A stretch of 64,000 nt of DNA, taken from the IMG/VR virus record IMGVR_UViG_3300010885_017276, positions 32,001-96,000 of that record. One strand, given 5' to 3'. Below, one piece after another: positions 1-64,000 of this stretch. Below the pieces are notes generated by a model. The model saw only the letters and a list, made by a program, of their open reading frames with translations. It was not told the DNA's origin and searched no databases. This DNA is from a virus. The position numbers and the translations under genes were made by a program. Each line of letters begins with the position of its first letter. Positions within the stretch are counted from its first letter, which is position 1.

Positions 1-2
1 CA

Positions 3-371
3 GTGCCTGGAGGAGAAGCTTTGAAGTTTTATGCCTCTACTCGTGTTGATATTCGTAAAAGTAAAGGGGATGAAGACAAGGACGGTAATGTTATTAACAG
101 TCACGTAAAAGCAAAGACTGTCAAGAATAAATTAGCTGCACCTTTTCAAGTTACTAAGTTTGATATTATTTTTGGAGAGGGTATTGACAGAACAAGCGAG
201 ATCTTGGCAATTGGCGAAGATATCGGCATTATAGAAAAGAAAGGTTCTTGGTTTAACTACGGTGAAACTAAACTAGGTCAAGGTGGTAATAACGTAAAAG
301 ACATTTTGAAAGACAACCCGGAATTAGCTGAAGAGATCGAGGTAAAAATCAGAAAACACTTTAATATTTAG
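3..371 (+). CDS. recA: RecA recombinase, C-terminal part (5' end outside window)
   Basis: GGEALKFYASTRVDIR, KTVKNKLAAPF and KKGSWFNYGETKLGQG are RecA C-terminal signatures. Confidence 0.95.
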   Translation: MPGGEALKFYASTRVDIRKSKGDEDKDGNVINSHVKAKTVKNKLAAPFQVTKFDIIFGEGIDRTSEILAIGEDIGIIEKKGSWFNYGETKLGQGGNNVKDILKDNPELAEEIEVKIRKHFNI

Positions 372-373
372 TT

Positions 374-838
374 ATGTCAGTACACAGTTGGATGTATCAA
401 GGTTACCACATTAATAGTATTGATGATATGAAGAGATATTGCCCCAAGGTTTGGGGCTTTGTCTATAAACTAAAGCTTTGTAAAAAGAATACTAACGAAG
501 TAGAGTTTGAGTATATAGGTAAAAAAAATATCTACTCTAAACGTAAACGGGTTTTTGGTAAAAATGAAACCCTAGCTTTGAAAGACAAGCGTAAAAAAAA
601 TTACGAGTATATTATCAAAGAAGCAGACTGGAAAAATTACCTTTCTAGCAATAAGTTCATACAAACTAACGCTTCTAAGTTTGACATCTTTCGTGATATA
701 GTTATGTTTTCTACTAATGATAATGATTTGACTTATCAAGAAGCAAAAGAAATAATATGCTCAGACGCTTTGAACGACTGTAGATATTTGAACGATGGAG
801 TAAGTATAAGAAGATTTGGTAAAAATATAATAGATTAA
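374..838 (+). CDS. GIY-YIG family endonuclease-like protein
   Basis: GFVY...YIGKK motif followed by WKNYLSS, as in phage Seg-like GIY-YIG proteins. Confidence 0.6.
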   Translation: MSVHSWMYQGYHINSIDDMKRYCPKVWGFVYKLKLCKKNTNEVEFEYIGKKNIYSKRKRVFGKNETLALKDKRKKNYEYIIKEADWKNYLSSNKFIQTNASKFDIFRDIVMFSTNDNDLTYQEAKEIICSDALNDCRYLNDGVSIRRFGKNIID

Positions 839-1524
839 TGAAAACAGCAACACCCAAAGCAAAGCCGGTAAGAGAGCCCAGGATTATAAAGAACGATATT
901 AAGTATAAGGTAGTTCTTGATGAAGACCAAAAGAAAGTAAAAGAATCAATATTCGCAAGTGAAATTGTAGTAATTACAGGATATGCAGGTTCAGGAAAGT
1001 CCTTAGTTACAGCACAGACAGTATTAGACCTAGTATTCAAAAAGCAAGCCTACAATATATATGTTACTCGATCTGCTGTTGAGGTAGGTAAGTCCTTAGG
1101 GTTTCTCCCTGGTGAATTAGCAGATAAATTTGACCCCTATATCGAAGCATTCCGAGATAATTTGTACAAATGCTATGATAAGGATAAAGTGGACAAGCAT
1201 ATCAAAGATGGTCAAATACAAGGATTACCAGTACAGTATATACGTGGTAAAACAATTGATGGGGGTCAGATACTAGTAGTGGAGGAAGCCCAAAACTTGA
1301 CAAAGCACGAGATGCTAGCTATTCTGACACGCCTAGGAAAAGGCGGTAAGATTATTATCAACGGAGATAACGAGCAGAGTGATATTAAAGATACATACAC
1401 AGGTCTACATTACGTTATGGATCTAGCCAAGGCTATACCTGAGATAAAGTGGCATAAGTTGAAGTCAAATCACAGGTCTGAACTTATTTCTAAAATTTTA
1501 GACTACGAACATAAAAAAAAGTAA
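838..1524 (+). CDS. phoH: PhoH-like ATPase
   Basis: Walker A GYAGSGKS, LGFLPG, YIRGKT, VEEAQN, GDNEQSD and HRS motifs. Confidence 0.92.
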   Translation: MKTATPKAKPVREPRIIKNDIKYKVVLDEDQKKVKESIFASEIVVITGYAGSGKSLVTAQTVLDLVFKKQAYNIYVTRSAVEVGKSLGFLPGELADKFDPYIEAFRDNLYKCYDKDKVDKHIKDGQIQGLPVQYIRGKTIDGGQILVVEEAQNLTKHEMLAILTRLGKGGKIIINGDNEQSDIKDTYTGLHYVMDLAKAIPEIKWHKLKSNHRSELISKILDYEHKKK

Positions 1525-1530
1525 AATAGA

Positions 1531-1562
1531 TTTGGTAGATTAAAATATTTTTTGTACCTTTG
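1531..1562 (+). promoter_or_regulatory. Bacteroidota sigma-A promoter
   Basis: TTTG-N20-TACCTTTG (-33/-7 consensus). Confidence 0.8.
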
Positions 1563-1579
1563 TAGAGAAATTAAAAGAT

Positions 1580-1801
1580 ATGAGCGAAGAAGTAGTTTTC
1601 CAGTACTTTTTAAACGGAGAAAAAGTAGATAGAGAGATGATACCGTGGGGTGTAGACCACACCATAAAAGTATTAGATAGTACAGTTTATGTGACAACAA
1701 CCACATTTTCAGAAGGTTATCTAGCAACAAGGCATAAGGCTCCACCGGGAGGATTTGTTAATAAAACAAAAAAAGAAAAAGATGGTAAAGAAAAAGAGTA
1801 A
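1580..1801 (+). CDS. hypothetical protein
   Basis: ORF directly downstream of promoter. Confidence 0.6.
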   Translation: MSEEVVFQYFLNGEKVDREMIPWGVDHTIKVLDSTVYVTTTTFSEGYLATRHKAPPGGFVNKTKKEKDGKEKE

Positions 1802-2216
1802 TAGCATTGATCAATTTATTACACTTACGGTTATAAAGGCAAATATAAAAAAAGAAACAAAAGACAAACTTTTGGATTTGTTTAATAGACCTCTTGATAA
1901 TATAGAACCCATCAAAGACTCTTACGGAAGAGACGCAGATTTCTACAAAGACCTTGGAGTTGAACCTCCTGAAGAATTTACAATAGATTACGAAGACGAA
2001 GACTTTGAAGAGAGTACTTTTGAGATCGGAAAAGACGACTACGAAATTGTAGAAAGAACTGGTAAGTTCAGACCAGAAATAATCTCTTTTATTGTTGATA
2101 ACCAAGATACTGGTAGTACACTGTACATAAAATCAGACTTTTCTATCTCAGTAAAAGAGACCGCAGAAGAAATTGAACAAAAAATAAAATTAGTACAAAC
2201 CCAAAAAGAAAATTAA
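1755..2216 (+). CDS. hypothetical protein with weak FlbD-like C-terminus
   Basis: FITLT...F.PEIISFI...STLY...VKETAEEIEQKI pattern; start may be the ATG at 1782. Confidence 0.55.
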   Translation: MLIKQKKKKMVKKKSNSIDQFITLTVIKANIKKETKDKLLDLFNRPLDNIEPIKDSYGRDADFYKDLGVEPPEEFTIDYEDEDFEESTFEIGKDDYEIVERTGKFRPEIISFIVDNQDTGSTLYIKSDFSISVKETAEEIEQKIKLVQTQKEN

Positions 2217-2217
2217 A

Positions 2218-2925
2218 ATGACGTACAACAATTATTCATTCAGCTTAGGTAAAGGTAAATTTTACTTAAAAAGCAAAACTCCACAACAAGGTTACGAAGA
2301 AGTAATCTATGGAATGGAAAAAGACAAAGTAACATACCACAGGTATGTAGACAACATTAAAGGCACCTTGAAATACTTTGATGTGAAAGAAGTAGACTAC
2401 CAAGGAAAAAAACTTTCTTTTCTAGAAGTTAGTTTGGTTGACGGAGAAGTATCTAATAAAGTTTCTGTACCTTTGAAAAACTCAAAAGGAAACTACACAG
2501 ATGAAGTTAAGGCTATCTTGTCGTCTTTGAATAACGCAGAGGTAGGTGATGAGTACACAATGGCTATGCGTAAGACAGCGACTGTTGGTAAAAACGGAAA
2601 AGAGTATATAAACATTGTTTGTTACTTGAATTATGTAAACCAATTAGACGCAAACGGCAAAGGTGTATCAACAGGATATATCTCTTATGAAGATGTACCA
2701 AAACCAGAAAAGGATGAAGACGAAGATCTTGGAACTACTTGGAATTGGAAACCTGTTAACAAGTTCTACGCACAAAAAGTAAAAGAGATTCAAGCTAAGT
2801 TTCCAACTTATGCAAAAGCAGAAACTCCACAAGCAGAAGTAGTGCAAGAGACAGTACCTGCACCTGCAGTTGCTCAAGAGATTGCATTCCCAATGTTGGA
2901 AGAAGATGATGATTTACCTTTTTAA
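2218..2925 (+). CDS. single-stranded DNA-binding protein (probable)
   Basis: beta-rich body, flexible linker and acidic C-terminal tail EEDDDLPF. Confidence 0.7.
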   Translation: MTYNNYSFSLGKGKFYLKSKTPQQGYEEVIYGMEKDKVTYHRYVDNIKGTLKYFDVKEVDYQGKKLSFLEVSLVDGEVSNKVSVPLKNSKGNYTDEVKAILSSLNNAEVGDEYTMAMRKTATVGKNGKEYINIVCYLNYVNQLDANGKGVSTGYISYEDVPKPEKDEDEDLGTTWNWKPVNKFYAQKVKEIQAKFPTYAKAETPQAEVVQETVPAPAVAQEIAFPMLEEDDDLPF

Positions 2926-2956
2926 TAATATTAATAAACAATAACAGTAAATAAAA

Positions 2957-3361
2957 ATGACAACAGAACAAAAAAACCCAATGGATTACGGTTACTTAGG
3001 AACTGAAGAAGTAACAATTACATCAGCAGAGTTTATGCTATTGAAGCGTGCAGTAGAGCACGGTATTAATGCTACCTTAGAGACTTACTTACCAGAAGTT
3101 ACAAAATATGTTAACATAGAGACTTCTGAATTAGTAGATGAGTTTACTGAAGAAGACTTGACATCAGGCAAAATTGTATTAGTGACAGATAGAGAGGCTA
3201 CATTTAGTCCTAAAAATGTTAAATACCAGTATAACTCAAAGATTACTCCGGATATGGTTCAAAGCCAAGAGCTTATTATGAAGATCCATGAGAGAAATGT
3301 AGAAATGGGTATAGCTAAAAGTGTAGAAGAATTAGAAGCTTTAAAAGAAGAAAAAAAATAG
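2957..3361 (+). CDS. hypothetical protein
   Basis: ORF in operon with genome-typical codon use. Confidence 0.7.
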   Translation: MTTEQKNPMDYGYLGTEEVTITSAEFMLLKRAVEHGINATLETYLPEVTKYVNIETSELVDEFTEEDLTSGKIVLVTDREATFSPKNVKYQYNSKITPDMVQSQELIMKIHERNVEMGIAKSVEELEALKEEKK

Positions 3362-3670
3362 ATGAAAGGACATGAGGTAATCTCTCTGTACTTGAAACAA
3401 AATCTAAGTCTTATAAAAGAGCAATTGGGGGAGGGGTGTAAGCATCTCTCCTTTTCTAAGGAAAAATCATTTAATCCTGAGACTAATCAATACGAGACGT
3501 ATGATGCTTTTGACGCAGTGATGTATAATGATTTTAATGGTACAGACAGAGTGAAATACAGAATAGACAAACCTCTTGCACAATTGAACCAAGATGATTT
3601 TCACAGTCTTATGTTTAATCTAAATAGCAGATCTTATGAAGGAGATGGAGGAAATAGAGAGACAGTATAA
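3362..3670 (+). CDS. hypothetical protein
   Basis: ORF abutting upstream stop. Confidence 0.65.
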   Translation: MKGHEVISLYLKQNLSLIKEQLGEGCKHLSFSKEKSFNPETNQYETYDAFDAVMYNDFNGTDRVKYRIDKPLAQLNQDDFHSLMFNLNSRSYEGDGGNRETV

Positions 3671-3830
3671 CATGTTTGTCGATACAGGGGATTTAAGATT
3701 ATTATTTCCCTCTATGACAGGCACTTGGGAAAAAGACAAAAGAAGATTTACTATTTTATGGCAAGATAGTCAAAGATTGTTAGAGGACGCAGGAGATTTT
3801 TACGTAGAAAACATAAATACAGAAGAATAA
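3636..3830 (+). CDS. hypothetical protein
   Basis: ORF fills the gap before groEL. Confidence 0.6.
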   Translation: MKEMEEIERQYNMFVDTGDLRLLFPSMTGTWEKDKRRFTILWQDSQRLLEDAGDFYVENINTEE

Positions 3831-3833
3831 AAG

Positions 3834-5375
3834 ATGTTACAAATAGGAAAAGAAGCTAAAGAATCTTTAGTAAGAGGTATAAACACTGTTGCAGATGCAG
3901 TCAAGACCACAATGGGTGCAGAAGGCAAGACAGTAATTATCAGAAACAAGATGGGGTTCAACCCACATGTTACGAAGGATGGAGTTACCGTTGCTGAAAG
4001 TATTGAATTAGAAGATGAGTACGAAGAGCTTGGAGCCAAGCTGATTAAGTCTGCAGCACGAAGAACTGTTGACATGGTTGGTGATGGAACTACAACATCT
4101 ACTGTTATCACACAAGAACTAGTAAACAAAGGCCTAGAAAAATTAGAAAGCGGTATGTCTCACGTTGAGCTACGTGAAGGAATGCAAATAGGCCTGCAAG
4201 ATGTTATCGTTGCACTTCATTCTTTGAAGAAGGAAGTTCACGACAAAGAAATAAAGCAAATTGCTACGATCTCTGCAAACAACGATGTTGTTCTTGGTGG
4301 TATCATTGCTGATATTTACAAAAAGATTGGCTCTGAGGGGACTATAGACGTTCAGGAGGGTGTAAGTAAGGATACAGATGTAGCTTATATCGAAGGCATG
4401 TCTTTAGACAGAGGATGGGCGTTACCCCACTTTGTTACAGACGAGCATACAATGACAGCTATGATGGAAGACGTATTAGTTATGATTTATGATGGTAAGA
4501 TTAATGCTATTACTGATGTAGCCAGTTCTGTTAGGAAAGCACAAGCAGAAGGTAAAGGGTTGTTAATTTTTGCTGAGGATATTGACGAAGGTGTTATGAC
4601 TATGCTTGTTAAGAGTAAGATGCAAGGTACCTTCAGAGTTGTAGCCTGTATGAATCCTGATTTTGGAGCTAACAGAACTAACATTTTGAATGACTTAGCT
4701 GTTTTTACCTCAGCCGAGGTGTTTACTCCTAAGTTTTCTACTGAGGTTAAGCTAGGTTTTGCTAAAAAGATCATTGCTGACAAATCAAGAACAGTTGTAA
4801 TTGTAGAGGATACCGATACAGCCAAATTAAAGGAAAGAATCGAGACTATTTCACAACAAATCCAGAATACAGACGATGTTATAGACCTAGATAAGCTTAA
4901 TAAACGAATGGCTAACCTAAAGAACTCAGTTGCGGTGGTCACTGTTGGAGGTATGAATGGATTAGAGGTCAAAGAACGTAAGGATCGGATTGATGATGCG
5001 GTAAGTGCAGTTAAATCTGCTTTAGAAGGTGGATTTGTAGCTGGTGGAGGTTCAACATTGTTGTTTATTTCTAAGTATAGAATGCGTAGAACCCTGAAAG
5101 GTGGTCAAAAAGACGGTTACAGCTTGATCAAGGAGGCTATCCAGAAGCCGTTTGAGCAAATCTTGTTGAATGCAGGTCTTGAAAAGGACAAGTACTCCCG
5201 TAAGGTTAGCAAATATGGCAAAGGTGTCAATGTTAAGACTCGTAAGGTCGAAAACTTGCTAGACAAAGGTGTTATTGACTCTGCTAAGGTGGTAGAGGTG
5301 TCTCTAGAGAACGCAAATTCTATTGCTTGCTTGGTTCTACAGACAGATTGTTTAATTTCAGGTAAAGGTTTATAG
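3834..5375 (+). CDS. groEL: group I chaperonin GroEL (phage-type, no GGM tail)
   Basis: VTKDGVTVA, GDGTTTSTV, GFVAGGG and VIDSAKV motifs. Confidence 0.95.
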   Translation: MLQIGKEAKESLVRGINTVADAVKTTMGAEGKTVIIRNKMGFNPHVTKDGVTVAESIELEDEYEELGAKLIKSAARRTVDMVGDGTTTSTVITQELVNKGLEKLESGMSHVELREGMQIGLQDVIVALHSLKKEVHDKEIKQIATISANNDVVLGGIIADIYKKIGSEGTIDVQEGVSKDTDVAYIEGMSLDRGWALPHFVTDEHTMTAMMEDVLVMIYDGKINAITDVASSVRKAQAEGKGLLIFAEDIDEGVMTMLVKSKMQGTFRVVACMNPDFGANRTNILNDLAVFTSAEVFTPKFSTEVKLGFAKKIIADKSRTVVIVEDTDTAKLKERIETISQQIQNTDDVIDLDKLNKRMANLKNSVAVVTVGGMNGLEVKERKDRIDDAVSAVKSALEGGFVAGGGSTLLFISKYRMRRTLKGGQKDGYSLIKEAIQKPFEQILLNAGLEKDKYSRKVSKYGKGVNVKTRKVENLLDKGVIDSAKVVEVSLENANSIACLVLQTDCLISGKGL

Positions 5376-5376
5376 T

Positions 5377-5628
5377 ATGGGCATACCATTATTCAAAAGA
5401 GTATTACTAGCAGTTGAAAAGCTAGAAGAAAACAAGGACTTCTTTTCCGAGGAAGAGACAAAAAAACCAAAGGTTACCATTATAAGTATGGCGGATGATT
5501 GTGACTTGCCAAAGTCAGCTATTGGAAGAGAGGTCCTATTTAATGGTGTTATCAACGAGGTGGTAGAGGAAGACGACAAGCAAAAGGTTGTTTTGACTCA
5601 CGAAACTAATCTGTTGATGTTGGTCTAG
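5377..5628 (+). CDS. divergent GroES-like co-chaperonin
   Basis: PLFKRVLL resembles the GroES N-terminal PLxDRVLV; 83 aa; adjacent to groEL. Confidence 0.6.
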   Translation: MGIPLFKRVLLAVEKLEENKDFFSEEETKKPKVTIISMADDCDLPKSAIGREVLFNGVINEVVEEDDKQKVVLTHETNLLMLV

Positions 5629-5630
5629 AG

Positions 5631-5864
5631 ATGAAAAAGAGTTTTATCCAGATGGTAAATAAGCATGGTAACGGTAACTACCCAATGGATTGGTTTTACC
5701 GTTACTTTACTGAAAAGTCCAATAGTAGACTAGACCCTAATATATTTGCACAATTGTTTATTAGTCTAAATCTAGACGAGACTCTGGCACATGTAGCTAA
5801 GGAGCTAGGAGTTGGAATAGTATATAAAGGCGACAAGATAGTTGCAGCATTTGAATTATCATGA
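5631..5864 (+). CDS. hypothetical protein
   Basis: ORF in operon with ATGA overlap. Confidence 0.65.
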   Translation: MKKSFIQMVNKHGNGNYPMDWFYRYFTEKSNSRLDPNIFAQLFISLNLDETLAHVAKELGVGIVYKGDKIVAAFELS

Positions 5865-6388
5865 AAAAAGAAAGAAAAGAGTTAGTAGTTGTAAAGGAGG
5901 AAGAGTACAGATTGATGAACAATCTTGTGGTGGATCTACTAGAGAAAAATCATAACTCCGAGAACACAACAATAGTAGCAGTATCTACTGACTACTCGTC
6001 TATGATAGGTCAGTACCTACGTCACCAGTTATCGATTAATGGTGAGATATGTTCGGGCTTTGGGGTGGATGTACCATACCCAGACCAGGAATTTGACCAG
6101 GAGTTTGAGCAAGCAGTTGTAGATATGTTTTCTATGTATTACCATGACTGGTCCAAAAAGAAATATATCCTTCTGGTAGAAGCAGGCGTAATAAGAGGAG
6201 GCAACTACACAAAAATAGTCGAGATTCTAAGGAAAAACTTCCAACTGTTACCAGACCGTGTGATAACTCTGACGATGTACGAGAACATTCATAGTAAGTT
6301 CAAGTCAAACTTTGTCGGGGAGTACTACGACAACGAAACACAAGACCTGACCTTCTGGTGGGAAAACTATAACAAGCACTGGGACTAA
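5861..6388 (+). CDS. type I phosphoribosyltransferase-like protein
   Basis: ILLVEAGVIRGGN resembles the PRPP-binding loop; C-terminal FWWE resembles the purine PRTase xPWE. Confidence 0.55.
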   Translation: MKKERKELVVVKEEEYRLMNNLVVDLLEKNHNSENTTIVAVSTDYSSMIGQYLRHQLSINGEICSGFGVDVPYPDQEFDQEFEQAVVDMFSMYYHDWSKKKYILLVEAGVIRGGNYTKIVEILRKNFQLLPDRVITLTMYENIHSKFKSNFVGEYYDNETQDLTFWWENYNKHWD

Positions 6389-6392
6389 TATA

Positions 6393-6809
6393 ATGGAACT
6401 TATATCAACGCATCCGATCAAGAAGTCTGATCTAGGTTTCCACGGTAATCTTTTTGGGGGTAAGCTATTAGCATGGATGGACGCAGCAGCCGCAGCATTT
6501 GCAATGCAGACTTGCGATACTCCCAGGATGGTTACAGTTATGATAGATAAGTGTTTGTTCAAAAAACCAGCAAAGGAAGGACAGCTAATCAAGATATACG
6601 GAGAAGTATCCCAGATAGGTAACACATCCATTACAATATATATGGAGGCTCGGTCTCACAATGTATATTCAGGACTACAGTCTACTATACTTTCGACAGA
6701 GATGAAGTTTGTAAGAATAGACGAGGGGGGAGACCCAATACCAATCTTAGAAAAGGTAAAAATAAAATACAGTCAGGTGGCGAAATTGGTAGACGCAGAT
6801 CGTAGGTAG
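6393..6809 (+). CDS. acyl-CoA thioesterase (hotdog fold, YciA-like)
   Basis: DLGFHGNLFGGKLLAWMD, FKKPAKEG, GNTSI and FVRIDEGG.P motifs. Confidence 0.85.
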   Translation: MELISTHPIKKSDLGFHGNLFGGKLLAWMDAAAAAFAMQTCDTPRMVTVMIDKCLFKKPAKEGQLIKIYGEVSQIGNTSITIYMEARSHNVYSGLQSTILSTEMKFVRIDEGGDPIPILEKVKIKYSQVAKLVDADRR

Positions 6810-6870
6810 CATCATTTACAATCAGCCTTAAACGTGGTAAATATTATAGGTTCGAATCCTATCCTGACAA
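6771..6870 (+). ncRNA. tRNA-like RNA with Leu/Ser-type D and T arms but aberrant anticodon region
   Basis: acceptor GTCAGG/CCTGAC, D arm GCG-AAATTGGTAGA-CGC, T arm ATAGG-TTCGAAT-CCTAT; the 48 nt between lack a canonical anticodon arm. Confidence 0.7.
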
Positions 6871-6872
6871 AC

Positions 6873-6946
6873 GTCCTCATAGCTCAGTCGGTTAGAGCAA
6901 ATGACTCATAATCATTAGGTCGCAGGTTCGAGCCCTGCTGGGGACA
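6873..6946 (+). tRNA. tRNA with CAT anticodon, probably Ile2 (lysidine) rather than Met
   Basis: full cloverleaf GTCCTCA/TGGGGAC; anticodon arm AATGA-CTCATAA-TCATT; GACTCATAATC context as in Ile2; CCA not encoded. Confidence 0.9.
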
Positions 6947-6978
6947 CTGGACTAAACTAAACTAAAAAAATAATAAAA

Positions 6979-7230
6979 ATGGAATCGGGAATACAAACAA
7001 TCAAATTCTGGGCTGAATGGTGCGGTCCATGTCGAGTAATGAAACAACAGCTAGAGGGTCTAGAGATGGCTAGCGTAAATGTGGATGATGATCCTGATGG
7101 TCTATCGGCTAAATACAAGATCCGGCAGCTACCCACAATAGTCTTCTTGAAAGATGACCAAGAAGTCTACAGACAAACCGGGCTAATAACAAAACAAGCT
7201 TACCTAGATATCATAGAAACCTTAAAGTAG
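6979..7230 (+). CDS. trxA: thioredoxin
   Basis: WCGPC active site and cis-Pro motif QLPT. Confidence 0.93.
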   Translation: MESGIQTIKFWAEWCGPCRVMKQQLEGLEMASVNVDDDPDGLSAKYKIRQLPTIVFLKDDQEVYRQTGLITKQAYLDIIETLK

Positions 7231-7236
7231 TAAAAG

Positions 7237-7734
7237 ATGGACAAACTACCAAGACATACCTGTATCTTTAGCGATAGCATAGACGCAGAAACAGTACAAT
7301 CACTAGTAGATACACTATCAGTACACGACAAAATAGACCTCTTCTTTACAACCTCTGGGGGGGAGACCTTCGCTATGGAAGCCTTGATCCACTATTTAAA
7401 CGCCCGGAAAAAAGACATCGAGGTATACCTAACAGACGTAGTAGCATCCTGTGGTGCATTCATACTAGTAGACTTCCAAGGTAAAGTACACCTATCAGAA
7501 AGTCTAGAATGTATACTGTTCCATGTAGCAGACCGTATGTTATACACGCAAAGAAAAAACGACCTGGAAATAAAAACGCTGAAAGAACAAGTAAAAGAAT
7601 ACAACACACTATACGCAGATAAGTTCAAAAGTCTAGGATTTACAGTAAAAGAAATAATACAGTACAAACAAGGCAAAGATGTAATACTATACCGTAAGGA
7701 CTTCCACAGACTAATACTCCCCCAAGCAAAATGA
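7237..7734 (+). CDS. ClpP-like peptidase
   Basis: IDLFFTTSGG, VASCG (nucleophile Ser position) and ILFH (His), spaced as in ClpP. Confidence 0.7.
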   Translation: MDKLPRHTCIFSDSIDAETVQSLVDTLSVHDKIDLFFTTSGGETFAMEALIHYLNARKKDIEVYLTDVVASCGAFILVDFQGKVHLSESLECILFHVADRMLYTQRKNDLEIKTLKEQVKEYNTLYADKFKSLGFTVKEIIQYKQGKDVILYRKDFHRLILPQAK

Positions 7735-7902
7735 TAGTGTTCCTAATAATATACCTAATAACAAACTCTCTGCTATTCGGACTAGTATCGCTGTTCCATA
7801 ACCCAGCACAAAACATACGATACCTTTTCTACGGTATACTGATAGTACTCTGGGAGTTCTTCCAGAAAGACCCACCCCCTAATACCAAGGACTAATAAAC
7901 AC

Positions 7903-7934
7903 CCCCCCTAGCCAAGACCACTAGGGGTTTTTTT
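7903..7934 (+). terminator. intrinsic terminator
   Basis: CCCCCTAG/CTAGGGGG stem followed by T-tract. Confidence 0.75.
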
Positions 7935-8548
7935 ATACCCCCCCCTATATAGTAAAGCACTTGAGGAATTGAGTAGTAAAAACCATGGGGGAATAGCAAA
8001 AAACTGTGGGGGGATGAAAAGCAAAAATTGTCGTAGAAAAAACTGGGGGGGCAAAATTGACCATATATACAAACGTGCGTATCCTCCTTAGGAAAAAAGC
8101 TGCCAAAAAATTGGGGTTTTTACCCCACCCCCCCTATTGTGCCACAAAAAAAAGTTTTTGGCTTAGAGGGCCTCTAAAAGGTTTTGACTTTTCCAAGATA
8201 TTTTTATACTATTTATCTATCATGTACTGCTGTACTATAGATATATACTATACTGTACTTTTTGTGGGCTTGGCTTGGCTTGGGATCTAAGCCGGCTTGT
8301 TTAGACTGAGTATAAATAAACAATGATAATACAAATTTTAACATTTGTTTTTTGGTCAGTAATCCGGATTAACAGGTATAATCCTGAGCCCTTTATTCAT
8401 CGGTATTTTCGATTTAAGACACTTTTTTATACTAGGTGATACTTGGATACCAAACGACTATTAAAGTGGCTTAGAACGTCTTATTTAGCCTTATAGGGGC
8501 TGTTGCTATATAGCGGCCAATTACTAGTAATAGCACGGTAATCGCCTT

Positions 8549-8567
8549 ATTTAGAATGATTCTAAAT
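8549..8567. promoter_or_regulatory. 19-bp palindrome, Fur-box-like
   Basis: ATTTAGAAT-G-ATTCTAAAT perfect 9-1-9 inverted repeat upstream of the first early promoter; recurs at 15095. Confidence 0.6.
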
Positions 8568-8589
8568 TTAAAAAAAAGTTTACTTTGTA

Positions 8590-8620
8590 TTAGTTTATTT
8601 AAAACTTATTCTTACATTTG
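8590..8620 (+). promoter_or_regulatory. sigma-A promoter of first early transcript
   Basis: -7 TACATTTG at 8613-8620; weak -33 (TTAG). Confidence 0.6.
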
Positions 8621-8689
8621 TAGTGTTGAAAGCGACTAGTTAGCGGCAGGGTTGGAAGCACCACAAAGCACTAGTGTTAGCACGAATAG

Positions 8690-8716
8690 GCCGAAAGGCG
8701 GAGCTCATTGACATAT
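8690..8716 (+). promoter_or_regulatory. nut-like antitermination site (boxB-boxA)
   Basis: GCC-GAAA-GGC GNRA hairpin immediately followed by GCTCATTGACATAT, which resembles rrn boxA. Confidence 0.5.
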
Positions 8717-8775
8717 CGGATAAGGTGATACGGCCTACCTACACAAGTGGCCGTTACTCTTTAAACTTCATAAAT

Positions 8776-8988
8776 ATGAAAAAGTTTAACGAATTTGAGT
8801 GTTGGATGATTGTTCAATCTTTAGAGTTACTAGCCGAGGCTTGGAAAGTCGAAATCGACGAGACCGAGGCCAAGGGCAATAGGGCAATTTGGACAAAGGG
8901 CTACGTGGAAATGGTGACCAAGGAATTGACCGAGAAGGTCAAGGCAGGTACACTAAAACCTAGAAAAACCTACGACCACACTAAGTAG
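8776..8988 (+). CDS. first early gene, hypothetical 70 aa
   Basis: ATG at 8776 with A-rich leader preferred over the upstream GTG. Confidence 0.7.
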   Translation: MKKFNEFECWMIVQSLELLAEAWKVEIDETEAKGNRAIWTKGYVEMVTKELTEKVKAGTLKPRKTYDHTK

Positions 8989-9057
8989 TAAGCAAGCCCC
9001 CTTCGGGGGGCTATTTTAAAACAAATTTTTTAACTAATCTAATCTTATTTTAAAAGT

Positions 9058-9939
9058 ATGGAAATTCTATCCAACATTCAGAGCGGAAACGCTAACATCG
9101 AGAGTATTAAAGGCCAATTGTTTGACGTTGTCAAAGTGCCACTAGTTACTAACCTTCAAGGGTTTGACAACCCTAACAGCTTCGGGACTTACCGAGCAAA
9201 CGGAGGCGAAGCCCTAGGAGTTGTAGGTAAAGACTTCACGCCTACTCAACCTAAGCTATTATTCGAGGACTTCGAAAATTGCTTGTACGATACGGACTGC
9301 GACCTAAAGGACGTTAAATATCTAGAGTTGAAAGGCGGTCGTAAAGTAGTGTTCGAAGCCCCAATCAAAACAATGGGCTTTACTAACCTACGAGGCCAAG
9401 AGGACGAAATGATAGTTAAGATTAACTTATCTACGGGTTTCGACGGACTTACCAAGACTAGTTTGTTTATTAGCTGTTACCGAATGGTTTGTGCCAATGG
9501 TATGAAAGCTTGGAAAACCGAGTTTGCTGTTTCTTTCAAGAATACAACCGGTAACGTCGGCAAGGCTTCATCACTTTGCCAAGACATCGCCAAGGCTACC
9601 GACCAAGCTAACGACTTCGAGGCTTACATCAAGAAGCTAAATTCGTCCGAGGTTGACCAAGCCAAAGTAGATGATTTTCTTTTCAAGACTATGGGCTTTA
9701 ATCAAAAGATGTATTCAGAACTAGGTACAAGAAAGCAAAACATCTTGTCCGCTGTACAAGAAAGCATCGCCCTAGAGTTTGGACGTACCGGCTCAACGCT
9801 TTGGGGATTAGTTAACGGCATCACGCACTACACTAATCACGTAGCTAGCACCAACGACCGAAACGATTACCTTCTTACCGGAGGCGGTCTTAAGCTAAAC
9901 GATTTAGCACAAAAGGTAGCCTACGAAATGGCCTACTAG
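9058..9939 (+). CDS. DUF932/DUF945 family phage protein
   Basis: LGVVGKDF, LKGGRKV, STGFDG, RMVCANGM and TLWGLVNGITHY motifs. Confidence 0.8.
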   Translation: MEILSNIQSGNANIESIKGQLFDVVKVPLVTNLQGFDNPNSFGTYRANGGEALGVVGKDFTPTQPKLLFEDFENCLYDTDCDLKDVKYLELKGGRKVVFEAPIKTMGFTNLRGQEDEMIVKINLSTGFDGLTKTSLFISCYRMVCANGMKAWKTEFAVSFKNTTGNVGKASSLCQDIAKATDQANDFEAYIKKLNSSEVDQAKVDDFLFKTMGFNQKMYSELGTRKQNILSAVQESIALEFGRTGSTLWGLVNGITHYTNHVASTNDRNDYLLTGGGLKLNDLAQKVAYEMAY

Positions 9940-9981
9940 TATTAACCAAGCCCCTCGAAAGAGGGGTTTATTTTAACTAAT

Positions 9982-10167
9982 ATGAAAAAGAAAAAGTTTA
10001 CCGAAAAGCAAAAGGCGGTTATTGCTAGATTCCTGCAAGAACGCCACTACGATCTAAAAGAGTATAAGGCCATTGGCACTAAGCACTACAACGACGACGA
10101 AGATGTTGAAAAAATCCTTGTTGCTATCTATATGCTAAATGAATACCTTTGGATGTGGGAACACTAA
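9982..10167 (+). CDS. hypothetical early protein
   Basis: bounded by repeats 2 and 3. Confidence 0.7.
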   Translation: MKKKKFTEKQKAVIARFLQERHYDLKEYKAIGTKHYNDDEDVEKILVAIYMLNEYLWMWEH

Positions 10168-10210
10168 TTACTAACCAAGCCCTCTACGGAGGGCTTTTAT
10201 CTTATCTTAT

Positions 10211-10375
10211 ATGAATTACTATATCTTATTGCCCGTTATTTGCCTGCTGCTTCTAGTAGCCCACATCGTCTATGTTAATCGCAGAGACAAGTTTGAGTAC
10301 TTGGACTATTGTATAGCAGTTTGCTTGCTCCTAGTCCCGTTTATTTGCTTAGTCGATTGCCTGCTATGTTGTTAG
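10211..10375 (+). CDS. small Cys-rich membrane protein (54 aa)
   Basis: translated by eye MNYYILLPVICLLLLVAH...LLCC; follows repeat 3. Confidence 0.6.
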   Translation: MNYYILLPVICLLLLVAHIVYVNRRDKFEYLDYCIAVCLLLVPFICLVDCLLCC

Positions 10376-10471
10376 TAGGCCTTATCGCAGTTTGCCTGCT
10401 GTTGATTGCAGGACTTAAAAAGTAATGTTTAACCAACCCCTTCTATCCGGAGGGGTTTTATTTTAACTAGT

Positions 10472-10645
10472 ATGATTTTTATTACCACTCTTTTGATTAT
10501 CTATTACGCATTAGTTATCAGGGAAACTTTTTGCGAAAAGTATTATGCAAGCCCTATCACAACAAAGAGGGACTTTTTTTTATGTTTGATACCTTTGTTT
10601 ATGTGGTTTAAAATGCTTATCTTTGCATTAAAGAACCTAGATTAA
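10472..10645 (+). CDS. small membrane protein (57 aa)
   Basis: translated by eye MIFITTLLIIYYALVIRE...; bounded by repeats 4 and 5. Confidence 0.65.
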   Translation: MIFITTLLIIYYALVIRETFCEKYYASPITTKRDFFLCLIPLFMWFKMLIFALKNLD

Positions 10646-10691
10646 TTATTAACCTAGCCTTTCATCACGGAGGGCTTTTATCTTAACTAGT

Positions 10692-10853
10692 ATGAAAGTA
10701 GAAATCTTTGTTTTGGACTATGGCTTCGAAGCCTTAATTATTGACGGGGGTAAAATCCTGGGGACTATCTTGGGTGTAACTATGGCGAACCTTTGCCAAA
10801 GTGTATACGATGTGTACGGAATCAACATCTTTGAATTAGTTAGTTTAAACTAG
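10692..10853 (+). CDS. hypothetical protein (53 aa)
   Basis: translated by eye MKVEIFVLDYGF...; ATG belongs to repeat 5. Confidence 0.6.
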   Translation: MKVEIFVLDYGFEALIIDGGKILGTILGVTMANLCQSVYDVYGINIFELVSLN

Positions 10854-10911
10854 TTAGTTCGTGGGGGTAAAACGGGGGGACAAAAAAGTTTTCCCTTTTT
10901 TTGTAAAAAAG

Positions 10912-10943
10912 TTTGGTAGATTAAAAACTTAGTTGTATATTTG
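10912..10943 (+). promoter_or_regulatory. early sigma-A promoter
   Basis: TTTG-GTAGATTAAAAACTTAGTTG-TATATTTG. Confidence 0.85.
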
Positions 10944-11008
10944 TAGTAGAATTAAAACCTAGAAGTTAGTGCTAGGAACCTCACTAACAAAACCTAATTT
11001 ATCTTATT

Positions 11009-11149
11009 ATGAGAAATTTAGCAGATTACATTGTTCATTGTTCACTAGAGGTTATTCAATGGGACGAACATAACCGCCCTTATGAGCAAACTCCAAATGG
11101 TAAAATTTATTTGTCTAAAAGGGCTTATAGTTATTCCGTAAAAAACTAA
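11009..11149 (+). CDS. hypothetical 46-aa protein, paralog of 19300-19479
   Basis: DEHNRPYEQTPNGKIYLSK...YSVKN. Confidence 0.7.
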   Translation: MRNLADYIVHCSLEVIQWDEHNRPYEQTPNGKIYLSKRAYSYSVKN

Positions 11150-11200
11150 TTACTAATCAAGCCCTTCTTAACCGAGGGGCTTTTATTTAAACTAACTAAT

Positions 11201-11416
11201 ATGAAAAATTTATTAACTATGTCGATAGAACTTGCAATTTTAAAATTAAAAGAAAAAGAAATCCCTTGTGTTGATTCAAGGGTTAAAGGGTATGATTATT
11301 TTATTCAAGATAATGGGGATGATTTGTCTTTAACTAATGAAGAAAATGAAATAGCACAAGCGTTTGGTGTTCATTTAACTGAACAAGAAGTTATTGATTT
11401 TTCAAAAACACTTTAA
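11201..11416 (+). CDS. hypothetical early protein
   Basis: AACTAACTAATATG leader. Confidence 0.65.
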   Translation: MKNLLTMSIELAILKLKEKEIPCVDSRVKGYDYFIQDNGDDLSLTNEENEIAQAFGVHLTEQEVIDFSKTL

Positions 11417-11426
11417 ACTAACTAGT

Positions 11427-11600
11427 ATGTGCTATCCTATCTTTTGTATTGCCGTTCACTTACTAGAGGGGCGTGAGGATGAACTTGACTTGGTTTGGGG
11501 GGACGCTGCAGAAGTTTATTCTAGGTTCCTAGACAGCGAATTTAACGACCCTAACAAGTCCGAACTTGACTGCATTAATAGCTTTATGGCTAACATTTAA
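11427..11600 (+). CDS. hypothetical early protein
   Basis: AACTAACTAGTATG leader. Confidence 0.65.
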   Translation: MCYPIFCIAVHLLEGREDELDLVWGDAAEVYSRFLDSEFNDPNKSELDCINSFMANI

Positions 11601-11662
11601 AACTAACTAATCTAAACTACAAGGGGGAACAAAAAAGTTTCCCCTTTTTTTGTGCCTAAAAG

Positions 11663-11694
11663 TTTGGTAGATTAAAAACTATTTTGTACCTTTG
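11663..11694 (+). promoter_or_regulatory. early sigma-A promoter
   Basis: TTTG-N20-TACCTTTG. Confidence 0.85.
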
Positions 11695-11724
11695 ATTATT
11701 ATTAATCTTAACTTATTTTATCCT

Positions 11725-11922
11725 ATGGAAATTGTAAAAAACTTGGCTGTCTTGAATCAGCTGTCTAAAGCCTATGGCTTGGAATTTTGTAGAACCTATA
11801 AGTATTGTACGGGGGGCGATAACATTCGTGTAAACCGCTACACTTATAAAGATGATAGCTTTGTGCTAAAGTATTTTGACGGGTGTTTTTATCCGTATAT
11901 TGTTAAACTTAAAACTAACTAA
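11725..11922 (+). CDS. hypothetical early protein
   Basis: ATG downstream of promoter; KYFDGCFYPY motif. Confidence 0.65.
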   Translation: MEIVKNLAVLNQLSKAYGLEFCRTYKYCTGGDNIRVNRYTYKDDSFVLKYFDGCFYPYIVKLKTN

Positions 11923-11977
11923 TCTAAACTAGGGGCTAATCGCCCCTTTTTTTTGTGCAAAACTTTAACACTTTTTA

Positions 11978-12009
11978 TTTGGGGGTTTAGTTTTATTGGC
12001 GTATCTTTG
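11978..12009 (+). promoter_or_regulatory. sigma-A promoter driving a non-coding transcript
   Basis: TTTG-N20-TATCTTTG with no sizeable ORF downstream. Confidence 0.75.
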
Positions 12010-12014
12010 TTCTT

Positions 12015-12190
12015 GTAGGGGGGTAATGGAATGTTATCCGATACAGGTGGGCTACTGAGATACTAGCGCAAGGAGGTTCTAAGGGAACCTGCCCCGTGGC
12101 GAAGGGGGGGAGGGAGGGGTGTGACGGAGTCTACCCTATGCGTGTGTAAAAAAACACGAACCCCTGAATTGCGTTACTCTGGCAATTTTC
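12015..12190. ncRNA. candidate GC-rich structured ncRNA between convergent promoters
   Basis: at least six hairpins and a G7-A-G3-A-G4 tract. Confidence 0.55.
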
Positions 12191-12195
12191 TATAA

Positions 12196-12227
12196 CAAAG
12201 ATACGACAAAATTTTGTACTAGTCAAG
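12196..12227 (-). promoter_or_regulatory. minus-strand sigma-A promoter, convergent with 11978
   Basis: reverse complement CTTG-N20-TATCTTTG. Confidence 0.7.
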
Positions 12228-12281
12228 AAAAAAGTAACAAAGTTATCAACATTATTTTGTTAATAAGTATGCAAAAAAAAG

Positions 12282-12313
12282 TTTGGTAGATTAAAATTAA
12301 CTACCTATATTTG
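12282..12313 (+). promoter_or_regulatory. early sigma-A promoter
   Basis: TTTG-N20-TATATTTG. Confidence 0.85.
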
Positions 12314-12358
12314 TATTGTAATTGCAACGAAGCGGTTACTTTAAATTATCTTATTACT

Positions 12359-12700
12359 ATGAACAAAGTAATTTTAAACATCGGGTTAAATGTTGGGAAT
12401 GTTGAACCAACAAAACAGCTAAACACAACGCTACACATATTAACTACTTTAAGCTTTTCATTGACTAGTGTAAAGGTACACGAAAATAGCGAGTACAACG
12501 AAAACGGGGAACGCTGTCTAGTAGTTTATTTTGATACTGAATTTGACTTGACTTTAATAAGTATCTTAATTGACGCAGTTTGCGAACACTTAGAACAGCA
12601 ATGTATAGCCGTTAAATTTAACGGGGTAGGTAAACTAGTTTATGATAGTAACTACAATGGAGAACGATTTGACTTTGTAGAGAAGTACTTTAAGGACTAA
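12359..12700 (+). CDS. probable S-adenosylmethionine lyase (T3 SAMase-like anti-restriction protein)
   Basis: ERCLVV and LEQQCIAV resemble the catalytic Glu/Gln motifs of T3 SAMase (EKTV, EQDCVLV); similar size; has its own early promoter. Confidence 0.55.
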   Translation: MNKVILNIGLNVGNVEPTKQLNTTLHILTTLSFSLTSVKVHENSEYNENGERCLVVYFDTEFDLTLISILIDAVCEHLEQQCIAVKFNGVGKLVYDSNYNGERFDFVEKYFKD

Positions 12701-12759
12701 CTAATCTAAAAAGCCCCTCGATAAATTTTGGGGGGCTATTAAAAAAAAGTAAAAAAAGT

Positions 12760-12790
12760 TTTGCAGTCTAAAAAATTATAATTATATTTG
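12760..12790 (+). promoter_or_regulatory. early sigma-A promoter
   Basis: TTTG-N19-TATATTTG after a hairpin. Confidence 0.8.
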
Positions 12791-12816
12791 TCAAACAATT
12801 TAAACACATTCACACT

Positions 12817-13392
12817 ATGAACAAACTAGTATTAAAACACGACAACCACGCAGACAGCCCTAGAACTTGGTGCAATTTAGGAACAATGATTTGTTTCCAT
12901 AAACGATACGACCTAGGGGACAGCCACGGGTATTCCTCTATTGACTATTCAAGTTGGGAGCAAATGGAAAAAGACTTAATTAAAAAAGAAAATCCGGCTG
13001 TTATCTTACCTTTGTACTTGTACGACCATTCAGTTGTTACCATTAGTACAACCCCATTCAGTAATCGTTGGGACAGCGGTCAAGTAGGGTTTATCTTAGT
13101 TAGTAAGGAAACAGCCCTAGCAGATTTTGGGGGTAAAAAAGTTACAGCTAAACTAAAAGAAAAGATAGAGAGACAGCTAGAGGGAGAAGTAGAAACTTAC
13201 GCACAATTCCTAGAGGGAGACGTGTACGGGTTTTCTATTGAGGACGAAGACGGGAATCATATTGACAGCTGTTTTGGATTTTACGGGAGTGACTTTGCTA
13301 CCAACGGGATATTAGACTACATTAACCATAACTTGTTGGGGGTAACAGAAGCCGAAGTACTACCTTTGCTAGAAGCAGCCGAGATTGAATAA
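12817..13392 (+). CDS. conserved phage/conjugative-element hypothetical protein
   Basis: SPR.W.NLG, PLYLYDHS, WDSGQVG, G.VYGF and DSCFGFYG motifs of a widespread mobile-element family. Confidence 0.75.
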   Translation: MNKLVLKHDNHADSPRTWCNLGTMICFHKRYDLGDSHGYSSIDYSSWEQMEKDLIKKENPAVILPLYLYDHSVVTISTTPFSNRWDSGQVGFILVSKETALADFGGKKVTAKLKEKIERQLEGEVETYAQFLEGDVYGFSIEDEDGNHIDSCFGFYGSDFATNGILDYINHNLLGVTEAEVLPLLEAAEIE

Positions 13393-13506
13393 ACTAATCC
13401 AAACCCCTCAATAAATTTTGGGGGGTACACAAAAAAAAGTAAAAAAACATTTGGTAGATACAAAGTAATTGCATATCTTTACCTAGAATTTAAAACCCAA
13501 TACAAT

Positions 13507-13659
13507 ATGATAAACGTATATTTCGAGAGTAGCACACACGCTGAATTAGTAGCAACATTCGACAGCGAAGAATTATTTATAGCTTGTCTACCTACACTAG
13601 AGGCAGAAGCTAAAAAACAGAATATGTTTGTAACAGAACAAGTAACAACAACCCTTTAA
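13507..13659 (+). CDS. hypothetical 50-aa protein
   Basis: translated by eye MINVYFESSTHAELVATF...; downstream of a promoter-like site at 13450-13481. Confidence 0.6.
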   Translation: MINVYFESSTHAELVATFDSEELFIACLPTLEAEAKKQNMFVTEQVTTTL

Positions 13660-13687
13660 TAATAATAATAATAATAAATTAACTAAT

Positions 13688-13972
13688 ATGAAAATCGTAA
13701 CACAAAATGCAGTAACTTGTTTCCTTAATAAGGGGAACGGAACATTCAACAACACACACGTTGTAACAGAAAACGAAGTATCTAAGCTGTATCTATTCGG
13801 CAATCTAATTGCTGTACTAGAACAAGGGGTACTAAAGGTAACCAATGCAGGTTGGTTTAGCAAGACTACTAAGGAACGCTTGAACGGACTACCTAATGTA
13901 AACGTAAGGCAGTCTAAGGGTAAGTGGTACTTGAACGATAATTTTTGGGACGGAAAACTAACTACTATTTAA
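13688..13972 (+). CDS. conserved phage hypothetical protein
   Basis: GNLIA...AGW.SKTTKERLN...Q..GKWY motif common in phage early regions. Confidence 0.7.
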   Translation: MKIVTQNAVTCFLNKGNGTFNNTHVVTENEVSKLYLFGNLIAVLEQGVLKVTNAGWFSKTTKERLNGLPNVNVRQSKGKWYLNDNFWDGKLTTI

Positions 13973-14046
13973 TTTTGTATCAGAAGATTTTTGAGGGGTG
14001 TATGTACCAAGCCCCCCAAAAAGATCGATTAACTAAAACAAAAAAG

Positions 14047-14286
14047 ATGAAACAGACAATTATAATAGGGAAGTTTGAATCCTTAAACATCAAGGCAGTA
14101 ATACATTCTATAGATGAAGTATACCAAGCCGATACACACGAAGAACTAGTAGCTTTGCTAGATACCTTTGACAAGGAAGGCAAGGATTGGTTGATACTTG
14201 AGAAGACCATATTTACCCTAGAGATAACACCCAATGCATTGTTGGGGCTTATTTGGGGGAGCAACAAGGGGGCAAATTGCGAATAA
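14047..14286 (+). CDS. hypothetical protein
   Basis: ATG at 14047 with A-rich leader. Confidence 0.5.
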   Translation: MKQTIIIGKFESLNIKAVIHSIDEVYQADTHEELVALLDTFDKEGKDWLILEKTIFTLEITPNALLGLIWGSNKGANCE

Positions 14287-14413
14287 TGCAAAGTTTTGGG
14301 GGGGGCAAATTGTCTAACCCCCGTAAATTTCGATACCACCCTTGCAGAATTATCAGTAATCTAGTACTTTCATTGCGAATACAATAATGGGGGTACACTA
14401 AAAAACAGCCAAA

Positions 14414-14605
14414 ATGGGATTAACTAAGACAAAAAAGGAACAAGAACTCTATGAAAGGTACAAAAAGTATCTAGGGTACGATACAATCATCCCCCAATCC
14501 ATAGTACAAAGCTACCTAACAGACCTACAAGAACTAGTGGGGGGGAGCAAGGCTAGATTAAATCGGGGGGTACAGCAAAAAGCCTACCTAGTCTACGTAG
14601 ACTAA
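14414..14605 (+). CDS. hypothetical protein
   Basis: ORF track. Confidence 0.45.
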   Translation: MGLTKTKKEQELYERYKKYLGYDTIIPQSIVQSYLTDLQELVGGSKARLNRGVQQKAYLVYVD

Positions 14606-14622
14606 TAAATAAACTAACTAAG

Positions 14623-14802
14623 ATGAAGCAAACAATACAAGAGAAGATAGAGGTAGCAGTACTTACCGGACAAAAGAGTATAGTAGTAAACGGAATACTA
14701 GTACAATGGAAGCCCCTACACTCCCAAGTAGCTAAAAGCAAGCTAGAGGGGTACGCTAAAGAGGTAGCAAGAAAGAGTTTGGAGGGGCTGTATAGTAAGT
14801 AA
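14623..14802 (+). CDS. hypothetical 59-aa protein
   Basis: translated by eye MKQTIQEKIEVAV...; AACTAACTAAGATG leader. Confidence 0.55.
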   Translation: MKQTIQEKIEVAVLTGQKSIVVNGILVQWKPLHSQVAKSKLEGYAKEVARKSLEGLYSK

Positions 14803-15094
14803 CTAGCTGATTGTGTGCTAGTTAGAGTGGGCGGACAACCCCCACCCACGATTTGAGGGTAGGTTTCGGCTGTCGTTTTTGGGTATGTCGGATTCAAATT
14901 ACATATACACAAATTTATACAACAAACTTGATTCCCCCCACTACCCCTAGACTAACTACTCTATACTATACTAGTACTACTCGAATGTTATCTGTATTAA
15001 CTTATCTAAGGTTGGTAGTTATGGTAGGTTATGTTTAGATTAGTTTAGCTACACTCGGCAGTCTTTTTATAGTCCGGCCAAAAGTTTACCCCTT

Positions 15095-15156
15095 ATCTAG
15101 AATGATTCTAAATTTCAATAAATGTTTGGTAGTCTAGATTTAATTACATATATTTG
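15095..15156 (+). promoter_or_regulatory. Fur-box-like palindrome plus sigma-A promoter
   Basis: ATCTAGAATGATTCTAAAT (15095-15113) 11 nt upstream of TTTG-N20-TATATTTG. Confidence 0.7.
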
Positions 15157-18100
15157 TATCGGCAATGAAGCCAACGTAAAACTTAAATCACAATGAAACT
15201 AATTAATCTAAACTTAGTAAACGAATTACTAGACAACCAACACGAGGGCTACGAACTAATGGTTTACACAAAACAGCCTAACCAATCCGACTATGAACTA
15301 TCTGAATTTTTTGAACTAGAAAACATCAAGAACTTAAAATCCTTGTGTGCTAGAATACTAAAACAAATGGGGAATAAGGTAGGATGTATCGATTTTAAGA
15401 TGAACTACGAAGACACAGATTTTGACCAAGTAACAATCTATAAAAACTAATAAGATGAAAGAAGAAACCAAGAAAGAACTATTTGATTTTCTATACACTA
15501 TGGAAGACAAACTAGAGTACGACAAAACAGCCCTAGGTAAAAGACTAGGAGAACTAATAAACAAGCTACAACAAGAACTAATAAGATGAAACAAGAAACT
15601 TTTTTACTAGTAGGTTTATCCACTATTCTAACTATGGCTTTTTTTCTAGGGGGCAAAGAAAAGTCTTGTGCTAAGAGATTATTCTCGACAGCCCAACCCC
15701 AACAAAAAGAATACAAGTTTGTATCAACAGAACTACTAGCCCTAACACAAACAGACACACTAACACTTAAAACTAACTAATATGAAATCAGTACACGAAT
15801 TATCAGCAGAAGAATTACAAGAGTTAAGAAGTCGTTGGTATCATCAACACCTAGACGATGGCACTTTGGAAGAAGTTATGGAATACGACCCCGAAGATGA
15901 AGACAACGTACCTATGGATGTTGTAATAGAGTATTATGGGGCAACTTACTTTGTAGAAGAAGACTTTTGGTGTAACCTTACAGACTAACTAATATGAAAC
16001 AGATAACAATAGAACAAGCATTCAAAAAACTAGTTGAAAAGGGATTCTCAATTAGTGAACTAAAGCCAAATGAATTTTTAGTAATCGATAATGGTAAATT
16101 TGGATTTTGTGATGATGAAGACCCGTTCATCGTTGACGGAAATGATATTATAGAAATCTATCAAAACTATATTACAGACTAACTAATATAAAGTAGACTA
16201 AAAAAACTTTAAAAAAAATTTGGTAGTTACATTTTAATAACGTATCTTTGACTTATCAAACTAAAACAATTAATATGAAAACAGAAGAAGCAAAAAAAGT
16301 ATTGGAAAACGAAGGTTACTTTGTAGATAACTTATGGCAGACTTGCGATGTTACTATGAACTACGATTGCACGGAAGAAGAAGCCCAAAAAGTTTTAAAT
16401 GAAGCCCTTACAAACGAGGCAACGTATCAACAAATTTGGGAAGCAATATCCTATTCAGCAGAGAGTTTTAATTTAAAACGTAGAGACTAACTTGTACAAT
16501 TTATAACTATGAAAACATCACTAAGATTACAAGAAACAGAAACTATTGGGAGTAGTGGTTTATGCCACACACTAACCGGTACATACACCTTGGTTGGTAA
16601 GATTCAAGACACAGACCACATCCTAATTGAATGCCCCGACACACACGAACTATTTATAATCAATAACAACCTAAACCTTTACTAGAATGATTCGAGACTT
16701 TGACCAATTAAGAGACATAGCTATACAAATGGTTAATAACCTAGTGGAGCAAGGGTACATCCCAAATTGTACCGACACAGACGACAACACCGAGTTTGAT
16801 GTGCAGGATTTATTACTAGAAATTTTAATAGACAGCCTAGTACAACAAGATTGCGTTACCCCCAATGGAGTTGCTTCGAGTAGCGTAGAGTTAAAAGAAG
16901 TTAATGAAGACTATCGAATTGCTTTTATTAGTGTTGATGAAATACCCCTAGGTATCTTTGAACTACTTTATGATAAGCAACAAGAAGACAGACCTTATGT
17001 TTTGATTAATTACGATGTAACGTATGTTGATAACCTAATTTAAACTAACTAATATGAAAACAGAAATAATAAAATACATTGACGGCCACTCCGGAAACCA
17101 ATGTGAGATTTTTAGATTAACTAATACAAACGGAGAAGTTTTACACGAGAGAGATTATACATCCCAAACAGAGAATGTAGAAAATTACTTTGAGGATTTT
17201 TTAGAGCCGTTGTTTTTAGAAGCCGAGCAAAGTTTTGATAAACTAATTAGTTTGTATGATGTTGCAGATTTGCTAGAAGCTATGGCTTCGGACAAAGAAG
17301 CAGAGGAAATGCGTTCAGCCCTAAATTTAATATCTAAATTTTTTATAAAAATAATCTAAAAAAAGTTTGGTATTCTAGAATTAATAACGTACATTTGTTC
17401 AAGATTTAAAACAATAAAAGTTATGAAAGAATTAGATTTTTATGTGTATGTATTTTCAGACGGGACTACAGCACCTTTTGAAATAGCAGAAAAGATAGTT
17501 ATAGGAATATGGTGCGTTTTTAATAAATAAGACTTAAAACAAACAAATTATGATAAGATTAAACCTTTCAATCAGCAGAAGTCGTTATTTCGACAACCAA
17601 AAAGATTTAGCAGAATTTCTAGGTATCAAGAATACCTCCAAGAAAGCAATAGAGAGTAGATGTAGAGTGTTACACTTTGAAATAGAATTTTAAATTAGTT
17701 AATATGAGAACAGCATACCAATTATACCAAGTGGATTTTGTAAAACACAGCAACCGAGAACTGACTATCTCAGCTACCAATCGTAGAGGCAAGATTTTTG
17801 TAGCCGAACTACAACGTACCGATGAAAGGTATTGGCAAGGTTACACAGATTTTAGGTCTAGTGACTACAAAAATTTTAAAGCTGTTGTCCTAGAATTTTT
17901 GCAAGATTTAGTACAAGAAGCCAAGCACTATGACAATCGTTGGTATAATTTTAATTCTATGGTTCGATGTGAAGAAGGCGGAAGCAGACCACTGACTTGG
18001 GAAGAAACTGCCTATGGTAGCTTAGTCAACGAAGCCGAGCCAGTATTCAAAGGCCACGTTAAATTTAATACTAACTAATATGATCTTATCAATAGCAATT

Positions 18101-19299
18101 ATACTAGGTATCGCAATGATACTTAATATCATACAGAAACAAGGTAATTACAATGTACTAATAGCTTCAGCCTTGGTTATTTCTTTGTGGGATTTATGTT
18201 TCCCTCTAGCAATAGTTGTACTAGTTTTACTAGTTTTTATAGGAATAGCAGTAGCAATAAAAGAATAAAAATAATTCAAAAAAAATTTGGTAGTTACAAA
18301 AACAAGTTGTATATTTGTATAACAAAACAGAGGGATAGCCGAAACCCTAACCTAGTAGGCAAACTTAATATAAAACAAAATGAAAAGAACAATCGAACAA
18401 ACACAAGAAGCAGTACAAGAAAACGTAAGCAGTATCTTTACAAAAGATGATGTGCTAGAACTATTAAGAAACATTGAACAAACTAGTCCAAACATTTCGG
18501 ATGAAACCAAGGAAAGTATCATCTCCGATATTATGCAGTCATTGGAGTACGAGGCCGATAACTTTATCGACAAAGATAGCATAAGCCTAGAAATTGACAG
18601 CAATAACTATGTTTCTATCGACAGAGCAGATATAGACTTTGATGTTATCAAAAACGTAATACGAGACATCATACTTAATGCTGATTTTGAAACTAACTAA
18701 TCTAAAGTAATATGAGAGTAGTTAGGATAAATACCACAGCATACCAAGAAGAAGATTTCTTTTTGATGACAGATTTGACAGACCAACAGATTGAGGGAGT
18801 AATTGTCCCAATAGTGGAACTAGAACGTAAAGATGAAAGCTGCTATTATACAAACGAAGACCTTGTAGAGTCTTTAATGGATAAATACCCCGACAATACT
18901 ATTGTTATGCACGCAGATTTTGAAACAATATCAATCTAAAAAATAATTTAAAAAAAGCTTTGTAATATAAAATAAAGTATTATATTTGTACCGGCAATCA
19001 AGCCAAACTAAATTTATAACTTATGGAAAAATTTGCAAGACAATGCTCAGTAACGGGCGAAGGTATGAACAACGGCTATGTGTACAGAGATGGAGAAATG
19101 TATTTCAAGTACGAACCCGACCTTGTAGCCCACATCAGAAGCCTAGACAACGATTCATCTAACCTATCGGATGAATTTCTACTAGGAGAAGCTTACGACC
19201 TAGAGGAGTACTACTACACCGAATGGGAGGATGAAGATGATTACCAATACCAATTAATAAACGGAGTACTAACTGAATTAGAAGATTAAACTAACTAAG

Positions 19300-19479
19300 A
19301 TGAAAAACTTTAAAGACTTAACGCAGACAGAACAACAATCCCTAGAACAAGATTACTTTATCCCAACAGACAAAGCTAACCTATTCCTAGATGAACACAG
19401 CCGACCTTATTCACAAACACCGGTAGGTAAGATGTATTGCTCAAAAAAAACTAATTATAACTATTCAATCAAAAACTAA
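19300..19479 (+). CDS. hypothetical 59-aa protein, paralog of 11009-11149
   Basis: DEHSRPYSQTPVGKMYCSKK...YSIKN. Confidence 0.7.
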   Translation: MKNFKDLTQTEQQSLEQDYFIPTDKANLFLDEHSRPYSQTPVGKMYCSKKTNYNYSIKN

Positions 19480-19806
19480 CATTATGGCAGATTCAACCGG
19501 ACAATTAGACAAACTAATAGAGGACAAAGTAGACAACAAAATCAAAGATTTTGCTAAAAGTCTAACAGACCAAATAACCAATTTTTTGAAGGACAACGGG
19601 GACTATCACGGAGAATACCTATACGTTGTAACCCATTGGGAAAAGGATAAGTATGGAATGTATTTACCATTAGCACAGCAAGGCCAAAGTATATATCAAG
19701 TACAAAGGGGGTTAGCACACGGATTATCCCTTACCATAAAAAATACGATGATTAAAAAAGAAACACAACAATTGCTAGAAAAAGTAGCATTATTAAGCTA
19801 GGAACT

Positions 19807-20004
19807 ATGAAAACAAAATTTGTAAAATTAACATCTCACAATAGCAATAACGCAATCTATCTAAACGTAGATATGATTGGAGATATTTGTGAAGCTGACG
19901 GGTATACAAGAGTAGGACACCTAACTCACAACAACGGGGGGTTTAAAGTTTCTGAAGAAGTAGAAGAAGTTTTGTATTTAATCAGCGAATTAACTAACAG
20001 CTAA
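19807..20004 (+). CDS. FlbD-like small protein
   Basis: FVKLT...IYLNVDMI...FKVSEEVEEVL pattern. Confidence 0.5.
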   Translation: MKTKFVKLTSHNSNNAIYLNVDMIGDICEADGYTRVGHLTHNNGGFKVSEEVEEVLYLISELTNS

Positions 20005-20009
20005 GAACT

Positions 20010-20210
20010 ATGGAAATTAATATAAACTTATTAGAAGCCGCTTCTGAATTAGCACACGAAATTGTGTGTGCTAAATTTGAAGATGATGATAGTGCTATCT
20101 ACGAAAGTACTACCGACACGATTACAAACTATTCCGAAGAAGCACAAGACCTATTCAACGAATGGTACGATTACTATTACGACTTTTTACTCAGACTTAA
20201 AATAAACTAG
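20010..20210 (+). CDS. hypothetical acidic protein, paralog of 21477-21719
   Basis: shared I.I.E.A..LA...Y..EAQ..F...Y..Y.FLL..KI pattern. Confidence 0.65.
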   Translation: MEININLLEAASELAHEIVCAKFEDDDSAIYESTTDTITNYSEEAQDLFNEWYDYYYDFLLRLKIN

Positions 20211-20215
20211 AAATT

Positions 20216-20449
20216 ATGGCAATTATTAAAATCACAAAGCAAAATTGGAAAACAATTAACCCAACAAAAACGGGTGTAGACAATGAATTTTTAGACAAGG
20301 AGTTTCCTATTCTATTCAACACAAACGAAATGATTACGGCACAATCAAGCGAGTATGGTGGCACTCGTATAACCTACAAAAAAGCAATGGTAGATACACT
20401 GAACTGCAAGGAAACATTAGAAGAAATTTATAAATTAATAAACAATTAG
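20216..20449 (+). CDS. FlbD-like small protein
   Basis: IIKIT...ILFNTNEM...TRI...CKETLEEIYKLI. Confidence 0.45.
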   Translation: MAIIKITKQNWKTINPTKTGVDNEFLDKEFPILFNTNEMITAQSSEYGGTRITYKKAMVDTLNCKETLEEIYKLINN

Positions 20450-21476
20450 AAACTATGGGAAGATATTATAGCGGAGACATCGAAGGAAAATTTTGGTTCG
20501 GATTACAAAGCAGTACAGCTGCTGACAGATTTGGAGTAGAGTACAATGAGCCAAACTACGTTGAGTACTACTACGAAAAAGAAGACTTAAAAAAGGTTGA
20601 AAAAGAAATCAAAAAGATTCAAAAAGCCCTAGGAGATACCCTAGCAAAAATTGAAAAATTCTTTACTGAAAATGATGGTTGGAATAATGAAATGCTAGAA
20701 AAAGCCGGTATTACTAAAGCAGAACTTAACGAATACGCTGACCTAGAGTTAGGTATTAAAATCAGAGATTGTATCAAGGATAACGGGGCTTGTAGATTTG
20801 ATGCAGAACTTTAAACTAACCAATACTCCCCCGATGTAATGTTGGGGGATTTAAACAAACTTATATGAAAAACTTGACAGCAGAACAAAGATTAGTCTTT
20901 ATAAGACAAGATGTAGCTAGACTACTAGAGAAATTACCGGAGTCTATCCTAAATACACACATAGAGGGCTACGAGAACTTAGGGGTAGTGCTAGATAATA
21001 TCGCTATTGCTTCGGATGAAACTGACCTAGAGCCTTTACATTGGCTTGTAACGTGGTATGAAGTATTCCGGCACGACGGGATTGAAGGCACGGATGTCCT
21101 TGCTGTTTGTGACACAGAAAAGCAAGCCCTAGATTTTATGTATGATTACTCAATGAGATATCCAAACGTAGAATTGCATTGTGATGAATGGCAGTCAAAC
21201 GCAGACGGAACCGGAACAGCAACAAGAAATCCAATATCTTAAACTAACTAGTATGAGACTTATAACAGAATACAATCCAATTATTAGCAAACCGGCAAAG
21301 GCATTTATAAAAAGCGAAGTCACACCAAGTATGACATCTTATGACGGAGAGAGTAATCAATACTCAATCAGTTATTGCATTGACATACTAGAGCAAGAAC
21401 AAAAAATCTTTGAGCAAGACCTAGAAATTTTAAATGGATTAGCACAAGAGGGAGTAGATCATATAGAGTTTTAACT

Positions 21477-21719
21477 ATGGACATAACAATAAACATCGAA
21501 GAAACAGCAGCAGTACTAGCAAATAGAGAAGTCTACTTGAGAGAGAGGCAAGCTATTGTTGAACACGGCACAGACTACTTACAAGGAAGCCCATTTAAGG
21601 GCGGCATATTCCTAGAGGATGAGATTACCTATACACCGGAAGCACAGAAATACTTTGATAGAGAGTACAAACTTTGGTACGAGTTTTTGTTAGAAATGAA
21701 AATAGCAAAAAATGAGTAG
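21477..21719 (+). CDS. hypothetical acidic protein, paralog of 20010-20210
   Basis: YTPEAQKYFDREYKLWYEFLLEMKI. Confidence 0.65.
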   Translation: MDITINIEETAAVLANREVYLRERQAIVEHGTDYLQGSPFKGGIFLEDEITYTPEAQKYFDREYKLWYEFLLEMKIAKNE

Positions 21720-22097
21720 CGACATATTGTTATCCCTAGAGGAAGTGCAGAAGTATTTGGCCAAGGACAAGAAATGTAAGGCAGCACAGAAAAAAGAGGT
21801 GCTGCAGACCTTAGAAAACATATCCAATACCAAGGGCAGAAAATGGACATTTGTATCGGAAGATGATAAGTATTTCATTGACGAGTACAACGAATACAGC
21901 GATTTTGTAAAGACATACACATTTAAACTATGAGAATATTTGGGGTACTACTTTTTTTCTTTTGTATTTTTATTATAAAAAAGTGTCAGAAGTATTAAAA
22001 ATTTAGTACCTTTGCAAAAACAAAAACAAATGATATTATACATAATAATAATAATAGGCTTTGTGTACATATACGCTAAGGCAGAATACTAAACAAA

Positions 22098-22334
22098 ATG
22101 AAGACAATAATCCACGTAAACCAACACGAAATAAAGGCCAATACCAAGAACAAAACAGAGAATCCGGTATTAACTTGTAAGACTTATAAGACCAACGATT
22201 ATGCCAACGAAGTAGAGATACTAGACAAGAACGGAGAAGTGGTCGCAAAGGTAGTGTACAGCCCCCACAAGCCACTCAGCTGTGGTGCTAGGGTGTGGAT
22301 TGAAACATACAACGAAATAAATATAATAAAATAG
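22098..22334 (+). CDS. conserved phage hypothetical protein
   Basis: IHVNQH.I..N...KVVYSP.KPLSCGARVWIET motif. Confidence 0.75.
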   Translation: MKTIIHVNQHEIKANTKNKTENPVLTCKTYKTNDYANEVEILDKNGEVVAKVVYSPHKPLSCGARVWIETYNEINIIK

Positions 22335-22534
22335 TGTCTAATTGATGTGATGATAAATCCTTTTAAACCCTAAAATGTTGGCCGTTACTTTGGTCGTATC
22401 CCTATGCTATATCAATTAGACCAAGTTTTTCATAGTAGCATAAAAAGTAACATGGGTGGCAGTTCGGAAAGACGGACTTAATTTTAAACTAACTAATACG
22501 AAAACAATATAGAACCTAATGTTTGGAGAAAATT

Positions 22535-22897
22535 ATGAATATATTTAAAAGGACTTTAAAACTAGATGAACAAGAACAAGCTATATTTGATTTGATAGTC
22601 AGTATGGTTTCAAAAAAAGAATGCAACATCGAAATAGACCCCGATGATTTTTCTTACTTGGTTTCAATAGAAAGACTGCATTATTATTTATTGATAGATA
22701 ACTTTGGCATCCGGCTGTCAAACCACGAGTTTTTTATATCTCGGAAGTTTAGCGACAAGGTGCTAGATAAATTCAAAGATGTAATCAAAAAAGAAGTGGT
22801 AAGAAGGAGAGCAATCAAAGTAGATAGTATCTTTAAAAACGAAATGGACTTATTAACTAAAATAAACAGCAACATAAACAATGGGGAAATCAACTAA
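22535..22897 (+). CDS. hypothetical protein
   Basis: ATG at 22535. Confidence 0.65.
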   Translation: MNIFKRTLKLDEQEQAIFDLIVSMVSKKECNIEIDPDDFSYLVSIERLHYYLLIDNFGIRLSNHEFFISRKFSDKVLDKFKDVIKKEVVRRRAIKVDSIFKNEMDLLTKINSNINNGEIN

Positions 22898-23378
22898 CGA
22901 AGTTTTAAAGGTTTCAGACTTAGTGGCTTTTGGAGAAAGTGACTATCTAGAAACAAAGAGAACATTAAAAATTATGGATGATATGGTAAAGGAGTATGTC
23001 AATAGTACAGACAGCCTAGACCAATTAGAAAACCTAAAGAAACGATTTAATGGGTATCTTGTGTATCTAGCCGGATATTACAGCAAGATTAGATGTTTCC
23101 GAGAGAACTACGAATACCTAGAGGCACAGCGTAAACGTATCAAGAGTGAGGCCATTGAAGACCTAATCCGAAATAGTGATGAGAAGCTGTCTCAATCAGC
23201 AGCCGAGAAGGTGGTTTACTCACATCCCTACTACACAGAACGTATTACCTTGTTAGAACAGCTAAAACGATTCTTCTATCTAGTGGACTTGTCTTACCAA
23301 AACTACCAAGATGTCCAAAGAAGTATCTATCAGAGTATATCAGTATTAGCAAAAGAAAAACAATCAACAATAAACTAA
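22881..23378 (+). CDS. helical hypothetical protein (weak resemblance to UvsY-like mediators)
   Basis: all-helical with SQSAAEKVV..HPYY segment; function is inference only. Confidence 0.5.
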   Translation: MGKSTNEVLKVSDLVAFGESDYLETKRTLKIMDDMVKEYVNSTDSLDQLENLKKRFNGYLVYLAGYYSKIRCFRENYEYLEAQRKRIKSEAIEDLIRNSDEKLSQSAAEKVVYSHPYYTERITLLEQLKRFFYLVDLSYQNYQDVQRSIYQSISVLAKEKQSTIN

Positions 23379-23599
23379 TGGAGGTTTCAGAACTAATTAA
23401 TTTTTTGTCCAAATTTGAACCAAGCACTAGGGTTATGGTTAGGGGGTACGAAGGTGGCTACGATGATTTAGTATCAGCTAAATTGAAAGATGTAGTTCTA
23501 GATGTATACGATGAATGGTGGTATGGTAAAAACGAAGTATTAGAACAGGTATCAAAAGGCAATAGCAAAGAATCAATAAAAACAATTATACTAGAATGA
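23378..23599 (+). CDS. hypothetical protein
   Basis: V.ELI..L..F....RVMV.GYEGGYDD common phage motif. Confidence 0.65.
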   Translation: MEVSELINFLSKFEPSTRVMVRGYEGGYDDLVSAKLKDVVLDVYDEWWYGKNEVLEQVSKGNSKESIKTIILE

Positions 23600-23976
23600 A
23601 AAAATTATTATTTGCAGTATTACTGCTACTATGTTTGTCTGTATCCTACGGACAAGAAACACAATTCAGAAGAATCTACACAGAGTTAGCTATTACTCAA
23701 AATGGGGAAACAACCAACAGCCAAGGAGAGAATGTGATTTTCTTTAACTACGGGGGAGAAGCCGTTATCAAAATCTATCTAGCAGATGGATCTGTAAGAA
23801 CCTTTGATCAAATCACAGACCGAGACGAGGGGCGAACCAAGGGGGGTATGGGGTATTCGGGGGCTACCTACAAGGAAAGAGATAAAGACCTTACTATTTA
23901 TGTCCAGCTATTTAAAAATCAAAACTATGGGTTCAGAATTTTATTTAGTAACGGAGACATGATACAATTTTTGTAA
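23596..23976 (+). CDS. secreted hypothetical protein
   Basis: Sec signal MKKLLFAVLLLLCLSVSYG followed by Gln at +1, typical of Bacteroidota. Confidence 0.7.
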   Translation: MKKLLFAVLLLLCLSVSYGQETQFRRIYTELAITQNGETTNSQGENVIFFNYGGEAVIKIYLADGSVRTFDQITDRDEGRTKGGMGYSGATYKERDKDLTIYVQLFKNQNYGFRILFSNGDMIQFL

Positions 23977-23981
23977 AAAAG

Positions 23982-24013
23982 TTTGCACAATTAAAAAGTA
24001 AGTTATATCTTTG
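23982..24013 (+). promoter_or_regulatory. sigma-A promoter
   Basis: TTTG-N20-TATCTTTG. Confidence 0.8.
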
Positions 24014-24040
24014 CACAGAATTTAAAAACCAAAATATAAA

Positions 24041-25054
24041 ATGAAACTATTAAAAGACATCCCTACAAAACACTTTGTAGCTATTGACATCGAGACAGTC
24101 AGAATTGTAGAAAATTATGGAGACTTGTCTGACGAGTGGAAATCAGCGTGGGAGTACAAAAACAAACAATCCGGAGAAGTACCATTCTTCGAGGAATTAG
24201 CAGACTCTTGGGAAAAGACATCTTCGTTGTACGCAGAGTTCAGTAAGGTATGTGCTGTGAGCGTGGTGTTCCTATCTAAGAACGAAGATAAACTAATGTG
24301 TAAGGAGTTCTTTGGCCAAGATGAAGCCTTGTTGCTATCCCAACTTAGTGCATTCTTGAACCAAATCTCCGGCAGCAGTAAAGACTTTAGACTAGTAGGA
24401 CATGCTGCTAAGTACTTTGATTATCCTTTCTTATGCAAGAGATACATCATCAACAGCCTTTCCATACCGGCACTTCTAGACACAGCTCACCAAAAACCTT
24501 GGGAGAATAGAAACCTATGCACCAACCAAGACATTTGGAAGATGGGGGGTACGGGTGCAGGAAGCTCTCTACAAGCCCTATGTACAGCTCTAGCGATTCC
24601 AATTAGTAAAGTGGACTTAGTGGGTGATGAAGTGGGGAACGCTTACTACAGAGGAGAGGTAGAAAGAATTGCTAGCTATTGTTCCTTGGATACCATTGCA
24701 ACATTCAATGTAATCCGTAGAATCAAAGGAGAAAAGATCTTTCAGTTTGACGAAGTATCCTACCTAGACAAGAAAGTAGTAGAGGTTTCTACCGCTACTA
24801 AAGAGCCGGAAGATGTGCTGTTCCAAAAGCTGCCTATCCTACATCAGATTGTAAAAGCTGAGAGTATTCCGGATGAGGTAAAGAAAGAGTTATCCGCAAT
24901 CTTAAAAAAGAAGAAGATGACCAAGAAAGACCGAGTTATTGTAGAAGATATCTTAGTTAATCTGTACATCAACAATGAGATGTTTAAGTCAGACAGTCTT
25001 ATTATACAAGAAGCAAAAAAATCAGAAATCATATACCTTTTAGACAACATATAA
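24041..25054 (+). CDS. DEDDy 3'-5' exonuclease (PolB-exo-like)
   Basis: ExoI IDIETV, ExoII GHAAKYFDYPFL, ExoIII YCSLD. Confidence 0.85.
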   Translation: MKLLKDIPTKHFVAIDIETVRIVENYGDLSDEWKSAWEYKNKQSGEVPFFEELADSWEKTSSLYAEFSKVCAVSVVFLSKNEDKLMCKEFFGQDEALLLSQLSAFLNQISGSSKDFRLVGHAAKYFDYPFLCKRYIINSLSIPALLDTAHQKPWENRNLCTNQDIWKMGGTGAGSSLQALCTALAIPISKVDLVGDEVGNAYYRGEVERIASYCSLDTIATFNVIRRIKGEKIFQFDEVSYLDKKVVEVSTATKEPEDVLFQKLPILHQIVKAESIPDEVKKELSAILKKKKMTKKDRVIVEDILVNLYINNEMFKSDSLIIQEAKKSEIIYLLDNI

Positions 25055-25749
25055 TGGCAAATACAAAATTATTAGATTTACCAAAAATCTACGAAAACGA
25101 AGGGGGTAAGTATCCCCAACATACCGGAAAGCCTAAGCTCAGTTACTCAGCGTACACATCATTCTGTGAGGCAGCCTACAGAGGGGACTTCTTTGCTAAC
25201 TACTTCCTAGGTATCCGGAGTGAGGGTAACATCTTTACGGAGTATGGAAGCAAGTGCGGTAAGTTATTTGAAACAGATACAGACAGCTCAGACCTATCTG
25301 ACTTTGATGTAAGTGTTATCAGAGATATAGAAAGACCCCCAAATGCCTTGTATGAGGTAGAGATTGTTGTTGATAGGGGATCTTATGTTATTCAAGGGTA
25401 CATAGATAGAGAGTATCTAGATATTGAAGGCAATCTTGTAATCAGCGATTTAAAGACTGGCTCTATAGAAAAGAAAGCCAAGGACTACGCTAGTCAAGAC
25501 TACCAACAAACTACTTTATACGCCTATCAGAGAGAGTTAGAGGGGGAACATATCATATATTCAGGGGTCATCCTGCTAGATCGTAAGGGTAACGGCCAAG
25601 AAAAGTACCCTTTGAGATTAACCGGAGAGATTGAGTGGATACCTACACCTTACTCTAAAAAGAGAGCAGAGTTGTTCTTAAGTAAGTTTGATGCTACTGC
25701 TAAAAAGATTGAGGAGTATCATAAAATTTATAAAAAATATTTTGTGTAA
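25054..25749 (+). CDS. PD-(D/E)XK (RecB-family) nuclease
   Basis: LSYS, GYID, DLKTG and QTTLY motifs. Confidence 0.85.
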   Translation: MANTKLLDLPKIYENEGGKYPQHTGKPKLSYSAYTSFCEAAYRGDFFANYFLGIRSEGNIFTEYGSKCGKLFETDTDSSDLSDFDVSVIRDIERPPNALYEVEIVVDRGSYVIQGYIDREYLDIEGNLVISDLKTGSIEKKAKDYASQDYQQTTLYAYQRELEGEHIIYSGVILLDRKGNGQEKYPLRLTGEIEWIPTPYSKKRAELFLSKFDATAKKIEEYHKIYKKYFV

Positions 25750-25772
25750 TTAAAATAAAGGTTGTACCTTTG
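25741..25772 (+). promoter_or_regulatory. sigma-A promoter of the RNA gene cluster
   Basis: TTTG-N20-TACCTTTG. Confidence 0.8.
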
Positions 25773-25956
25773 CAAAATAAAATTAGTAAAAATTTATCAG
25801 TACTCCCTAAGTCAAAGTGTTATATAGCATTGGAAGTCTAAGACAAGCCAAGACTGTCTGTAAGGGGAAATCAGTAGGTAATCTGATTAAAAAAAGCTTT
25901 TGTGCATTATGGTCGAGGAGGCACTCTTTAAACAGAATCCATACACAAAAGCAATT

Positions 25957-26030
25957 GGTTTGGTAGCTCAGTTGGATAGAGCAACAGACTTCTAATCTGT
26001 AGGTCGTAGGTTCGAATCCTACCCGAATCA
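25957..26030 (+). tRNA. tRNA-Arg(TCT)
   Basis: cloverleaf; anticodon arm ACAGA-CTTCTAA-TCTGT; T arm GTAGG-TTCGAAT-CCTAC. Confidence 0.93.
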
Positions 26031-26044
26031 CAGATTAAAATAAC

Positions 26045-26392
26045 TAAGCTGTGTAAAGCGTCAGAACTTATAATCTGATAGAAGTTAAAGGCTAAACATT
26101 GAACCTTTGTAAACTAAGGAGTAGCAGACACTACATAAAAATTGGGAGAATGTCATCTTTACCAAAACCTATAATTTACATAAAGATATTTACAGAAATG
26201 TAAAATGTGTTGTTCCCTTGAGAAAGGAATATAGGAGTAACAAATATAAATGTTAACAACACAAATGAGTTCTCGGCAAGTAGTTAATGGTTGCCCTTGT
26301 GACAGGCTTAAATGTACTTACCATGGTGAATTAACTACGTGACCCTACTCTTACTAGACTCCATGTCTGTAATTGAGGGTGCTAATAACGCG
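26045..26392 (+). ncRNA. candidate large, highly structured ncRNA of unknown class
   Basis: about ten helices, two GNRA loops and two pseudoknot-type pairings; no ORF; lies between tRNA and tmRNA. Confidence 0.7.
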
Positions 26393-26444
26393 TAATATAA
26401 TTTACAAAAACATACAAAATTGTAAACTATATAACACATTAAGG

Positions 26445-26764
26445 GGGGGTGACTGGTTTTGACAGGTTACCAATAATTAATACAATCAGCCAGAGAGATA
26501 ACTGTAAACTAAGGTGAATTTTTTAAATGGCAAAAACATTTCTCGTGTAGTATCTCAAGGAGACAACGCACAAATCGAAGCTAACATGAACAAAGTATTC
26601 TCTCTATTGGGAGAAGAAGTTGCTGTAGCAGCCTAAATTCAAAGGATTTCTCTATTAGATTAAATAGAGTGGTGGAATCGTCAAGTGAGATTGACCCCAA
26701 TTAAGCTGTATAAATTGTATTAATGAACGTAATTTGGACGGGGGTTCGACTCCCCCCACCTCCA
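26445..26764 (+). ncRNA. ssrA: tmRNA
   Basis: GGGGGTG/CACCTCC-A acceptor with G3:U70; GACTGGTTTTGAC 5' motif; T arm GGGGG-TTCGACT-CCCCC; tag ORF 26529-26636 ending VAVAA*. Confidence 0.93.
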
Positions 26765-26870
26765 CAAATGTTTAACGCATGAACATACTTATTAAATTAT
26801 TAGTACTCGCTGTGCCTTTAGGGCTATCAGCAAAACCTTTAATCAGAGCATTTAAAAACAGAAACAAAAA

Positions 26871-27137
26871 ATGAAAACAATCAAAATTGACGAAAATTAC
26901 TACATTTCCAGAGAGGACAGCCACAACTTCATTCTCCGTTACAGAGAAAACAAGGTAATCACAAAAGGGGGAGAAGAAAAGGAAGTTTTTTCAGAGAACA
27001 ACTACTACTACCCCAACGTATCGGGGTGCTTAAAGAAGTACCTAGACATAACTCAGACTAATGCAAAAGATGTTAAAGATTGTATCCAAGTAACACAAGA
27101 ATGCTATGAAAAAATAAGCAAATTAAAATTTAACTAA
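26871..27137 (+). CDS. hypothetical protein
   Basis: ORF preceded by a 31-aa hydrophobic ORF (26779-26874) with ATGA overlap. Confidence 0.7.
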   Translation: MKTIKIDENYYISREDSHNFILRYRENKVITKGGEEKEVFSENNYYYPNVSGCLKKYLDITQTNAKDVKDCIQVTQECYEKISKLKFN

Positions 27138-27217
27138 TTTGCAAATATCAGATATTAATCGTATCTTTGTTCTTTAAAATTCAGCACCTCTTTCGTAAAT
27201 CGGGGTGCTTTTTTTTC
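27138..27217 (+). promoter_or_regulatory. sigma-A promoter immediately followed by a terminator-like hairpin
   Basis: TTTG-N20-TATCTTTG (27138-27169), then AGCACCTC/GGGGTGCT stem plus T-tract. Confidence 0.65.
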
Positions 27218-27249
27218 CGACATACATAACTAATAATTTTATTTTAACA

Positions 27250-28227
27250 ATGAGTATTTTTACTGAAAGAAAGAACTACAAGCCATTCGAGTATAATGGT
27301 ATTACCGACCCACTTATCAACGCTATGTGGGCAAGTCATTGGACTCACAACGAATTTAATTTCTTGAATGATGTCCAAGATTACAAAACAAAATTGTCCC
27401 CTGAAGAACAAGAGGTAGTCAAAAGAGCTATCTTGTTGACATCACAAGTAGAGGTAGCTGTTAAGTCCTATTGGTCTAACATAGGAAAGCTTCTACCTAA
27501 GCCGGAGATAGCGGACATGGGGGCTGTGTTTGGGGGAGTTGAGGTGATTCACTCAAAAGCTTACGCAGAGATTTTATCTAAGTTAGGATTAGAGGATCAG
27601 TTCAATGATATTTTTAACGAACCGGTTGTCGTAGGTAGGGTAAACTATTTGTCAAAGTATATCAACAAGATTTACAAGAATGACCACAAAAACATTTGTT
27701 ACTCCTTGGTTCTTTTCACATTGTTCACAGAGTACACAGCTTTGTTCTCACAGTTTTATACTATCCTAGGCTTTAATAGATTCAGAGGTGTTTTGAAAGA
27801 TGTGGCCAATGTTGTACAATACACATCAAAAGAAGAAAACTTACATGCTGAAGGAGGCATCGCATTGCTGAACCAAATCAGAGCAGAGCATCCGGAGTTG
27901 TTTGACCAAGAGTTTGTACAAAAGATACAAGATGAAGTTCAAGAGGCTTTCAAAGCAGAATCAGATTTGATTGATTGGATTTTATCAGGGTACGAGAATG
28001 AGTTTTTATCTCCCACAATATTGAAAGGGTACATTAAGATTAGATTAAACGACTCTCTAGTAAAAATTGGTATGGAACCGGCCTTTGATATAGATCCGGA
28101 AATAAAAGAGAAGACTTTGTGGATGGAAGAGGAAGTTTACGCAAGTGCATTGACAGATTTTTTTCACAAGAAGCCTATCGATTACTCGAAGAAAATGAAA
28201 GCATATAACGAAGAAGAATTATTTTAA
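27250..28227 (+). CDS. nrdB: ribonucleotide reductase class Ia beta subunit
   Basis: EVIHSKAY (Fe ligands and radical Tyr), EENLH, DFF C-terminus; ATG at 27250. Confidence 0.93.
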   Translation: MSIFTERKNYKPFEYNGITDPLINAMWASHWTHNEFNFLNDVQDYKTKLSPEEQEVVKRAILLTSQVEVAVKSYWSNIGKLLPKPEIADMGAVFGGVEVIHSKAYAEILSKLGLEDQFNDIFNEPVVVGRVNYLSKYINKIYKNDHKNICYSLVLFTLFTEYTALFSQFYTILGFNRFRGVLKDVANVVQYTSKEENLHAEGGIALLNQIRAEHPELFDQEFVQKIQDEVQEAFKAESDLIDWILSGYENEFLSPTILKGYIKIRLNDSLVKIGMEPAFDIDPEIKEKTLWMEEEVYASALTDFFHKKPIDYSKKMKAYNEEELF

Positions 28228-28228
28228 T

Positions 28229-29875
28229 ATGAAGAATTATTATTGGTTAAACCAAGACTCAAGAACTTTTTTGAGTAAAGATTATTTATTACCGGGAGTT
28301 ACCCCCGAAGAAAGAATACGAGAAATCGCAGACACAGCCGAAGAAATCCTAGGCATTGATGGGTTTGCAAATAAGTTCGAGGACTATATGTCTAGAGGGT
28401 TCTATTCATTAGCCACTCCAGTTTGGATGAACTTTGGGTTAGACCGTGGGTTACCTATCTCTTGCTATGGTATTGACATCCAAGATGATACTATGGACAT
28501 CTTGAGGTCAGCTGCTGAGATCGGGGCTTTGACCAAGATGGGTGGAGGGACTGCAGGATTCTTTGGTAAGCTAAGAGGTAGAGGTGCTAAGATTAAAAAT
28601 AACGGAGTTTCAAATGGAGCAGTTAGTTTTATGTCTTTGTTCCAATCTACCACAAACATAATCACACAAGGCCAAGCAAGACGAGGTTACTTTGCTGCTT
28701 ATCTACCGGTTGACCATCCGGATATCGAGGAGTTCTTACAATGCCGTGAAGAGGGCAACGCAATCCAAGATATTGCTATTGGTGTTTGTATCTCAGATGA
28801 GTGGATGGAGGCAGTAGAAGCCGGAGACAGCGATAAAAGAAAGGTATTAGCTAAGATACACCAAAAGAGAGCAGAGACAGGTTTCCCTTATATCTTCTTT
28901 ACCGGTAATGTTAACAAAAACAAACCGGAAGTCTATAAGAATAAACACATGGATATCAATCACTCTCAGATGTGTACTGAAATCTTAGAATACACAGATG
29001 ACAAAAAGAGTTTTGTTTGTTGTTTGTCCTCTTTGAACTTGTTACATTGGGATGAGATAAAAGATACAGATGCTATCGAAACTTTGGCTTACTTCTTAGA
29101 TGCAGTATACTCAGAGTTCATAAAGAAAGCAGACAATGTCCCCTTTATGGAAAAGGCCGTGCTTTTTGCAAAAGAACACAGAAGTATCGGTATTGGGGTT
29201 CTAGGTTGGCATAGCTTCTTACAATCTAAGATGATACCATTTGAGGGGCTAGAGTCTAAGATGCTGAACGCAGAGATATTTAGAACCATCAACGATAAGA
29301 GTTTGATTGCTAGTATGAGGTTGGCTACTATATATGGAGAGCCTAAGATGTTAGAAGGTTACGGTCAGAGGTTTACCACTAGACTAGCAATTGCCCCTAC
29401 TACTAGTTCATCATTTATCCTAGGACAAGTTAGTCCAAGTATCGAGCCACTACATTCAAACTACTTTATCAAAGATTTAGCTAAAGGTAAGTTTGTTTAT
29501 ATTAACCCTTACTTGAAACAGCTACTAGAAGATAAAGAACAAGACACTCCGGAAGTATGGAGAAACATTTTGTCTAAGGGAGGTTCAGTACAGCACTTGG
29601 ATTTCTTGGATGAAAGAGAAAAAGGAGTATTCAAAACCTTTGGTGAGATTAGCCAATTAGAAATTGTGCAACAAGCCGCACAAAGACAGAAGTTTATCGA
29701 CCAAGGTCAATCATTAAACCTGATGATACACCCTGATACCACACTAAAAGATGTCAATGCTTTATTCTTTGAGGCTTGGAATCTAGGTATTAAGACATTG
29801 TATTACCAAAGAAGTGTTAATATGGCTCAACAAGTAAGTCGAGATCTTATGAATTGTAGCTCATGTGAGGCTTAG
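28229..29875 (+). CDS. nrdA: ribonucleotide reductase class Ia alpha subunit (short, no ATP cone)
   Basis: PISC, SQMCTE, VCCLSS, APTTSSS, DQGQS, LYY and C-terminal CSSCE. Confidence 0.95.
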   Translation: MKNYYWLNQDSRTFLSKDYLLPGVTPEERIREIADTAEEILGIDGFANKFEDYMSRGFYSLATPVWMNFGLDRGLPISCYGIDIQDDTMDILRSAAEIGALTKMGGGTAGFFGKLRGRGAKIKNNGVSNGAVSFMSLFQSTTNIITQGQARRGYFAAYLPVDHPDIEEFLQCREEGNAIQDIAIGVCISDEWMEAVEAGDSDKRKVLAKIHQKRAETGFPYIFFTGNVNKNKPEVYKNKHMDINHSQMCTEILEYTDDKKSFVCCLSSLNLLHWDEIKDTDAIETLAYFLDAVYSEFIKKADNVPFMEKAVLFAKEHRSIGIGVLGWHSFLQSKMIPFEGLESKMLNAEIFRTINDKSLIASMRLATIYGEPKMLEGYGQRFTTRLAIAPTTSSSFILGQVSPSIEPLHSNYFIKDLAKGKFVYINPYLKQLLEDKEQDTPEVWRNILSKGGSVQHLDFLDEREKGVFKTFGEISQLEIVQQAAQRQKFIDQGQSLNLMIHPDTTLKDVNALFFEAWNLGIKTLYYQRSVNMAQQVSRDLMNCSSCEA

Positions 29876-29898
29876 TTTTATATTTAATTTTTTGTTTG

Positions 29899-29925
29899 AA
29901 CCCTCTAGAAATAGGGGGTTTTTTT
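29899..29925 (+). terminator. intrinsic terminator
   Basis: AACCCTCTA-GAAA-TAGGGGGTT plus T-tract; next promoter at 29951-29982. Confidence 0.8.
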
Positions 29926-30008
29926 ATGATAAAAAATATTTAACAAAAAGCTTGTGTATGTTAAAGAATATTTATATCTTTGCAGAGTAAAATTAAAACA
30001 TTAGAATT

Positions 30009-30332
30009 ATGCACACAATAACAGTATGCCCAAGATGCGACAAGGACTTTATGTATCACCAAACAGATGTGCATTTGCATAGAGCAGTTGCGTGGGATGC
30101 AGACACCAATGAGCCGTGTTCCTTTGAAACACTTTGCCAAGATTGTGACCTAGAAGAAAAGTGGGTCGGCAAAGAAGTTAAAGTCAAGGGGGATGGCTAT
30201 GATACGCATTTGAATAAGTATAAGCTAGTTGTCACAGACATTGTTAGTGAAGAGTTCCCTATAACAGTTAAAATTGGGGATACTGATAGCTTTGAATGGT
30301 TTAACGAAAACGAATTAATTTTAGTTGAATAG
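30009..30332 (+). CDS. hypothetical Zn-ribbon protein
   Basis: CPRC...CQDC. Confidence 0.65.
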   Translation: MHTITVCPRCDKDFMYHQTDVHLHRAVAWDADTNEPCSFETLCQDCDLEEKWVGKEVKVKGDGYDTHLNKYKLVVTDIVSEEFPITVKIGDTDSFEWFNENELILVE

Positions 30333-30334
30333 AT

Positions 30335-30874
30335 ATGTACAGATTTAATCAAGAGAGATTAGCCTACGAAAAGGTTAATGTTTGGAAATACATCGGGATG
30401 ATGGCATTTTCATTAATTATTGTGGTTACACTAAGCTCCTTTGTTTGGAAGGAAATTGTAGTGGTTAGAGCTGAGAAAGAGATTGTCCTTAAGACAAACG
30501 AAGATTTCTCCAAAGACAAACTTATTGTAGAGATACAGAAGTATTCTTTTAAGTACCCCGATATTATTATGGCTCAAGCTATCGTTGAGAGCAGCCATTT
30601 TAAATCTCCCGTCTTTGTACAAAACCACAATATGTTTGGTATGAGGCAAGCTATGATTAGAATAAGCACAGCACAGGGCTCAAATCTAAATCATGCCTAC
30701 TATGATAGCTGGAAGGATTGCGTGGCTGACAGAGCTTTATATGAAGCACAGTACCTATCTAAACTATCAAGAGACCAATACTTTGCTTACTTAGACCAAG
30801 TTTACGCTGAAGGCTCAGGATACAGCCAACTATTAAAAAATGTAATTAAAAAGAATAACCTATGCCGGATATAA
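30335..30874 (+). CDS. membrane-anchored GH73 glucosaminidase-like peptidoglycan hydrolase
   Basis: N-terminal TM helix; AQAIVES, NHNMFGMR and YAE...Y motifs. Confidence 0.75.
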   Translation: MYRFNQERLAYEKVNVWKYIGMMAFSLIIVVTLSSFVWKEIVVVRAEKEIVLKTNEDFSKDKLIVEIQKYSFKYPDIIMAQAIVESSHFKSPVFVQNHNMFGMRQAMIRISTAQGSNLNHAYYDSWKDCVADRALYEAQYLSKLSRDQYFAYLDQVYAEGSGYSQLLKNVIKKNNLCRI

Positions 30875-31044
30875 GTATGTGCAGTGGAAGAGGCTGCGAA
30901 CAAAAAGAAAGGTGTTACAGACACACTGCAAAACCAAATGAGTTTAGGCAGTCTTACTTTACTAACCCCCCATTACAAAAAGACACACAAGAGTGTGACT
31001 ACTTTTGGAACAACGAAGAACAATTAACAAAAAAAGAAGAATAG
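30862..31044 (+). CDS. small Cys-rich phage protein
   Basis: DISMC...C...CYR...RQSYF...C.YFW. Confidence 0.7.
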   Translation: MPDISMCSGRGCEQKERCYRHTAKPNEFRQSYFTNPPLQKDTQECDYFWNNEEQLTKKEE

Positions 31045-31271
31045 AAATGATTTACTTATTAATTTTTATGCCCTATGTGTTAGGCTGCGTTTTAGCTTAC
31101 TTAGCAAGTGATTTTGCTAATACTTTTAACTACTCTATCAAGAACATTCCTTGGTATATGAGTTCATTGTCTTGGATTTGGCTATTTGTATGTTTGTACC
31201 ATATCTTGATGCTTAGAAAAGCAGGCTTTAGAGGATACGAAACAACCAAAAAGTTTGACGAGTAAAGTAAG

Positions 31272-31802
31272 ATGATACAACAAAAAAAGAAGGTTTGTAA
31301 AAACTGTCAGACAGAGCAGTTTATTTTTTCTAAGGGCCGATGTAGGCAGTGTACTATAATTGAAAATGCAAAGGGTACAATGGCGGTAGTTAGAAAAGCT
31401 ATAACTAAGCAGACTGACAAAAATAAGCTACACCGCAAATCGCAATCTGCGATACGAAACAGCTATTTTGAGTTCCATATAGATCTTTGCAAAGTGTCAG
31501 AGGAAAGTGGTGTAAGTATCACAGCCCCAACTAGGGCTAATATTTGCCACTTGTTTGACAAGTCTAGGCATCCCAGCTTACAGGGATGTCTTGACAACTA
31601 TGTTTATCTTACCTTAGATGAACATACTAGGTTTGATAAACTTTTGTATGACCACGAGTTCAAGAAGTTAGAGGTTGAGTACCCAAACATTTGGCCGGAG
31701 GTCGTAAACAGAATGGAGAACCTATTGGAGCTTTGTGAAGAACACACAAAGTTTAAAATTAAATTTGAAGAATACCTTGCACAATTAAAAAACAAGTTGT
31801 AA
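31272..31802 (+). CDS. Zn-ribbon/HNH-like nuclease (tentative)
   Basis: CKNC...CRQC; ICH...N...L...H..FD. Confidence 0.5.
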   Translation: MIQQKKKVCKNCQTEQFIFSKGRCRQCTIIENAKGTMAVVRKAITKQTDKNKLHRKSQSAIRNSYFEFHIDLCKVSEESGVSITAPTRANICHLFDKSRHPSLQGCLDNYVYLTLDEHTRFDKLLYDHEFKKLEVEYPNIWPEVVNRMENLLELCEEHTKFKIKFEEYLAQLKNKL

Positions 31803-31823
31803 CTTTGCCAAAAATTATAAGAC

Positions 31824-32057
31824 ATGATATGCACACTTAAAAAGTTAGAAGACAGATTCGTTGTAGTCTGTGCTAAACAAGGAGAGGACTGTGACTCGGT
31901 TATAGTAGAGCAGTTTGAATTACCTGAAGATTATCCTGATACAGATCTAGTAGAAGGCAAGAAGATAGATTTTGAACCTAACAATCTGTCTTATAGAGTA
32001 GTTAACCAACATATTTTACACGTTATTAAAAAATATAATAAAAATGATAAGCTTTAA
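31824..32057 (+). CDS. hypothetical protein
   Basis: downstream of promoter 31776-31807. Confidence 0.6.
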   Translation: MICTLKKLEDRFVVVCAKQGEDCDSVIVEQFELPEDYPDTDLVEGKKIDFEPNNLSYRVVNQHILHVIKKYNKNDKL

Positions 32058-32586
32058 GTATTCCGTATTGTGGAGAAATTGCTCCTTGGTAAAAAGATTT
32101 TTTAAGAACTCTTGGAAGTTTAGAAAAGAGCTGTCTAACTTCTATGATTTTAACTACGACCTAGGGTTGTTTAGAAAAACCATAGAGTTAAACAGAAACT
32201 ACATCAGAGACTATGGTATTGAAGTAGACGAAAGCAGACTAAAAAAAGTAGCAAAGATGGACAGAGCTTTGTATATTCTAGACTATTTTATAAGTGATGA
32301 CTTTTTAGAATTAGCTGAAAAAGAATTAGATAAAAAGTATATAATTTCTGAATTTTGGTTTGAGCCTTGTGGTGATGATTCGGGCAGTTCTTATTTAAGA
32401 GACAATCTTACAGAAGAAGAGTCAATACAAAACCGAGAAATCCGAGCTAAAGAATCTGAGATAAAAGATAAAATGTGGAGAGAGTTATGGAAGATAATTC
32501 AAGGGCAAGACTACAAAAAGTTTAAACGAGACAAAGATTTCTATAAGCAGTTCAATGGTTCGGGTATATTAACTTGGTGGGATTAG
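32044..32586 (+). CDS. hypothetical protein
   Basis: ORF in operon. Confidence 0.7.
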   Translation: MISFKYSVLWRNCSLVKRFFKNSWKFRKELSNFYDFNYDLGLFRKTIELNRNYIRDYGIEVDESRLKKVAKMDRALYILDYFISDDFLELAEKELDKKYIISEFWFEPCGDDSGSSYLRDNLTEEESIQNREIRAKESEIKDKMWRELWKIIQGQDYKKFKRDKDFYKQFNGSGILTWWD

Positions 32587-32791
32587 TTATGTGGCAGGTA
32601 TATGTTTTAATGGGAATAGTAGTTATATTAGTTGCTTTCCTATGGGTACAAGGTATTGATTACGTACACAGAAATCATCCTGACTATAAAGGAGGTAAAC
32701 AAGATGGCTTTGATTTTGACCACGACTTAAAAGATTGGGATGTAACAATAGGAGATGGGTTAGATAAGTTAGAGCAAAAAGAAAAAAAACT

Positions 32792-33061
32792 ATGACACTA
32801 AAAGAAAAATTTCACCAATGGTTAAAAACAGATCCATTTGGCAGTAAAGATAGAGTGACACTTAGAGAAGCACAATGTGAAGTTATAGCAGAAGAATTTG
32901 CTATAGAATTTGCAGAGTGGTTAATAGATGGTCATGTTTCTAAATTAACATTAGAAGAATTTAAAAAGCAAAAAGAAAATAATATGTGTCAATACTGTGG
33001 TTTAGAAAATGATAATCACAAACTAAGTTGTCCAGTAATTAAAGTAACAATGATAATATGA
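32792..33061 (+). CDS. hypothetical protein
   Basis: ORF in AT-rich variable block. Confidence 0.6.
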   Translation: MTLKEKFHQWLKTDPFGSKDRVTLREAQCEVIAEEFAIEFAEWLIDGHVSKLTLEEFKKQKENNMCQYCGLENDNHKLSCPVIKVTMII

Positions 33062-33159
33062 TATACTTTTTTATAATATTAATGTATGAGTTCATAAGAC
33101 CAAAACTAATTTGGCTATGGTATTATTTGATTAACTATAACGACAGAAAGAAAAAATGA
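33058..33159 (+). CDS. 33-aa hydrophobic microprotein, paralog of 37757-37861
   Basis: MIYFFIILMYEFIRPKLIWLWYYLINYNDRKKK; ATGA overlaps at both ends. Confidence 0.75.
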   Translation: MIYFFIILMYEFIRPKLIWLWYYLINYNDRKKK

Positions 33160-33389
33160 AACAAACAGCAGTAGAGTGGTATGAGAAAGAAATTAATTCT
33201 TTGATTGAGAAATATGAAGCAAAAGAAATTTCACAAAGAGATTTTATAACAATGAAACATAATCTTTTTTATGAAGCCAAAGAAATGGAAAAGCAGCAGA
33301 TTATAGATGCTTATGATGATGGAAACTATGCCTATGGTATGGGTATAAAAGAACCTGAAGAATACTACAACGAAACATTTAAAGAATGA
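33156..33389 (+). CDS. MKQTAVEW-family small protein
   Basis: QTAVEW...AKEMEKQQI...YYNETF; paralog at 34018. Confidence 0.75.
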   Translation: MKQTAVEWYEKEINSLIEKYEAKEISQRDFITMKHNLFYEAKEMEKQQIIDAYDDGNYAYGMGIKEPEEYYNETFKE

Positions 33390-33916
33390 AACAACCGTGT
33401 AATGCTCATGCATACGAGCAAGAAAAAAAAGAACAGCAAAAGCAATTTTTAATTGATATGATGGAAGAAGCTGAGAAGTTAGGATTGTATGATATCTTCA
33501 ATGATGAAAAGAGACAAGGTGTAAAAGATTTGATTGATACACATAAACAAAGACTTGAAAAGTATTCTGAAAGATTTGACAATGATAAATCTGAAATAGG
33601 TAACTCAGATACTTGGGGTAAAAGAGCAGTTGAAGAACCTAAACAAACAGATGAAAATGGTAAACCTATTACCTATTGGGGTGGTTTAGCAGAACCTAAA
33701 CAAGAAACACTTGAAGAGGCATCTTGGAAGTTTAACCCATTAAAAAAATTAGATGGAGAATTTTTAAGACACGCATTCAAAGAAGGTGCTAAATGGCAAC
33801 AAGAAAGAATGTACAGTGATATGCAAGAGTATGCTACATTTTGTATTGAATGTGATAGAAAAGAAATGTTTTTAATATTAGCTAAAGATTGGTTTGAAAC
33901 ATTTAAAAACAAATAA
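33386..33916 (+). CDS. mosaic hypothetical protein (KQETLEEA type)
   Basis: EPKQETLEEA...GAKWQQERMYS...FKNK. Confidence 0.7.
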   Translation: MKQPCNAHAYEQEKKEQQKQFLIDMMEEAEKLGLYDIFNDEKRQGVKDLIDTHKQRLEKYSERFDNDKSEIGNSDTWGKRAVEEPKQTDENGKPITYWGGLAEPKQETLEEASWKFNPLKKLDGEFLRHAFKEGAKWQQERMYSDMQEYATFCIECDRKEMFLILAKDWFETFKNK

Positions 33917-33917
33917 G

Positions 33918-34016
33918 ATGATAGAAAAAATTGGGAATGGATTTGTATTAATACTTATTGGTCTGTTATTGGTTTGGGCAATAATAATGATTTTTGAACA
34001 ATTTAAAAACAAATAA
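33918..34016 (+). CDS. 32-aa membrane microprotein
   Basis: MIEKIGNGFVLILIGLLLVWAIIMIFEQFKNK, bounded by identical 20-mers. Confidence 0.65.
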   Translation: MIEKIGNGFVLILIGLLLVWAIIMIFEQFKNK

Positions 34017-34017
34017 G

Positions 34018-34230
34018 ATGAAACAAACAGCAGTAGAATGGTTATTAAAGCAATTACAAGAAAGTGGAATACCATTACTTAAAGATGAGCTTGAATTTAT
34101 TGAACAAGCCAAAGAAATGGAGAAGCAACAGATTGAAGATACTTTTGAAATAGGTTATGTTAATGGAGCAGACCATAGTTGGTCAAATGATGGAGAAAAA
34201 TACTACAACGAAACATTTAAAAACAAATAA
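34018..34230 (+). CDS. MKQTAVEW-family small protein
   Basis: paralog of 33156-33389; ATG at 34018. Confidence 0.75.
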   Translation: MKQTAVEWLLKQLQESGIPLLKDELEFIEQAKEMEKQQIEDTFEIGYVNGADHSWSNDGEKYYNETFKNK

Positions 34231-34353
34231 GATTATGGAAGAATACTTAAACATTGGCGCAGTAGTACTAATGACACTAGCTGCAGCTTTGGCAATTAGT
34301 GCGTTAGCATTAGTATACATAGTAATTAAAGACTATTTAAAAACAAATAGGGT

Positions 34354-34578
34354 ATGGAAAAATTAAAAATCACATTTGAGCAATGGGACTACACTTGTGG
34401 GGACGGCTGTTGTACAATGTGGGGGACTAAGATGTACCTTAATGGGGAAGAGTTAGAACATCCCGATTCGGAAATACTGGATAATAGTTATTTAGGAGAG
34501 GATACACAAACAGCAGTACATGCTGTGTTAAAAAAATTAGGTTACGAAGTTGAATTTGAAAATAAATATGAGATTTAA
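34354..34578 (+). CDS. hypothetical protein
   Basis: WDYTCGDGCC motif. Confidence 0.65.
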   Translation: MEKLKITFEQWDYTCGDGCCTMWGTKMYLNGEELEHPDSEILDNSYLGEDTQTAVHAVLKKLGYEVEFENKYEI

Positions 34579-34717
34579 TTAGGTTAATTAAGAATTAATT
34601 CGTAAATTTGCAGCATGAAAAAAAGAATAGCATTTTGGTTAACTGTCGTATGGTACATATTAGTATTTATCTTAGAGATAGTAGCCTTAGTTTGGATTAT
34701 AAATAAATTCTATTGAT

Positions 34718-35305
34718 ATGTATGTAAATTTTGAATTGTTAAAAAGTAGAGGTTACTCTCCGGTAGATGTGATATATCTACAACTTATTAATCAGAACAA
34801 GTCAGAGAGTCTGGGGGCTACAATTGGTGATGAGATACTACCTGAGATATTAGAGGAGTATATTGATAAAGAGTTAGTCACCTTTGTAGTCCCCAAAAAT
34901 AAGTCTGATACGTTGGCTAATAGGGTTAGGCTGTCTTCTAAGGGACTCGATCTTCTAGAAGAGGTACAAGTACCATCGATAAACGAAGATGACTTGAAGC
35001 TTTGTACTTGGTTAGAGGGGGTCTACAAATCAGAAAACAAGGATATAGGAAACCGTAAAAAAACTCGGATGTACATTGCTTTTTTTAGAGCTAACTCTGG
35101 GATAGAACGTAATTGTTTGGCTTTCTTATGTAAAACTTTTATGAATGATGAGAGCCAATTTGAATGGTCAAAGGTGCTTGAGTATTTATTCTTTAAACCT
35201 AGCAGTGTTTACAATGTGAAATTTGATTTAGACCAATCTCAATTATACAAGTACTACTTAAAAAGAAAACCTTTTTTTGATAACAAATTTAAAACATTAG
35301 AATAA
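34718..35305 (+). CDS. hypothetical protein, possible helicase loader/initiator
   Basis: translationally coupled to the helicase; function inferred from position only. Confidence 0.55.
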   Translation: MYVNFELLKSRGYSPVDVIYLQLINQNKSESLGATIGDEILPEILEEYIDKELVTFVVPKNKSDTLANRVRLSSKGLDLLEEVQVPSINEDDLKLCTWLEGVYKSENKDIGNRKKTRMYIAFFRANSGIERNCLAFLCKTFMNDESQFEWSKVLEYLFFKPSSVYNVKFDLDQSQLYKYYLKRKPFFDNKFKTLE

Positions 35306-36447
35306 TGCAAATACAAAAATTTAGAGACCTGACCGTTGATGCTTTCAAGGAAATCAAGAAGTATCAGATTGGCCAAAAGGGAATTATAAAAACGGGGTTG
35401 CCCTATTTTGACGATGTATTTCCGGTTGTTAATGGCTCTGTAATTGTATTTTCTGCTGGGTCAGGTATCGGTAAAAGTTATACCTTAGCAAGGATGATTG
35501 ATAGTATCTTAGACAAAAATGTAAACCCAACTGCTGAAAACTTTGCTGTACTTAATATCTCTTTAGAGATGAGAGTCCTAAGTTTAGTACTTCGTGGTAT
35601 GGCCAAGAACATCAAGTCTAAGACCAAGAAAGAAATCTTATTACAAGAGTTTACAGAGGAAGAGAAGCTACAAGCTAAGTCTTACTTTGATTCTTTGCAA
35701 GATGACCGAGTTAGTATTTCCCAAGTTCCCACTACCCCCAATAAGTTTTTTGAAGGCTGCAAAGAGTTCTTAGAGCAAAACAGAGACAAGGATTCTGTGA
35801 TTATAACCGTTGACCACTTAGCTTTGATTTCCGCTGATTCCGGAGAAGCTAGAAACGCAATCATAGAGAAGTTCATAGAGAGGGTCAATGACTTAAAGAT
35901 GGTGTATGAGAATGCTATCTTTATCTTACTGTCACAGACTAACTCAGAGATGATCAAGAGAGCCAAAGACAAGGACATTATGGCACAACCACAGCCATCA
36001 GATTTGTACTATAGTCAGTTTACCTTTCAAGTTGCTGATTTTGTAGCCGTAATGACGAACCCCACCAAGTTGGGTATTAAAGAGTACACCAAGGTAGATC
36101 CGGAGAGATATCCAAATCTAAAAAAGTTCTTCTTAGAGGAAGATAATAAAGGTAGAGTTTCATTAGAACCCTTTGGTGTAAATTATGTTCATTTACTGAA
36201 GTGTAGAGAAGCCGATGGCTTGTATTTAGATATCTACGCTGAGGAGTTAAACATACCTGATGTAGAAAACATAAGAAAAAACAGAAGACAAGATCTAGTT
36301 TCTACTAAGGTATCCTATGATATACCGATGTTCGACAAAAAACAAGTTGAAGTTATGCCTCCACCGCCATTAGGTAAGTTAGAGGATGCCTTTGACAGCC
36401 CTGTTGTAACAAGCGAGCCTTCCTTTGATAGTAATGCTCCATTCTAA
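35305..36447 (+). CDS. DnaB-like replicative helicase
   Basis: AGSGIGKS, SLEM, VDHL, LLSQ and ADFV SF4 motifs. Confidence 0.88.
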   Translation: MQIQKFRDLTVDAFKEIKKYQIGQKGIIKTGLPYFDDVFPVVNGSVIVFSAGSGIGKSYTLARMIDSILDKNVNPTAENFAVLNISLEMRVLSLVLRGMAKNIKSKTKKEILLQEFTEEEKLQAKSYFDSLQDDRVSISQVPTTPNKFFEGCKEFLEQNRDKDSVIITVDHLALISADSGEARNAIIEKFIERVNDLKMVYENAIFILLSQTNSEMIKRAKDKDIMAQPQPSDLYYSQFTFQVADFVAVMTNPTKLGIKEYTKVDPERYPNLKKFFLEEDNKGRVSLEPFGVNYVHLLKCREADGLYLDIYAEELNIPDVENIRKNRRQDLVSTKVSYDIPMFDKKQVEVMPPPPLGKLEDAFDSPVVTSEPSFDSNAPF

Positions 36448-36451
36448 CCTT

Positions 36452-36480
36452 AACCCTCCAATAACATGGGGGGTTTTTTT
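36452..36480 (+). terminator. intrinsic terminator
   Basis: AACCCTCCA/TGGGGGGTT plus T-tract; promoter follows at 36504-36535. Confidence 0.75.
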
Positions 36481-36738
36481 ATTTAAAAAAATTTTACTTT
36501 TTTCTTGCGAGATTCAAAAATGCTCCGTATCTTTGCACAAGAAATCTAAAAACAAAAATATTATGGAAGAAGAATTAAAAAGTGTATTCCACTACTTCAG
36601 AAAAGACTTTAGTGAATTATATCCTCCGGAAGGTGCAGACAAGAATCTGATAAGACCTGTAGATGTGTACTCTAAAACAACTGTGGAGTTAAACAAGAGA
36701 CTGGGTATTCACAAAATTAACAAACAAAACAAAAGAAG

Positions 36739-37392
36739 ATGATTATTTCGTTATTAGGCAGAATGGGCAGCGGAAAGGACACTGTAGGTAAAATTATACA
36801 ATACTTATTATGCCACAGCGTAGGCGATGTTACAGCAGTTGAAGCTGTTACAAATCCTGAGCATGATTGGTGGTTAGAGGAGCAATCAGAATGGGAAATC
36901 AAAAAGTTTGCAGGTAAGTTAAAAACTATAGCTTCCATAATAGCCGGTGTTCCCGAAGAGCTGTTTGAGCACCAAGAGTTTAAACAAAAACAAATGCCTA
37001 AAGATTGGGGAATGACATACAGAGAGTTCCTTCAAAAGCTTGGAACAGAGGCAATGCGTAACGGGTTGCATCCAAATGTATGGGTAAATGCTTTGTTTGC
37101 TGATTATATTCCCTATTCTGTAAGAGGCAGTAGCTACGAACAAATAGAGACTAATTGGATTATCACAGATGTGAGGTTTCCTAATGAGGTAGAAGCTATT
37201 ATAAATAGAAGGGGGATCACTATTAGAGTAGTTAAACCAGACATGTACTCCTTACAATCTATGACCCCAGCTCACGTTAGTGAAACAGCTCTTGATGATA
37301 TCATGGTACATTATGAAATAGTAAATGATGGAACCATAGAAGATCTTGTGGAGAGAGTAAAAGAAATATTAACCAAAGAAAAAATAATATAA
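36739..37392 (+). CDS. deoxynucleoside monophosphate kinase
   Basis: GRMGSGKDT, FAGKLK, REFLQKLGTE, ITDVRFPNE and HVSE motifs (T4 gp1-like). Confidence 0.88.
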   Translation: MIISLLGRMGSGKDTVGKIIQYLLCHSVGDVTAVEAVTNPEHDWWLEEQSEWEIKKFAGKLKTIASIIAGVPEELFEHQEFKQKQMPKDWGMTYREFLQKLGTEAMRNGLHPNVWVNALFADYIPYSVRGSSYEQIETNWIITDVRFPNEVEAIINRRGITIRVVKPDMYSLQSMTPAHVSETALDDIMVHYEIVNDGTIEDLVERVKEILTKEKII

Positions 37393-37760
37393 TGGAATAC
37401 CTAAACATTAACGAAGAGTACGAAAGGTGGAAAGAAACTCTACAAGAAAGTAAGTTTATGTCTGACTTAGGTGAAAGACAACGAGAACGAGATTTTCGTG
37501 AGGCATATATGAGAGGCTTTGAGATGGCTACAAAGGCAGCAGATAAAAAGACTACCAAAATGTACCTTGATAGTATAGACCAAGACTTAATTCAAGAAAT
37601 GGTAGCTTATGCTGATAAAAATAAACCGGAAGTAAAAAGGGTAGAGGTAATACAACACTCCCCTCCATACAACGGAAGAGCTTATACGAACTATGCCGCC
37701 AAAGAGGTGGAAGTTCAGTATCAAGATAGGGGAAGAACACTAAAAGTATTTTGTAAATGA
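37392..37760 (+). CDS. hypothetical protein
   Basis: RVEVI...GRAY...QD.GRTLKVF C-terminal domain. Confidence 0.65.
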   Translation: MEYLNINEEYERWKETLQESKFMSDLGERQRERDFREAYMRGFEMATKAADKKTTKMYLDSIDQDLIQEMVAYADKNKPEVKRVEVIQHSPPYNGRAYTNYAAKEVEVQYQDRGRTLKVFCK

Positions 37761-37861
37761 TGAAGTATCTGTTTTTAATCCTGCTATACGAAGTAGCAAG
37801 ACCTAAGATAATTTGGTTGTGGTATTATTTGATTAATTATAACGAAAGAAGAAAAAAATGA
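37757..37861 (+). CDS. 34-aa hydrophobic microprotein, paralog of 33058-33159
   Basis: MMKYLFLILLYEVARPKIIWLWYYLINYNERRKK; ATGA overlaps at both ends. Confidence 0.75.
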   Translation: MMKYLFLILLYEVARPKIIWLWYYLINYNERRKK

Positions 37862-38538
37862 AAATTTGGCACATTAGCGACACGCATACCTACCATGACC
37901 TTTTGGTTGTACCCGAAGGAATAGATATGGTAATCCACTCAGGGGATTGTAGTAACCCAAGAAACCCTTATAACAATGAACCTGAAGTTTGGAGGTTTTT
38001 AGATTGGTACAAAGACCTACCAATAAAGTATAAAATATTTGTAGCCGGTAACCACGACTCTAGTGTTGAGAAGGGGTTAGTCACAAAGGATGATTTTAAC
38101 GAACACGGGATAGTCTATCTAGAAAACGGTTATACTATTATAGAAGACTTAAAGATATGGGGAAGCCCTGTTACACCACAGTTTGGTGATTGGTCTTTTA
38201 TGAAAGCCCGGCATAAGTTAGATGAGCATTGGAAGAACAATATGCCGGATGATGCAGACATTATAATTGTGCATGGGCCTCCAAAGGGAATCCTAGACTT
38301 AAGTTATAATAGAGAAGGCAGATTAGAATTTTGTGGTTGTAAAGCTTTGAGAAACCACATCTTAAAAAGAGTTAAACCAAAGCTTTGTCTGTTTGGGCAT
38401 ATCCACAACTATGAGGATATTGTAAATGCCGGCACTGTGAAACTGTCAATTAGTGATACTATTTTTAGTAATGGTAGCGTTGTGACAGATAGAGAGTTCG
38501 GCAGACTAAGTAGTCAAGGTAACATATTAGAAATATAA
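37858..38538 (+). CDS. calcineurin-like metallophosphoesterase (MPPED-type)
   Basis: SDTH, HSGD, AGNHD, HGPP and FGHIH. Confidence 0.9.
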   Translation: MKIWHISDTHTYHDLLVVPEGIDMVIHSGDCSNPRNPYNNEPEVWRFLDWYKDLPIKYKIFVAGNHDSSVEKGLVTKDDFNEHGIVYLENGYTIIEDLKIWGSPVTPQFGDWSFMKARHKLDEHWKNNMPDDADIIIVHGPPKGILDLSYNREGRLEFCGCKALRNHILKRVKPKLCLFGHIHNYEDIVNAGTVKLSISDTIFSNGSVVTDREFGRLSSQGNILEI

Positions 38539-40481
38539 TGAATTTAGACAAGGTATTTATAATCGATGCAGAGTCAGACGGACTTGTTCCACAGTCCACC
38601 AAGATTTGGTGTATGGGGATTAGTTGGGTGGATGACAAAGGTAAATGGCAAGTAAAATCCACTACGGACTACGAGAACATGAGAAAGGTTCTTGTTAATC
38701 CGGAGAACACATTAGTTTGCCACAACATAGTTAGATTTGATGTACCCTTGTATGAAAAAATACTAGGTATCAAAGTCAAAGCTAGTGTGGTGGATTCACT
38801 CGGCTTGTCTTGGTATCTTTACCCTGAGAGAGGACAGAGAGACCACGGTCTTGCAGCTTGGGGACAAGAGTTTGGAGTCCCTAAACCTAAGATTGATGAT
38901 TGGGAGAATCTTAGTGTAGAAGAATATTGCCATCGTGTAGAGGAAGATGTTAAAATCAATACTAACCTTTGGATTAAACAATACAACTACCTAAAGAAGA
39001 TATACCCCGATCCTCAAGACATTGTTAGAATTGTAAAGTATTTGAACTTTAAACTAACTTGTCTAGGTATACAAGAAGAAGAAAAGATTTTGATTGATGT
39101 TGAGCAATGTAAAAAGAACCTAGAGTTTCTACAAGGCATAGAAAGCGAAAAGAAAGATTTGTTAGAGGCGGCTATGCCAAAGTTGCCAATCAAGAAGTCA
39201 GTATCTAAACCCAAGGTCTTGCACAAGAAGGATGGTAGTTTGAGTGTAGCCGGAGCTAGATGGTTTGAGATTTTAAGAGAGAACAATATACCGGAGGACT
39301 TCGAGGGTGAGCTAAATATGATTGCCGGTTATGATGAACCGAATGCAGGAAGCCCCATACAAGTTAAGGACTGGTTATTAGGACTTGGTTGGAAACCGTT
39401 GTTGTTCGAGGATGGTCGTAATGGTAAAGTTCCACAAGTTCGAGACAAAGAAAAGATGCTATGTAAAAGTGTCTTAGCTCTCAAGGAAAAAGAGCCGGCT
39501 ATCGAACACTTAGACGGTCTGTCTGTGGTTACTCACAGGGCTGGTTACCTGAAGGGGTTTTTGGAAAAGGTAGATGAGAATGGTTATGCTGTTGCTTTTG
39601 CCCACGGCTTCACAAAGACATTGCGATTAAAGCATGCTAAACCTTTTGTGAATCTGCCTAAACCAACTTCCCCCTATGGAGACCTAGTAAGAGGTGTTAT
39701 GATAGCACCTGAAGGCAGCATATTGATTGGTTCGGATGTTAGCAGTCTTGAGGACAAGATGAAACAGATTTCTATTTATCCGTATGACCCTGAGTATGTT
39801 AACGATATGAACAGACCCGGATGGGATGCTCACTTGGATATCGGGTTAAAGAGTGGTATGATTTCTCCTGAGGAGTCTGACTTTTTTAGATGGTACAAAA
39901 CCAAAGATAAAAAGAAAGAAGACTTGCCTGAGATATTCAAAGTATACTCAGATGAAGAGTTGTCTGAGCAGTTTGACAAGGTATCTAAGAAACGTGCTAT
40001 TGCAAAGACAGGTAACTATGCTTTGACCTACGGCTGTGGAGTTCCTAAATTAATGGAGTCCACATCACTAAAAAAGAAGGATGCTCAGACCTTATACAAT
40101 GGGTATTGGGATCGTAATTGGGCGGTAAAGAAGTTCTCTGAGGATAGATCTGTTAAGATGGTAGATGGTAAGGCTTGGATTTGGAATCCTATTACTAATT
40201 TTTACTACTTCTTGGCTTCAGAAAAAGACCGCTTTTCTGCTTGTAACCAATCTGCCGGAGTTCGAGTATTTGATGGGTATGTATACGAGATGATTAGACG
40301 GGGTGTTAGACCTATTTTCCAGGCCCATGACGAGGTTTTAATCAGATGTAAGGTCGAAGACAAAGATAGGGTAATTTCTGCCTTAAAAACCTCTATAGAT
40401 AACGTAAACCAACAATATAAGTTTCCCGTAGATATCGAGATTGATATACAGACCGGAATGAATTATTCAGCAGTGCACTAA
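38538..40481 (+). CDS. polA: family A DNA polymerase with 3'-5' exonuclease (T7-like)
   Basis: IDAESD, HNIVRFD, motif A DVSSLE, motif B RAIAKTGNYALTYG, motif C AHDE. Confidence 0.93.
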   Translation: MNLDKVFIIDAESDGLVPQSTKIWCMGISWVDDKGKWQVKSTTDYENMRKVLVNPENTLVCHNIVRFDVPLYEKILGIKVKASVVDSLGLSWYLYPERGQRDHGLAAWGQEFGVPKPKIDDWENLSVEEYCHRVEEDVKINTNLWIKQYNYLKKIYPDPQDIVRIVKYLNFKLTCLGIQEEEKILIDVEQCKKNLEFLQGIESEKKDLLEAAMPKLPIKKSVSKPKVLHKKDGSLSVAGARWFEILRENNIPEDFEGELNMIAGYDEPNAGSPIQVKDWLLGLGWKPLLFEDGRNGKVPQVRDKEKMLCKSVLALKEKEPAIEHLDGLSVVTHRAGYLKGFLEKVDENGYAVAFAHGFTKTLRLKHAKPFVNLPKPTSPYGDLVRGVMIAPEGSILIGSDVSSLEDKMKQISIYPYDPEYVNDMNRPGWDAHLDIGLKSGMISPEESDFFRWYKTKDKKKEDLPEIFKVYSDEELSEQFDKVSKKRAIAKTGNYALTYGCGVPKLMESTSLKKKDAQTLYNGYWDRNWAVKKFSEDRSVKMVDGKAWIWNPITNFYYFLASEKDRFSACNQSAGVRVFDGYVYEMIRRGVRPIFQAHDEVLIRCKVEDKDRVISALKTSIDNVNQQYKFPVDIEIDIQTGMNYSAVH

Positions 40482-40551
40482 AATTATTGGAAAAAGCTTG
40501 CAGGATTAAAATATAGTCTGTATCTTTGCTCAGAATTTAAAACTAAATAAT

Positions 40552-40782
40552 ATGATAGAATTAGAAATTGAGTATGCCGGTGTACCTATGATAATCACCG
40601 GTTATTACACATCAGCTGAAGATGGTGTTATGTACTATTCAGATATGTCAGGTAACCCAGGAATGTCGTCACACTTTGATATCGCTAAAGTTTTAGTAGG
40701 CGGTATAGATATTTGGGAGCTTTTGTCTAGCCAACAATTAAATAGTCTAACTGAGATGTGTGTTGAAAAAGTAGAAGAATAA
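40552..40782 (+). CDS. hypothetical protein
   Basis: downstream of promoter 40497-40528. Confidence 0.65.
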   Translation: MIELEIEYAGVPMIITGYYTSAEDGVMYYSDMSGNPGMSSHFDIAKVLVGGIDIWELLSSQQLNSLTEMCVEKVEE

Positions 40783-41057
40783 TGACAAAAGAAAAAAAAC
40801 TAATACTAGATATTTACAGAGCTTTATACAAAGCTAGCACACCAAGTGCGGATTTTGATGAGCTTATGGAAAATGCTAGTGCCGATGAAAACGGCAGAAA
40901 GCTCATACCTTATGATGACTACTACATATCTTTGGATACCTATGATGAGATAATTTCATCTATGTTGAAAGGCAAAAGATTAACTAAGCTAAAACAGCAG
41001 ATGATTCGTAATACTATACACCTAGGTTGTAGCCCTAAAACAATTAAAAATTTATAA
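40782..41057 (+). CDS. hypothetical protein
   Basis: IYRALYKASTPSADFD...LGCSP. Confidence 0.7.
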   Translation: MTKEKKLILDIYRALYKASTPSADFDELMENASADENGRKLIPYDDYYISLDTYDEIISSMLKGKRLTKLKQQMIRNTIHLGCSPKTIKNL

Positions 41058-41061
41058 AAGC

Positions 41062-41511
41062 ATGGAAAAGTTATATAAAAAGGTTGGCTCTAGATACAAA
41101 GAAGTTAGCCAAAAGCTATCACTAAACCAAGAGTTAGTGCTTACAGCGGCATTCAGATATGCATTAGGAAGGTCAACCTATATCGTAGGTTCAATTTGTG
41201 AGGAGCTTGTAAGACTTGAACCAGTATTAGGAGAAGGTCAAAAGGTTAGGATATCTAGAGAAATACAAGAGTACCAAGATAAACACGGCAAGGCTGGGAT
41301 GGACATGGACAACGACGAGTGGAACTACGTCAAGTGGCTGTTCGATCCTGAGAAAAGAGTTATCCTAGAGGCCAACTACTACAATACAGACAATTGGGTA
41401 GAGGCGGAAGCCGTCTGTGGAGGAGTAGGAGCAGATGGAAAAGAGGTCTACCTAAGTTTAAATGATAAAAATGCCACTTACCACACAGTAAGAAACGTAA
41501 GAAAAAAATAA
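41062..41511 (+). CDS. hypothetical protein
   Basis: AFRYALGRSTY common phage motif. Confidence 0.7.
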   Translation: MEKLYKKVGSRYKEVSQKLSLNQELVLTAAFRYALGRSTYIVGSICEELVRLEPVLGEGQKVRISREIQEYQDKHGKAGMDMDNDEWNYVKWLFDPEKRVILEANYYNTDNWVEAEAVCGGVGADGKEVYLSLNDKNATYHTVRNVRKK

Positions 41512-41513
41512 CA

Positions 41514-42410
41514 ATGGAAAACGTATCCTTCTTTTATTATCCCTCGGATGTTAGAATACCTAAGCCACTAGGAGAGGTTACATTTAAGCAGTTCTTGAAT
41601 GCTAACAAGAATCCAAAAAAGGAGATAGCTGGGATATTCAAAAGAATCGAGGAGGCTACCAAAGCCGGTAATGATGAGTTAAAGACTTATCTAAAATCAC
41701 ATTTGTATTACTTTACACCTTGTGTAAAAACAGACGGTAATGGCCGTTGCTATACTAATGTACTTGGGTTTACCGGTTTAGCTGTTCTAGATTTTGATAA
41801 GTTGCCCGATGCTCCGGCCTTTAAGCAGTTCTTGTTTGACAACCTTAAGTGTGTCGTGGCAGCTTACCTGTCCCCCTCAAAAAAAGGATGTAAGTTTATT
41901 GTTAGAATACCAAAGTGTCAGACCATAGACCAATTCAAGAGTTACTTCTATGGTATTGGTTACTATATGGAGAAGTACGAAGGGTTTGACCCATCTACCC
42001 AAAATTGTATCTTGCCTTTGTACTTATCCATTGACCCTGACCTACTATACCGGGAGGATGCTGAAGTTTGGGATATCAAAGGAGAGAAGCTAGATGAGTT
42101 CAAGGACTTTGAGGGCGAAGTCAAAGTATTAGAGAATGTAACAGAAAACGAAAGGGACAGAGTCTTTAGTATTTTGAATAGGTCTATGGCTAAGATTTTA
42201 GATTCTGGACATTACATAGTTAGGTCGACAGCTTTGAGTGCCGGTGGTTATATTGCTAGTGGTTACATCTCAAAAGAAGAAGCGGAAGACTTGCTGTTTA
42301 AGCTGATAGATGATAATGCCTACTTAAAGAAGAACACTAGAGGTTACAAACAAACTACTAAAGAAATGATTGCTAGAGGAATGAAGAGCCCTTTGTATTT
42401 AAAAGATTAA
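41514..42410 (+). CDS. primase-polymerase, BT4734/VirE-N-like AEP family
   Basis: LYYFTP, LDFD, SPSKKGCK, FDPS and SIDP motifs; lies near helicase and PolA. Confidence 0.75.
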   Translation: MENVSFFYYPSDVRIPKPLGEVTFKQFLNANKNPKKEIAGIFKRIEEATKAGNDELKTYLKSHLYYFTPCVKTDGNGRCYTNVLGFTGLAVLDFDKLPDAPAFKQFLFDNLKCVVAAYLSPSKKGCKFIVRIPKCQTIDQFKSYFYGIGYYMEKYEGFDPSTQNCILPLYLSIDPDLLYREDAEVWDIKGEKLDEFKDFEGEVKVLENVTENERDRVFSILNRSMAKILDSGHYIVRSTALSAGGYIASGYISKEEAEDLLFKLIDDNAYLKKNTRGYKQTTKEMIARGMKSPLYLKD

Positions 42411-42572
42411 AATATGACTAAAAAAGACTTTTATCGTAAAGATTATTTAACATTCAAGAAAAAGTACAAACTTTTAGATAAAAAGTATGTTGTAAAATTT
42501 AATCAAGTTGTAGAAGATAAAAAATAATTGTAAATTTGTAGGATGTTAAAAAATAACCATTAAAAAATAAAT

Positions 42573-43793
42573 ATGGAGTTAGACAAAAGAAGATTACAGG
42601 AGCTTTACGATCAAGAACAAAGCAAAACCTTGGCCGCAAAAGCTTACTGTGAGGAAAACAGAATTGAGTACTCGGAAACATTCCGTAAGAAAGTAAATTC
42701 TATGATTGTGAAGGCAGAAAGATCGGGAGATTTTGAAAACGTATCCTATACAGATACCGTACAATACTCTGAAGACATTGCCCCACTTTCAGCATTGAAA
42801 CCAGACGGTAAAATTATGAGTATCCAAGAGTATTGTGACTTCTACAATATCCCGTTTGAGCAAGTACGAACATTTAAGTTGGTAACTCATACAGGTAAGG
42901 GTGCTTATTATAACATAGCGTCTAATGCTATGGAGGCAGACTCTCTAAAGGGCTTTCATTCTCAGATTCTACAGGACATCGAAAAGATATCAACTAGACC
43001 TGTAACAATCCCTAGACCTGTCTTAAACAAGGATGGACACCTATTGGTTGTAGACCCAGCAGATGTACACATAGGTAAGCTAGCAGATAGCTTTGAAACA
43101 GGAGAGTCCTATGATAATCAGATAGCTGTAAAACGTGTCAGAGAGGGCGTAGACGGCATTTTAGAGAAGGCCAAAGGGTTTGATATCAATATGATACTTT
43201 TTGTGGCTGGTAACGACATATTGCACGTTGATACACCTAAAAGAACTACCACATCAGGTACTCCACAAGATACAGATGGAATGTGGTACTCAAACTTTTT
43301 GATTGCAAAAGATATCTACATTGAAGTTTTAACTAAACTAATGCAAGTTGCAGATGTTCACTTTGTGTTTAACCCAAGTAACCACGATTATACTCACGGT
43401 TTCTTTTTGGCAGATGTTATCAAGACTTATTTCAAGGATTGTAAGAACATCACATTTGACTGCTCATTGGCCCACAGAAAGTATTTTGTGTACGGAGATA
43501 ATTTGATCGGTACTACACACGGAGATGGAGCTAAACCACAAGACTTACCATTACTTATGGCACATGAGAGTCCTGAATGGAGCAACTGTAAACATAAATA
43601 CATCTACACTCACCATTTACACCATAAAGTAGCAAAGGATTACATGGGAGTTTGTGTGGAGGCTTTGAGAAGCCCCTCTGGTACAGACTCTTGGCATCAT
43701 AGAAACGGGTACGAACATGCACCAAAAGCAGTAGAAGGGTTCTTACACCACCCTAAATTTGGACAAATCTGTAGATTTACCCACATTTTTTAG
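42573..43793 (+). CDS. phage metallophosphoesterase/nuclease with N-terminal extension
   Basis: DVHIG, GNDILH, SNHD, THGD and HHLHH motifs; promoter at 42507-42538. Confidence 0.8.
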   Translation: MELDKRRLQELYDQEQSKTLAAKAYCEENRIEYSETFRKKVNSMIVKAERSGDFENVSYTDTVQYSEDIAPLSALKPDGKIMSIQEYCDFYNIPFEQVRTFKLVTHTGKGAYYNIASNAMEADSLKGFHSQILQDIEKISTRPVTIPRPVLNKDGHLLVVDPADVHIGKLADSFETGESYDNQIAVKRVREGVDGILEKAKGFDINMILFVAGNDILHVDTPKRTTTSGTPQDTDGMWYSNFLIAKDIYIEVLTKLMQVADVHFVFNPSNHDYTHGFFLADVIKTYFKDCKNITFDCSLAHRKYFVYGDNLIGTTHGDGAKPQDLPLLMAHESPEWSNCKHKYIYTHHLHHKVAKDYMGVCVEALRSPSGTDSWHHRNGYEHAPKAVEGFLHHPKFGQICRFTHIF

Positions 43794-43879
43794 CCTTAAT
43801 ATCACACGTAAAGTCCTATCGCCTTTATACAGTTAAGGGTTCCGAGTTATTAGCGTTAGAGTATAGGTAATTAAGGTCA

Positions 43880-43925
43880 AAAAAAAATCCCCTCTTAGAT
43901 TAATTTCTTTGAGGGGATTTTTATT
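43880..43925. terminator. bidirectional terminator between convergent gene blocks
   Basis: A-tract, ATCCCCTC/GAGGGGAT stem, T-tract. Confidence 0.85.
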
Positions 43926-43930
43926 GCTAT

Positions 43931-46900
43931 CTATTCTTCTGAATTTTCGTCTTCTTCTAGAGACTCTTTGTTTATAAACATTGCTATTGGAACAAAGCTC
44001 TCTGAGTTGTTAAAGTGATTATAGGCATCTCTCTGAGACTTCAGGTTTTTGGCTGAATACAAGTCAAAGTATGATTTAGCTCCTACCAAGTTTTTAATAA
44101 GATACGCTTCCTGATTTGTCAATCCTGAATATCTTCCTCTGTCTACTAGACTTGTGTCAAATAAATTTTGAACACTGGCCAAATTTTCAATCTTAGATAA
44201 ACCTACAATAGGCTCTTTACTTGATGAATAAAACTCACCTAATATACCAAACTGAGAAGATGAAGTTTCGTTAGCAGTTCTCTCAAACATATAAGCTGTT
44301 GCTTGTGCTAGCATACTGTCATCATCGTCATCTGCCCACCCTGATATTGATAGAGTAAGTAGGAATAAGGCTGTCATAAAGGATGACTCGATCAATACCC
44401 TTCTTATGTTCTCTCTTTCAGTCTCATCTGCATTTTTATACATATTCTTGAGCTCTGTCATTGCCCCCATAAAGCTTTTACTTGCAACACCTTTGTTAAT
44501 AGTATTTGTAAATGTTCTCATCACAGATAAGTAGGAACCCTCTTCAAATTGCCCGGTTTGCATATTTAGATGCTTTCTCTTGAACCTGTTAGATGTACCA
44601 ATAGATAACCAAGCTTTGTGGGTCATTGTAAATCCTCCAAGTACGTGTCTTTGAAGCTGAGTTCTTTCTTCGTTCTTGATCTGACCATCTATTCTCTCGA
44701 TAAGCTTCTTAACCTTACTTACTACACCAAGCTCCATGTTTCTGAACTCTTTTTGGAACTCTTCTCCATTGGTCTTACCCATATCTTGGGCTAACTTGTC
44801 GTAGTTATAGGTAACGCTATTATCTTTGATATCTAAATAGCTGTAAAGGGTTTTATCTTTTAGTTTCTCCCAGTTACTCTTGATGCTATCCATTGTGATA
44901 TTTGGGTCTGACAGTTTTTGTAACTCCTCGAATTTTTTGAAGTCTACTAACTTATCACCAAATACCCTATGGCCGTATAATTGAGAAAGCATAGCTTTAG
45001 ACAACGGCACAAAGTTAGCTGCGGTGTGTAAGATGTACATGGATTTTGACAATGTTCTTACACCTTTGTTGTACATAGAGTTTTCAAATCTAGCATTTAG
45101 ATCAAATGCCCCAAAGTACTCACCCATTACAGATAATTTAGCCTTAGAGTTTATGTCTAATCCCTCACTAATAGCCGGAGTAGATATCTTTAAGAACTCT
45201 CTGTTGGCCATAGCCATAGAACCTTTGTCTACGTACTGACCAATAAGTTTTTCTAAGAACAGAGTAGTCTCTGCTGTAATCCAAGAGGTAAGTGGTACTA
45301 CCACGTTAAGAGCCAAAGAGTTATTCTTTACCCAGTTGTGCAACCAGTTTACAATCTTAGTAAGGTCTACCTGTCCTAGGAACGGAAGGTTAACCCTCCA
45401 CTGCTTTAACTCCTTTACTCCAAATAAGTTGTAGTCCATATAAGACTTAAACATCTTGTAAGTGTTGGTAGCTTCAGCAGCTTTACCATCAGGGTAAACA
45501 CGGTTCATTACCTTATCATTCAATACAGCAAACTCTGAGAATCTTTCTTTTTTAGCTCGGTATAACTCTGCTTGTTGTGCAAACAAGGCTGATGTATTAA
45601 ACAAATCCTCAGAAACGTCTGTACTAGCTTCTAGTTTTTTCAAGAAGTATTTAGGTATGATTCTAATGTTAGCCTTTTTGATCAAAGACTCACCTTGGAA
45701 CTCAGCACCAAATGCTTGCTCATCCACTCTAAATCTAGTAGCATCCAACCACATATCTTTCAAAGCCCCTTTTTTACCTTGGAGTAATCCTTGGATTTTT
45801 TGGAACTTAGTCTTGGATATTTGAGGTGCTAGATACAAGTTTTGTAAACCTAGTTCTCCATAAGATCGTAAACTTTCTTTTTGGAACTCCATGTACTCAG
45901 TGTACAAGTCGAACATCTTTTGGTTTCTGGTAGGTTGTATTTTACCGTCTTTTAAGATCGGGTTATTATTGCTATCCAATTTTGGCCCAAACATATCCAC
46001 AAACTTAGGGTTCAAAAACTTAGACAATTTTGGTTGTCTAGACCCACCCTCAAAATCTGATTTGTAGTTTTCGTTCTTGAACTTAATTTCCCCCATTTCA
46101 TAGTAAGAGAAATTATTACTAATTTTTATATCAGCTCTTTCATTAAGTGTAGTAACTAAATCTGTTACAGACTGATTTCCTGATTTTAAGCTTTTGTAAA
46201 AGTCAGATACTCCTATTGGAGAAAATGCTCTATAATAAGGAGCCAGTTTTGACTCAGCATACTTAAGTTTCAAACCGTCTATATCAGAAGGTAATATCTG
46301 AGATAGTTCATTGATCCCGGATATCTTTTTGATAAGCTCTTTTTGCTTGTCAGATACGTGTCTTCCTGAAGCAAAGTCATCTAATATATCAGAGAAATTT
46401 CTAACTTTTTTTCTGTTCTCCGGGGTCATATTTTTATAGTTGAAATCTAACTTTTCTTCAGTTGTATTTCTTCTATTATCTTGTAATGCCTCGTAGTAAG
46501 CTTGGTTAGGGGTTGACTCAGTTGTCGCTTCCTTTTCTTCACCTACCTGTGCAACATCCTTGAACAAAGTGTAGAGTAAATTATAACTTCTATCGATGTC
46601 TTCTGACAATCTCAAGATGTGCTCCTTTACCTCTGCAGGTATCTCTGATGCAAGTGTGTTTGTATAGTTTTTAGAATCCTGGTATCTTTTTAAGATAGCC
46701 TTTCTTTCCTCTAACTGTGATTTGTATTTTTCAATTTCATCTATCCAAGTCTGTTCTGCGTTAGGCCCCTGAGCATACGAATCGATATAGGTCATCATTG
46801 TCTCAGATGTGTCAAACCCATTCCAGAACTCAGAAGAAAAACCTAAGCTTGTATTAAGTAGGAAAAACTCTACTGCTGCTTCTCTACCCTCTTCCTTTTC

Positions 46901-49684
46901 GATCCTGTCTAACTCCTCTAAGAATTTAGGTGCAAGTTTCTCAACATCGATCTTATCTCCACCAGACAAAGCTGCCTCGGCATTCTTCTTATCGATAAAG
47001 GTCTTGTCTATCTTGTTGATTTCAAAGGCTAATGTAGCTTCCTCTCTAGCATCAGGAGATAACCTAGTATCTAGTTTATAGAACTTACCTGAAGACTCGA
47101 TAGTTACACCGTCCTCCGGCATACTAACTTCTATGATACCTTTCTTAAGACCCCCTAATTCATCGTGTAATGATTTAGCAGTTCTTCTTCTAAGGTTAAT
47201 CCCATCTAGGTTATGCTGATCTTGGTACTTGTATCTAGGTAGACCTTTTTCTGTTTTTACCCTTGCCATCAATTGACCTAAGTCTGTAGACAAAAGCTTC
47301 AAGAAGGTTCTAGTATTTTTACTAATGCCTAGGTCATCATATTCCTTTTCACGGTTTTCGTAGTATTCGTCTGTAAAGGAACGCTCAATAAAGGTGTTGA
47401 TTTCTTTTGTAACAGCATTCTTATATTCAAACTCAGCGTCCTTATCTGTGATAGGTGCTATAGTACCGTCCTCTATTTTCTTAGAGATTTGTTCTATTGA
47501 CTCTTGGCTTCCAGAGTACTGTTTGTATAGAGTAGCTCTAGTTTTAAGAACTTCCTTTTCAAACTTTTCCCAATCGTACAAGCTAACCACGTAACCATTT
47601 CCTTCAGAAAATTTAGCTAAGTCCTTTTCAAGGAAGCCTAACTCTCTGATTTTTTGTTGCCATTTTTTTACCCTAGACATGTACTTGTGCTCTGCATCTA
47701 AATTCATATCCGAGATAACACTACCCAAAATGTTCAATAATGGATCGTGAGCATGGGTAATTTGACCAAACCAAGAGTACAACAACTGAGTGTCCTTAGT
47801 TGCGTTTTCTATACCTTTGATCAAGTCATCTCTGTATTTATCATCAATACTATGTCTGACCATCAAACGGTCAACAACTCTGTTTAAGATGTTATTTTCT
47901 GTATTAGCTACCTCCCCCTTTACATTTGAGATTTCATCTAGTACATTTTTGATATCCTCTTCCAAAGAAGACAATTCCGGATCTTCTCTAACTAATACTT
48001 TTAGTCGCTCTAATACAGGAGCAATGTTTTCTTTTAGGTTGTATAATACAATACCTTCTTCGTTAGACAAGGTCTCGCCTCTTTTTTGAGCATCACGAAT
48101 AGCACCGGATAAATACACAGCGTATCGTTTGGCTAATTTTATAAGTTCTAGTCCAGAGCTTTTTGTCAAGGCTTTGTCCAAAGCGTCATTTAACCTCTGT
48201 ACCTCTGCTGTAGACCCCACACCTGCTCTTATCAAGGTTTTCTCTTGGTCTAGTAGTACTTGTACCAACAACTTAGCTACAGTGGCCTTAGAGTCCAACA
48301 TGGAGTTACCACTAGACTGTCCTGTCTGATACATTCTAAACTTTTTAGTTTTAGTTTGTTCAAGGTTAAGGTATTTGTTTATGTCTTGGCTTAATATTAA
48401 GTCTTCAACCTTCAGGGTCAAGTTTTCTAGGTCTCTTTTGTAGTCATCGCTAATGTTCAAACTATTAAAGAATTTTACAAACATGTCGTATATCCTTTTC
48501 AGGATATTGGCTTGTAGTTCTGTTTTACCCTCTGTGCTGAATCTAGTTTTCAAAGACTTAGCTAACTCTTTACCAAGTACCTCTCTTCTTACAAGGTTTT
48601 CAACTTCTTCAGCTGACATACCGGGGTTCTCCCTTGTGTATATCTCTCTGTAGTGTTGAGAATGCTCTTGGTAAGCCTCTGTCTTATTTATGTTTCTAAG
48701 TAGGTTTTCTATCTCTGCGTTATCCCAAGCTTCCACAATAAAGTGGCAAGTTTCCTCTGTCAGTAATTCTGGTGCAATAACACCGTCTTTGAATGCTACG
48801 ACTTGGTTTGCAATATCTGCTAAAGCTTCGGCAGATGGCTCTACACCATTGCGGATTTTGTAATTAGCAATGTAGTCTTGTATAGACATTACTTTTACCC
48901 CCATACCATTCAATAAATCTAAAAGCTTCAAGCTTAGATCTTTTTCTGATACAGTCGGTGGTTCTATTTTTGTACCTCCGGGCAAAGCTTCTTTTACTGC
49001 GTTGTTGATTGTCATCTGTAACGCAATGTCCTTCCCGAATCTTTTGGTCAATTCCTCTAAGGTGGAGCTTCTTATTTCTGAGATAGTTACAATTTCGCCA
49101 TTAACCTCGATGCTGTTTACTGCATCTCTTAGTTCTATTCTGCCATCAGTGTGAAGGGTTATGTTTTTACTGTTTAGATTAGTTACTGCGGACTCTTTGA
49201 TAAGTCTTTCATTAACCATCTGTAGTGCAGGGTCATTACCTTCTGCCTTATGGAAAGTCTTGCCGTCTTCTATTATCTTTTCATCAGACAATATGCCGTC
49301 TTTTATAAAGCTGTTGATAAACCCGTTGAAGGTGGACTCGTTAGTATTAGAAGATACAGACATAAAGTTTTGAAAACCCTTTCCTGTTTCTATACCAATT
49401 TCTATTAGCCCCCCTGTGGAGTTTGTCAATGCTTCTTTATAAGTCTGGAATACACTTCCTGTATCAGATCTAAAGGTCAAGGTTGGCTCCTCTAATTCAG
49501 GTTGGGATATTTCTTTTTTTTGCATACTCTGAGAGTATACGTTTTTGAACACCTCTAGGGCCTCTTCTAAAGAAGATACGTGGGGTAATCTAGCTATTTG
49601 CTTAAACAGCCTACTTTCAACTCCTTTTGGAGTAAGAACTGTTTTTATACTACCCTCTTCGTTAAACTTTATTGTACAAGTCAT
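43931..49684 (-). CDS. giant virion/ejection-type protein (1917 aa) with degenerate zincin domain and C-terminal TM segment
   Basis: LTEETCHF...REVLG...KRIYDMF zincin-like pattern; helical body; hydrophobic FMTALFLLTLSISGW. Confidence 0.7.
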   Translation of the reverse strand: MTCTIKFNEEGSIKTVLTPKGVESRLFKQIARLPHVSSLEEALEVFKNVYSQSMQKKEISQPELEEPTLTFRSDTGSVFQTYKEALTNSTGGLIEIGIETGKGFQNFMSVSSNTNESTFNGFINSFIKDGILSDEKIIEDGKTFHKAEGNDPALQMVNERLIKESAVTNLNSKNITLHTDGRIELRDAVNSIEVNGEIVTISEIRSSTLEELTKRFGKDIALQMTINNAVKEALPGGTKIEPPTVSEKDLSLKLLDLLNGMGVKVMSIQDYIANYKIRNGVEPSAEALADIANQVVAFKDGVIAPELLTEETCHFIVEAWDNAEIENLLRNINKTEAYQEHSQHYREIYTRENPGMSAEEVENLVRREVLGKELAKSLKTRFSTEGKTELQANILKRIYDMFVKFFNSLNISDDYKRDLENLTLKVEDLILSQDINKYLNLEQTKTKKFRMYQTGQSSGNSMLDSKATVAKLLVQVLLDQEKTLIRAGVGSTAEVQRLNDALDKALTKSSGLELIKLAKRYAVYLSGAIRDAQKRGETLSNEEGIVLYNLKENIAPVLERLKVLVREDPELSSLEEDIKNVLDEISNVKGEVANTENNILNRVVDRLMVRHSIDDKYRDDLIKGIENATKDTQLLYSWFGQITHAHDPLLNILGSVISDMNLDAEHKYMSRVKKWQQKIRELGFLEKDLAKFSEGNGYVVSLYDWEKFEKEVLKTRATLYKQYSGSQESIEQISKKIEDGTIAPITDKDAEFEYKNAVTKEINTFIERSFTDEYYENREKEYDDLGISKNTRTFLKLLSTDLGQLMARVKTEKGLPRYKYQDQHNLDGINLRRRTAKSLHDELGGLKKGIIEVSMPEDGVTIESSGKFYKLDTRLSPDAREEATLAFEINKIDKTFIDKKNAEAALSGGDKIDVEKLAPKFLEELDRIEKEEGREAAVEFFLLNTSLGFSSEFWNGFDTSETMMTYIDSYAQGPNAEQTWIDEIEKYKSQLEERKAILKRYQDSKNYTNTLASEIPAEVKEHILRLSEDIDRSYNLLYTLFKDVAQVGEEKEATTESTPNQAYYEALQDNRRNTTEEKLDFNYKNMTPENRKKVRNFSDILDDFASGRHVSDKQKELIKKISGINELSQILPSDIDGLKLKYAESKLAPYYRAFSPIGVSDFYKSLKSGNQSVTDLVTTLNERADIKISNNFSYYEMGEIKFKNENYKSDFEGGSRQPKLSKFLNPKFVDMFGPKLDSNNNPILKDGKIQPTRNQKMFDLYTEYMEFQKESLRSYGELGLQNLYLAPQISKTKFQKIQGLLQGKKGALKDMWLDATRFRVDEQAFGAEFQGESLIKKANIRIIPKYFLKKLEASTDVSEDLFNTSALFAQQAELYRAKKERFSEFAVLNDKVMNRVYPDGKAAEATNTYKMFKSYMDYNLFGVKELKQWRVNLPFLGQVDLTKIVNWLHNWVKNNSLALNVVVPLTSWITAETTLFLEKLIGQYVDKGSMAMANREFLKISTPAISEGLDINSKAKLSVMGEYFGAFDLNARFENSMYNKGVRTLSKSMYILHTAANFVPLSKAMLSQLYGHRVFGDKLVDFKKFEELQKLSDPNITMDSIKSNWEKLKDKTLYSYLDIKDNSVTYNYDKLAQDMGKTNGEEFQKEFRNMELGVVSKVKKLIERIDGQIKNEERTQLQRHVLGGFTMTHKAWLSIGTSNRFKRKHLNMQTGQFEEGSYLSVMRTFTNTINKGVASKSFMGAMTELKNMYKNADETERENIRRVLIESSFMTALFLLTLSISGWADDDDDSMLAQATAYMFERTANETSSSQFGILGEFYSSSKEPIVGLSKIENLASVQNLFDTSLVDRGRYSGLTNQEAYLIKNLVGAKSYFDLYSAKNLKSQRDAYNHFNNSESFVPIAMFINKESLEEDENSEE

Positions 49685-49700
49685 GTTATATTATTTTAGG

Positions 49701-49731
49701 CAAAATTACAATTTTTATTTGAGACTGCAAA
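49701..49731 (-). promoter_or_regulatory. sigma-A promoter for the 1917-aa gene
   Basis: reverse complement TTTG-N19-TAATTTTG. Confidence 0.7.
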
Positions 49732-49741
49732 ATAAATTAAA

Positions 49742-52700
49742 TTATTTACAGTTAAAATACTCATTATTAATTTGCTCAAGTTCTTTTTTAGTATAGTATT
49801 GTTTTGACTCTTTGAATATCTCCGGTGAGTTCTCTAGATGTTGGTATTGAGAGAAGTCGATGTCCGACAAAGGTTTTTCAATATCTGTCAATTTATAATC
49901 TGTGTCTACATCAGGTAACTTGTTATAAAACTTCACATTACCAAATTGGTAAATCATCTCGAATACCCCCACAGGAGTTCTCACGAAGGTCTCAGTTTCA
50001 TTTTTAGTAGCCATCACACCATCCTCTAAGTAAGTGTAATTACCCTTTAGTTTTTTGACACTTTCAGGATTGTTTACAACATCTTGTCTTTTCTCTTTTT
50101 GAGAATCTATGTACTCTCCGGCTTTTTCTTGAGACTCTAGACCTAATTTTAGAGTTCTTGATAATACATCGTATTGTGCCAATGATTCTTTGAACTCTTC
50201 GGGTAAACTCAAGATAGCTTCTGATTTGTTTATCTCGTCATTTGCTATTAACTCTATACCTCTTTCAGTAACTGTGAAGTACTTGTTGTTTGTTTCTAGA
50301 ATCCATTTGTTGAAGTCTTTTATAAAGTCATCTTTCAACATCTCCGGATCCATAGTCAAATCAGTCAAGCCTTGTGTGCTAACTTTTTTAGTATTAATTA
50401 CTAAAGGAAAGCCAAAGTACATCTTGTACAACAACATCTTTTCTAGCAATTCTGAATCTACTTGAAAATCAGGTATCTCTAGTTTAGAGATAGTCTTTGA
50501 CACATAGTTTTTCAAGTCTTCCACAGAGGTTATATTTCCTGGCAGTAGGTCAACATTTTCCATCATGCTGTCGTACATATCTTCTAAGGATTGCTCTGTA
50601 ACTATTCTGTAAACACCGTCTTGTTTCTTAACTAGGCTGTGGTCTCTGAATAATTCATACTCTGTATTTTCTGCATCCAAGAACACATCCGACATGTTGT
50701 CTGTTATTATTAACTCCTTTGAAGGCTCAGTTATGTCAAACATTGCATTGTACATGTCAGCAAAAGTAGACAAGGTTTGTTCTGAAGGTTCTACTAATAC
50801 ATCCTCCATAGCATTCAAAAAGTCAAGTACATCCTCTCTACTGTGAGTAATAGCTTTTGTTGCTAAGTCTCTCAGGTCAATGCCGTTTTTAGCAGCATCT
50901 TTCTTTATTTTATTCAAGATTTTGCCAATAGCATTTCTGCTCTCTTCCCAAGTCTCTTTTCTAATAGAGCTGTTAAGGAAATCAATATTTTCAGACATAC
51001 TTCCATTGTAATCATCTGTGATAGTGTTTGCAATACTACCTATGGTGCTTGGTAATTTATCAACAAGTTCCCCGTTTATTACAGTCTTTACTGGGACTGA
51101 TTTTGTGGTTTTGTTTAAGTCGTCTACCAATGCTTTGAACTCTTTGTCTTGAGCATATCTTTCAGCCAATACCCCATCTAAATTAGCAGGGATTTCTTCT
51201 GGTGCTACATCTGATACAGCATCTGCTATCTCTCGTTCTATCTCAAAAGGATTAGAGGATCTTTGTTTACCAAGTGAGGTTAATTCAGAAGACATAGGGA
51301 TTACAAAAATAGGGTTATACTCTACAGAAAACTCTTCTGTGTTTCTAAGCTTTAATAGAGTCTCTCTTATATTTCTTTGAATATCCGGAGAGTTCAATAT
51401 CATATCTATCTCGTAATCATTATACATCTTACTTCTTTCTAGCTTCATTCTGCTGAATGTTACAACACCCTTTGTGCTTAAAGCCTTCATCAGACTTGTG
51501 TATAGATCCTTTGAATTAGTTAATCCAAACCCTAACATAGCGTTTTGTACATCCATTACCTCTTCATTTTCAAGAGCTTCTGTTTTAGCAGAGTTAAACT
51601 GTAAAACTGTGCTTGCATCAGGTTCACCGTTTTTATCAAAACCTTTTGGTGAAACAGGTCTAGCTTTTCTAATCATTTCAAACCCTGATGTATTTCGGAA
51701 TCCTAGAGAGTTATAAAAGTCTCCTAGTTTATCTTCGTCTGTAATCCCACCATCTCTTGAACTTACTGCTAAGTATACATCTTTTCCAATTGAATCTGTA
51801 TACTTCAAGAAAGCTTCTGCTGCTTTTCTAGCGTTTCCGTTTCCTTTATTATCAGACTCTAGTAATTGAAGTTCTATCTGTCCTGTGTCTTCTCCGGTGA
51901 TAGGGTTTATTCTATCAGCAGCAAACACCCTAGCACCATTCATATCTACGACTGGTTTTCTAACATTGCTACTACTAGTAGTAGTAGTTTGAACTTTCGG
52001 CTCTTCTACTCTATTATCTTCTACTGAGTTAGTTCCGTATTTTTCTTGAACTTCAGATAAAAGACCTGACCTTTGAGCTGATGTATAGTACCCTTTAACT
52101 ATATCATTATTACTAGCTGTCACAATGTGGTCTAAAACTGTTATGCTGAACTTTTCTAATTTTCTAGAGATATCTTTTACCGAAGAAAAATTATCTTGAT
52201 TACCGTAAAATATAACACTTTTAGCAATTCCAAACTCTCCTATAAAGCTAGTCAATTCTTCGTACTCAATACCATCTTGAAAAACGTAGTTTCCAATAAT
52301 TTTATTATTTTGGTCTAAAATAAGAGCTGCATTTTTAGGCATAGCTGAAAATCTAAACTGTTGTATGACATTAGCGGAATCTTCAGCTCCAGCCACTTTA
52401 CCTAGAGGCTCTGATAAAATCTCTTGCTCATTAAGGGTATAAGTAGTTAAGTTTTCCTTTTTACCTTCTGTTTCAACTCTGGCTACACCTTTTGCTGATG
52501 TTAGTCCAAACTCATCTAATATAGTATATTGTTTACTATATGTATCCATTATAACATGCTCCAAAGAAATGTTTAATTCTTTTAGTCCAGAAGCCACTCT
52601 TGAAGTAATTTCTGAATCAGCCGCACTTGGGTTTAAGTTACCACTTGGGTGATTATGTACAAGATACACTTTTTTAGATTTGAATTTATTAACCCCCGAA

Positions 52701-55700
52701 AGAACTAGTCCGGGATCAATAACTGTACCTGTAGATCCCCCAACACTTAAAAATTGGATATGTGATTTACCTTTAGCATCCGTATGAACTGCAAATGCAT
52801 GCTCTACAGATTTGTTTTCTAGTAAGCTCATAATCTCAGCTACATCAGCAGCATTCTTTACTCTAGTTGTACCAGTAAATTGTAAATCTTTGGATTTATT
52901 CCAAATACCTTTTACTGAACGAAATACACCGTTGATTTTATCTCCCTCCCATTGTATTCCATCTCTTGAGTCGTAATCCACATCTCCAGATTCTGATAGA
53001 TAGGATACTCCACTTTCGGTTGTTGCTGTTGTTGATCTTCCTTCATATTCTTTTGCTCTTTTTGGTTTTGATAAAGCAGATTTTTTGTTTTTACTATCTA
53101 ATAGCATTTTACTATAGATATCTTTTATTCCAGGGTTTAATTCGTTGATGTCTCCAAAATAAGCTATTGCATCTTTTATAACTTCAAAGAACCAATCTTT
53201 TAGTCTTTTGAATATACCGTCAATATCTCCATTTAAGTTGGCACCTTCATATATGTATCTTTCAGCACCTTTTGCAAAAGCTTCTCTAAATTGTTTTGTG
53301 CCTTTTTTATGTCCGCTCCAATCTTCTACAATTTTAACTTCTTGTGTTGTTAATACATCTTCATATTTATGTGCTAACTCATGTACAGGAGTTGTTACAT
53401 CTGCATTATTTTTATCTAATAATATTAATGTAGATTCCTCTGTTCTTACAATAGCCCCTCTTCTATCTTGTTTGTCTATAGATACATCAAATCTATCGCT
53501 AGATACATCAAACCTAGTTGATGAAAGAAGATTTGGTACCTTAACGGCACTATTAACAATCCTTAATTTTTTATCTATTTTAGTAGTTGGAGGTAATAGT
53601 TCGTTTTCAGGAATCTCAATTGTACAGTTGTCAAATTGTAAATCATACAAAAAAGTTACATTTTTTCCTATGTTTAATACTCTATTATTTTTATTTATAT
53701 CAGAGTCTTGTATTACTATATCAGCTTTTATAACGGAGTTATCTGGGATATCTATCACTGCAATAGCTCTATCACTAGATATAAATCTAACAATAAAATC
53801 TGCATTTTCTGGTATAAAGTCTATATCTGTATTTTCAAAGTTGACAGTTCGGAGAAAATATGCATCTTTTATTTTTTCCATACCGCCACACTTTTCAAAA
53901 GTAGTAGTCGAGCCAAATAATGTACCTCTGCCAAAATTGCTATCTCCAAAATATATACTTTGGAAGTCTACAGTATTGTAAAACACAACATTATTCCCAA
54001 CATTAAATTCCTTTATTTTTTCAAAAATCGCAAAACCTTCTTTATCAGCACCTTCACCAGGTAACATACCTATTTTAGCTTCCGATTCTATATCTAATTT
54101 AATAAGATTTTCTAAAGCAATCCTATTTATTTTTGCCCCTTTAGATATTCTTAATGCAGTATTTGAATTACTCCAGAGTCCCGTACCCTTAAAACTAAGA
54201 TCATCTATTTGTACATCAGGCTCTATAACAAGTAATCCTCTACCATTATGAGAACTAAATTTTTTAAGTTTAGTTCCTTTTTCTATATTAAATTTTCCGT
54301 CAAAAGTTATATCATGTAGTATAACTTCTTCTAGACTAGAACTTTTACCTATAGTAAAATTTTCAATAATGGGAGCATTTGTTAAAATTAATCTTTTAAT
54401 TTGAGCCCCATTAGTTATATTAAGATCATTTCTTAGATGCACTTGATTAAGAAATAATTCTGATATCTTAGCTGTAGACGGGATACTAAAGCTTTTAGGT
54501 AACCCATCTAATCCTGGAAAATCAGCTATATTAAGAATTTTAAAATCTACATTATCTGGTATAGTAAACCCCTCTTCAAAATCACAAAGGCTTAATTGTA
54601 TAGTTGAACTATTTTTCATACCATTTGGAATTGCCCCTTTTGGTAAGTTTGACTCAGAAATTGTGATACCCATCCTAGAATTACTATCATTTGGCAATTG
54701 AAAACCCTTGTTGAGATAGCATTTGTTAATATATACTGATTCTAACATATTATTTTCCAACAAAGTAAAATCTTCAAAAGTGGTGTTAATTGCTGAAAAA
54801 CCACAACCTGCATATTTAGGTATACTAAAACCTTTTTCTATTTTTGAACCTGCTAAAAATATCTCCCCTATGCTAGAGGGGATTACAAAATCTTTTGATA
54901 TTTTAGAATCATCAATTCTTAGCGCACCATCTATTCTAGTACTTTTAGGTATTGTAGAATCTGTTATTGGGATTGTTGAAATGCTTAACCCTCTTTCAAA
55001 ATGTAAATTTTCTAAGAATTTAACACCTTTCGCCTTAAAAGATCGATCATATTGGAAAACATCTTTAAAGACACATCCATTACCAATAACTAGATTTCCA
55101 GATATATTAGATCCATCAAGAGAGAAATCTGTTAGTACAGAGTTATCTTCTATAATAAGATTCTTAAAATATGAATTTTCAATTTTAATAATCGCCTCAC
55201 CTAATTTTGGTAATATAAAATCATCCTTGAATACAACATTTTCTAACCCAAAAAACCCGTTTACTTTTCCAGAATTTCCAAGTTTTAGTTTTAAATCTTT
55301 TGAATTTTTTACTCTAAGTGCCTCAGTTTCATAATTGTCTCCTATTTCAAAAGAGGCCACATTTTTAATATTAATTGTTTTTTTGGAATAAAAGTTTTTT
55401 CCTATTTTTATAGATGACATAAGATTCTTAAATTTATCAGAAGTCTCAAACTCTATATCTGTTGCACTTACATTATCACCAATAATAATTTCAGAAGCAT
55501 TGTATATAGTTATATCACCTGTTACTTTTAAACCATTTGGTAAAGTAACTATATCTTTTTCATCCGAAGTATAGATAGTAAGATCACCAATTATAAGTTG
55601 ATTTTCTTGTATGTCAAATCCAGTTATTGTATTTACACTAGTATACTCTCTGTTACTGCTTATTTTGGAGTATATTTTGTATTTTTCGTTTACGTCTGGT

Positions 55701-57457
55701 AATTTATTTTTATCAAAGTCTGCTCTTAGGTCTCTATACTCTGATTGTTTTGCGGAATCATAAGTTTCTAATCTTAAACCCATAGTATCAATATAATCTT
55801 GTAGATCTTGTTTACTAAAATCTTCATTATTAACTAACTTATGGTATATTCTAGATGTCTTTATATTATTCGCATACTTAAGACCGTTTTGTATTTTTGG
55901 CAGTTTTTTGTATGCCTCGTCTGCCTGCTCTTTGGATAAAGCCTGTCCTGCATCTGTGCCTTTTAGTTCGGATATATCGCTACCATCGTATCTAATAGTA
56001 ATGGTAGGTTCTAATGTTTTGTCTAAGAATAGATAAAAATCTCCTTTTGGTAAATAGCTAGAAGCCATACCCCCACCAGTACACCAAGGGTTTGAAGACA
56101 TAACTTTAGCTACCTTTTTACTAACTAATGTTAAGGCTTTTATATCACCTTCTTCACTAGATTTATTGAACTTTACCCAATAGCCATTCTCAGTCTCTTC
56201 TTCAATTCTGTCTTTGATTAAATCCCAAGTTTCTTCTCTTGTGATAAAAGCTTTATCTGTGTGTTTGTCAATAAGTTTTATTGGATGTGTATCACTTCCG
56301 TTTTTTAAGTCCTGGTATACATTTGGCAATACCATAGAAGATAGTTCTTGGTGATTACCCACAGTCATTGAATTTCTTTTTGCTTTCTCTCCGGGAATTG
56401 TTCTTGTTACATTACCGTTGTCATCTAAAACCTCTATGTCTTTAGCTACGTTACCCTTCAAGGTAAGAGCAACCATCATATATTTAAACTCTGCTGAATA
56501 ATCAGAAGATGGTATTATATACTCCAAAGAAGAGACTAAATTAGCTCTTTGTATACCCTGTAAGTTTTTTATATTTTCAGATATAGCATAGCTGTTACCA
56601 TCTATAAGAGCTTGTATGGACTCTTTTTCTGCTTCTGTTACAGCTCTTTTTAAAGAGGACTGCAAGAAACTAGGAGATAGTTCTTGTATGTAAAAGTCAT
56701 TTGTGTTTGCAGCTCTATCTTTAATCTCTAGAAGTCTTCTATTAATTTCAGCTGTTATTTTTTCTTGGTTACCTAAAGAAGATAATTTTGTAGTATAGCC
56801 TAAGAATCCAAAAGTTTCTTCTAAGTCTAATAAAGAGGACATGATGTAATTATCTTTAGCTATACCTAAGTTTTTGATATATTTAGGCTGTACTGTTTGG
56901 TAATCTACTGTGGTGCCTTCTTCTGTTACCCCGGAAAAGTCTTTGATTAATTGATCAGATAAACCAGATAGTTCTGAAATAGAGTTTGGCACATCTTTCA
57001 AGAACTCTTGCACATTGCTTACAGTTCTTATAGCCATACTTCTCTTTAACTGCTCTACAGTTTTTCCTAGTCTCTTTGCAATATTAGTATAGATTATATT
57101 TGCAACTTTTTCTAGTGTATCTGCTTGGTCATCAGAGATTTTCTCTACTTTTTTAAGTTCGTTAGCTATAGATGTATCCCAGTTACCTTTGTCTTCTAAA
57201 ACTTCCTCCTGCACAGGAGTTAGTGCAGATGGTTCTACTGAAGATACGATACCTTGATTAAAAGAGTTTATTTTGTCTTGTGATATAGACTTAAAATCCT
57301 CCAGTTCAGTCAAGGCATAAAGATTTAAGGCGGCATTTTTATTACCGCCTGTCATCTCTGCTAATGTATCAAATAATTTACTTCTGTTTCCGTCTGGTGT
57401 TTGTACAAAGTCAATTTCACCTTTTTCATCTCTGAAAATTCTACAGTTTAATGCCAT
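49742..57457 (-). CDS. giant polyvalent protein (2571 aa): PcfJ-like, beta-solenoid repeats, zincin, JAB/RadC x2, GNAT
   Basis: PWCT...GDFY; repeat region; PVHELAH...EAFA; HNHPSG..PS..D; degenerate second JAB (LDHIV); KGNGNA...FYNSLGF. Confidence 0.8.
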   Translation of the reverse strand: MALNCRIFRDEKGEIDFVQTPDGNRSKLFDTLAEMTGGNKNAALNLYALTELEDFKSISQDKINSFNQGIVSSVEPSALTPVQEEVLEDKGNWDTSIANELKKVEKISDDQADTLEKVANIIYTNIAKRLGKTVEQLKRSMAIRTVSNVQEFLKDVPNSISELSGLSDQLIKDFSGVTEEGTTVDYQTVQPKYIKNLGIAKDNYIMSSLLDLEETFGFLGYTTKLSSLGNQEKITAEINRRLLEIKDRAANTNDFYIQELSPSFLQSSLKRAVTEAEKESIQALIDGNSYAISENIKNLQGIQRANLVSSLEYIIPSSDYSAEFKYMMVALTLKGNVAKDIEVLDDNGNVTRTIPGEKAKRNSMTVGNHQELSSMVLPNVYQDLKNGSDTHPIKLIDKHTDKAFITREETWDLIKDRIEEETENGYWVKFNKSSEEGDIKALTLVSKKVAKVMSSNPWCTGGGMASSYLPKGDFYLFLDKTLEPTITIRYDGSDISELKGTDAGQALSKEQADEAYKKLPKIQNGLKYANNIKTSRIYHKLVNNEDFSKQDLQDYIDTMGLRLETYDSAKQSEYRDLRADFDKNKLPDVNEKYKIYSKISSNREYTSVNTITGFDIQENQLIIGDLTIYTSDEKDIVTLPNGLKVTGDITIYNASEIIIGDNVSATDIEFETSDKFKNLMSSIKIGKNFYSKKTINIKNVASFEIGDNYETEALRVKNSKDLKLKLGNSGKVNGFFGLENVVFKDDFILPKLGEAIIKIENSYFKNLIIEDNSVLTDFSLDGSNISGNLVIGNGCVFKDVFQYDRSFKAKGVKFLENLHFERGLSISTIPITDSTIPKSTRIDGALRIDDSKISKDFVIPSSIGEIFLAGSKIEKGFSIPKYAGCGFSAINTTFEDFTLLENNMLESVYINKCYLNKGFQLPNDSNSRMGITISESNLPKGAIPNGMKNSSTIQLSLCDFEEGFTIPDNVDFKILNIADFPGLDGLPKSFSIPSTAKISELFLNQVHLRNDLNITNGAQIKRLILTNAPIIENFTIGKSSSLEEVILHDITFDGKFNIEKGTKLKKFSSHNGRGLLVIEPDVQIDDLSFKGTGLWSNSNTALRISKGAKINRIALENLIKLDIESEAKIGMLPGEGADKEGFAIFEKIKEFNVGNNVVFYNTVDFQSIYFGDSNFGRGTLFGSTTTFEKCGGMEKIKDAYFLRTVNFENTDIDFIPENADFIVRFISSDRAIAVIDIPDNSVIKADIVIQDSDINKNNRVLNIGKNVTFLYDLQFDNCTIEIPENELLPPTTKIDKKLRIVNSAVKVPNLLSSTRFDVSSDRFDVSIDKQDRRGAIVRTEESTLILLDKNNADVTTPVHELAHKYEDVLTTQEVKIVEDWSGHKKGTKQFREAFAKGAERYIYEGANLNGDIDGIFKRLKDWFFEVIKDAIAYFGDINELNPGIKDIYSKMLLDSKNKKSALSKPKRAKEYEGRSTTATTESGVSYLSESGDVDYDSRDGIQWEGDKINGVFRSVKGIWNKSKDLQFTGTTRVKNAADVAEIMSLLENKSVEHAFAVHTDAKGKSHIQFLSVGGSTGTVIDPGLVLSGVNKFKSKKVYLVHNHPSGNLNPSAADSEITSRVASGLKELNISLEHVIMDTYSKQYTILDEFGLTSAKGVARVETEGKKENLTTYTLNEQEILSEPLGKVAGAEDSANVIQQFRFSAMPKNAALILDQNNKIIGNYVFQDGIEYEELTSFIGEFGIAKSVIFYGNQDNFSSVKDISRKLEKFSITVLDHIVTASNNDIVKGYYTSAQRSGLLSEVQEKYGTNSVEDNRVEEPKVQTTTTSSSNVRKPVVDMNGARVFAADRINPITGEDTGQIELQLLESDNKGNGNARKAAEAFLKYTDSIGKDVYLAVSSRDGGITDEDKLGDFYNSLGFRNTSGFEMIRKARPVSPKGFDKNGEPDASTVLQFNSAKTEALENEEVMDVQNAMLGFGLTNSKDLYTSLMKALSTKGVVTFSRMKLERSKMYNDYEIDMILNSPDIQRNIRETLLKLRNTEEFSVEYNPIFVIPMSSELTSLGKQRSSNPFEIEREIADAVSDVAPEEIPANLDGVLAERYAQDKEFKALVDDLNKTTKSVPVKTVINGELVDKLPSTIGSIANTITDDYNGSMSENIDFLNSSIRKETWEESRNAIGKILNKIKKDAAKNGIDLRDLATKAITHSREDVLDFLNAMEDVLVEPSEQTLSTFADMYNAMFDITEPSKELIITDNMSDVFLDAENTEYELFRDHSLVKKQDGVYRIVTEQSLEDMYDSMMENVDLLPGNITSVEDLKNYVSKTISKLEIPDFQVDSELLEKMLLYKMYFGFPLVINTKKVSTQGLTDLTMDPEMLKDDFIKDFNKWILETNNKYFTVTERGIELIANDEINKSEAILSLPEEFKESLAQYDVLSRTLKLGLESQEKAGEYIDSQKEKRQDVVNNPESVKKLKGNYTYLEDGVMATKNETETFVRTPVGVFEMIYQFGNVKFYNKLPDVDTDYKLTDIEKPLSDIDFSQYQHLENSPEIFKESKQYYTKKELEQINNEYFNCK

Positions 57458-57477
57458 TATTATGTTTTATTTTTATG

Positions 57478-57509
57478 CAAAATTACGAAATTACTTTTAT
57501 ATATCCAAA
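57478..57509 (-). promoter_or_regulatory. sigma-A promoter for the 2571-aa gene
   Basis: reverse complement TTTG-N20-TAATTTTG. Confidence 0.7.
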
Positions 57510-57529
57510 TTTGTTAACTTTTTTATTCA

Positions 57530-60500
57530 TTAACAATCCTCTAGATCATCTATAATAGTTTCAACTTTAGCTCTGTATTCTGGACTTACTTTTACTAACT
57601 CTCTTAGCAAGGCTACAACCTTTGGATGATCCAAGAAGTCGTACTCTTTTGCTGTCAAAGTATTATTTATAAACTTATCTAGTATCTCCGAAGCTTTTTC
57701 ATCTGTAAAGTTTATTCTCCAGTCTTTTACTGAACTAGTAAGTCCGTTTGGGCTCAAATCAATAATAGGTTTAGGTGAAGACAAAGGATTGTCTGTCATG
57801 TCTACAGCTATAGAAGCATCGTTTACTAGGTCCTCTGCTGAATAGGCTTGACTCATCCATTCCTTTACATCTGCTGTTTGTTCTACCTTATTTAGGTCAG
57901 CTATAGCTTGTTGTAAGTTTCTAGTTATGTTTCCTTCTTGGTCAAACAGTGTTTGATTCTCCATATCTAAGAAATGTAAATCATACTTTGTTGTAGAAAG
58001 TCCGTTGTCAACTAGCATTTGGTTTAGCTCTAAAGACAAGGATGCTAAGTTTTTACCATCTCCTTTTTGGAACTCATCAACCATACTATTCAAGAACGCA
58101 TCTCCTATGTTATTATTTGTCTTTTTAAGATTCAAGGGGAAAGCAAACAAATACTGTCCTTGTCTCATTACAACTACAGGAGTTCCGTTCTTATTCAAGA
58201 ATTTACTAACGTAGTCCTTTCTAACTTTTGTAGTCTTACCGTCCTTAAGCACAAGCTTTCCGTTTTGTATGTAACCATAGGTTACTACTTTTTTAGGCTC
58301 TATCTCAAAGTATTTTATTTTACCATCTTCATACACAAAGTTTGGTGTTCCTAGAAGTAGGTGTTTAACTTTTGTTTGTATCGGTAACTCTAAATTAGTA
58401 CCACTTACAGCTACCCCTCCTTCAAGAGCCAATTTTACTGCGTTTAATGCAGCCAGTCTAACTCTCAAAAATCCAGGACTGTCTGAAATGTCATAGTTAG
58501 CCTTCAGATCGCTTAATTTATTTCCTCGGTAGTCTGTGGCATTTATCTTGATATTGTCCATTAGATCTTTACCTAGCTCTTCCTCAGTCTTTGCATTAGG
58601 TACACCGTCTTCAATATCTTGTAATCCTTGTTGGTAACCTTCGATTAATATCTGGTTGTACTCATTCTCAAGGTCTACTGAAAATAACACAGGTTCTCCC
58701 GGTAGCATTTCGTATAGTTGGCTTGGTGTATAGGTATTAGAGTCCTTGAAGTCTGTACTAAGATTCTTGTTAGTTTTTAGATCATACACAACCCCATATC
58801 CGCCATTGTTATATAGCTTTATGTTGTTGGTCTGTAGACTAGCTTGGTTAAATATGTTTTGGTATTCTGCCTTACTTTTGAAAAGTAGTCTACCACCTTT
58901 GTCTATTCTAATTACTGCTGAACTACCATCTTCTAATACCACTGTGAACTTAGCACCAACCTTGGCAAGAGTCTCTAGGTCTGTCAAAGACAAGTTATCC
59001 TTAGAGCTTTTTACAATCTCCTTGTTGCCTTTGGTTTCTACTTGTTCGTATCTTATAGTATCTAAGGCTAGTCTTTTTAATAACCCGGCCAAAGTCAAGT
59101 GTGATACAGAGGTTCCATTTTTGGTTTGAGATACAAACACATTTTCGTAAGTCTGAAGAATCTCTCCATTTCTTATAGGTTCCCCTTCATCTGTTATTGA
59201 AGGATTTGGGTCTACCGCTGTTTGTAGTTCTACGTCTGTAAGTTCAACATCTGGTATTACTGGAACGGTCTGTGACCTTGCAATATCTTGCATTATCATT
59301 TCTGCTATGGATACTCCATCCTTACTTCCGTAAGCTTCTAGTAATCTCCAATTTGCAAATTTCTCGTTAAGTTCTTGCAGTCTTAATACCTCTTCTTTTG
59401 ACAAAGATACCAAGTTTTTTCCTAACTGTGGTAAGGTACTATTTCCATAAGGACTCTTAAATGAGATAGTTTTGTTGTTTATTTTTGGATCATTTATAGC
59501 TCTCTCGGCCAAAGCTTGAAACTCTAACATCTCAGCTTCAGACGGCATTTTAGGAGTGGTTTCTGTACCGTAGTACTCCATTAAATAGGGGCTATTCTTG
59601 ATAAGGTTGGCAATAAAATCTTTTATAGAAGTTTTTACCTCTGCTACATTAGTAGACTCTAGTTGATATCTTTTATTAATCTCATCTATCTTAGCTTGCT
59701 TTTCCTTTTCTAGCTTTTCTATTTCTTTTGCATTGCCTTCTGCTTCACTTTGTGCATTAGTAGCAGCAGTTGCTGCAGCCGCATTAGCTTGTTTTAAGCT
59801 ATCTAATAAAGGAGTGATTAATTTATCATACCTGTCATATATTTCATTATACTGGTCTAGGACAGCAGTAGTCATCATGGTCTTATCTACCTTACCATTA
59901 ATAACTTTATAGTCTTCTATATTAGGTATTTTAGAAAGCATTTCGTTTTGCTCCTGCTCTCTTAAATCTGCTATTTGCTGTTGTATATTTTGAGGAGTGG
60001 CTGCTATATTAGACAATTCGCTACTTAATAAAGCTAAGGTACTATTAACGTGATCATAGAACTCATTGGAGTCAGTATTTTTACCAGCCGGTTTTGTAGG
60101 TAAGTTCATAGTATCGTTAAAAGCTTCTAAATCTGCTTTACCATCACTTAAAAATCCTATTCCGTCCTTTAATCTACCGTTACCGTTATTCTCTCTGCTT
60201 TCAATAGTCCCTATTCCCTCATTAAGTATCTTAGAAAGCTTCTCAAATAATTGGAATCCGTAACTATTATTTATTTGTTCTTCTGAACCTTTGTTTATCC
60301 ACCCTTTCTCTACTCCAATCCCAAATACTGCATACCAATTGCCGGCTTTTACATTTTTCTTACCTGCTTGTCCAGTACTGATATAAAAAGGTATGTTGTA
60401 TTTACCTATTTTCATCATTACCATTACTCTATCAGAGTAATCGACTACGTTGTATTCTTGACCATTAATATTAATTGGAGATAGTAAATTATTACTTCTT

Positions 60501-63500
60501 AACCAATCTAGTTTTTCATTTAGGGTAGTTAGTTTATTTAACTCTGCTACTATAGTGGCTACTGGTGTAGATACCAAACTAATATTAGACTCTGATTGTT
60601 GAACAGGAGCTTGTTGTTTTTTTAACTCTGCTATCTTGTCATCGTACTCTTGTGTTACTTTGGCAATAGCTTCGTCTCTCTTGGCTTGTTTTTCTTCTCT
60701 TGTGGGTTTTTTAATAGAGTCCCCGACTTGTGCTGTTTCGGTTTCCTCTTCGTCTTGCCCGGCCTTTTCTATTACTTCTTTTACAGGTTCAGCAGTTTCT
60801 ATCTTATTGATAAACTCCTCTACCCCTCTCTCTTGCATACTATCTAGCACACCTTGTAAAAACTCAGCTGTCATCAAGTTAGGTGACTTGTCTGAGTATA
60901 TTTCTGAGATGATGTTTCTCTTGCCTCTTAACCCAAGTTTTGGATCAGATAGTTGTCTAGCTAAATCAGCATATCTTTTGAATGCATAGATAGACTTACC
61001 ATACTCGCTTACTAACTTTTGTAGTTTTAGTGCTTGTTGTGGGTCTATCTTTTTATGCTCTTGAATTAACTCCTTTATTCTTTGTATGTTGTTCTCTCTG
61101 TTTTGTAGGGTAGTAGATGTTATTATTAACTCGTCTACATCTTTACCGAAAGGGTTTGTTAGATTAGCTGTTTTTATCAACAGTCTGTACTCAGTGGTTA
61201 GTTGCTCTTTTTCAGTTTCTAACTGAGCCATTCTAGTTCTAACACCATCAATCTTGTTTAGTGCATTTCTTCTACTTTCAGGGTCAGAAATAGTACTAAT
61301 AGTATTTTCTAACTGCTTGTACTCTTGCTCTAAGCTAACTCTTTCTTTTTCAAGTTTTACAATTTGCTTTTCTGTATTCTTAGCTTTAGTTTGAGTTTCT
61401 TTACCGGCTTTTAACAAGGTATCCTCAATAGATAAAGCTGTTGAGATTTCTTCTCCCAAAGTTTTACCAACTTCATTTTTTATAGATGTCAGCAAGTCTT
61501 GAGAGAACCCATGAACTTTTTCTCCAAGAGTCAATTCGTAAGCAACAGCATCCTTAATGGCTGACATACTTACTTTGTCAAGTTTTGCTTTTTCTTCTTT
61601 TGTTAGATTGTCATTCAAGTAGTACTCAGCAAACTCTCTATTTTTGGTGTAAGTTTTTGTAGTATCCTTGTACTCATCAATCATCTTTTGCTTCAAATCT
61701 TCAGCACCTTGTTCATCTACTTTGTACTCTTTCATTATAGACTCATTGTCTATATTCTTGATAGCTGCCTCTGTTTGTTTTACAGTTTCATCTGTGTACT
61801 CTAAGTTATGTGCATGTGAAATTTGAGCTATTATCGAAGATTGTCTTGATAACTCTCCCCCGGTAACATCTCCTGTTTTTCTTGCGTTATCTATTCCCTC
61901 TCCGGCTGCTTGTGATCTACCTGCGTATGCAATAGTCTGAGCCATTTTGTTTGGGGAGTAGTTGCTATCGTAGAAAGCCTCTAAATTTTTTACTTTTTGC
62001 TCTTCTTGAACAAACTCGCCTCTAAGGCTTTTATTTTTATAGGCACTAATACCTGTACCAGTCAATAGACCGATAAGCATACCAATACCTACCTCTTTCA
62101 TTCCTTCTTTTGTGCCATAGGTATCCGACAAACCTTGTGTAAAGGCATCACCTATTTGCATTGTATTGTGTAAGTACTTGGGGTCGTATGTAGATTTGAT
62201 CCAGTTTTTAGCTGTATTTTGACCAACAGACTGCATACCCTCTTCCCATAGACCTTCTATTAAGGCACTCTCTCCAAGGTTCCAGCCGTATTGAGCTGCT
62301 TTTTGGAATTTAGTAGCTGTTTTGGCTACTATTTTGCCTTCAACACTCTCTAGACCAATCCCAAATATTTTAGAATTTGCCCATTTTGAAGAGGCCGAAA
62401 GTGGACTACTCATATCAAATATTCTACCGATAGTCATCAAGTTAGATGAACCAACAATAGCCATATTGTAACCGTACAAAGCATTAGCTGAATTTGTCAA
62501 GTCTTTGTCAAACTCATCTAACTCTTTTTGTGTGGGTTTTCTGTTATTCTTAGATTCAAAATCCTCTAAGAAATTATCTTTGCTTTCTCGTATATAAGTA
62601 CGAGCCTCCATACCAGATTCAAATCCTGCTGAAGTGTATGTAAATCTTGCTACGTTGGCTAGTTTTCCTGCTTTACCAAATGCCGTTGCCATACCTACAG
62701 GTAGTTTGGCATTTGCATAGGTTTGTAATATTGGTTTAGAAGCTATACTTCTAGCCTCTGCCATAGCTGTCATCTTACTAAGACCTCTTTCTAATCTAGA
62801 CCCCGATGCGGCAAATCTTTCAAGTTTAGCACCTAATCTAGCTGCACTAGTAGCCACTGCTGCTCCTCCTGTTGCATAGTCCCAGATAACTTCAGAGCCA
62901 ATGGCAGAAACTGTAAATGCCGCACCACCTAGTACGTCCTTAGCCCAAAAATTAGCTGTACCCATAGACTCAAAAAAGCCCATGTCCTTTTCCTCTTTGG
63001 TATAATAGTTAGGCAGCTTGTAATCCATTTTCTCATTAAGGTCATCAATATAGTTATTGAACTGGTTATCGTAAGTGGCTCTAAAGCTTCCTTGTTTTAC
63101 CCCCTCATAGATACCATTTACTGTGCCAACCGTGCCTCCAATTATACCTGTACCAACCTGCCCTGCAAATTTAGTTAAACCATTTATCCACTTATCTGCT
63201 GTACTTTGTGTTTGGCCTGCGTACTCTGCATTATCTACACCTACCTTATAATCATCATATTTTTTTATAACAGAGCCATCACGCATGGTTGCATAAGCAT
63301 CCTGTACGTTGTAGTTTTTTTCATAAAAAGATAATTTTTCAGGTCCTCCTATCTCAGTGCCAAAAGCCAAACCATTATCCGGGTTAAAATCTTCCGGTTG
63401 GTCTGGCAATTTTTGTCTTTTTGGATCTGTGTAACTACTTCTTATATCCCCAATAATACTCTCTAGTCCTGTAGCTGGAGCAGCAGAAAATCCTTGTGCT

Positions 63501-63535
63501 TCAACTCTTCCTAATTCTTTGTAGTAATCTTCCAT
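57530..63535 (-). CDS. giant internal virion/ejection-type protein (2001 aa)
   Basis: Gly/Ala-rich hydrophobic N-terminal helices, EGLWEEGMQ motif, coiled coils, internal globular insert. Confidence 0.7.
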   Translation of the reverse strand: MEDYYKELGRVEAQGFSAAPATGLESIIGDIRSSYTDPKRQKLPDQPEDFNPDNGLAFGTEIGGPEKLSFYEKNYNVQDAYATMRDGSVIKKYDDYKVGVDNAEYAGQTQSTADKWINGLTKFAGQVGTGIIGGTVGTVNGIYEGVKQGSFRATYDNQFNNYIDDLNEKMDYKLPNYYTKEEKDMGFFESMGTANFWAKDVLGGAAFTVSAIGSEVIWDYATGGAAVATSAARLGAKLERFAASGSRLERGLSKMTAMAEARSIASKPILQTYANAKLPVGMATAFGKAGKLANVARFTYTSAGFESGMEARTYIRESKDNFLEDFESKNNRKPTQKELDEFDKDLTNSANALYGYNMAIVGSSNLMTIGRIFDMSSPLSASSKWANSKIFGIGLESVEGKIVAKTATKFQKAAQYGWNLGESALIEGLWEEGMQSVGQNTAKNWIKSTYDPKYLHNTMQIGDAFTQGLSDTYGTKEGMKEVGIGMLIGLLTGTGISAYKNKSLRGEFVQEEQKVKNLEAFYDSNYSPNKMAQTIAYAGRSQAAGEGIDNARKTGDVTGGELSRQSSIIAQISHAHNLEYTDETVKQTEAAIKNIDNESIMKEYKVDEQGAEDLKQKMIDEYKDTTKTYTKNREFAEYYLNDNLTKEEKAKLDKVSMSAIKDAVAYELTLGEKVHGFSQDLLTSIKNEVGKTLGEEISTALSIEDTLLKAGKETQTKAKNTEKQIVKLEKERVSLEQEYKQLENTISTISDPESRRNALNKIDGVRTRMAQLETEKEQLTTEYRLLIKTANLTNPFGKDVDELIITSTTLQNRENNIQRIKELIQEHKKIDPQQALKLQKLVSEYGKSIYAFKRYADLARQLSDPKLGLRGKRNIISEIYSDKSPNLMTAEFLQGVLDSMQERGVEEFINKIETAEPVKEVIEKAGQDEEETETAQVGDSIKKPTREEKQAKRDEAIAKVTQEYDDKIAELKKQQAPVQQSESNISLVSTPVATIVAELNKLTTLNEKLDWLRSNNLLSPININGQEYNVVDYSDRVMVMMKIGKYNIPFYISTGQAGKKNVKAGNWYAVFGIGVEKGWINKGSEEQINNSYGFQLFEKLSKILNEGIGTIESRENNGNGRLKDGIGFLSDGKADLEAFNDTMNLPTKPAGKNTDSNEFYDHVNSTLALLSSELSNIAATPQNIQQQIADLREQEQNEMLSKIPNIEDYKVINGKVDKTMMTTAVLDQYNEIYDRYDKLITPLLDSLKQANAAAATAATNAQSEAEGNAKEIEKLEKEKQAKIDEINKRYQLESTNVAEVKTSIKDFIANLIKNSPYLMEYYGTETTPKMPSEAEMLEFQALAERAINDPKINNKTISFKSPYGNSTLPQLGKNLVSLSKEEVLRLQELNEKFANWRLLEAYGSKDGVSIAEMIMQDIARSQTVPVIPDVELTDVELQTAVDPNPSITDEGEPIRNGEILQTYENVFVSQTKNGTSVSHLTLAGLLKRLALDTIRYEQVETKGNKEIVKSSKDNLSLTDLETLAKVGAKFTVVLEDGSSAVIRIDKGGRLLFKSKAEYQNIFNQASLQTNNIKLYNNGGYGVVYDLKTNKNLSTDFKDSNTYTPSQLYEMLPGEPVLFSVDLENEYNQILIEGYQQGLQDIEDGVPNAKTEEELGKDLMDNIKINATDYRGNKLSDLKANYDISDSPGFLRVRLAALNAVKLALEGGVAVSGTNLELPIQTKVKHLLLGTPNFVYEDGKIKYFEIEPKKVVTYGYIQNGKLVLKDGKTTKVRKDYVSKFLNKNGTPVVVMRQGQYLFAFPLNLKKTNNNIGDAFLNSMVDEFQKGDGKNLASLSLELNQMLVDNGLSTTKYDLHFLDMENQTLFDQEGNITRNLQQAIADLNKVEQTADVKEWMSQAYSAEDLVNDASIAVDMTDNPLSSPKPIIDLSPNGLTSSVKDWRINFTDEKASEILDKFINNTLTAKEYDFLDHPKVVALLRELVKVSPEYRAKVETIIDDLEDC

Positions 63536-63537
63536 TC

Positions 63538-63999
63538 TTATTTGAATATGGTTTCTGCTTCGTCTGGGTTCTTCATTATATATTTTAATATTGCATCGAG
63601 TATTAAAACTTGAGGGTAATTTTTAGTTAAGTTCAAGATGTCATCATTTAGTATAGGGCTAACATCAGAAAACTTACCTTGCAATATTAATTTGTTTGTG
63701 TTTTTATTTTTGATCAATTCCCCCCAACTACCGTCCATTGGTTTTACTGTTAGGTCAAAATTGTCTAGTTCAGTATCTATATTATTTACAACTTTTTGTA
63801 TTTGATCTGGTGTTAGTATGCCATTAAGTCTGTTTTCAAACAAGCTTTTTGTTCTAGCTTTTGTTAGGTAGTATGCTGGTGAAGCTGCCATACTGCTAGT
63901 TATAGATCTATCTATAGTTAACATATTAGCATCTGCTTTACTTAACAAGTACTCATTTGAAGAATCTACAAAACTTGGTTGTACATAAGGTTTGATCTG
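63538..63999 (-). CDS. C-terminal part of an upstream structural-module protein
   Basis: reading frame stays open to the window edge. Confidence 0.7.
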   Translation of the reverse strand, partial: QIKPYVQPSFVDSSNEYLLSKADANMLTIDRSITSSMAASPAYYLTKARTKSLFENRLNGILTPDQIQKVVNNIDTELDNFDLTVKPMDGSWGELIKNKNTNKLILQGKFSDVSPILNDDILNLTKNYPQVLILDAILKYIMKNPDEAETIFK

Positions 64000-64000
64000 C

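Follow-up and report, generated by a model that had tools for sequence, protein, structure and literature searches.

The genome of this phage contains a tiered desert of short restriction-type words, which most probably (a probability of roughly 0.75) reflects restriction-site avoidance focused on its early, probably first-entering DNA, with host restriction-modification as the selector. The window (the whole stretch of DNA analysed, 64,000 nucleotides) derives from a 124-kb freshwater tailed phage of a Bacteroidota-type host. The phage record assembles into a circle whose ends overlap by 123 bp, and its distant kin are the Cellulophaga phages phi4:1 and phi17:2. Sub-genomic avoidance is already known from T5 and T7-like phages; the present phage is an unusually clear new case.

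The avoided words are rarer than base, Markov, codon and amino-acid expectations predict. Between 8776 and 30000, CCAG/CTGG is seen 9 times, against 62.2 expected from a maximal-order Markov model or 77.9 from base composition, and CCGG and CTAG occur 41 and 148 times. The depletion of CCAG/CTGG is real and stronger than first stated in an earlier note on this DNA, whose by-eye counts are borne out: nrdB-nrdA (27205-29875) contains 12 CCGG vs a single CCAG/CTGG, and 12 CTAG are found at 14300-15100. After 200 within-gene synonymous-codon permutations over 8300-24000, the ratio of observed to expected sites (O/E) is not near 1, with 4 CCAG/CTGG vs 33.7 (z -7.5). The same control gives 2 vs 21.4 for CATG, 6 vs 31.7 for GATC and 17 vs 34.7 for CAGG/CCTG. 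The minimal avoided word, which the earlier note had proposed to seek, is CCWG (CCAG, CCTG and their complements). It is one among at least ten avoided short words, the others including ACWGT, GATC, CATG, CCATC, AGCTC, ACCGT and CTCTTC. The host-defence selection suggested in that note is retained as the best explanation, strongest in early, probably first-entering DNA; its single CCAG-containing motif is not, since CCWG is accompanied by at least nine unrelated words.

These unrelated words share one site-free interval, at 40.2-56 kb of the genome, where the site-free lengths reach 15.8 kb for ACAGT and AGCTC, 14.2 kb for CATG, and 19.9 kb for both ACCGT and ACCAG. In window coordinates, CATG is missing between 8221 and 22451, CCWG is down to 3 sites from 12179 to 23546, and ACWGT is seen 0 times vs 43 expected in the early block. 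Non-palindromic words are low in both orientations (CCATC 0, GATGG 4; CTCTTC 0, GAAGAG 0), and site density in the early block falls to 1.15/kb in coding and 3.54/kb in non-coding DNA, compared with 12-17/kb elsewhere. Depletion in both orientations and in non-coding DNA points to recognition of duplex DNA rather than of mRNA or codons. Across clade members, the avoided words are of restriction type, comprising palindromes (GATC, CATG, ACWGT, CCWGG, GCWGC, TCWGA, GANTC) and asymmetric, Type IIS-like 5-6-mers (CCATC, GGATG, GGTGA, GTCTC, GAGTC, CTCTTC).

The tiers were defined from the summed sites of CCWG, ACWGT, GATC and CATG, with the amino-acid sequence fixed. The upstream flank (1..8050, plus strand), which carries the end of a UvsX-like recombinase gene, PhoH, GroEL, tRNA-Met and thioredoxin (PHROGs/Pfam), shows no depletion: O/E is 168/149 = 1.13 over -3000..8100, and its coding sequences hold 17.4 sites/kb. 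The bias, previously described as weaker at 1-7.7 kb, is therefore absent there. Word density drops within a non-coding boundary region (7860..8670, no strand assigned) that contains a terminator-like element (a hairpin followed by a T-run) together with several runs of C or G, and in which PHROGs/Pfam searches gave no confident ORF family. Dense CCWG occurrence ends at 8043, after which sites appear only at 8373, 8383, 8647 and 8945. The desert core is an early-type block (8300..23600, plus strand) with some 45 small ORFs of unknown function, in which host-type promoter-like repeats and GC-hairpin terminators are numerous. O/E falls here to 9/116.7 = 0.08 (8.3-23.6 kb), a roughly 12-fold clearing. 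Its second ORF, a DUF932-family gene (9058..9939, plus strand; Pfam PF06067, E 7.9e-19), has 0 sites vs 11.7 expected. Several of the early ORFs encode very acidic small proteins. Host-type (Bacteroidota-type) promoter motifs number 23 on the plus strand, and 14 of these fall at 10.6-27.1 kb; shuffling predicts about 3 per strand.

To the right follows a half-depleted replication and nucleotide-metabolism block (23600..43900, plus strand) encoding an exonuclease, tRNA-Arg, tmRNA, nrdB, nrdA, a helicase, a dNMP kinase, DNA polymerase and a further exonuclease. Its O/E of 143/271.5 = 0.53 (23.6-43.9 kb) corresponds to a 2-fold clearing approximately, with single genes ranging from 0 to 0.97. The final gene of the plus arm, a DNA repair exonuclease gene (42573..43793, plus strand), is not depleted (20/22.9 = 0.87), as the earlier note had seen. 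The structural arm is not cleared, with O/E of 0.85-0.94. It starts with three giant genes on the minus strand (43931..63535; 1917, 2571 and 2001 aa) that match virion structural proteins in PHROGs and are only weakly depleted; the value for 43900-66400, an interval that also includes a 950-aa gene (63538-66390), is 268/315.6 = 0.85.

Gene O/E increases with position (Spearman rho 0.77, 49 genes, p 1e-10), so the positional trend of the earlier note is real. Its gradient is replaced by tiers, and within the 0.08, 0.53 and 0.85 tiers of this genome no slope is significant (p 0.27, 0.08 and 0.64). The left edge of the desert is sharp and the right side regains sites stepwise. Avoidance is limited to one contiguous block, and the same words are tolerated elsewhere. 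The pattern is also polar: replication and recombination genes of the same orientation are intact immediately upstream of the early block and half-cleared downstream of it.

Neighbours of the lost words are in excess. Under codon permutation over 8300-24000, CTAG (127 vs 93.7, z +6.5), CAAG/CTTG (166 vs 134.7), CCGG (22 vs 13.4) and CCTA/TAGG (135 vs 112.4) are all enriched, in agreement with the proposal that CCGG and CTAG are transition neighbours of CCAG/CTGG. Most CTAG sites (105/127) lie inside ORFs, and only 7/127 belong to a recurrent AACTAGTATG-type leader, at most 15 nt ahead of an ORF start; this leader accordingly accounts for little of the excess. The two strongest excesses, CTAG and CAAG/CTTG, are the inner-C to T products of CCWG, which speaks for a bias of mutation or repair, through Dcm-type methylation and deamination or through Vsr-type very-short-patch repair; a codon or amino-acid composition artefact is the related concern. 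Either origin is extremely improbable. The unrelated GATC, CATG, CCATC, AGCTC, ACCGT and CTCTTC are lost from the same interval, CCGG, an A-to-G product, is enriched as well, and the effect is regional, not genome-wide; moreover, it stays intact under codon-permutation and amino-acid-fixed controls, on both strands and in non-coding DNA. The Vsr/Dcm effect of E. coli involves the same word family (CCWG, CTAG, CTTG/CAAG). There, however, Vsr repair acts in the opposite direction: CCWG is gained and CTWG is lost. The Vsr-type alternative raised in the earlier note fails on these points: it would be genome-wide, confined to CCWGG-related words and opposite in direction, whereas here the effect is regional and unrelated words are lost too. 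Under restriction-site avoidance, host restriction-modification enzymes would select against their own short recognition words, with selection focused on DNA that must survive before phage counter-measures act. Point substitutions, for the most part transitions, would have erased the sites where they stood and left a surplus of CTAG, CAAG/CTTG, CCGG and CCTA, each one step away from a lost word.

Five genomes of the clade, from 20 portal-matched loci, were examined in full: the present one (G000) and G001-G004, compared by anchoring at the DUF932 gene, whose orthologs are 75-80% identical in the four relatives. At about 73% nucleotide identity, G001-G004 share the depletion profile, whose abrupt upstream border falls at the DUF932 gene in 5/5 genomes, and the undepleted upstream and part-cleared downstream replication block likewise recur in 5/5. 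Each relative has additional avoided words of its own. Early-block-only loss affects CATG in G000, G001 and G004, not in G002 and G003 (32/32 and 25/26); GGATG in G001-G004, not in G000 (19/18); TCWGA in G002 only (0/33); and GTCTC in G001 and G004 (0/17). Genome-wide, GATC and GGCC both stand at 0 in G001 and G004. GATC sites of G000 are kept at orthologous positions in 0/103 cases in G001, 0/90 in G004, 17/103 in G002 and 19/106 in G003, and single-base differences are the commonest class among lost sites (in G001 59/103, 39 transitions and 20 transversions). The shared profile combined with separate extra words suggests that selection specific to this region is still at work, and speaks against mutation bias or a single import. 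In the more distant relatives phi4:1 and G005, there is little or no regional desert, a point against the favoured reading.

Phage early regions are exchangeable, and the 8-44 kb segment could have been imported from a phage lineage that avoids the words genome-wide, and be slowly ameliorating. The sharp left edge would fit, as would the early core of G000, only 29-45% of which is alignable to any of G001-G004 (at about 73% identity). Such a mosaic origin is nevertheless scarcely credible. Five genomes at about 73% identity have identical borders, and lineage-specific words are cleared inside the block only, which implies that clearing went on after the lineages split. In addition, the GC content of the block matches that of the rest of the genome (0.35 vs 0.345), and block orthologs have diverged as much as the rest. 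The use of the bias as a flag for recent acquisition, proposed in the earlier note, is likewise not upheld: gene 42573-43793 is a conserved syntenic ortholog in all four relatives (71-77% amino-acid identity) and lies at the relaxed end of its arm. Its 8.2-11.4 CCWG+ACWGT per kb are near the plateau, the baseline regions of the relatives having been picked by eye.

The early block might instead have to withstand one or more early nucleases with sequence preferences that the phage itself makes to degrade host DNA, with timing sparing DNA that enters or replicates later. A regional and polar pattern would be expected in this case as well, and the available part of one report describes T5 pre-early genes as setting off host DNA degradation (bioRxiv 10.64898/2026.04.02.716235). 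This form of self-avoidance is very unlikely, given at least ten unrelated words in sets that differ between close relatives, which a changing panel of host enzymes fits better than one phage nuclease. Further, none of the early ORFs matches a nuclease family in PHROGs/Pfam.

For host-driven avoidance, ordered DNA entry would be the most likely cause of the polarity. A physical genome end near 8.07 kb of the window may enter first, and host RNA polymerase would then transcribe the promoter-dense early genes rightwards. By the time the bulk of the remaining DNA became exposed, an early function could already have dampened restriction, comparable to first-step transfer in T5 and to the leading regions of T7-like phages. 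The first 7.5 kb or so of the block may be a long terminal repeat. In two metagenome runs, contig depth is raised over a segment (8073..15614, no strand assigned) that may be a long direct terminal repeat. Depth is 10.8 for the X1 contig (8073-15614) vs flanks of 4.3-7.5, and 8.0-9.4 for X2 contigs over 7744-15570 vs 4.5-6.4 (contig means). This 1.5-1.8-fold step over about 8.0-15.6 kb is measured on contigs, not reads, in which molecule ends are invisible; it hints at a long terminal repeat and could alternatively be a segment common to co-occurring strains. Contigs of four partial relatives extend 2.4-7 kb beyond the boundary and do not end there. The block's first 4 kb or so are less clean, with 17 CCWG sites in 8.07-15.6 kb vs 2 in 15.6-23.5 kb, the reverse of a simple rule that the earliest DNA is cleanest, which counts against ordered entry. 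The late genes are oriented against the proposed entry direction, which also counts against it.

With steps at module borders and no within-tier slope in G000, temporal classes fit equally well as entry order. Accordingly, the whole genome might enter at once, and restriction would select mainly on the early block, where a cut stops anti-restriction and repair genes from being expressed. Cuts in other regions would be prevented in time or else mended, through ligatable Type II ends or UvsX-type recombination. The recombinase, exonucleases and helicases encoded by the phage are in keeping with such repair, and the circular assembly with its 123-bp overlap is compatible with permuted ends. Even so, this explanation is unlikely, albeit the least so of the rivals. 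In a single entering genome, a cut anywhere is normally lethal. An extra timing assumption would be needed for the co-oriented helicase/UvsX/GroEL block directly upstream (1.13) vs the downstream replication block (0.53), and the depth step at 8.0-15.6 kb is left unaccounted for.

Returning to ordered entry, the tiers may tentatively, at rather less than even odds, be taken as a sequence-only record of stepwise delivery in an uncultured, non-T5 clade. In this scheme, a terminal repeat from about 8.07 kb would lead, some 15 kb would be naked, a broad anti-restriction function among the early ORFs would be switched on, the next 20 kb would enter at the switch-over, and the rest would be protected. 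The putative function would neutralise many Type II/IIS enzymes, not CGCG or GCGC cutters. Among the early ORFs, no known anti-restriction family (Ocr, ArdA, ArdB/KlcA) was detected at Pfam E<=1e-3 or PHROGs 1e-5, which counts against the favoured reading. The DFDxD virion-polymerase motif was absent from the 9 ORFs of at least 900 aa, and none of the window's three giants matched PDB entry 6VR4. If stepwise delivery is correct, regional word deserts in metagenomic phage genomes could reveal from which side the DNA enters, where a genome truly ends and what restriction repertoire the host population has, and could locate new anti-restriction genes.

That restriction can act at a sub-genomic scale is an established principle in T5 and T7-like phages (PMC12455610); according to the same paper, T5 becomes sensitive when an EcoRI site is gained in its first-step-transfer region. 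The terminal pre-early host-takeover block of T5, which enters first, is without restriction sites that are tolerated elsewhere, and the early block of the present phage likewise lacks words that recur in the rest of its genome. In T5, the early genes lie in a long terminal repeat, which is only a possibility here. There is no homology, and here at least ten words of 4-6 bp are cleared over about 15 kb, followed by a half-cleared 20-kb tier; two-step transfer, an injection stop signal and a terminal repeat are hypothetical for the present phage. In T7 and the T7-like Murciavirus, only first-injected motifs matter and others are tolerated (PMC12455610). Host RNA polymerase reads the early genes in the direction of entry there, a likeness that would hold here under the proposed entry. 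Murciavirus involves one Type I bipartite motif, established experimentally (PMC12455610), whereas the present phage offers a compositional imprint alone, of many Type II/IIS-like words. Unlike T7, which supplies the Ocr paradigm, it has oppositely oriented structural genes and no Ocr/ArdA-type gene detectable by Pfam/PHROGs. In conjugative plasmids, leading regions are the first DNA in and carry anti-defence genes, and restriction-target depletion has been proposed there. The available part of a survey of 1751 plasmids (PMC13478746) describes leading regions as 'not consistently depleted' in 4-8-bp palindromes; in contrast, depletion here is about 12-fold. As in genome-wide phage restriction-site avoidance, short palindromes also lie below composition expectation throughout this genome, with CGCG at 2 vs 16 and GCGC at 9 vs 31 (Markov), and AACGTT at 0, GAATTC at 0 and CATATG at 1 vs 42 (composition; Markov 15-23). 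The difference is that the words of the desert are avoided only regionally, and in tiers.

The window contains a regional restriction-site desert that is genuine, strong and conserved. CCAG/CTGG occurs only 9 times in positions 8776-30000, against 62 expected from a Markov model or 78 from composition. The earlier note had described this stretch as purged of CCAG/CTGG, with CCGG and CTAG in excess; its counts, made by eye, proved exact, including those for nrdB-nrdA (12 CCGG vs. 1 CCAG/CTGG) and for CTAG within 14.3-15.1 kb (12 sites). The depletion persists under codon control: in 200 permutations of synonymous codons within genes over 8300-24000, CCAG/CTGG (4 observed, 33.7 expected, z -7.5), CATG (2, 21.4, z -5.7), GATC (6, 31.7, z -5.5) and CAGG/CCTG (17, 34.7, z -4.4) all remain scarce, and in positions 1-8299 all four lie outside the twelve lowest words. 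This control is conservative, because avoidance itself has bent codon usage. The block is correspondingly enriched in CTAG, CAAG/CTTG, CCGG and CCTA, the set of one-step neighbors matching the lost words.

CCAG is indeed avoided, but it is not the minimal unit, nor is it avoided alone. Each of the four CCAGN 5-mers is down to 1-3 copies where 11-28 would be expected, and so is every NCAGG 5-mer except GCAGG, whose depletion is milder (10 vs. 22); the avoided unit is therefore CCWG (W = A or T) with its complement CWGG. With the 68 kb of the record under study (G000) that are undepleted as the reference, the 15.7-kb core shows the loss of further words: ACAGT/ACTGT (0 observed, 43 expected), GATC (6, 35.5), CATG (2, 25.6), CCATC (4, 27), AGCTC (2, 18), ACCGT (1, 13) and CTCTTC (0, 14.5). 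An unbiased search of all 4- and 5-mers for their longest site-free runs places nearly all top words in the same segment, genome 40.2-56 kb (window 8.2-24 kb). Non-palindromic words are depleted in each of the two orientations, and the non-coding DNA of the block is also depleted (3.5 sites/kb vs. 12-17/kb elsewhere); the target is therefore duplex DNA rather than codons or mRNA. Many of the avoided words, namely GATC, CATG, CCWGG, GCWGC, GANTC, CCATC, GGATG, GGTGA, GTCTC and CTCTTC, are classical Type II or IIS specificities. The earlier note had also offered a Vsr-type repair bias as the source. Such a bias, or a Dcm-type one, cannot explain the pattern, since the effect is regional and involves GATC, CATG, CCATC and other unrelated words. 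Some words are missing genome-wide, not regionally. CGCG and GCGC are scarce in this way in G000 and in four related IMG/VR records (G001-G004); in G000 they number 2 and 9, where a Markov model predicts 16 and 31, and the 6-mer palindromes AACGTT (0), GAATTC (0), CATATG (1) and GGATCC (1) are likewise rare. GATC and GGCC are both absent from G001 (131 kb) and G004 (107 kb).

The window covers bases 32001-96000 of a virus record 124,055 bp long, and the identity of that record's two ends over 123 bp is an assembly overlap. PHROGs and Pfam scans together with an ORF map divide the record into two arms: a minus-strand structural arm (terminase, portal, five giant virion proteins) and a plus-strand arm from window -2.1 kb to 43.8 kb. 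The first part of the latter, to ~8 kb, encodes a helicase, a UvsX-like recombinase, PhoH, GroEL, tRNA-Met and thioredoxin; the middle (8.3-23.6 kb, the early block) holds ~45 small ORFs of unknown function; the last part (23.6-43.8 kb) carries an exonuclease, tRNA-Arg, tmRNA, nrdB, nrdA, a helicase, dNMP kinase, DNA polymerase and an exonuclease. The small-ORF block is rich in three kinds of repeat: promoters, terminators and a leader. Matches to the Bacteroidota-type promoter pattern (A-tract, TTTG, 17-21 nt, TAnnTTTG) on the plus strand fall within 10.6-27.1 kb in 14 of 23 cases; shuffling (20 rounds) predicts ~3 per strand. The terminators are GC hairpins, which account for the CCCC/GGGG excess of the block, and the recurrent leader reads AACTAACTA(A/G)TATG. 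Four to five tandem mini-gene units lie at 9963-11208, with ORFs of 46-61 aa, and every unit shares one type of terminator hairpin and of leader (repeat families D5 and D6). This stretch may be a younger insertion, because 8 of the few CCWG sites remaining in the early block sit there (10032-10758).

The profile is stepped. With amino-acid sequences fixed and codons drawn from undepleted genes, the summed observed/expected ratio for CCWG, ACWGT, GATC and CATG is 1.13 in the upstream flank (168/149), 0.08 in the early block (9/116.7), 0.53 in the replication block at 23.6-43.9 kb (143/271.5), 0.85 over the three giant genes and the 950-aa gene at 43.9-66.4 kb (268/315.6), and 0.87-0.94 in the remaining genome. 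On the left the transition is abrupt: CCWG is dense to 8043 and sparse beyond, with only 3 sites between 12179 and 23546. The positional trend proposed in the earlier note holds as an overall rightward rise (Spearman 0.77, 49 genes); its gradient is better described as tiers, because no slope inside any tier of G000 is significant (p 0.27, 0.08 and 0.64). A ramp across the replication block becomes visible only when orthologs from five related genomes, which are not independent, are pooled. The early block is itself uneven, its first 4 kb retaining more sites than the 8 kb that follow, whereas DNA that enters first would be expected to be the cleanest.

The choice between selection and history rests on the relatives. 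The portal protein matched 20 related IMG/VR loci, of which the five longest records (G001-G005) were fetched whole. In G001-G004 (portal identity ~80%) the profile is the same as in G000 in all four: site density falls at the DUF932 gene (in G000 at 9058-9939, plus strand, the second ORF of the early block) from 10-18 to 0.5-3 sites/kb, then stays at 0.2-1 sites/kb over a core of 12-16 kb and recovers across the next 20-50 kb. Only 29-45% of the G000 core is alignable to these genomes, at ~73% identity; sites would otherwise have been regenerated at such divergence, so that retention of the profile indicates continuing selection. GATC sites of G000 are retained at orthologous positions in 0/103 cases in G001, 0/90 in G004, 17/103 in G002 and 19/106 in G003. 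The commonest class of change at these positions is a single-base difference, with transitions exceeding transversions. The word sets vary by lineage, and this variation is confined to the block. CATG is cleared in G000, G001 and G004 but kept in G002 (observed/expected 32/32) and G003 (25/26); GGATG is cleared in G001-G004 but kept in G000 (19/18); GANTC is cleared in G001-G003, GTCTC in both G001 and G004 (0/17 in each) and TCWGA in G002 alone (0/33). The relatives also bear on the proposal that undepleted genes are recent acquisitions. It fails for gene 42573-43793, whose orthologs are conserved in synteny and have near-plateau site density in all four relatives.

Farther away, the regional effect is little or none. 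G005 (portal identity 59%) was considered as a parallel and rejected, as it has lost GATC, CCGG and GGCC genome-wide (1, 0 and 0 sites) without a regional desert. Among cultured phages, phi4:1 and phi17:2 of Cellulophaga come closest (portal identity 39%). Phage phi4:1, which carries several methyltransferases, was likewise set aside: its analogous small-ORF block has a lower GC content, and when measured against a Markov model the apparent depletions mostly disappear, leaving GGCC (1 vs. 13/9.4) and a CCATC-free run as the only conspicuous features.

Restriction-modification pressure that threatens only a section of the genome leaves a pattern of this kind. Avoidance of this sub-genomic kind is already established for T5 and T7-like phages, so the desert leaves the concept itself unchanged. 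In a 2025 study (PMC12455610), the first-step-transfer DNA of T5 is described as lacking EcoRI sites that are tolerated elsewhere, Type I motifs are said to count only in the first-injected region of the T7-like Murciavirus, it is argued that only first-injected DNA may matter, and bioinformatic surveys are noted as ignoring site position. Here, DNA would enter in order from a genome end near 8.07 kb. The main rival dispenses with ordered entry and invokes timing alone; the tiers fit that model too. The polarity favors ordered entry, because the co-oriented recombination and chaperone genes that lie upstream show no clearing in any of the five genomes, whereas the replication genes downstream have lost about half of their sites. 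Host-type promoters pointing rightward are crowded in the early block. Contig depth, seen in assembled contigs in which read ends are invisible, is 1.5-1.8-fold higher over ~8.0-15.6 kb in two runs; a collapsed terminal repeat of ~7.5 kb would give such a step. T5 is described as carrying early genes in a long terminal repeat, and SPO1 does so as well. A 37-nt element (repeat family D16) recurs at 89% identity at 8545-8581 and 15091-15127, close to the two ends of the raised-depth segment (8073-15614). A physical end finds no support in where contigs stop, since the contigs of four partial relatives run 2.4-7 kb past the border, all breaking inside the early block. Among partial or linear relatives, five contigs (G003 and G006-G009; loci L020, L009, L010, L015 and L018) end inside this block, 2.4-15 kb past its left border, which suggests that high strain-level variability, or a depth change, disrupts assembly.

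No known anti-restriction family was detected with PHROGs and Pfam, and no methyltransferase with PHROGs over 151 ORFs or Pfam over 86 ORFs (the window ORFs other than 16 already named by PHROGs). Very acidic small early proteins are encoded at 15782-15988, 16687-17043, 18380-18700 and 19023-19289 (pI 4.1, net charge -16 to -19, Asp+Glu up to 29%); their predicted charge pattern is that of DNA-mimic anti-restriction proteins, without a family match. An injected RNA polymerase of the crAss/N4 type was also sought and is not supported: none of the three giant proteins searched against the PDB matches the phi14:2 virion polymerase, and DFDxD occurs in none of the nine ORFs of 900 aa or more.

The desert is an unusually clear case of the known avoidance in leading or early regions. 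A literature search found T5/T7-like and plasmid work, and no regional multi-word desert reported for Bacteroidota or crAss-related phages. Restriction-site avoidance is usually scored genome-wide, and this clade offers an unusually clean natural example of positional avoidance: at least 10 words are cleared ~12-fold from a 15-kb block, half-cleared over the next 20 kb and tolerated elsewhere, and this is kept in five genomes at ~73% identity. It yields culture-free, testable predictions of the end that enters first, the true genome end, the restriction specificities circulating in hosts and the place of a broad anti-restriction gene, and it provides a simple scan for leading regions of metagenomic phages.

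Several further features were noted. The sequencing runs containing the G000 sequence are labelled freshwater metagenomes. A full-length GroEL-type chaperonin (3834-5375, PHROG 5725, E 1e-128) lies within the undepleted block, with PhoH, thioesterase and thioredoxin genes as neighbors. The full-length tmRNA gene (26445-26767, plus strand), in an ORF-free gap adjoining tRNA-Arg, was missed by ARAGORN and seen by Rfam (RF00023, 93.7 bits, E 1e-35). A RadC-like domain (PDB 2qlc, E 2e-9; PHROG "DNA repair protein") spans residues 1531-1637 of the 2571-aa giant virion protein at 49742-57457 (minus strand), and because it is part of a virion protein it may be carried in alongside the DNA. When the region was compared with named phages by megablast, matches spanned just 41-107 nt, so it has no close named relative. 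Rfam finds no RNA family at either of the only two matches: 17189-17229, 41 nt with 97.6% identity to a segment of crAss-like phage cr115_1 annotated as tRNA-Arg, and 17653-17759, 107 nt that are 81% identical to positions 4013-4118 of Cellulophaga phage phi14:2, a part of that record numbered near an early, highly transcribed non-coding region (bioRxiv 10.1101/2020.03.07.982082).

What the first reader, a model, noticed from the sequence alone, without database searches (positions are those of the whole stretch)
11978..12266. Convergent promoters across a structured G-tract RNA beside DnaA-like boxes: candidate antisense-controlled R-loop origin or sRNA pair
Seen: consensus promoters face each other (+ 11978-12009; - 12227-12196) across ~175 nt of GC-rich DNA with no sizeable ORF. 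The region forms hairpins (GCTA/TAGC, AGGTTC/GAACCT, GGGT/ACCC, CGTGT/ACACG, AATTGC/GCAATT) and contains G7-A-G3-A-G4 (12104-12119). An inverted pair TTATCAACA / TGTTAATAA (12243-12266) follows, resembling DnaA boxes. It is the only clear minus-strand promoter I found in the early region. Known: ColE1 uses a G-tract primer RNA controlled by a convergent antisense RNA, and mitochondrial CSB2 uses a G-tract to form priming R-loops. Inference: a transcription-primed origin for the PolA replisome, or a new sense/antisense regulatory RNA.
Basis: partly seen in the sequence, partly recalled or inferred. Interest (0 to 1): 0.75.

Follow-up and report, generated by a model that had tools for sequence, protein, structure and literature searches.

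The report
Phage small RNA between facing promoters
The GC-rich gap in this crAss-like phage most likely encodes a folded small RNA, an unusual relative of a widespread uncatalogued phage RNA family, with a conserved promoter firing back across it, rather than a replication origin.

Summary
The sequence features are real. Two matches to the Bacteroidota-type promoter motif TTG-N20-TAnnTTTG face each other (11979-12009 +, 12226-12196 -) across a GC-rich, ORF-free island. This motif occurs 21 times in the window against 1.6 expected. Both promoters keep their position and spacing in all 13 related loci examined.

The island is a two-domain structured RNA on the + strand. The + strand folds better in 13 of 13 loci, and the helices hold G-U pairs. 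Its relatives carry a conserved core: a hairpin with a UUGAAAUAG loop, an AAGAG linker, and a hairpin with an ACUCCG loop. An invariant 23-mer of that core occurs in 19 viral and 87 metagenome stretches, in none of the GTDB genomes, and matches no Rfam family.

The window is a divergent member. The hallmark hairpin is replaced, and its sequence survives only as a reverse complement in the second domain. Covariance-model scores for the window are weak, so homology rests on synteny.

The G-tract supplies the 5' strands of two helices. A G-quadruplex motif is present in only 1 of 8 long forms. GC skew shows no turn here, and the "DnaA boxes" are one palindrome between divergent promoters.

Verdict: a sense/antisense small-RNA cassette, inferred because no RNA data were found. 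The R-loop origin is not supported.

The parts
11931..11947 (+). Intrinsic terminator of the upstream 76-aa ORF (hairpin plus T8). The same hairpin reads as a weaker terminator on the minus strand and is a possible end of the antisense RNA.
   Evidence: One search lists it on both strands. It is conserved in position in relatives.
11979..12009 (+). P(+): Bacteroidota-type promoter, TTG-N20-TATCTTTG. The start site is predicted near 12015-12017; the distance rule is recalled, not measured.
   Evidence: An equivalent motif lies about 115 nt upstream of the core in 13 of 14 relatives; the 14th locus is cut off at that end.
12016..12191 (+). Predicted structured small RNA of about 175 nt with two domains. 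The ends are inferred.
   Evidence: GC island. The + strand folds better than the - strand in 13 of 13 loci. Homology to L005/L088 is 83% over 177 nt.
12034..12103 (+). Domain 1, a divergent copy of the family core. It has closing helix P1 (CGAUACAGG/CCCGUGGCG), hairpin P2 at 12051-12067 (GCUA/UAGC, loop CUGAGAUAC), an AAG linker, and a replacement hairpin at 12074-12090 (AGGUUC/GAACCU) where relatives carry the ACUCCG-loop hairpin H.
   Evidence: Best R1 hit in the window, but weak: 14 bits, E about 0.18. R2 gives 8.8 bits. It is syntenic with canonical cores. A close relative reads 12059 G>A, which restores the consensus loop UGAAAUA.
12103..12165 (+). Domain 2. P4 closes it (AGGGG 12103-12107 with CCCCU 12161-12165). 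P5 is at 12116-12137 (GGGGUG/UACCCU, inner GAC-GGA-GUC). P6 is at 12141-12158 (CGUGU/ACACG). The G-tract at 12104-12119 supplies the 5' strands of P4 and P5.
   Evidence: Folds; alignment A3. P6 has two compensatory changes (CGUAC/GUACG in L128 and L139). In P5 a G-U pair becomes G-C in L104. The reverse complement of P5 equals the family hairpin H (R2 minus-strand hit at 12119-12134).
12167..12191 (+). P7: a terminator-like hairpin (AAUUGC/GCAAUU) followed by UUCU. It is weak in this window.
   Evidence: At the same place L096 and L104 carry a different GC-rich hairpin (GGGGA/UCCCC) followed by a U-run. The terminator scan does not list it.
12196..12226 (-). P(-): Bacteroidota-type promoter, TTGACT-N17-TATCTTTG, facing leftward. 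The start site is predicted near 12189, so its transcript would be antisense to the whole small RNA.
   Evidence: The motif is on the minus strand in 13 of 13 loci and on the plus strand in 0 of 13 in the same interval. Sequences are listed.
12242..12267 (.). Palindrome GTTATCAACA-N6-TGTTAATAAG, with its centre about 28-30 nt from the -33 elements of both P(-) and the next P(+). It is a candidate operator for a dimeric DNA-binding protein, or a DnaA-box-like pair.
   Evidence: It is a single copy in the genome, is kept in all relatives, and recurs in unrelated phage intergenic regions.
12283..12313 (+). Next promoter (TTGGTAGATTAAAA...TATATTTG), divergent from P(-). It drives a 5'-UTR hairpin (12318-12339) and the 113-aa gene at 12359-12700.
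   Evidence: This promoter sequence recurs in many metagenome contigs (depth peak).

Best explanation
The interval is a small-RNA cassette.

Host RNA polymerase starts at P(+) (11979-12009). It makes a non-coding, two-domain structured RNA of about 175 nt that ends at a weak terminator-like hairpin (12167-12191).

Domain 1 is a divergent copy of a two-hairpin core that many phages place right at the start of a transcript. The core consists of a hairpin P2 with a UUGAAAUAG-type loop, an AAGAG linker, and a hairpin H presenting ACUCCG. Domain 2 is a three-helix module found only in the crAss-like lineage. Its hairpin P5 has the same stem as H but the complementary loop (CGGAGU). In relatives that carry both hairpins, the two loops can pair with each other. 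In this phage H itself has been replaced, and only the GGAG-presenting P5 remains.

A second conserved host-type promoter, P(-) (12226-12196), starts at the 3' end of this RNA and reads back across it. It gives a fully complementary antisense RNA. Through pairing, RNase attack or polymerase collision, that RNA would limit the small RNA. P(-) shares a single palindromic operator with the divergent promoter of the next gene, so one DNA-binding protein probably switches both.

Shown: the promoter motifs and their conservation, the RNA helices with covariation, the strand preference, and the family relationship by synteny.
Inferred: that either promoter fires, the RNA ends, antisense control, and the operator function.
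Unknown: the molecular target of the RNA.
For: Promoters:
- The motif is enriched 21 against 1.56 expected.
- P(+) is kept in 13 of 14 relatives and P(-) in 14 of 14. Including the window, P(-) is found in 13 of 13 loci on the minus strand and 0 of 13 on the plus strand.
- In P(-) only the two free positions of the box (TC, CC, AC) and the spacer sequence vary. TTG, the 20-nt spacing and TA..TTT are fixed.

RNA strand:
- The + strand minimum free energy is lower in 13 of 13 loci.
- G-U pairs occur in P2 (column pair 24-40 is G-U in 26 of 79 sequences) and in P5.

Family core:
- The 23-mer occurs in 19 viral loci and 87 metagenome stretches.
- P2 covaries: column pair 20-43 is C-G in 51 and U-A in 22 of 79 sequences.
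- For P2 plus H, 94.7% of cells are paired, and 0 of 500 shuffles reached the observed score.
- A search that placed no constraint on H returned H-like hairpins in 40 of 42 unique sequences.
- In L170 and L125 the core stands alone between a TAnnTTTG promoter and an intrinsic terminator, so it is a self-contained + strand RNA gene.
- No Rfam family matches.

The window is orthologous to loci that carry the core:
- 83% identity over 177 nt with L005, and 82% mean column identity over the whole cassette.
- Close relatives that also lack H span the stretch in two other lake-water runs.

Domain 2 helices: P6 shows compensatory changes and P7 is swapped for a different hairpin.
Against: - No RNA data exist: no RNA run holds the stretch. 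Transcription, RNA ends and the antisense RNA are therefore all inferred.
- The window's domain 1 scores weakly against both covariance models (14 bits, E about 0.18; 8.8 bits, E about 0.35). With R2, unrelated coding sites in the window score higher.
- The genome search with R1 found nothing in the window's own genome.
- The hallmark hairpin H is missing on the + strand. This copy may have a different function or may be decaying.
- The + terminator is weak and was not called by the scan. Short-form relatives have no obvious + terminator before P(-).
- Single-sequence fold z-scores are unimpressive.
- H was invariant in alignment A2 by construction. Its stem is supported mostly by one-sided wobble changes, with 2 double changes.
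- Helix P1 is only 62.9% paired and is absent where the transcript seems to start at the GG before CCUG.
Confidence: 0.55

Rival explanations
1. Only the + strand small RNA matters. P(-) is a real promoter whose job is insulation: polymerase collision, or occlusion that stops read-through between the small-RNA unit and the next gene. Its transcript is a by-product with no pairing role.
For: P(-) is conserved even in short forms, where it abuts the core directly. The early region is packed with terminators, 21 against 4.3 expected, which suggests strong pressure to separate transcription units. The + terminator is weak here and absent in short forms.
Against: Nothing separates this reading from antisense pairing without RNA data. 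Any transcript from P(-) is fully complementary to the small RNA, so pairing would follow automatically if both are made together.
Confidence: 0.2
2. The functional RNA of this particular phage is the minus-strand transcript. It carries the family's hallmark hairpin sequence (GUAGAC-UCC-GUCACAC), while the plus-strand copy has lost it.
For: The minus strand at 12119-12134 matches the H part of model R2 (8.7 bits). It is identical over 16 nt to the H variant seen on the sense strand of L233 and L251. A conserved promoter drives that strand.
Against: The reverse complement of any hairpin keeps the same stem, so this likeness is expected from P5 alone. The minus strand lacks P2 and the AAGAG linker. 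R1 gives no minus-strand hit at E up to 10. G-U pairs in P5 become A-C mismatches on the minus strand. The minus strand folds worse in 13 of 13 loci. In other long forms the minus-strand version is degraded (GUAUACUCCAAC and similar).
Confidence: 0.1
3. Transcription from P(+) through the G-tract forms a persistent RNA-DNA hybrid that primes the phage PolA replisome. The antisense RNA controls it, and host DnaA binds the adjacent boxes.
For: The convergent promoters are real and conserved. The window's tract fits a canonical G-quadruplex motif. TTATCAACA-type boxes stand in oligonucleotides taken from the replication origin of Thermoanaerobacter tengcongensis (PMC2887958; only the passage found was seen). 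In L097 the same palindrome lies near a perfect TTATCCACA, and L091, L095 and L105 carry arrays of it. In L121 and L126 the core RNA is followed by six CATATTAAACA iterons.
Against: The G-quadruplex motif is present in only 1 of 8 long forms, and short forms lack domain 2. The G-runs have matching C-runs within the RNA. There is no GC-skew turn at 44 kb; the extremes are at about 30 kb and 76 kb and follow gene orientation. There is one palindrome, not a cluster. No replication genes recur beside the core in 87 loci examined. In L170 and L125 the core RNA is a terminated stand-alone gene.
Confidence: 0.06
4. This is a cis-acting leader. The structured RNA is the 5' part of a longer transcript and modifies the polymerase or the downstream message, as a put-like antiterminator or a riboswitch for the gene at 12359-12700.
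For: The core sits right after promoters in all lineages. The region is terminator-rich. Short forms lack a terminator before the next gene.
Against: The next gene has its own promoter and its own conserved 5'-UTR hairpin, whichever gene follows. In L170 and L125 the core is followed by a terminator and a converging gene. An opposing promoter lies between the RNA and the gene.
Confidence: 0.05

Closest known systems
Cis-antisense RNA pairs and convergent-promoter switches of phages and plasmids: ColE1 RNA I/RNA II, R1 CopA/CopT, coliphage 186 pR/pL, and pCF10 prgQ/prgX (recalled, not looked up here)
   Same: Two promoters face each other over about 190 bp, so the transcripts overlap. The hairpin loops could kiss. 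A regulator site lies next to one of the promoters.
   Different: Here the sense partner is itself a conserved non-coding structured RNA, not a primer or an mRNA leader. The antisense promoter sits beyond the 3' end and covers the whole RNA, not just the 5' end. There is no evidence of a link to replication. Both promoters are Bacteroidota -33/-7 type.
Uncatalogued phage RNA core found here (CCUG-P2-CGG-AAGAG-H). It may be among the 8,495 unnamed candidates of PMC10690425, whose supplements I could not see.
   Same: The position behind a promoter is the same. The P2 hairpin has the same loop type, the AAG linker is present, the flanks are syntenic, and domain 2, P(-) and the palindrome are identical in kind to L088, L114 and L186.
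   Different: Hairpin H with the ACUCCG loop is replaced by an unrelated hairpin. Covariance-model scores are not significant.
Abundant early non-coding RNAs of the Cellulophaga crAss-like phage phi14:2 (g004-g005 and g005-g006 junctions; bioRxiv 10.1101/2020.03.07.982082, passages seen)
   Same: The phage is also crAss-like. The RNAs are intergenic, transcribed rightward, and of unknown function. In phi14:2 the host RNA polymerase serves promoters with -35- and -10-like blocks.
   Different: No sequence match was found between this element and any cultured phage record. The phi14:2 RNAs are described as long.
HK022 put RNAs (recalled)
   Same: They are two adjacent hairpins encoded immediately downstream of early promoters in a terminator-rich region.
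   Different: put acts in cis on the transcribing polymerase. Here stand-alone, terminated copies exist (L170, L125), and an opposing promoter follows.

Membership tests
Phage core RNA (CCUG-P2-CGG-AAGAG-H), defined here | Hairpin P2 closed by C-G pairs, with a YUGARAUAR loop | tested here: met
   The window has GCUA/UAGC with loop CUGAGAUAC at 12051-12067. The R1 alignment places it on P2. A close relative reads the consensus UGAAAUA (12059 G>A).
Phage core RNA (CCUG-P2-CGG-AAGAG-H), defined here | Hairpin H: GUAG/CUAC stem presenting ACUCCG, just 3' of the AAGAG linker on the same strand | tested here: not met
   AGGUUC-UAAGG-GAACCU stands at that place (12074-12090). No H sequence exists elsewhere in the genome except as the reverse complement at 12123-12134.
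Phage core RNA (CCUG-P2-CGG-AAGAG-H), defined here | Significant covariance-model score | tested here: inconclusive
   R1 gives the best hit of the window, but only 14 bits, E about 0.18. R2 gives 8.8 bits, E about 0.35, below two unrelated sites. Nothing was found through the genome search.
Phage core RNA (CCUG-P2-CGG-AAGAG-H), defined here | Orthologous position: promoter, core, P(-), palindrome, next promoter | tested here: met
   The order and spacing are the same as in L088, L114, L096, L104, L128, L139 and L186.
ColE1-type RNA-primed origin with antisense control | A G-rich primer RNA segment that forms a persistent hybrid, conserved among relatives | tested here: not met
   The G-tract varies from G6 to G7-A-G3-A-G4. 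A canonical G-quadruplex motif is present in 1 of 8 long forms, and short forms lack the tract's context. The G-runs pair with C-runs in the RNA.
ColE1-type RNA-primed origin with antisense control | An antisense RNA promoter opposing the primer promoter | tested here: met
   Met at motif level only. The geometry differs: the antisense start lies at the 3' end, not within the 5' part.
ColE1-type RNA-primed origin with antisense control | Replication starts here | not testable with these tools
   GC skew shows no turn at the site, but skew in this genome follows gene orientation, so it is weak evidence.
DnaA-dependent origin (oriC-like) | A cluster of several DnaA boxes (TTATCCACA-like) next to an AT-rich unwinding element | tested here: not met
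   There is one inverted pair only. Against the recalled consensus the two boxes match 8 of 9 and 7 of 9. The palindrome occurs once in 124 kb.
Any Rfam 15 family | Score at or above the family's gathering threshold | tested here: not met
   Whole window: only tmRNA and tRNAs. 11850-12400 at E up to 10: only chance-level hits. Twelve canonical loci at gathering threshold: tRNAs only. L170 core at E up to 10: chance-level hits.

The most novel reading that the evidence does not exclude
Phages of several host phyla share an uncatalogued small RNA that starts at the transcript's first bases. Its near-invariant ACUCCG loop, which resembles an anti-Shine-Dalgarno sequence, engages a universal partner. 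The crAss-like lineage added a cis-encoded hairpin with the complementary CGGAGU loop and an antisense promoter as a built-in switch. This phage has discarded the ACUCCG hairpin but kept a perfect 12-nt complement to it. Its RNA would then work as a sponge or decoy against the ACUCCG-loop RNAs of co-infecting rival phages, or as a mimic of their GGAG-bearing target.
Probability: 0.07. Interest if true: 0.85.

Novelty: new variant of a known kind. Interest (0 to 1): 0.55.

Why it matters
Small RNAs of crAss-like and other environmental phages are almost unexplored. This work ties one odd intergenic island to an RNA core found in more than a hundred phage contigs from lakes and oceans. The core is absent from 185,579 bacterial and archaeal genomes at the exact-sequence level and absent from Rfam. 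About 16-23 of its bases barely change across phages that use different promoter types. Conservation of that kind points to a partner common to many hosts. The crAss-like cassette has facing promoters, complementary loops and a shared operator, and it is compact enough to test as a model of timed RNA control in a Bacteroidota phage. The result also removes a tempting but unsupported origin assignment.

Tried and rejected
- Cultured phage records: blastn of the window element gave nothing. The L104 element gave only a 40-nt promoter-like match.
- Protein-anchored searches: the 113-aa neighbour gave no relatives. The 191-aa neighbour gave 80 loci, of which only L002-L005 share the element.
- Exact G-tract pattern in viral contigs: 0 hits.
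- The 23-mer in GTDB genomes: 0 hits. The second scan that was allowed was not used.
- No RNA holder was listed for the stretch. Laying DNA contigs of four runs gave a few substitutions but no test of expression.
- tRNA linkage: 1 of 50 core loci has tRNA genes nearby.
- Neighbour proteins of the core (87 loci, 649 ORFs): the recurrent ones are of unknown function or are structural or terminase genes on the other strand. No replication genes recur.
- The window's neighbours have no informative family. The 113-aa protein has only a sub-threshold WYL_2 hit and a PHROG of unknown function, so the 'SAM lyase' note is not borne out by these libraries.
- A minus-strand paralogue of the core was considered and mostly rejected (see rivals).
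- rRNA mimicry: a 10-nt match of the minus strand to a recalled 16S sequence is not kept in relatives (by eye). Dropped.
- A literature word search for the palindrome halves gave primer tables only, plus one origin oligonucleotide table.
- Searches for a published description found none. PMC10690425 may list the motif in supplements that I could not open.
- Helix P1 of my first three-way-junction model is weak and not universal.
- Rows dropped: before building A4 I dropped L220 and L264 as chance matches in what looks like coding sequence. I also dropped loci whose flanks ran off the contig. Only 28 of the 79 A2 rows were reused, chosen by hand.
Full report
**What is in the sequence**

The window is bases 32001-96000 of a 124,055-bp viral record. 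Its promoters are Bacteroidota-style.

The finding's interval is a GC island: GC is 0.49-0.60 against about 0.22-0.40 in the flanks. It follows the terminator of a 76-aa ORF. No ORF of 32 aa or more lies in it.

The two "consensus promoters" are matches to TTG-N20-TAnnTTTG. That motif occurs 21 times in the window against 1.56 expected by chance. Nineteen matches are on the + strand ahead of genes. One of the two minus-strand matches stands ahead of a giant minus-strand gene. The other is the one in this finding. Genome-wide it is the only minus-strand match inside the + gene block. That this motif is the -33/-7 promoter of Bacteroidota is recalled knowledge. The phi14:2 paper states that middle and late genes use host polymerase with -35- and -10-like blocks (bioRxiv 10.1101/2020.03.07.982082, passages seen).

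**Relatives of the cassette**

No cultured phage matched. A neighbouring protein led to four contigs, and L005 shares the element at 83% over 177 nt.

Searching viral contigs for the palindrome gave 37 stretches, printed. Nine of them are homologous cassettes. Fourteen relatives were tabulated. They come in two forms.
- Long forms (L114, L088, L198, L096, L104, L128, L139, L186) resemble the window.
- Short forms (L120, L102, L107, L168, L089, L116) lack the 3' half.

All keep the same order: terminator, P(+), GC-rich element, P(-), palindrome, next promoter, and a 5'-UTR hairpin.

**The facing promoter is under selection**

In every relative the minus strand between the element and the palindrome holds TTG, exactly 20 bases, then TA..TTT(G/A) (14 of 14). 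Including the window and dropping two near-duplicates, the count is 13 of 13 on the minus strand and 0 of 13 on the plus strand of the same interval. The spacer sequences differ widely. Within the box only the two unconstrained positions change (TC, CC, AC). That is the pattern expected of a working promoter, not of drift or of a helix strand.

**The RNA lies on the + strand**

Relatives carry a 23-base string that is identical in 19 viral loci and 87 metagenome stretches. It is absent from one genome of each of 185,579 prokaryote species.

I aligned 79 distinct copies with flanks (A2). The hairpin before the string (P2) covaries strongly. Its closing pair is C-G in 51 sequences and U-A in 22, and the switch occurs in at least six separate sub-lineages (by eye). 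Inner pairs show many double changes and 26 G-U pairs. G-U pairs would be A-C mismatches on the other strand.

In L170 and L125 the unit sits between a TAnnTTTG promoter and an intrinsic terminator and faces a converging gene. It is therefore a self-contained RNA gene there. In another phage group it begins directly after a TGATAATAT-type promoter.

The 23-mer was fixed by my own search pattern. I therefore used the last viral scan on P2 alone. Of 42 distinct hits, 40 carry the following hairpin H, 35 of them with exact AGUAGACUCC. Their 3' strands vary in ways that mostly keep a four-pair stem (A4: 96.5% paired, two double changes, nine one-sided wobble changes). The loop ACUCCG is nearly constant.

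A closing helix P1 that I first drew is only 62.9% paired. It is missing where transcripts seem to start at the GG before CCUG. The universal core is therefore two hairpins joined by AAGA.

Rfam has nothing like it. A catalogue of 8,495 unnamed viral RNA candidates built from IMG/VR exists (PMC10690425, passages seen).

**How the window fits**

Aligned to its relatives, the window keeps the leader position, a P1-like helix, P2 with a loop of the family type, and the AAG linker. A lake-water relative even reads the consensus loop. Where H should stand, however, the window has a different, longer hairpin at 12074-12090.

Model R1 puts its best window hit exactly here, but at only 14 bits (E about 0.18). 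Model R2 gives 8.8 bits, below two unrelated sites. Membership by score is therefore inconclusive. Orthology rests on synteny and on flanking identity.

Contigs from two other lake-water runs span the stretch and read no other letters within the replacement hairpin at 12074-12090. The H-less variant is therefore real and maintained.

**The second domain and the G-tract**

In long forms the 3' half folds as a closing helix P4, a hairpin P5 and a hairpin P6. A terminator-like hairpin P7 follows.
- P6 changes from CGUGU/ACACG to CGUAC/GUACG in L128 and L139, which is two compensatory changes.
- P7 is AAUUGC/GCAAUU in most forms. In L096 and L104 it is GGGGA/UCCCC plus a U-run.
- P5 has a G-U pair that becomes G-C in L104.

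The G-tract is simply the two 5' strands of P4 and P5, sometimes with a short spacer between them. Its partners are the two downstream C-runs. A canonical four-run G-quadruplex motif exists only in the window, 1 of 8 long forms.

P5 has the same stem as H with the complementary loop (CGGAGU against ACUCCG). The reverse complement of any hairpin keeps its stem. This explains why model R2 hits the minus strand at 12119-12134, and why another reader saw a 9-bp pairing in a relative. In RNAs that hold both hairpins, the two loops could pair. In the window only the GGAG-presenting partner is left. Its 12 bases are perfectly complementary to the canonical H, which occurs nowhere else in this genome.

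**The palindrome**

GTTATCAACA-N6-TGTTAATAAG lies with its centre about 28-30 bases from the -33 elements of both P(-) and the next rightward promoter. That is the layout of an operator shared by divergent promoters. It occurs once in the genome.

The same palindrome stands in intergenic DNA of nine unrelated phage contigs, often just upstream of a TAnnTTTG promoter, and in arrays in L091, L095, L097 and L105. That spread suggests a host factor or a widely shared regulator.

As DnaA boxes the halves match the recalled consensus at 8 of 9 and 7 of 9. A paper's oligonucleotide table shows TTATCAACA in a clostridial origin (PMC2887958, passage seen). DnaA is therefore not excluded as the binder. 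One inverted pair, however, is not an origin-type cluster.

**Origin model**

Cumulative GC skew has its minimum near 30 kb of the genome, where promoters diverge. Its maximum is near 76 kb, where the gene strands converge. It rises smoothly through 44 kb. No replication genes recur beside the core in other phages. Together with the non-conserved G-tract, this leaves the R-loop origin without positive evidence, though it cannot be excluded without experiments.

**Mechanism I commit to**

- A host-polymerase-made structured small RNA on the + strand: confidence about 0.8 that such an RNA gene is what the island encodes.
- It is opposed by a conserved antisense promoter whose transcript covers it: about 0.55-0.6 that P(-) fires and matters.
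- Both P(-) and the next gene's promoter are governed by one palindrome-binding protein: inferred.

The RNA's own target is unknown. The near-invariant ACUCCG loop across phages with different promoter types points to a partner shared by many hosts. A GGAG-containing RNA site is my guess from the complementary loop in domain 2.

No RNA-seq holder exists, so every statement about transcripts is inference from sequence comparison.

Noticed in passing
window 12318-12339: The hairpin GUAAUUGC-AACGAA-GCGGUUAC sits at the predicted 5' end of the downstream mRNA. It is kept, with compensating variants, in all cassette relatives, even where the gene behind it differs (113-aa family, 191-aa family, others).
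   Followed up: partly
L091, L095, L097, L105: The palindrome GTTATCAACA-N4-6-TGTTAATAAC occurs in arrays of 2-3 copies in intergenic DNA of unrelated phage contigs. In L097 it lies about 90 nt from a perfect TTATCCACA. These may be origins or operator arrays.
   Followed up: no
L121 and L126, about 60-200 nt downstream of the core RNA: Six direct repeats of CATATTAAACA (iteron-like) follow the core RNA in one phage sub-lineage.
   Followed up: no
L119, L123, L124, L127, L129, L135 and others: In the phage group with TGATAATAT-type promoters, the core RNA is flanked by repeated GTGTATAGCA/TGCTATACAC decamers in both orientations. These look like protein-binding sites.
   Followed up: no
L229:396-462 (-): One family member carries GUGGAC-GGA-GCAGUAC in place of hairpin H on the sense strand. 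It has the complementary GGA loop within an otherwise canonical core.
   Followed up: no
window 9000-15000: Terminator-like hairpins number 21 against 4.3 expected. Nearly every small gene has its own.
   Followed up: no
genome about 29.0-30.0 kb (just left of the window): The cumulative GC-skew minimum coincides with a cluster of divergent promoter motifs: minus strand at 29085 and 29443, plus strand at 29470, 29522 and 29914. By skew alone this is a better place than the finding to look for an origin or for the start of early transcription.
   Followed up: no
window 26445-26767 and 6771-6870: A full-length tmRNA gene (93.7 bits) and a 100-nt weak tRNA-model hit (33.8 bits) lie next to tRNA-Met.
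   Followed up: no
leaders of L088, L096, L102, L104; window 12026-12058: The leader before the core holds a tiny ORF starting AUGGA (3-10 codons) at a similar place in most cassettes, for example AUG GAU AGA UAG. It may be chance.
   Followed up: no
window 12275-12315: The promoter TTGGTAGATTAAAA...TATATTTG recurs in very many metagenome contigs. Summed contig depth there is up to about 400, against about 10 in the flanks. It is a shared promoter cassette of this phage group.
   Followed up: no

What the first reader, a model, noticed from the sequence alone, without database searches (positions are those of the whole stretch)
26045..26392. Ornate ~350-nt non-coding RNA between tRNA-Arg and tmRNA
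Seen: nested helices GAGAA..TCAT/ATGA.TTCTC (26146-26274) enclose ATCTTTA/TAAAGAT, TTTACA-GAAA-TGTAAA and TGTGTTGTT/AACAACACA (with an internal GAGA-capped hairpin). CCTATA (26168) and TATAGG (26230) form a pseudoknot-type pair. GTAGTTAAT/ATTAACTAC (26280-26338) encloses ACAGGCTTA, which can pair with the 5' TAAGCTGT (26045). An ACCCT/AGGGT domain lies 3'. There is no ORF. Known: large ornate RNAs such as GOLLD and ROOL occur in phage tRNA clusters and their function is unknown. Inference: a compact member of such a class or a new one, released from the tRNA-tmRNA transcript.
Basis: partly seen in the sequence, partly recalled or inferred. Interest (0 to 1): 0.8.

Follow-up and report, generated by a model that had tools for sequence, protein, structure and literature searches.

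The report
Uncatalogued knotted RNA of phages
The gene-free stretch between the phage's tRNA-Arg and tmRNA genes encodes a roughly 300-base, intricately folded RNA from a widespread, phage-only family that no RNA catalogue lists; its job is unknown, but it is strongly conserved, abundant in a cultured relative, and invaded by selfish nuclease genes.

Summary
The conserved core is window 26087-26385 (+). It has relatives in 95 other viral loci, including the cultured Cellulophaga crAss-like phage phi14:2, and in only 2 contigs of 185,579 bacterial and archaeal species. Rfam 15 gives no hit even at E<=10, so it is not GOLLD, ROOL, RNase P RNA or a group I intron.

On 73 distinct sequences my hand-drawn structure pairs 91.8% of cells (shuffles 82.8%, slid 38-46%), and 45 of 55 pairs show compensatory change. 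Supported: a 5' hairpin, a GNRA-capped hairpin (73 of 73), a long helix, the AGTTAAT and ACCCT helices, and a pseudoknot between the TGAGAA loop and TTCTCG.

In phi14:2 the matching intergenic region is, by my mapping, one of two reported as transcribed above most protein genes, early and lasting. Some relatives carry HNH homing-endonuclease cassettes inside the most conserved block.

Function is unknown. My best guess is a stable trans-acting RNA, processed from the tRNA-tmRNA transcript, that binds a host factor.

This scan had already found the same family on other phage DNA (four follow-ups), with the same open question.

The parts
25765..25772 (+). Only match to a Bacteroidota-type -7 promoter word in 25700-26900. 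Candidate promoter for the whole RNA cluster: leader, tRNA-Arg, this RNA, tmRNA.
   Evidence: Regex scan. The consensus word is recalled from memory, not from a call. Inference only.
25957..26031 (+). tRNA-Arg (anticodon TCT), upstream neighbour.
   Evidence: ARAGORN; RF00005, 73.4 bits.
26041..26059 (+). 5' word TAACTAAGCTGTGTAAAGC, shared only by close relatives. It is not part of the family core and its role is unknown.
   Evidence: One match in the window. CTAAGCTGTGT lies next to the element in 9 loci.
26087..26385 (+). Conserved core of the RNA gene, from the foot of helix h1 to the GCTAA tail.
   Evidence: Iterated nhmmer: most full-length relatives match from profile position about 44-48 to about 365. 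The profile lies on window 26039-26391 at 288 bits. Helix coordinates.
26088..26107 (+). h1: AAGG/CCTT stem around the near-invariant loop CTAAACATTGAA, which contains a short inner stem.
   Evidence: helices 1-3. The inner A-U pair becomes G-C in 4 sequences. The inner U.G pair is present in 67 of 73, which marks the + strand as the RNA strand.
26108..26180 (+). h2: TGTAAA (26108-13) pairs with TTTACA (26175-80) around a variable insert of 0-157 nt across the family.
   Evidence: A-U to G-C in 9 sequences at one pair, helix 4; for insert lengths and the window-only words.
26181..26188 (+). Conserved joining strand TAAAGATA.
   Evidence: Nearly invariant columns in alignments A1 and A2.
26189..26204 (+). 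P3: 6-bp hairpin capped by a GNRA tetraloop (GAAA, 26195-98).
   Evidence: GNRA in 73 of 73 members. Strong covariation, helices 5-6, for example C-G 45, G-C 15, U-A 10, A-U 3 at one pair.
26206..26263 (+). P4: TGTGTTG (26206-12) pairs with CAACACA (26257-63). It encloses P5 and a variable hairpin, P6 (26230-56).
   Evidence: helix 7: 98.8% of cells paired, and all 7 pairs show changes on both sides. Also found by RNAalifold.
26213..26229 (+). P5: TTCC/GGAA hairpin with the 9-nt loop CTTGAGAAA.
   Evidence: helices 8-9. The third pair reads C-G 47, G-C 8, A-U 6.
26219..26224 (+). Pseudoknot 5' strand, TGAGAA, in the P5 loop.
   Evidence: helix 10: 96.1% of cells paired, and 4 of 6 pairs have a change on both sides, each in a single sequence.
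26270..26275 (+). Pseudoknot 3' strand, TTCTCG, inside the near-invariant block AATGAGTTCTC(A/G)GCAAGT. This block is also where the homing-endonuclease cassettes of relatives are inserted.
   Evidence: for the pairing; for the cassettes.
26281..26337 (+). P7: TAGTTAAT (26281-88) pairs with ATTAACTA (26330-37). The base is nearly invariant and the tip is variable.
   Evidence: helices 11-12.
26338..26385 (+). 3' domain: joining strand CGTG; P8 ACCCT (26342-46) with AGGGT (26376-80); P8b TTAC (26351-54) with GTAA (26369-72); a variable tip; and the tail GCTAA (26381-85).
   Evidence: helices 13-15.
26445..26767 (+). tmRNA gene, downstream neighbour.
   Evidence: RF00023, 93.7 bits, full model. 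ARAGORN misses it.

Best explanation
Window 26087-26385 (+) is a gene for a stable non-coding RNA of about 300 nt. It belongs to an uncatalogued RNA family found almost only in phages.

The fold has three modules:
- a 5' hairpin module (h1, h2);
- a pseudoknot module, made of GNRA-capped P3 and helix P4 enclosing hairpin P5, whose loop pairs with the strand just 3' of P4;
- a 3' module (P7, P8, single-stranded tail).
Species-specific hairpins are grafted on at fixed points.

Inferred: it is transcribed with tRNA-Arg and the tmRNA from one upstream promoter and is cut out by the enzymes that mature those RNAs.

Inferred, least certain: it acts in trans, early and throughout infection, as a rigid ligand or ribonucleoprotein core for a conserved host factor of Bacteroidota-type hosts, possibly in translation or RNA surveillance, to the phage's benefit.

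My odds for each step: real structured RNA gene of this family, 0.95; processed from a polycistronic RNA-gene transcript, 0.6; trans-acting binder of a host factor, about 0.35.
For: Family:
- Two exact-word scans of viral contigs gave 57 and 55 loci, 94 different ones. Iterated nhmmer found 105 matches in the 95 loci searched, counting phi14:2.
- Conserved blocks are collinear with phi14:2.
- Only 2 contigs among one genome each of 185,579 bacterial and archaeal species hold the core word.
- Only phi14:2 matches among 50,697 GenBank phage records.

Structure (73 distinct sequences, 55 pairs):
- 91.8% of cells are paired, against 82.8% in shuffles (0 of 500 reach the observed value) and 38-46% when partners are slid.
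- 45 pairs change on both sides.
- The covariation score is 0.232, against 0.088 in shuffles and 0.03-0.06 when slid.
- RNAalifold independently recovers P3, P4 and P8.
- G.U pairs fix the + strand (U.G in 67 of 73 in h1).

Not coding: no ORF exceeds 34 aa, and the variable inserts range from 0 to 157 nt.

Expression:
- Passages of bioRxiv 10.1101/2020.03.07.982082 report two long phi14:2 intergenic regions transcribed rightward, above most protein genes, present at the first time point and not declining.
- In KC821624 the element (2899-3364) and the tmRNA (about 4031-4502) lie in the two long gaps between GenBank gp006, gp010 and gp015.
- Contigs of one freshwater RNA library lie on the element, for example 26088-26202 with 4 differences. 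Two joints skip the variable hairpins, as relatives would. This is weak evidence, because DNA can be present in such libraries.

Context:
- In 31 of 95 loci ARAGORN finds a tRNA or tmRNA within 1.5 kb, and every one is on the element's strand.
- A tmRNA-like hit lies within 1 kb downstream in 18 of 95 loci, 1-86 nt away in 12.
- No terminator-like site lies in 25600-27300.

Trans action: no protein family is consistently adjacent; the largest cluster occurs in 32 of 95 loci at a median distance of 1.5 kb.

Selective weight: homing-endonuclease cassettes sit in the most conserved block.
Against: - No partner, ligand or phenotype is known, and nothing here shows binding.
- The RNA ends are not mapped. 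The window's promoter call rests on a recalled short consensus.
- The gene numbers of the phi14:2 paper could not be checked because its supplement is closed, so equating the element with the 'g004-g005 junction' RNA is my mapping, not the authors' statement.
- Pseudoknot covariation is thin: each double change occurs in one sequence.
- Only about a fifth of loci have a tmRNA nearby, so a tmRNA-linked role is not general.
- Invariant unpaired nucleotides at the junctions (AATGAG, GCAAG, CGTGA) would suit a catalytic or ligand-binding core as well as a protein-binding one.
- The alignment is MAFFT-based and I drew the structure from these same sequences, which favours the unslid structure in control (b).
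Confidence: 0.55

Rival explanations
1. It is a ribozyme, either trans-acting (cutting or joining other RNAs, as RNase P does) or self-processing, and of a class not yet described.
For: It has a compact pseudoknotted core, a universal GNRA loop (73 of 73) and clusters of invariant unpaired nucleotides at helix junctions. A natural 'mini' form keeps only the pseudoknot module and the 3' module. It sits among RNAs that need processing.
Against: It matches no ribozyme family in Rfam at E<=10. No conserved flanking substrate or exon is seen: the sequence 5' of h1 and 3' of the tail varies. From recall, the large orphan bacterial RNAs solved so far turned out to be protein partners or self-assembling RNAs, not enzymes.
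Confidence: 0.15
2. It is a self-assembling RNA-only multimer, a smaller analogue of the GOLLD and ROOL cages that phages also carry beside tRNA genes.
For: It shares the phage setting next to tRNA genes and the orphan status. Its ornate periphery sits on a fixed core. Conserved loops such as the h1 loop have no partner within the monomer in my structure. The cryo-EM preprint on GOLLD and ROOL was seen only as a search listing.
Against: It is not a member of either family. It is half their size or less (269-534 nt).
Confidence: 0.1
3. It is a cis-acting leader or processing platform for the downstream tmRNA or tRNA, rather than an RNA with a job of its own.
For: It lies 55 nt upstream of the tmRNA here, and 1-86 nt upstream in 12 other loci. 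[quoted passage not shown]
Against: No tmRNA-like hit lies within 1 kb downstream in 65 of the 80 loci that have room for one. In phi14:2 a 106-aa ORF separates the two. Tandem copies exist. Sequence conservation is far beyond what a spacer needs.
Confidence: 0.07
4. It is itself a selfish, intron-like mobile element, so its conservation reflects spread and not function.
For: Homing-endonuclease genes, which usually live in introns, are embedded in it in some phages. It occurs in very different phages, on contigs of 4 to 306 kb.
Against: There are no conserved exons and no group I core: RF00028 does not match the element or the inserts. The core is conserved while the peripheral hairpins have diverged completely, which indicates long purifying selection and not recent transfer. 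Most copies have no nuclease gene; only about 11 of about 98 viral loci have a cassette or its remnant.
Confidence: 0.05

Closest known systems
The abundant intergenic 'long non-coding RNA' of Cellulophaga crAss-like phage phi14:2 (bioRxiv 10.1101/2020.03.07.982082; passages read)
   Same: Same family. Four collinear conserved blocks align over KC821624 2899-3364. It has the same strand relation to a downstream tmRNA. It gives the only expression data: early, lasting, and above most protein genes.
   Different: The paper gives no sequence family, fold or function. It does not say that the second region is a tmRNA, which is named only in its methods. My mapping to its 'g004-g005 junction' rests on GenBank coordinates, because its gene table is in a closed supplement. 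The phi14:2 copy is longer (466 nt) and has an expanded P3.
GOLLD and ROOL RNAs (Rfam; large ornate RNAs of phages and prophages)
   Same: Orphan, ornate, phage-borne RNAs that often lie beside tRNA genes. A conserved core carries variable peripheral hairpins.
   Different: No match to either model at E<=10. The RNA is 269-534 nt, against my recalled figure of roughly 500-800 nt for those families. The hosts appear to be Bacteroidota-type and not Lactobacillales, rumen Firmicutes or Actinobacteria (recalled). No evidence of multimerisation.
Stable RNAs of unknown function in the phage T4 tRNA cluster (species 1 and 2; recalled, no call)
   Same: Small stable non-tRNA transcripts made and processed with a phage tRNA cluster, still without a function.
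   Different: No sequence relation was tested. The T4 RNAs are about 120-140 nt (recalled) and are not known to be pseudoknotted or widespread.
Group I introns as hosts of HNH/NUMOD homing endonucleases
   Same: A structured RNA gene carries an HNH_3/NUMOD4 ORF at a fixed internal point, with ORF-less remnants in other copies.
   Different: RF00028 does not match the element or the inserts, although it finds other introns in the same locus L046. The non-ORF part of an insert is only about 130 nt. It contains a terminator-like hairpin, its own promoter-like word and a diverged second copy of the pseudoknot module, so it looks like a gene-splitting cassette and not an intron.

Membership tests
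Unnamed phage RNA family that includes the phi14:2 intergenic RNA | Collinear conserved blocks: the h1 loop, the GNRA hairpin, the P4/P5 block, AATGAGTTCTCNGCAAGTAGTTAA, TAACTACGTGACCCTAC, GAGGGTGCTAA. | tested here: met
   The window scores 288 bits against the family profile over 26039-26391. Blocks align with phi14:2 and with 72 other distinct sequences.
Unnamed phage RNA family that includes the phi14:2 intergenic RNA | Shared secondary structure with compensatory changes, including the P5-loop pseudoknot. | tested here: met
   91.8% of cells paired, 45 of 55 pairs change on both sides, and 0 of 500 shuffles reach the observed values. Covariation in the pseudoknot itself is thin.
GOLLD (Rfam) | Match to the family covariance model and its conserved core. 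| tested here: not met
   No row for it among all matches up to E=10 in window 25700-26900 or in phi14:2.
ROOL (Rfam RF03087) | Match to the family covariance model and its conserved core. | tested here: not met
   No row for it at E<=10.
Group I intron (RF00028) | P3-P9 catalytic core recognisable by the covariance model. | tested here: not met
   No match at E<=10 in the window or in phi14:2. The model does find introns elsewhere in L046, so the search works on this kind of DNA.
Group I intron (RF00028) | Interrupts a conserved gene, so conserved exon sequence flanks both ends. | tested here: not met
   The flanks vary among members. Here the neighbours are complete tRNA-Arg and tmRNA genes, 55 nt away on each side.
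Bacterial RNase P RNA (Rfam) | Conserved regions CR-I to CR-V and the P4 long-range helix, recognisable by the models. | tested here: not met
   No match at E<=10.
tmRNA, one-piece or permuted (RF00023, RF04321) | tRNA-like domain and tag reading frame; match to the model. | tested here: not met
   The models match only 26445-26767 and weak pieces inside or after it. Nothing matches in 26032-26444.

The most novel reading that the evidence does not exclude
The RNA is the core of a new kind of phage take-over device: either a trans-acting ribozyme, or the RNA subunit of a ribonucleoprotein that captures a conserved host factor in translation or RNA surveillance. Its core of about 200 nt (pseudoknot module plus 3' module) is so constrained that homing endonucleases use its gene as a landing site, and they carry a spare copy of the pseudoknot module to keep the RNA working after they split it.
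Probability: 0.2. Interest if true: 0.9.

Novelty: new variant of a known kind. Interest (0 to 1): 0.7.

Why it matters
Large RNAs with complex folds and strong conservation are rare, and past examples proved to be enzymes, guides, ribonucleoprotein cores or self-assembling cages. This family has several features that make it tractable:
- It is compact, with a minimum of about 270 nt and a natural mini form of about 200 nt.
- It is abundant in nature, with about a hundred viral contigs found from two exact words.
- It is confined to phages.
- It has a cultured representative, phi14:2 on Cellulophaga baltica, in which the matching region is already known to be among the most abundant transcripts.

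That combination makes an old open question, what orphan phage RNAs do, directly testable by deletion, pull-down and structure work.

The homing-endonuclease cassettes add a second point of interest. They appear to split a structured RNA gene and bring their own replacement module. I found no description of this in print for an RNA gene, although I ran no search aimed at that specific point.

Tried and rejected
- **Known RNA families.** Rfam at gathering score on the whole window and at E<=10 on 25700-26900 and on the phi14:2 copy gave nothing on the element above chance. The best row is snR82 at 18 bits against a gathering score of 60.
- **Group I intron for the inserts.** RF00028 at E<=0.1 over six loci hit only other places in L046.
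- **rRNA mimicry.** The TAAAGATA strand plus the GNRA hairpin reminded me of the 23S GTPase-centre region. The family profile against the E. coli rrnH operon (L099) gave no hit at E<=100. A Bacteroidota rRNA could not be obtained, because control genomes give no loci.
- **Host homologues.** A family-wide search centred on Flavobacteriaceae was not possible, since 'of' needs a genome handle. Only the exact-word scan of genome contigs stands.
- **Tetraloop receptor.** No column covaries with the GNRA type; the mutual-information values are flat.
- **Protein partner by neighbourhood.** 1,029 ORFs within 5 kb in 95 loci were clustered, and no family is consistently adjacent.
- **The 5' word 26041-26059 as a repeated phage promoter.** It occurs once in the window.
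- **First exact word from the P7 tip.** It matched 0 viral contigs, because that part is variable.
- **Reads.** Bins 25800-25873, 26355-26428 and 26799-26900 had no cover in four RNA runs. I draw nothing from this.
- **Literature.** Searches, with passages or outlines read, found no paper that names or folds this family. The 8,495 IMG/VR candidates of PMC10690425 and the gene table of the phi14:2 paper are in supplements I could not open, and either may bear on novelty and on the gene-number mapping.
- **Recalled resemblances not tested.** T-box, ZTP, pistol, CRISPR-repeat mimicry and Y RNA were considered from memory only and were left out of the argument.
- **T-arm-like hairpins** in peripheral positions (7 of 73) are too few to support a tRNA-mimic reading.
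Full report
**What is there.** The window is bases 32001-96000 of a 124,055-bp viral record with direct terminal repeats.
- ARAGORN finds tRNA-Arg(TCT) at 25957-26031.
- Rfam finds a full-length tmRNA at 26445-26767 at 93.7 bits, which ARAGORN misses.
- The 413 nt between them hold no ORF above 34 aa.
- They match no Rfam 15 family even at E<=10.
- Folded alone, the stretch is only modestly more stable than shuffles: z = -2.13, with 3 of 100 shuffles as good.

A single sequence therefore cannot decide the question.

**Relatives.**
- A blastn search of GenBank phages found one related genome, Cellulophaga crAss-like phage phi14:2 (2 records of 50,697, both the same genome).
- A local alignment showed four collinear conserved blocks spread over the element.
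- Two of these blocks, used as exact words, pulled 57 and 55 loci out of the IMG/VR viral contigs, 94 different ones.
- An iterated nhmmer profile then matched 105 places in the 95 loci. It lies on the window at 26039-26391 with 288 bits.
- Most full-length relatives start at profile position about 44-48 and end at about 365. This puts the family core at window 26087-26385.
- The stretch 26041-26082 is shared with only nine close loci.
- Full-length members are 269-534 nt long.
- The same core word occurs in only 2 contigs of one genome each for 185,579 bacterial and archaeal species. Both are metagenome bins labelled Clostridium sp., with 27-31% G+C, and both hold full-length copies.

The family is in effect phage-only and is not a copy of a host housekeeping RNA.

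**Structure.** Alignments of 32 and 73 distinct sequences (A1; A2) show blocks of near-invariant sequence separated by inserts that differ completely in length and sequence. RNAalifold on A1 recovers three helices, and 13 of its 18 pairs show compensatory change.

I drew a fuller structure by eye and from column statistics and tested it on A2 with the count of structure pairs.

| Measure | Observed | Shuffles | Partners slid |
|---|---|---|---|
| Cells paired | 91.8% | 82.8% (0 of 500 reach it) | 38-46% |
| Covariation score | 0.232 | 0.088 | 0.03-0.06 |

Of the 55 pairs, 45 change on both sides.

The helices, in window coordinates:

| Element | Coordinates | Notes |
|---|---|---|
| h1 | 26088-26107 | Stem around the near-invariant loop CTAAACATTGAA, which has an inner stem whose A-U becomes G-C in four members |
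| h2 | 26108-13 with 26175-80 | Variable insert of 0-157 nt |
| P3 | 26189-26204 | GNRA loop in 73 of 73 members |
| P4 | 26206-12 with 26257-63 | All seven pairs covary |
| P5 | 26213-29 | 9-nt loop |
| Pseudoknot | 26219-24 (TGAGAA) with 26270-75 (TTCTCG) | Loop of P5 with the strand 3' of P4 |
| P7 | 26281-88 with 26330-37 | Variable tip |
| P8 / P8b | 26342-46 with 26376-80; 26351-54 with 26369-72 | |
| Tail | 26381-85 | GCTAA |

The pseudoknot is paired in 96.1% of cells, but its double changes are single-sequence events in 4 of 6 pairs. I rate it as well supported by conservation and only lightly by covariation.

Extra support comes from the cassette-bearing relatives described below. 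Each duplicated module there has a loop that matches its own downstream strand (my reading of the rows printed). Frequent G.U pairs, such as U.G in 67 of 73 sequences in h1, would be C.A mismatches on the other strand. The RNA is therefore read from the + strand.

- Four of its helices are P3, P4 with P5, P7 and P8, and they stand.
- The outer GAGAA..TCAT/ATGA.TTCTC helix, ATCTTTA/TAAAGAT and the CCTATA/TATAGG 'pseudoknot' all use words from the variable h2 insert. These words are present in 2, 5 and 1 of 73 members respectively.
- The proposed pairing of ACAGGCTTA in the P7 tip with the 5' TAAGCTGT fails a co-occurrence test. Nine loci have the 5' word, two loci have the P7 word, and none has both.

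**Context and expression.**
- In 31 of 95 loci ARAGORN finds a tRNA or tmRNA within 1.5 kb, and every one is on the element's strand (duplicates not removed).
- A tmRNA profile finds a hit within 1 kb downstream on the same strand in 18 of 95 loci, or 15 of the 80 with room for one. The distance is 1-86 nt in 12 of them and 1 nt in L083.
- The link to tmRNA is thus frequent but not obligatory.
- In the window no terminator-like site lies between 25600 and 27300.
- The only match to a recalled Bacteroidota-type -7 promoter word in 25700-26900 is at 25765, upstream of the whole cluster.
- Co-transcription and release by tRNA-type processing are therefore plausible but remain inferred.
- No protein family is consistently adjacent among 1,029 ORFs within 5 kb.

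For expression I followed a lead from earlier notes of this scan. I read passages of the phi14:2 RNA-polymerase preprint (bioRxiv 10.1101/2020.03.07.982082). It reports two long intergenic regions, the 'g004-g005 and g005-g006 junctions'. [quoted passage not shown]

In KC821624 the element lies at 2899-3364, between GenBank gp006 and gp010. The tmRNA lies at about 4031-4502, between gp010 and gp015. These are the two long rightward gaps at that end of the genome. The paper's gene table is in a supplement I could not open, so the equation is my mapping.

Contigs of one of four freshwater RNA libraries lie on the element, for example a 118-nt contig on 26088-26202 with four differences. They include joints that skip exactly the variable hairpins, 26113 to 26174 and 26290 to 26330, as relatives would. 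This shows presence in an RNA library, not transcription.

**Homing-endonuclease cassettes.**
- In L003, L006, L036 and L053 (intact) and L046 (frameshifted), the family match is interrupted at the near-invariant block AATGAGTTCTCAGC by 0.5-0.7 kb holding a 131-161-aa ORF.
- All four intact ORFs match HNH_3, and two of them also match NUMOD4.
- L024, L044, L101 and L102 carry ORF-less versions.
- A gapped word for the cassette's 3' part finds 9 viral loci.
- The cassette is not a recognisable group I intron.

By my reading, a cassette consists of a terminator-like hairpin, a promoter-like word, the ORF, and a compact, diverged second copy of the P3-P4-P5 pseudoknot module that runs into the normal 3' module. 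The stems of that mini module differ between cassettes while pairing is kept.

In L036 and L053 the original P4/P5 is gone. In L023 no family word (h1 loop or P5 loop) lies within about 0.87 kb upstream of the mini form, so it looks free-standing there. This suggests that the pseudoknot module plus the 3' module is the functional minimum. It also suggests that the nuclease cassette brings its own replacement module.

**What it is and how it may work.**
- Solid: a structured RNA gene of an uncatalogued phage family.
- Likely: a stable RNA cut out of an RNA-gene transcript.
- A guess I commit to at about 0.35: a trans-acting ligand or ribonucleoprotein core for a conserved host factor.

The reasons for that guess are the lack of a linked phage protein, the early and lasting abundance in phi14:2, and the spread across unrelated phages whose promoter words and one cultured host point to Bacteroidota.

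The rival readings remain open: ribozyme 0.15, self-assembling multimer 0.10, cis-acting leader 0.07, selfish element 0.05.

**Novelty.** Four literature searches and four papers read in part turned up no name, fold or function for this family. Only the unexplained phi14:2 transcript is in print.

Earlier follow-ups in this scan reached the same identification on other phage DNA.
- the tested pseudoknotted structure on 73 sequences;
- the count of tmRNA linkage;
- the homing-endonuclease cassettes with their duplicated module.

Noticed in passing
L003:6391-7554, L006:3589-4459, L036:10480-11222, L053:604-1560, L046:12324-13298 (frameshifted): HNH_3/NUMOD4 homing-endonuclease genes sit inside the RNA gene at its most conserved block. 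Each comes with a terminator-like hairpin, a promoter-like word and a compact second copy of the pseudoknot module. They are not recognisable as group I introns.
   Followed up: partly
L023:367-552; L100:4-383; L024:3112-3630; L101 and L102: In L023 no h1-loop or P5-loop word lies within about 0.87 kb upstream of a 'mini' form of the RNA (mini pseudoknot module plus 3' module), so it looks free-standing. In L100 a mini form follows the 3' end of another copy. L024, L101 and L102 carry cassette remnants without an ORF.
   Followed up: partly
L020:3854-4674 (also L028 and L054), L098:978-1673: Two copies of the RNA gene lie head to tail in some phages.
   Followed up: no
window 25780-25956: The 170-nt leader between the candidate promoter and tRNA-Arg is also ORF-poor. 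It has relatives only in L010 and L095, directly upstream of their copies of the element. An RNA-library contig (depth 628) lies on 25892-25971. It may be a second small RNA.
   Followed up: partly
window 26041-26059: The word TAACTAAGCTGTGTAAAGC occurs once in the window. Its core, CTAAGCTGTGT, recurs about 40 nt upstream of the element in nine loci and in front of a tRNA in L081. It is a possible promoter or processing signal for RNA genes.
   Followed up: partly
window 26445-26767: The tmRNA is missed by ARAGORN but matches Rfam in full. In three RNA libraries, contigs about 91% alike run from 26453 to 26762-26766 with sequencing-adapter letters directly at both ends. This suggests that mature molecules of relatives end there.
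   Followed up: no
window 26108-26119 and 26503-26514: The same 12-nt word, TGTAAACTAAGG, stands in the element (h2 5' strand) and in the pseudoknot-1 region of the tmRNA. It is also in the phi14:2 tmRNA. This may be chance or an old exchange.
   Followed up: no
window 6771-6870: A 100-nt match to the tRNA model (33.8 bits) lies directly in front of tRNA-Met (6873-6947). ARAGORN does not call it. It may be a tRNA with an insert, or a tRNA-like RNA.
   Followed up: no
L073, L040, L083, L060, L065, L088, L081 (peripheral hairpins of the element): Hairpins that look like a tRNA T arm (4-bp stem, G-C closure, TTYRANY loop) cap variable hairpins in 7 of 73 members, against 0.095 expected in shuffles. 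Five of the seven are at the tip of P7.
   Followed up: partly
L046:8614-10120: Two group I intron matches above the Rfam cut-off and one weaker match lie close together in one viral contig, about 2-4 kb from its copy of the element.
   Followed up: no
L097:1636-2117, L098:978-1488: The only two 'bacterial' contigs with the element are metagenome bins labelled Clostridium sp., with 27-31% G+C. They are either phage contigs binned with a genome or a sign that the family reaches beyond Bacteroidota hosts.
   Followed up: partly
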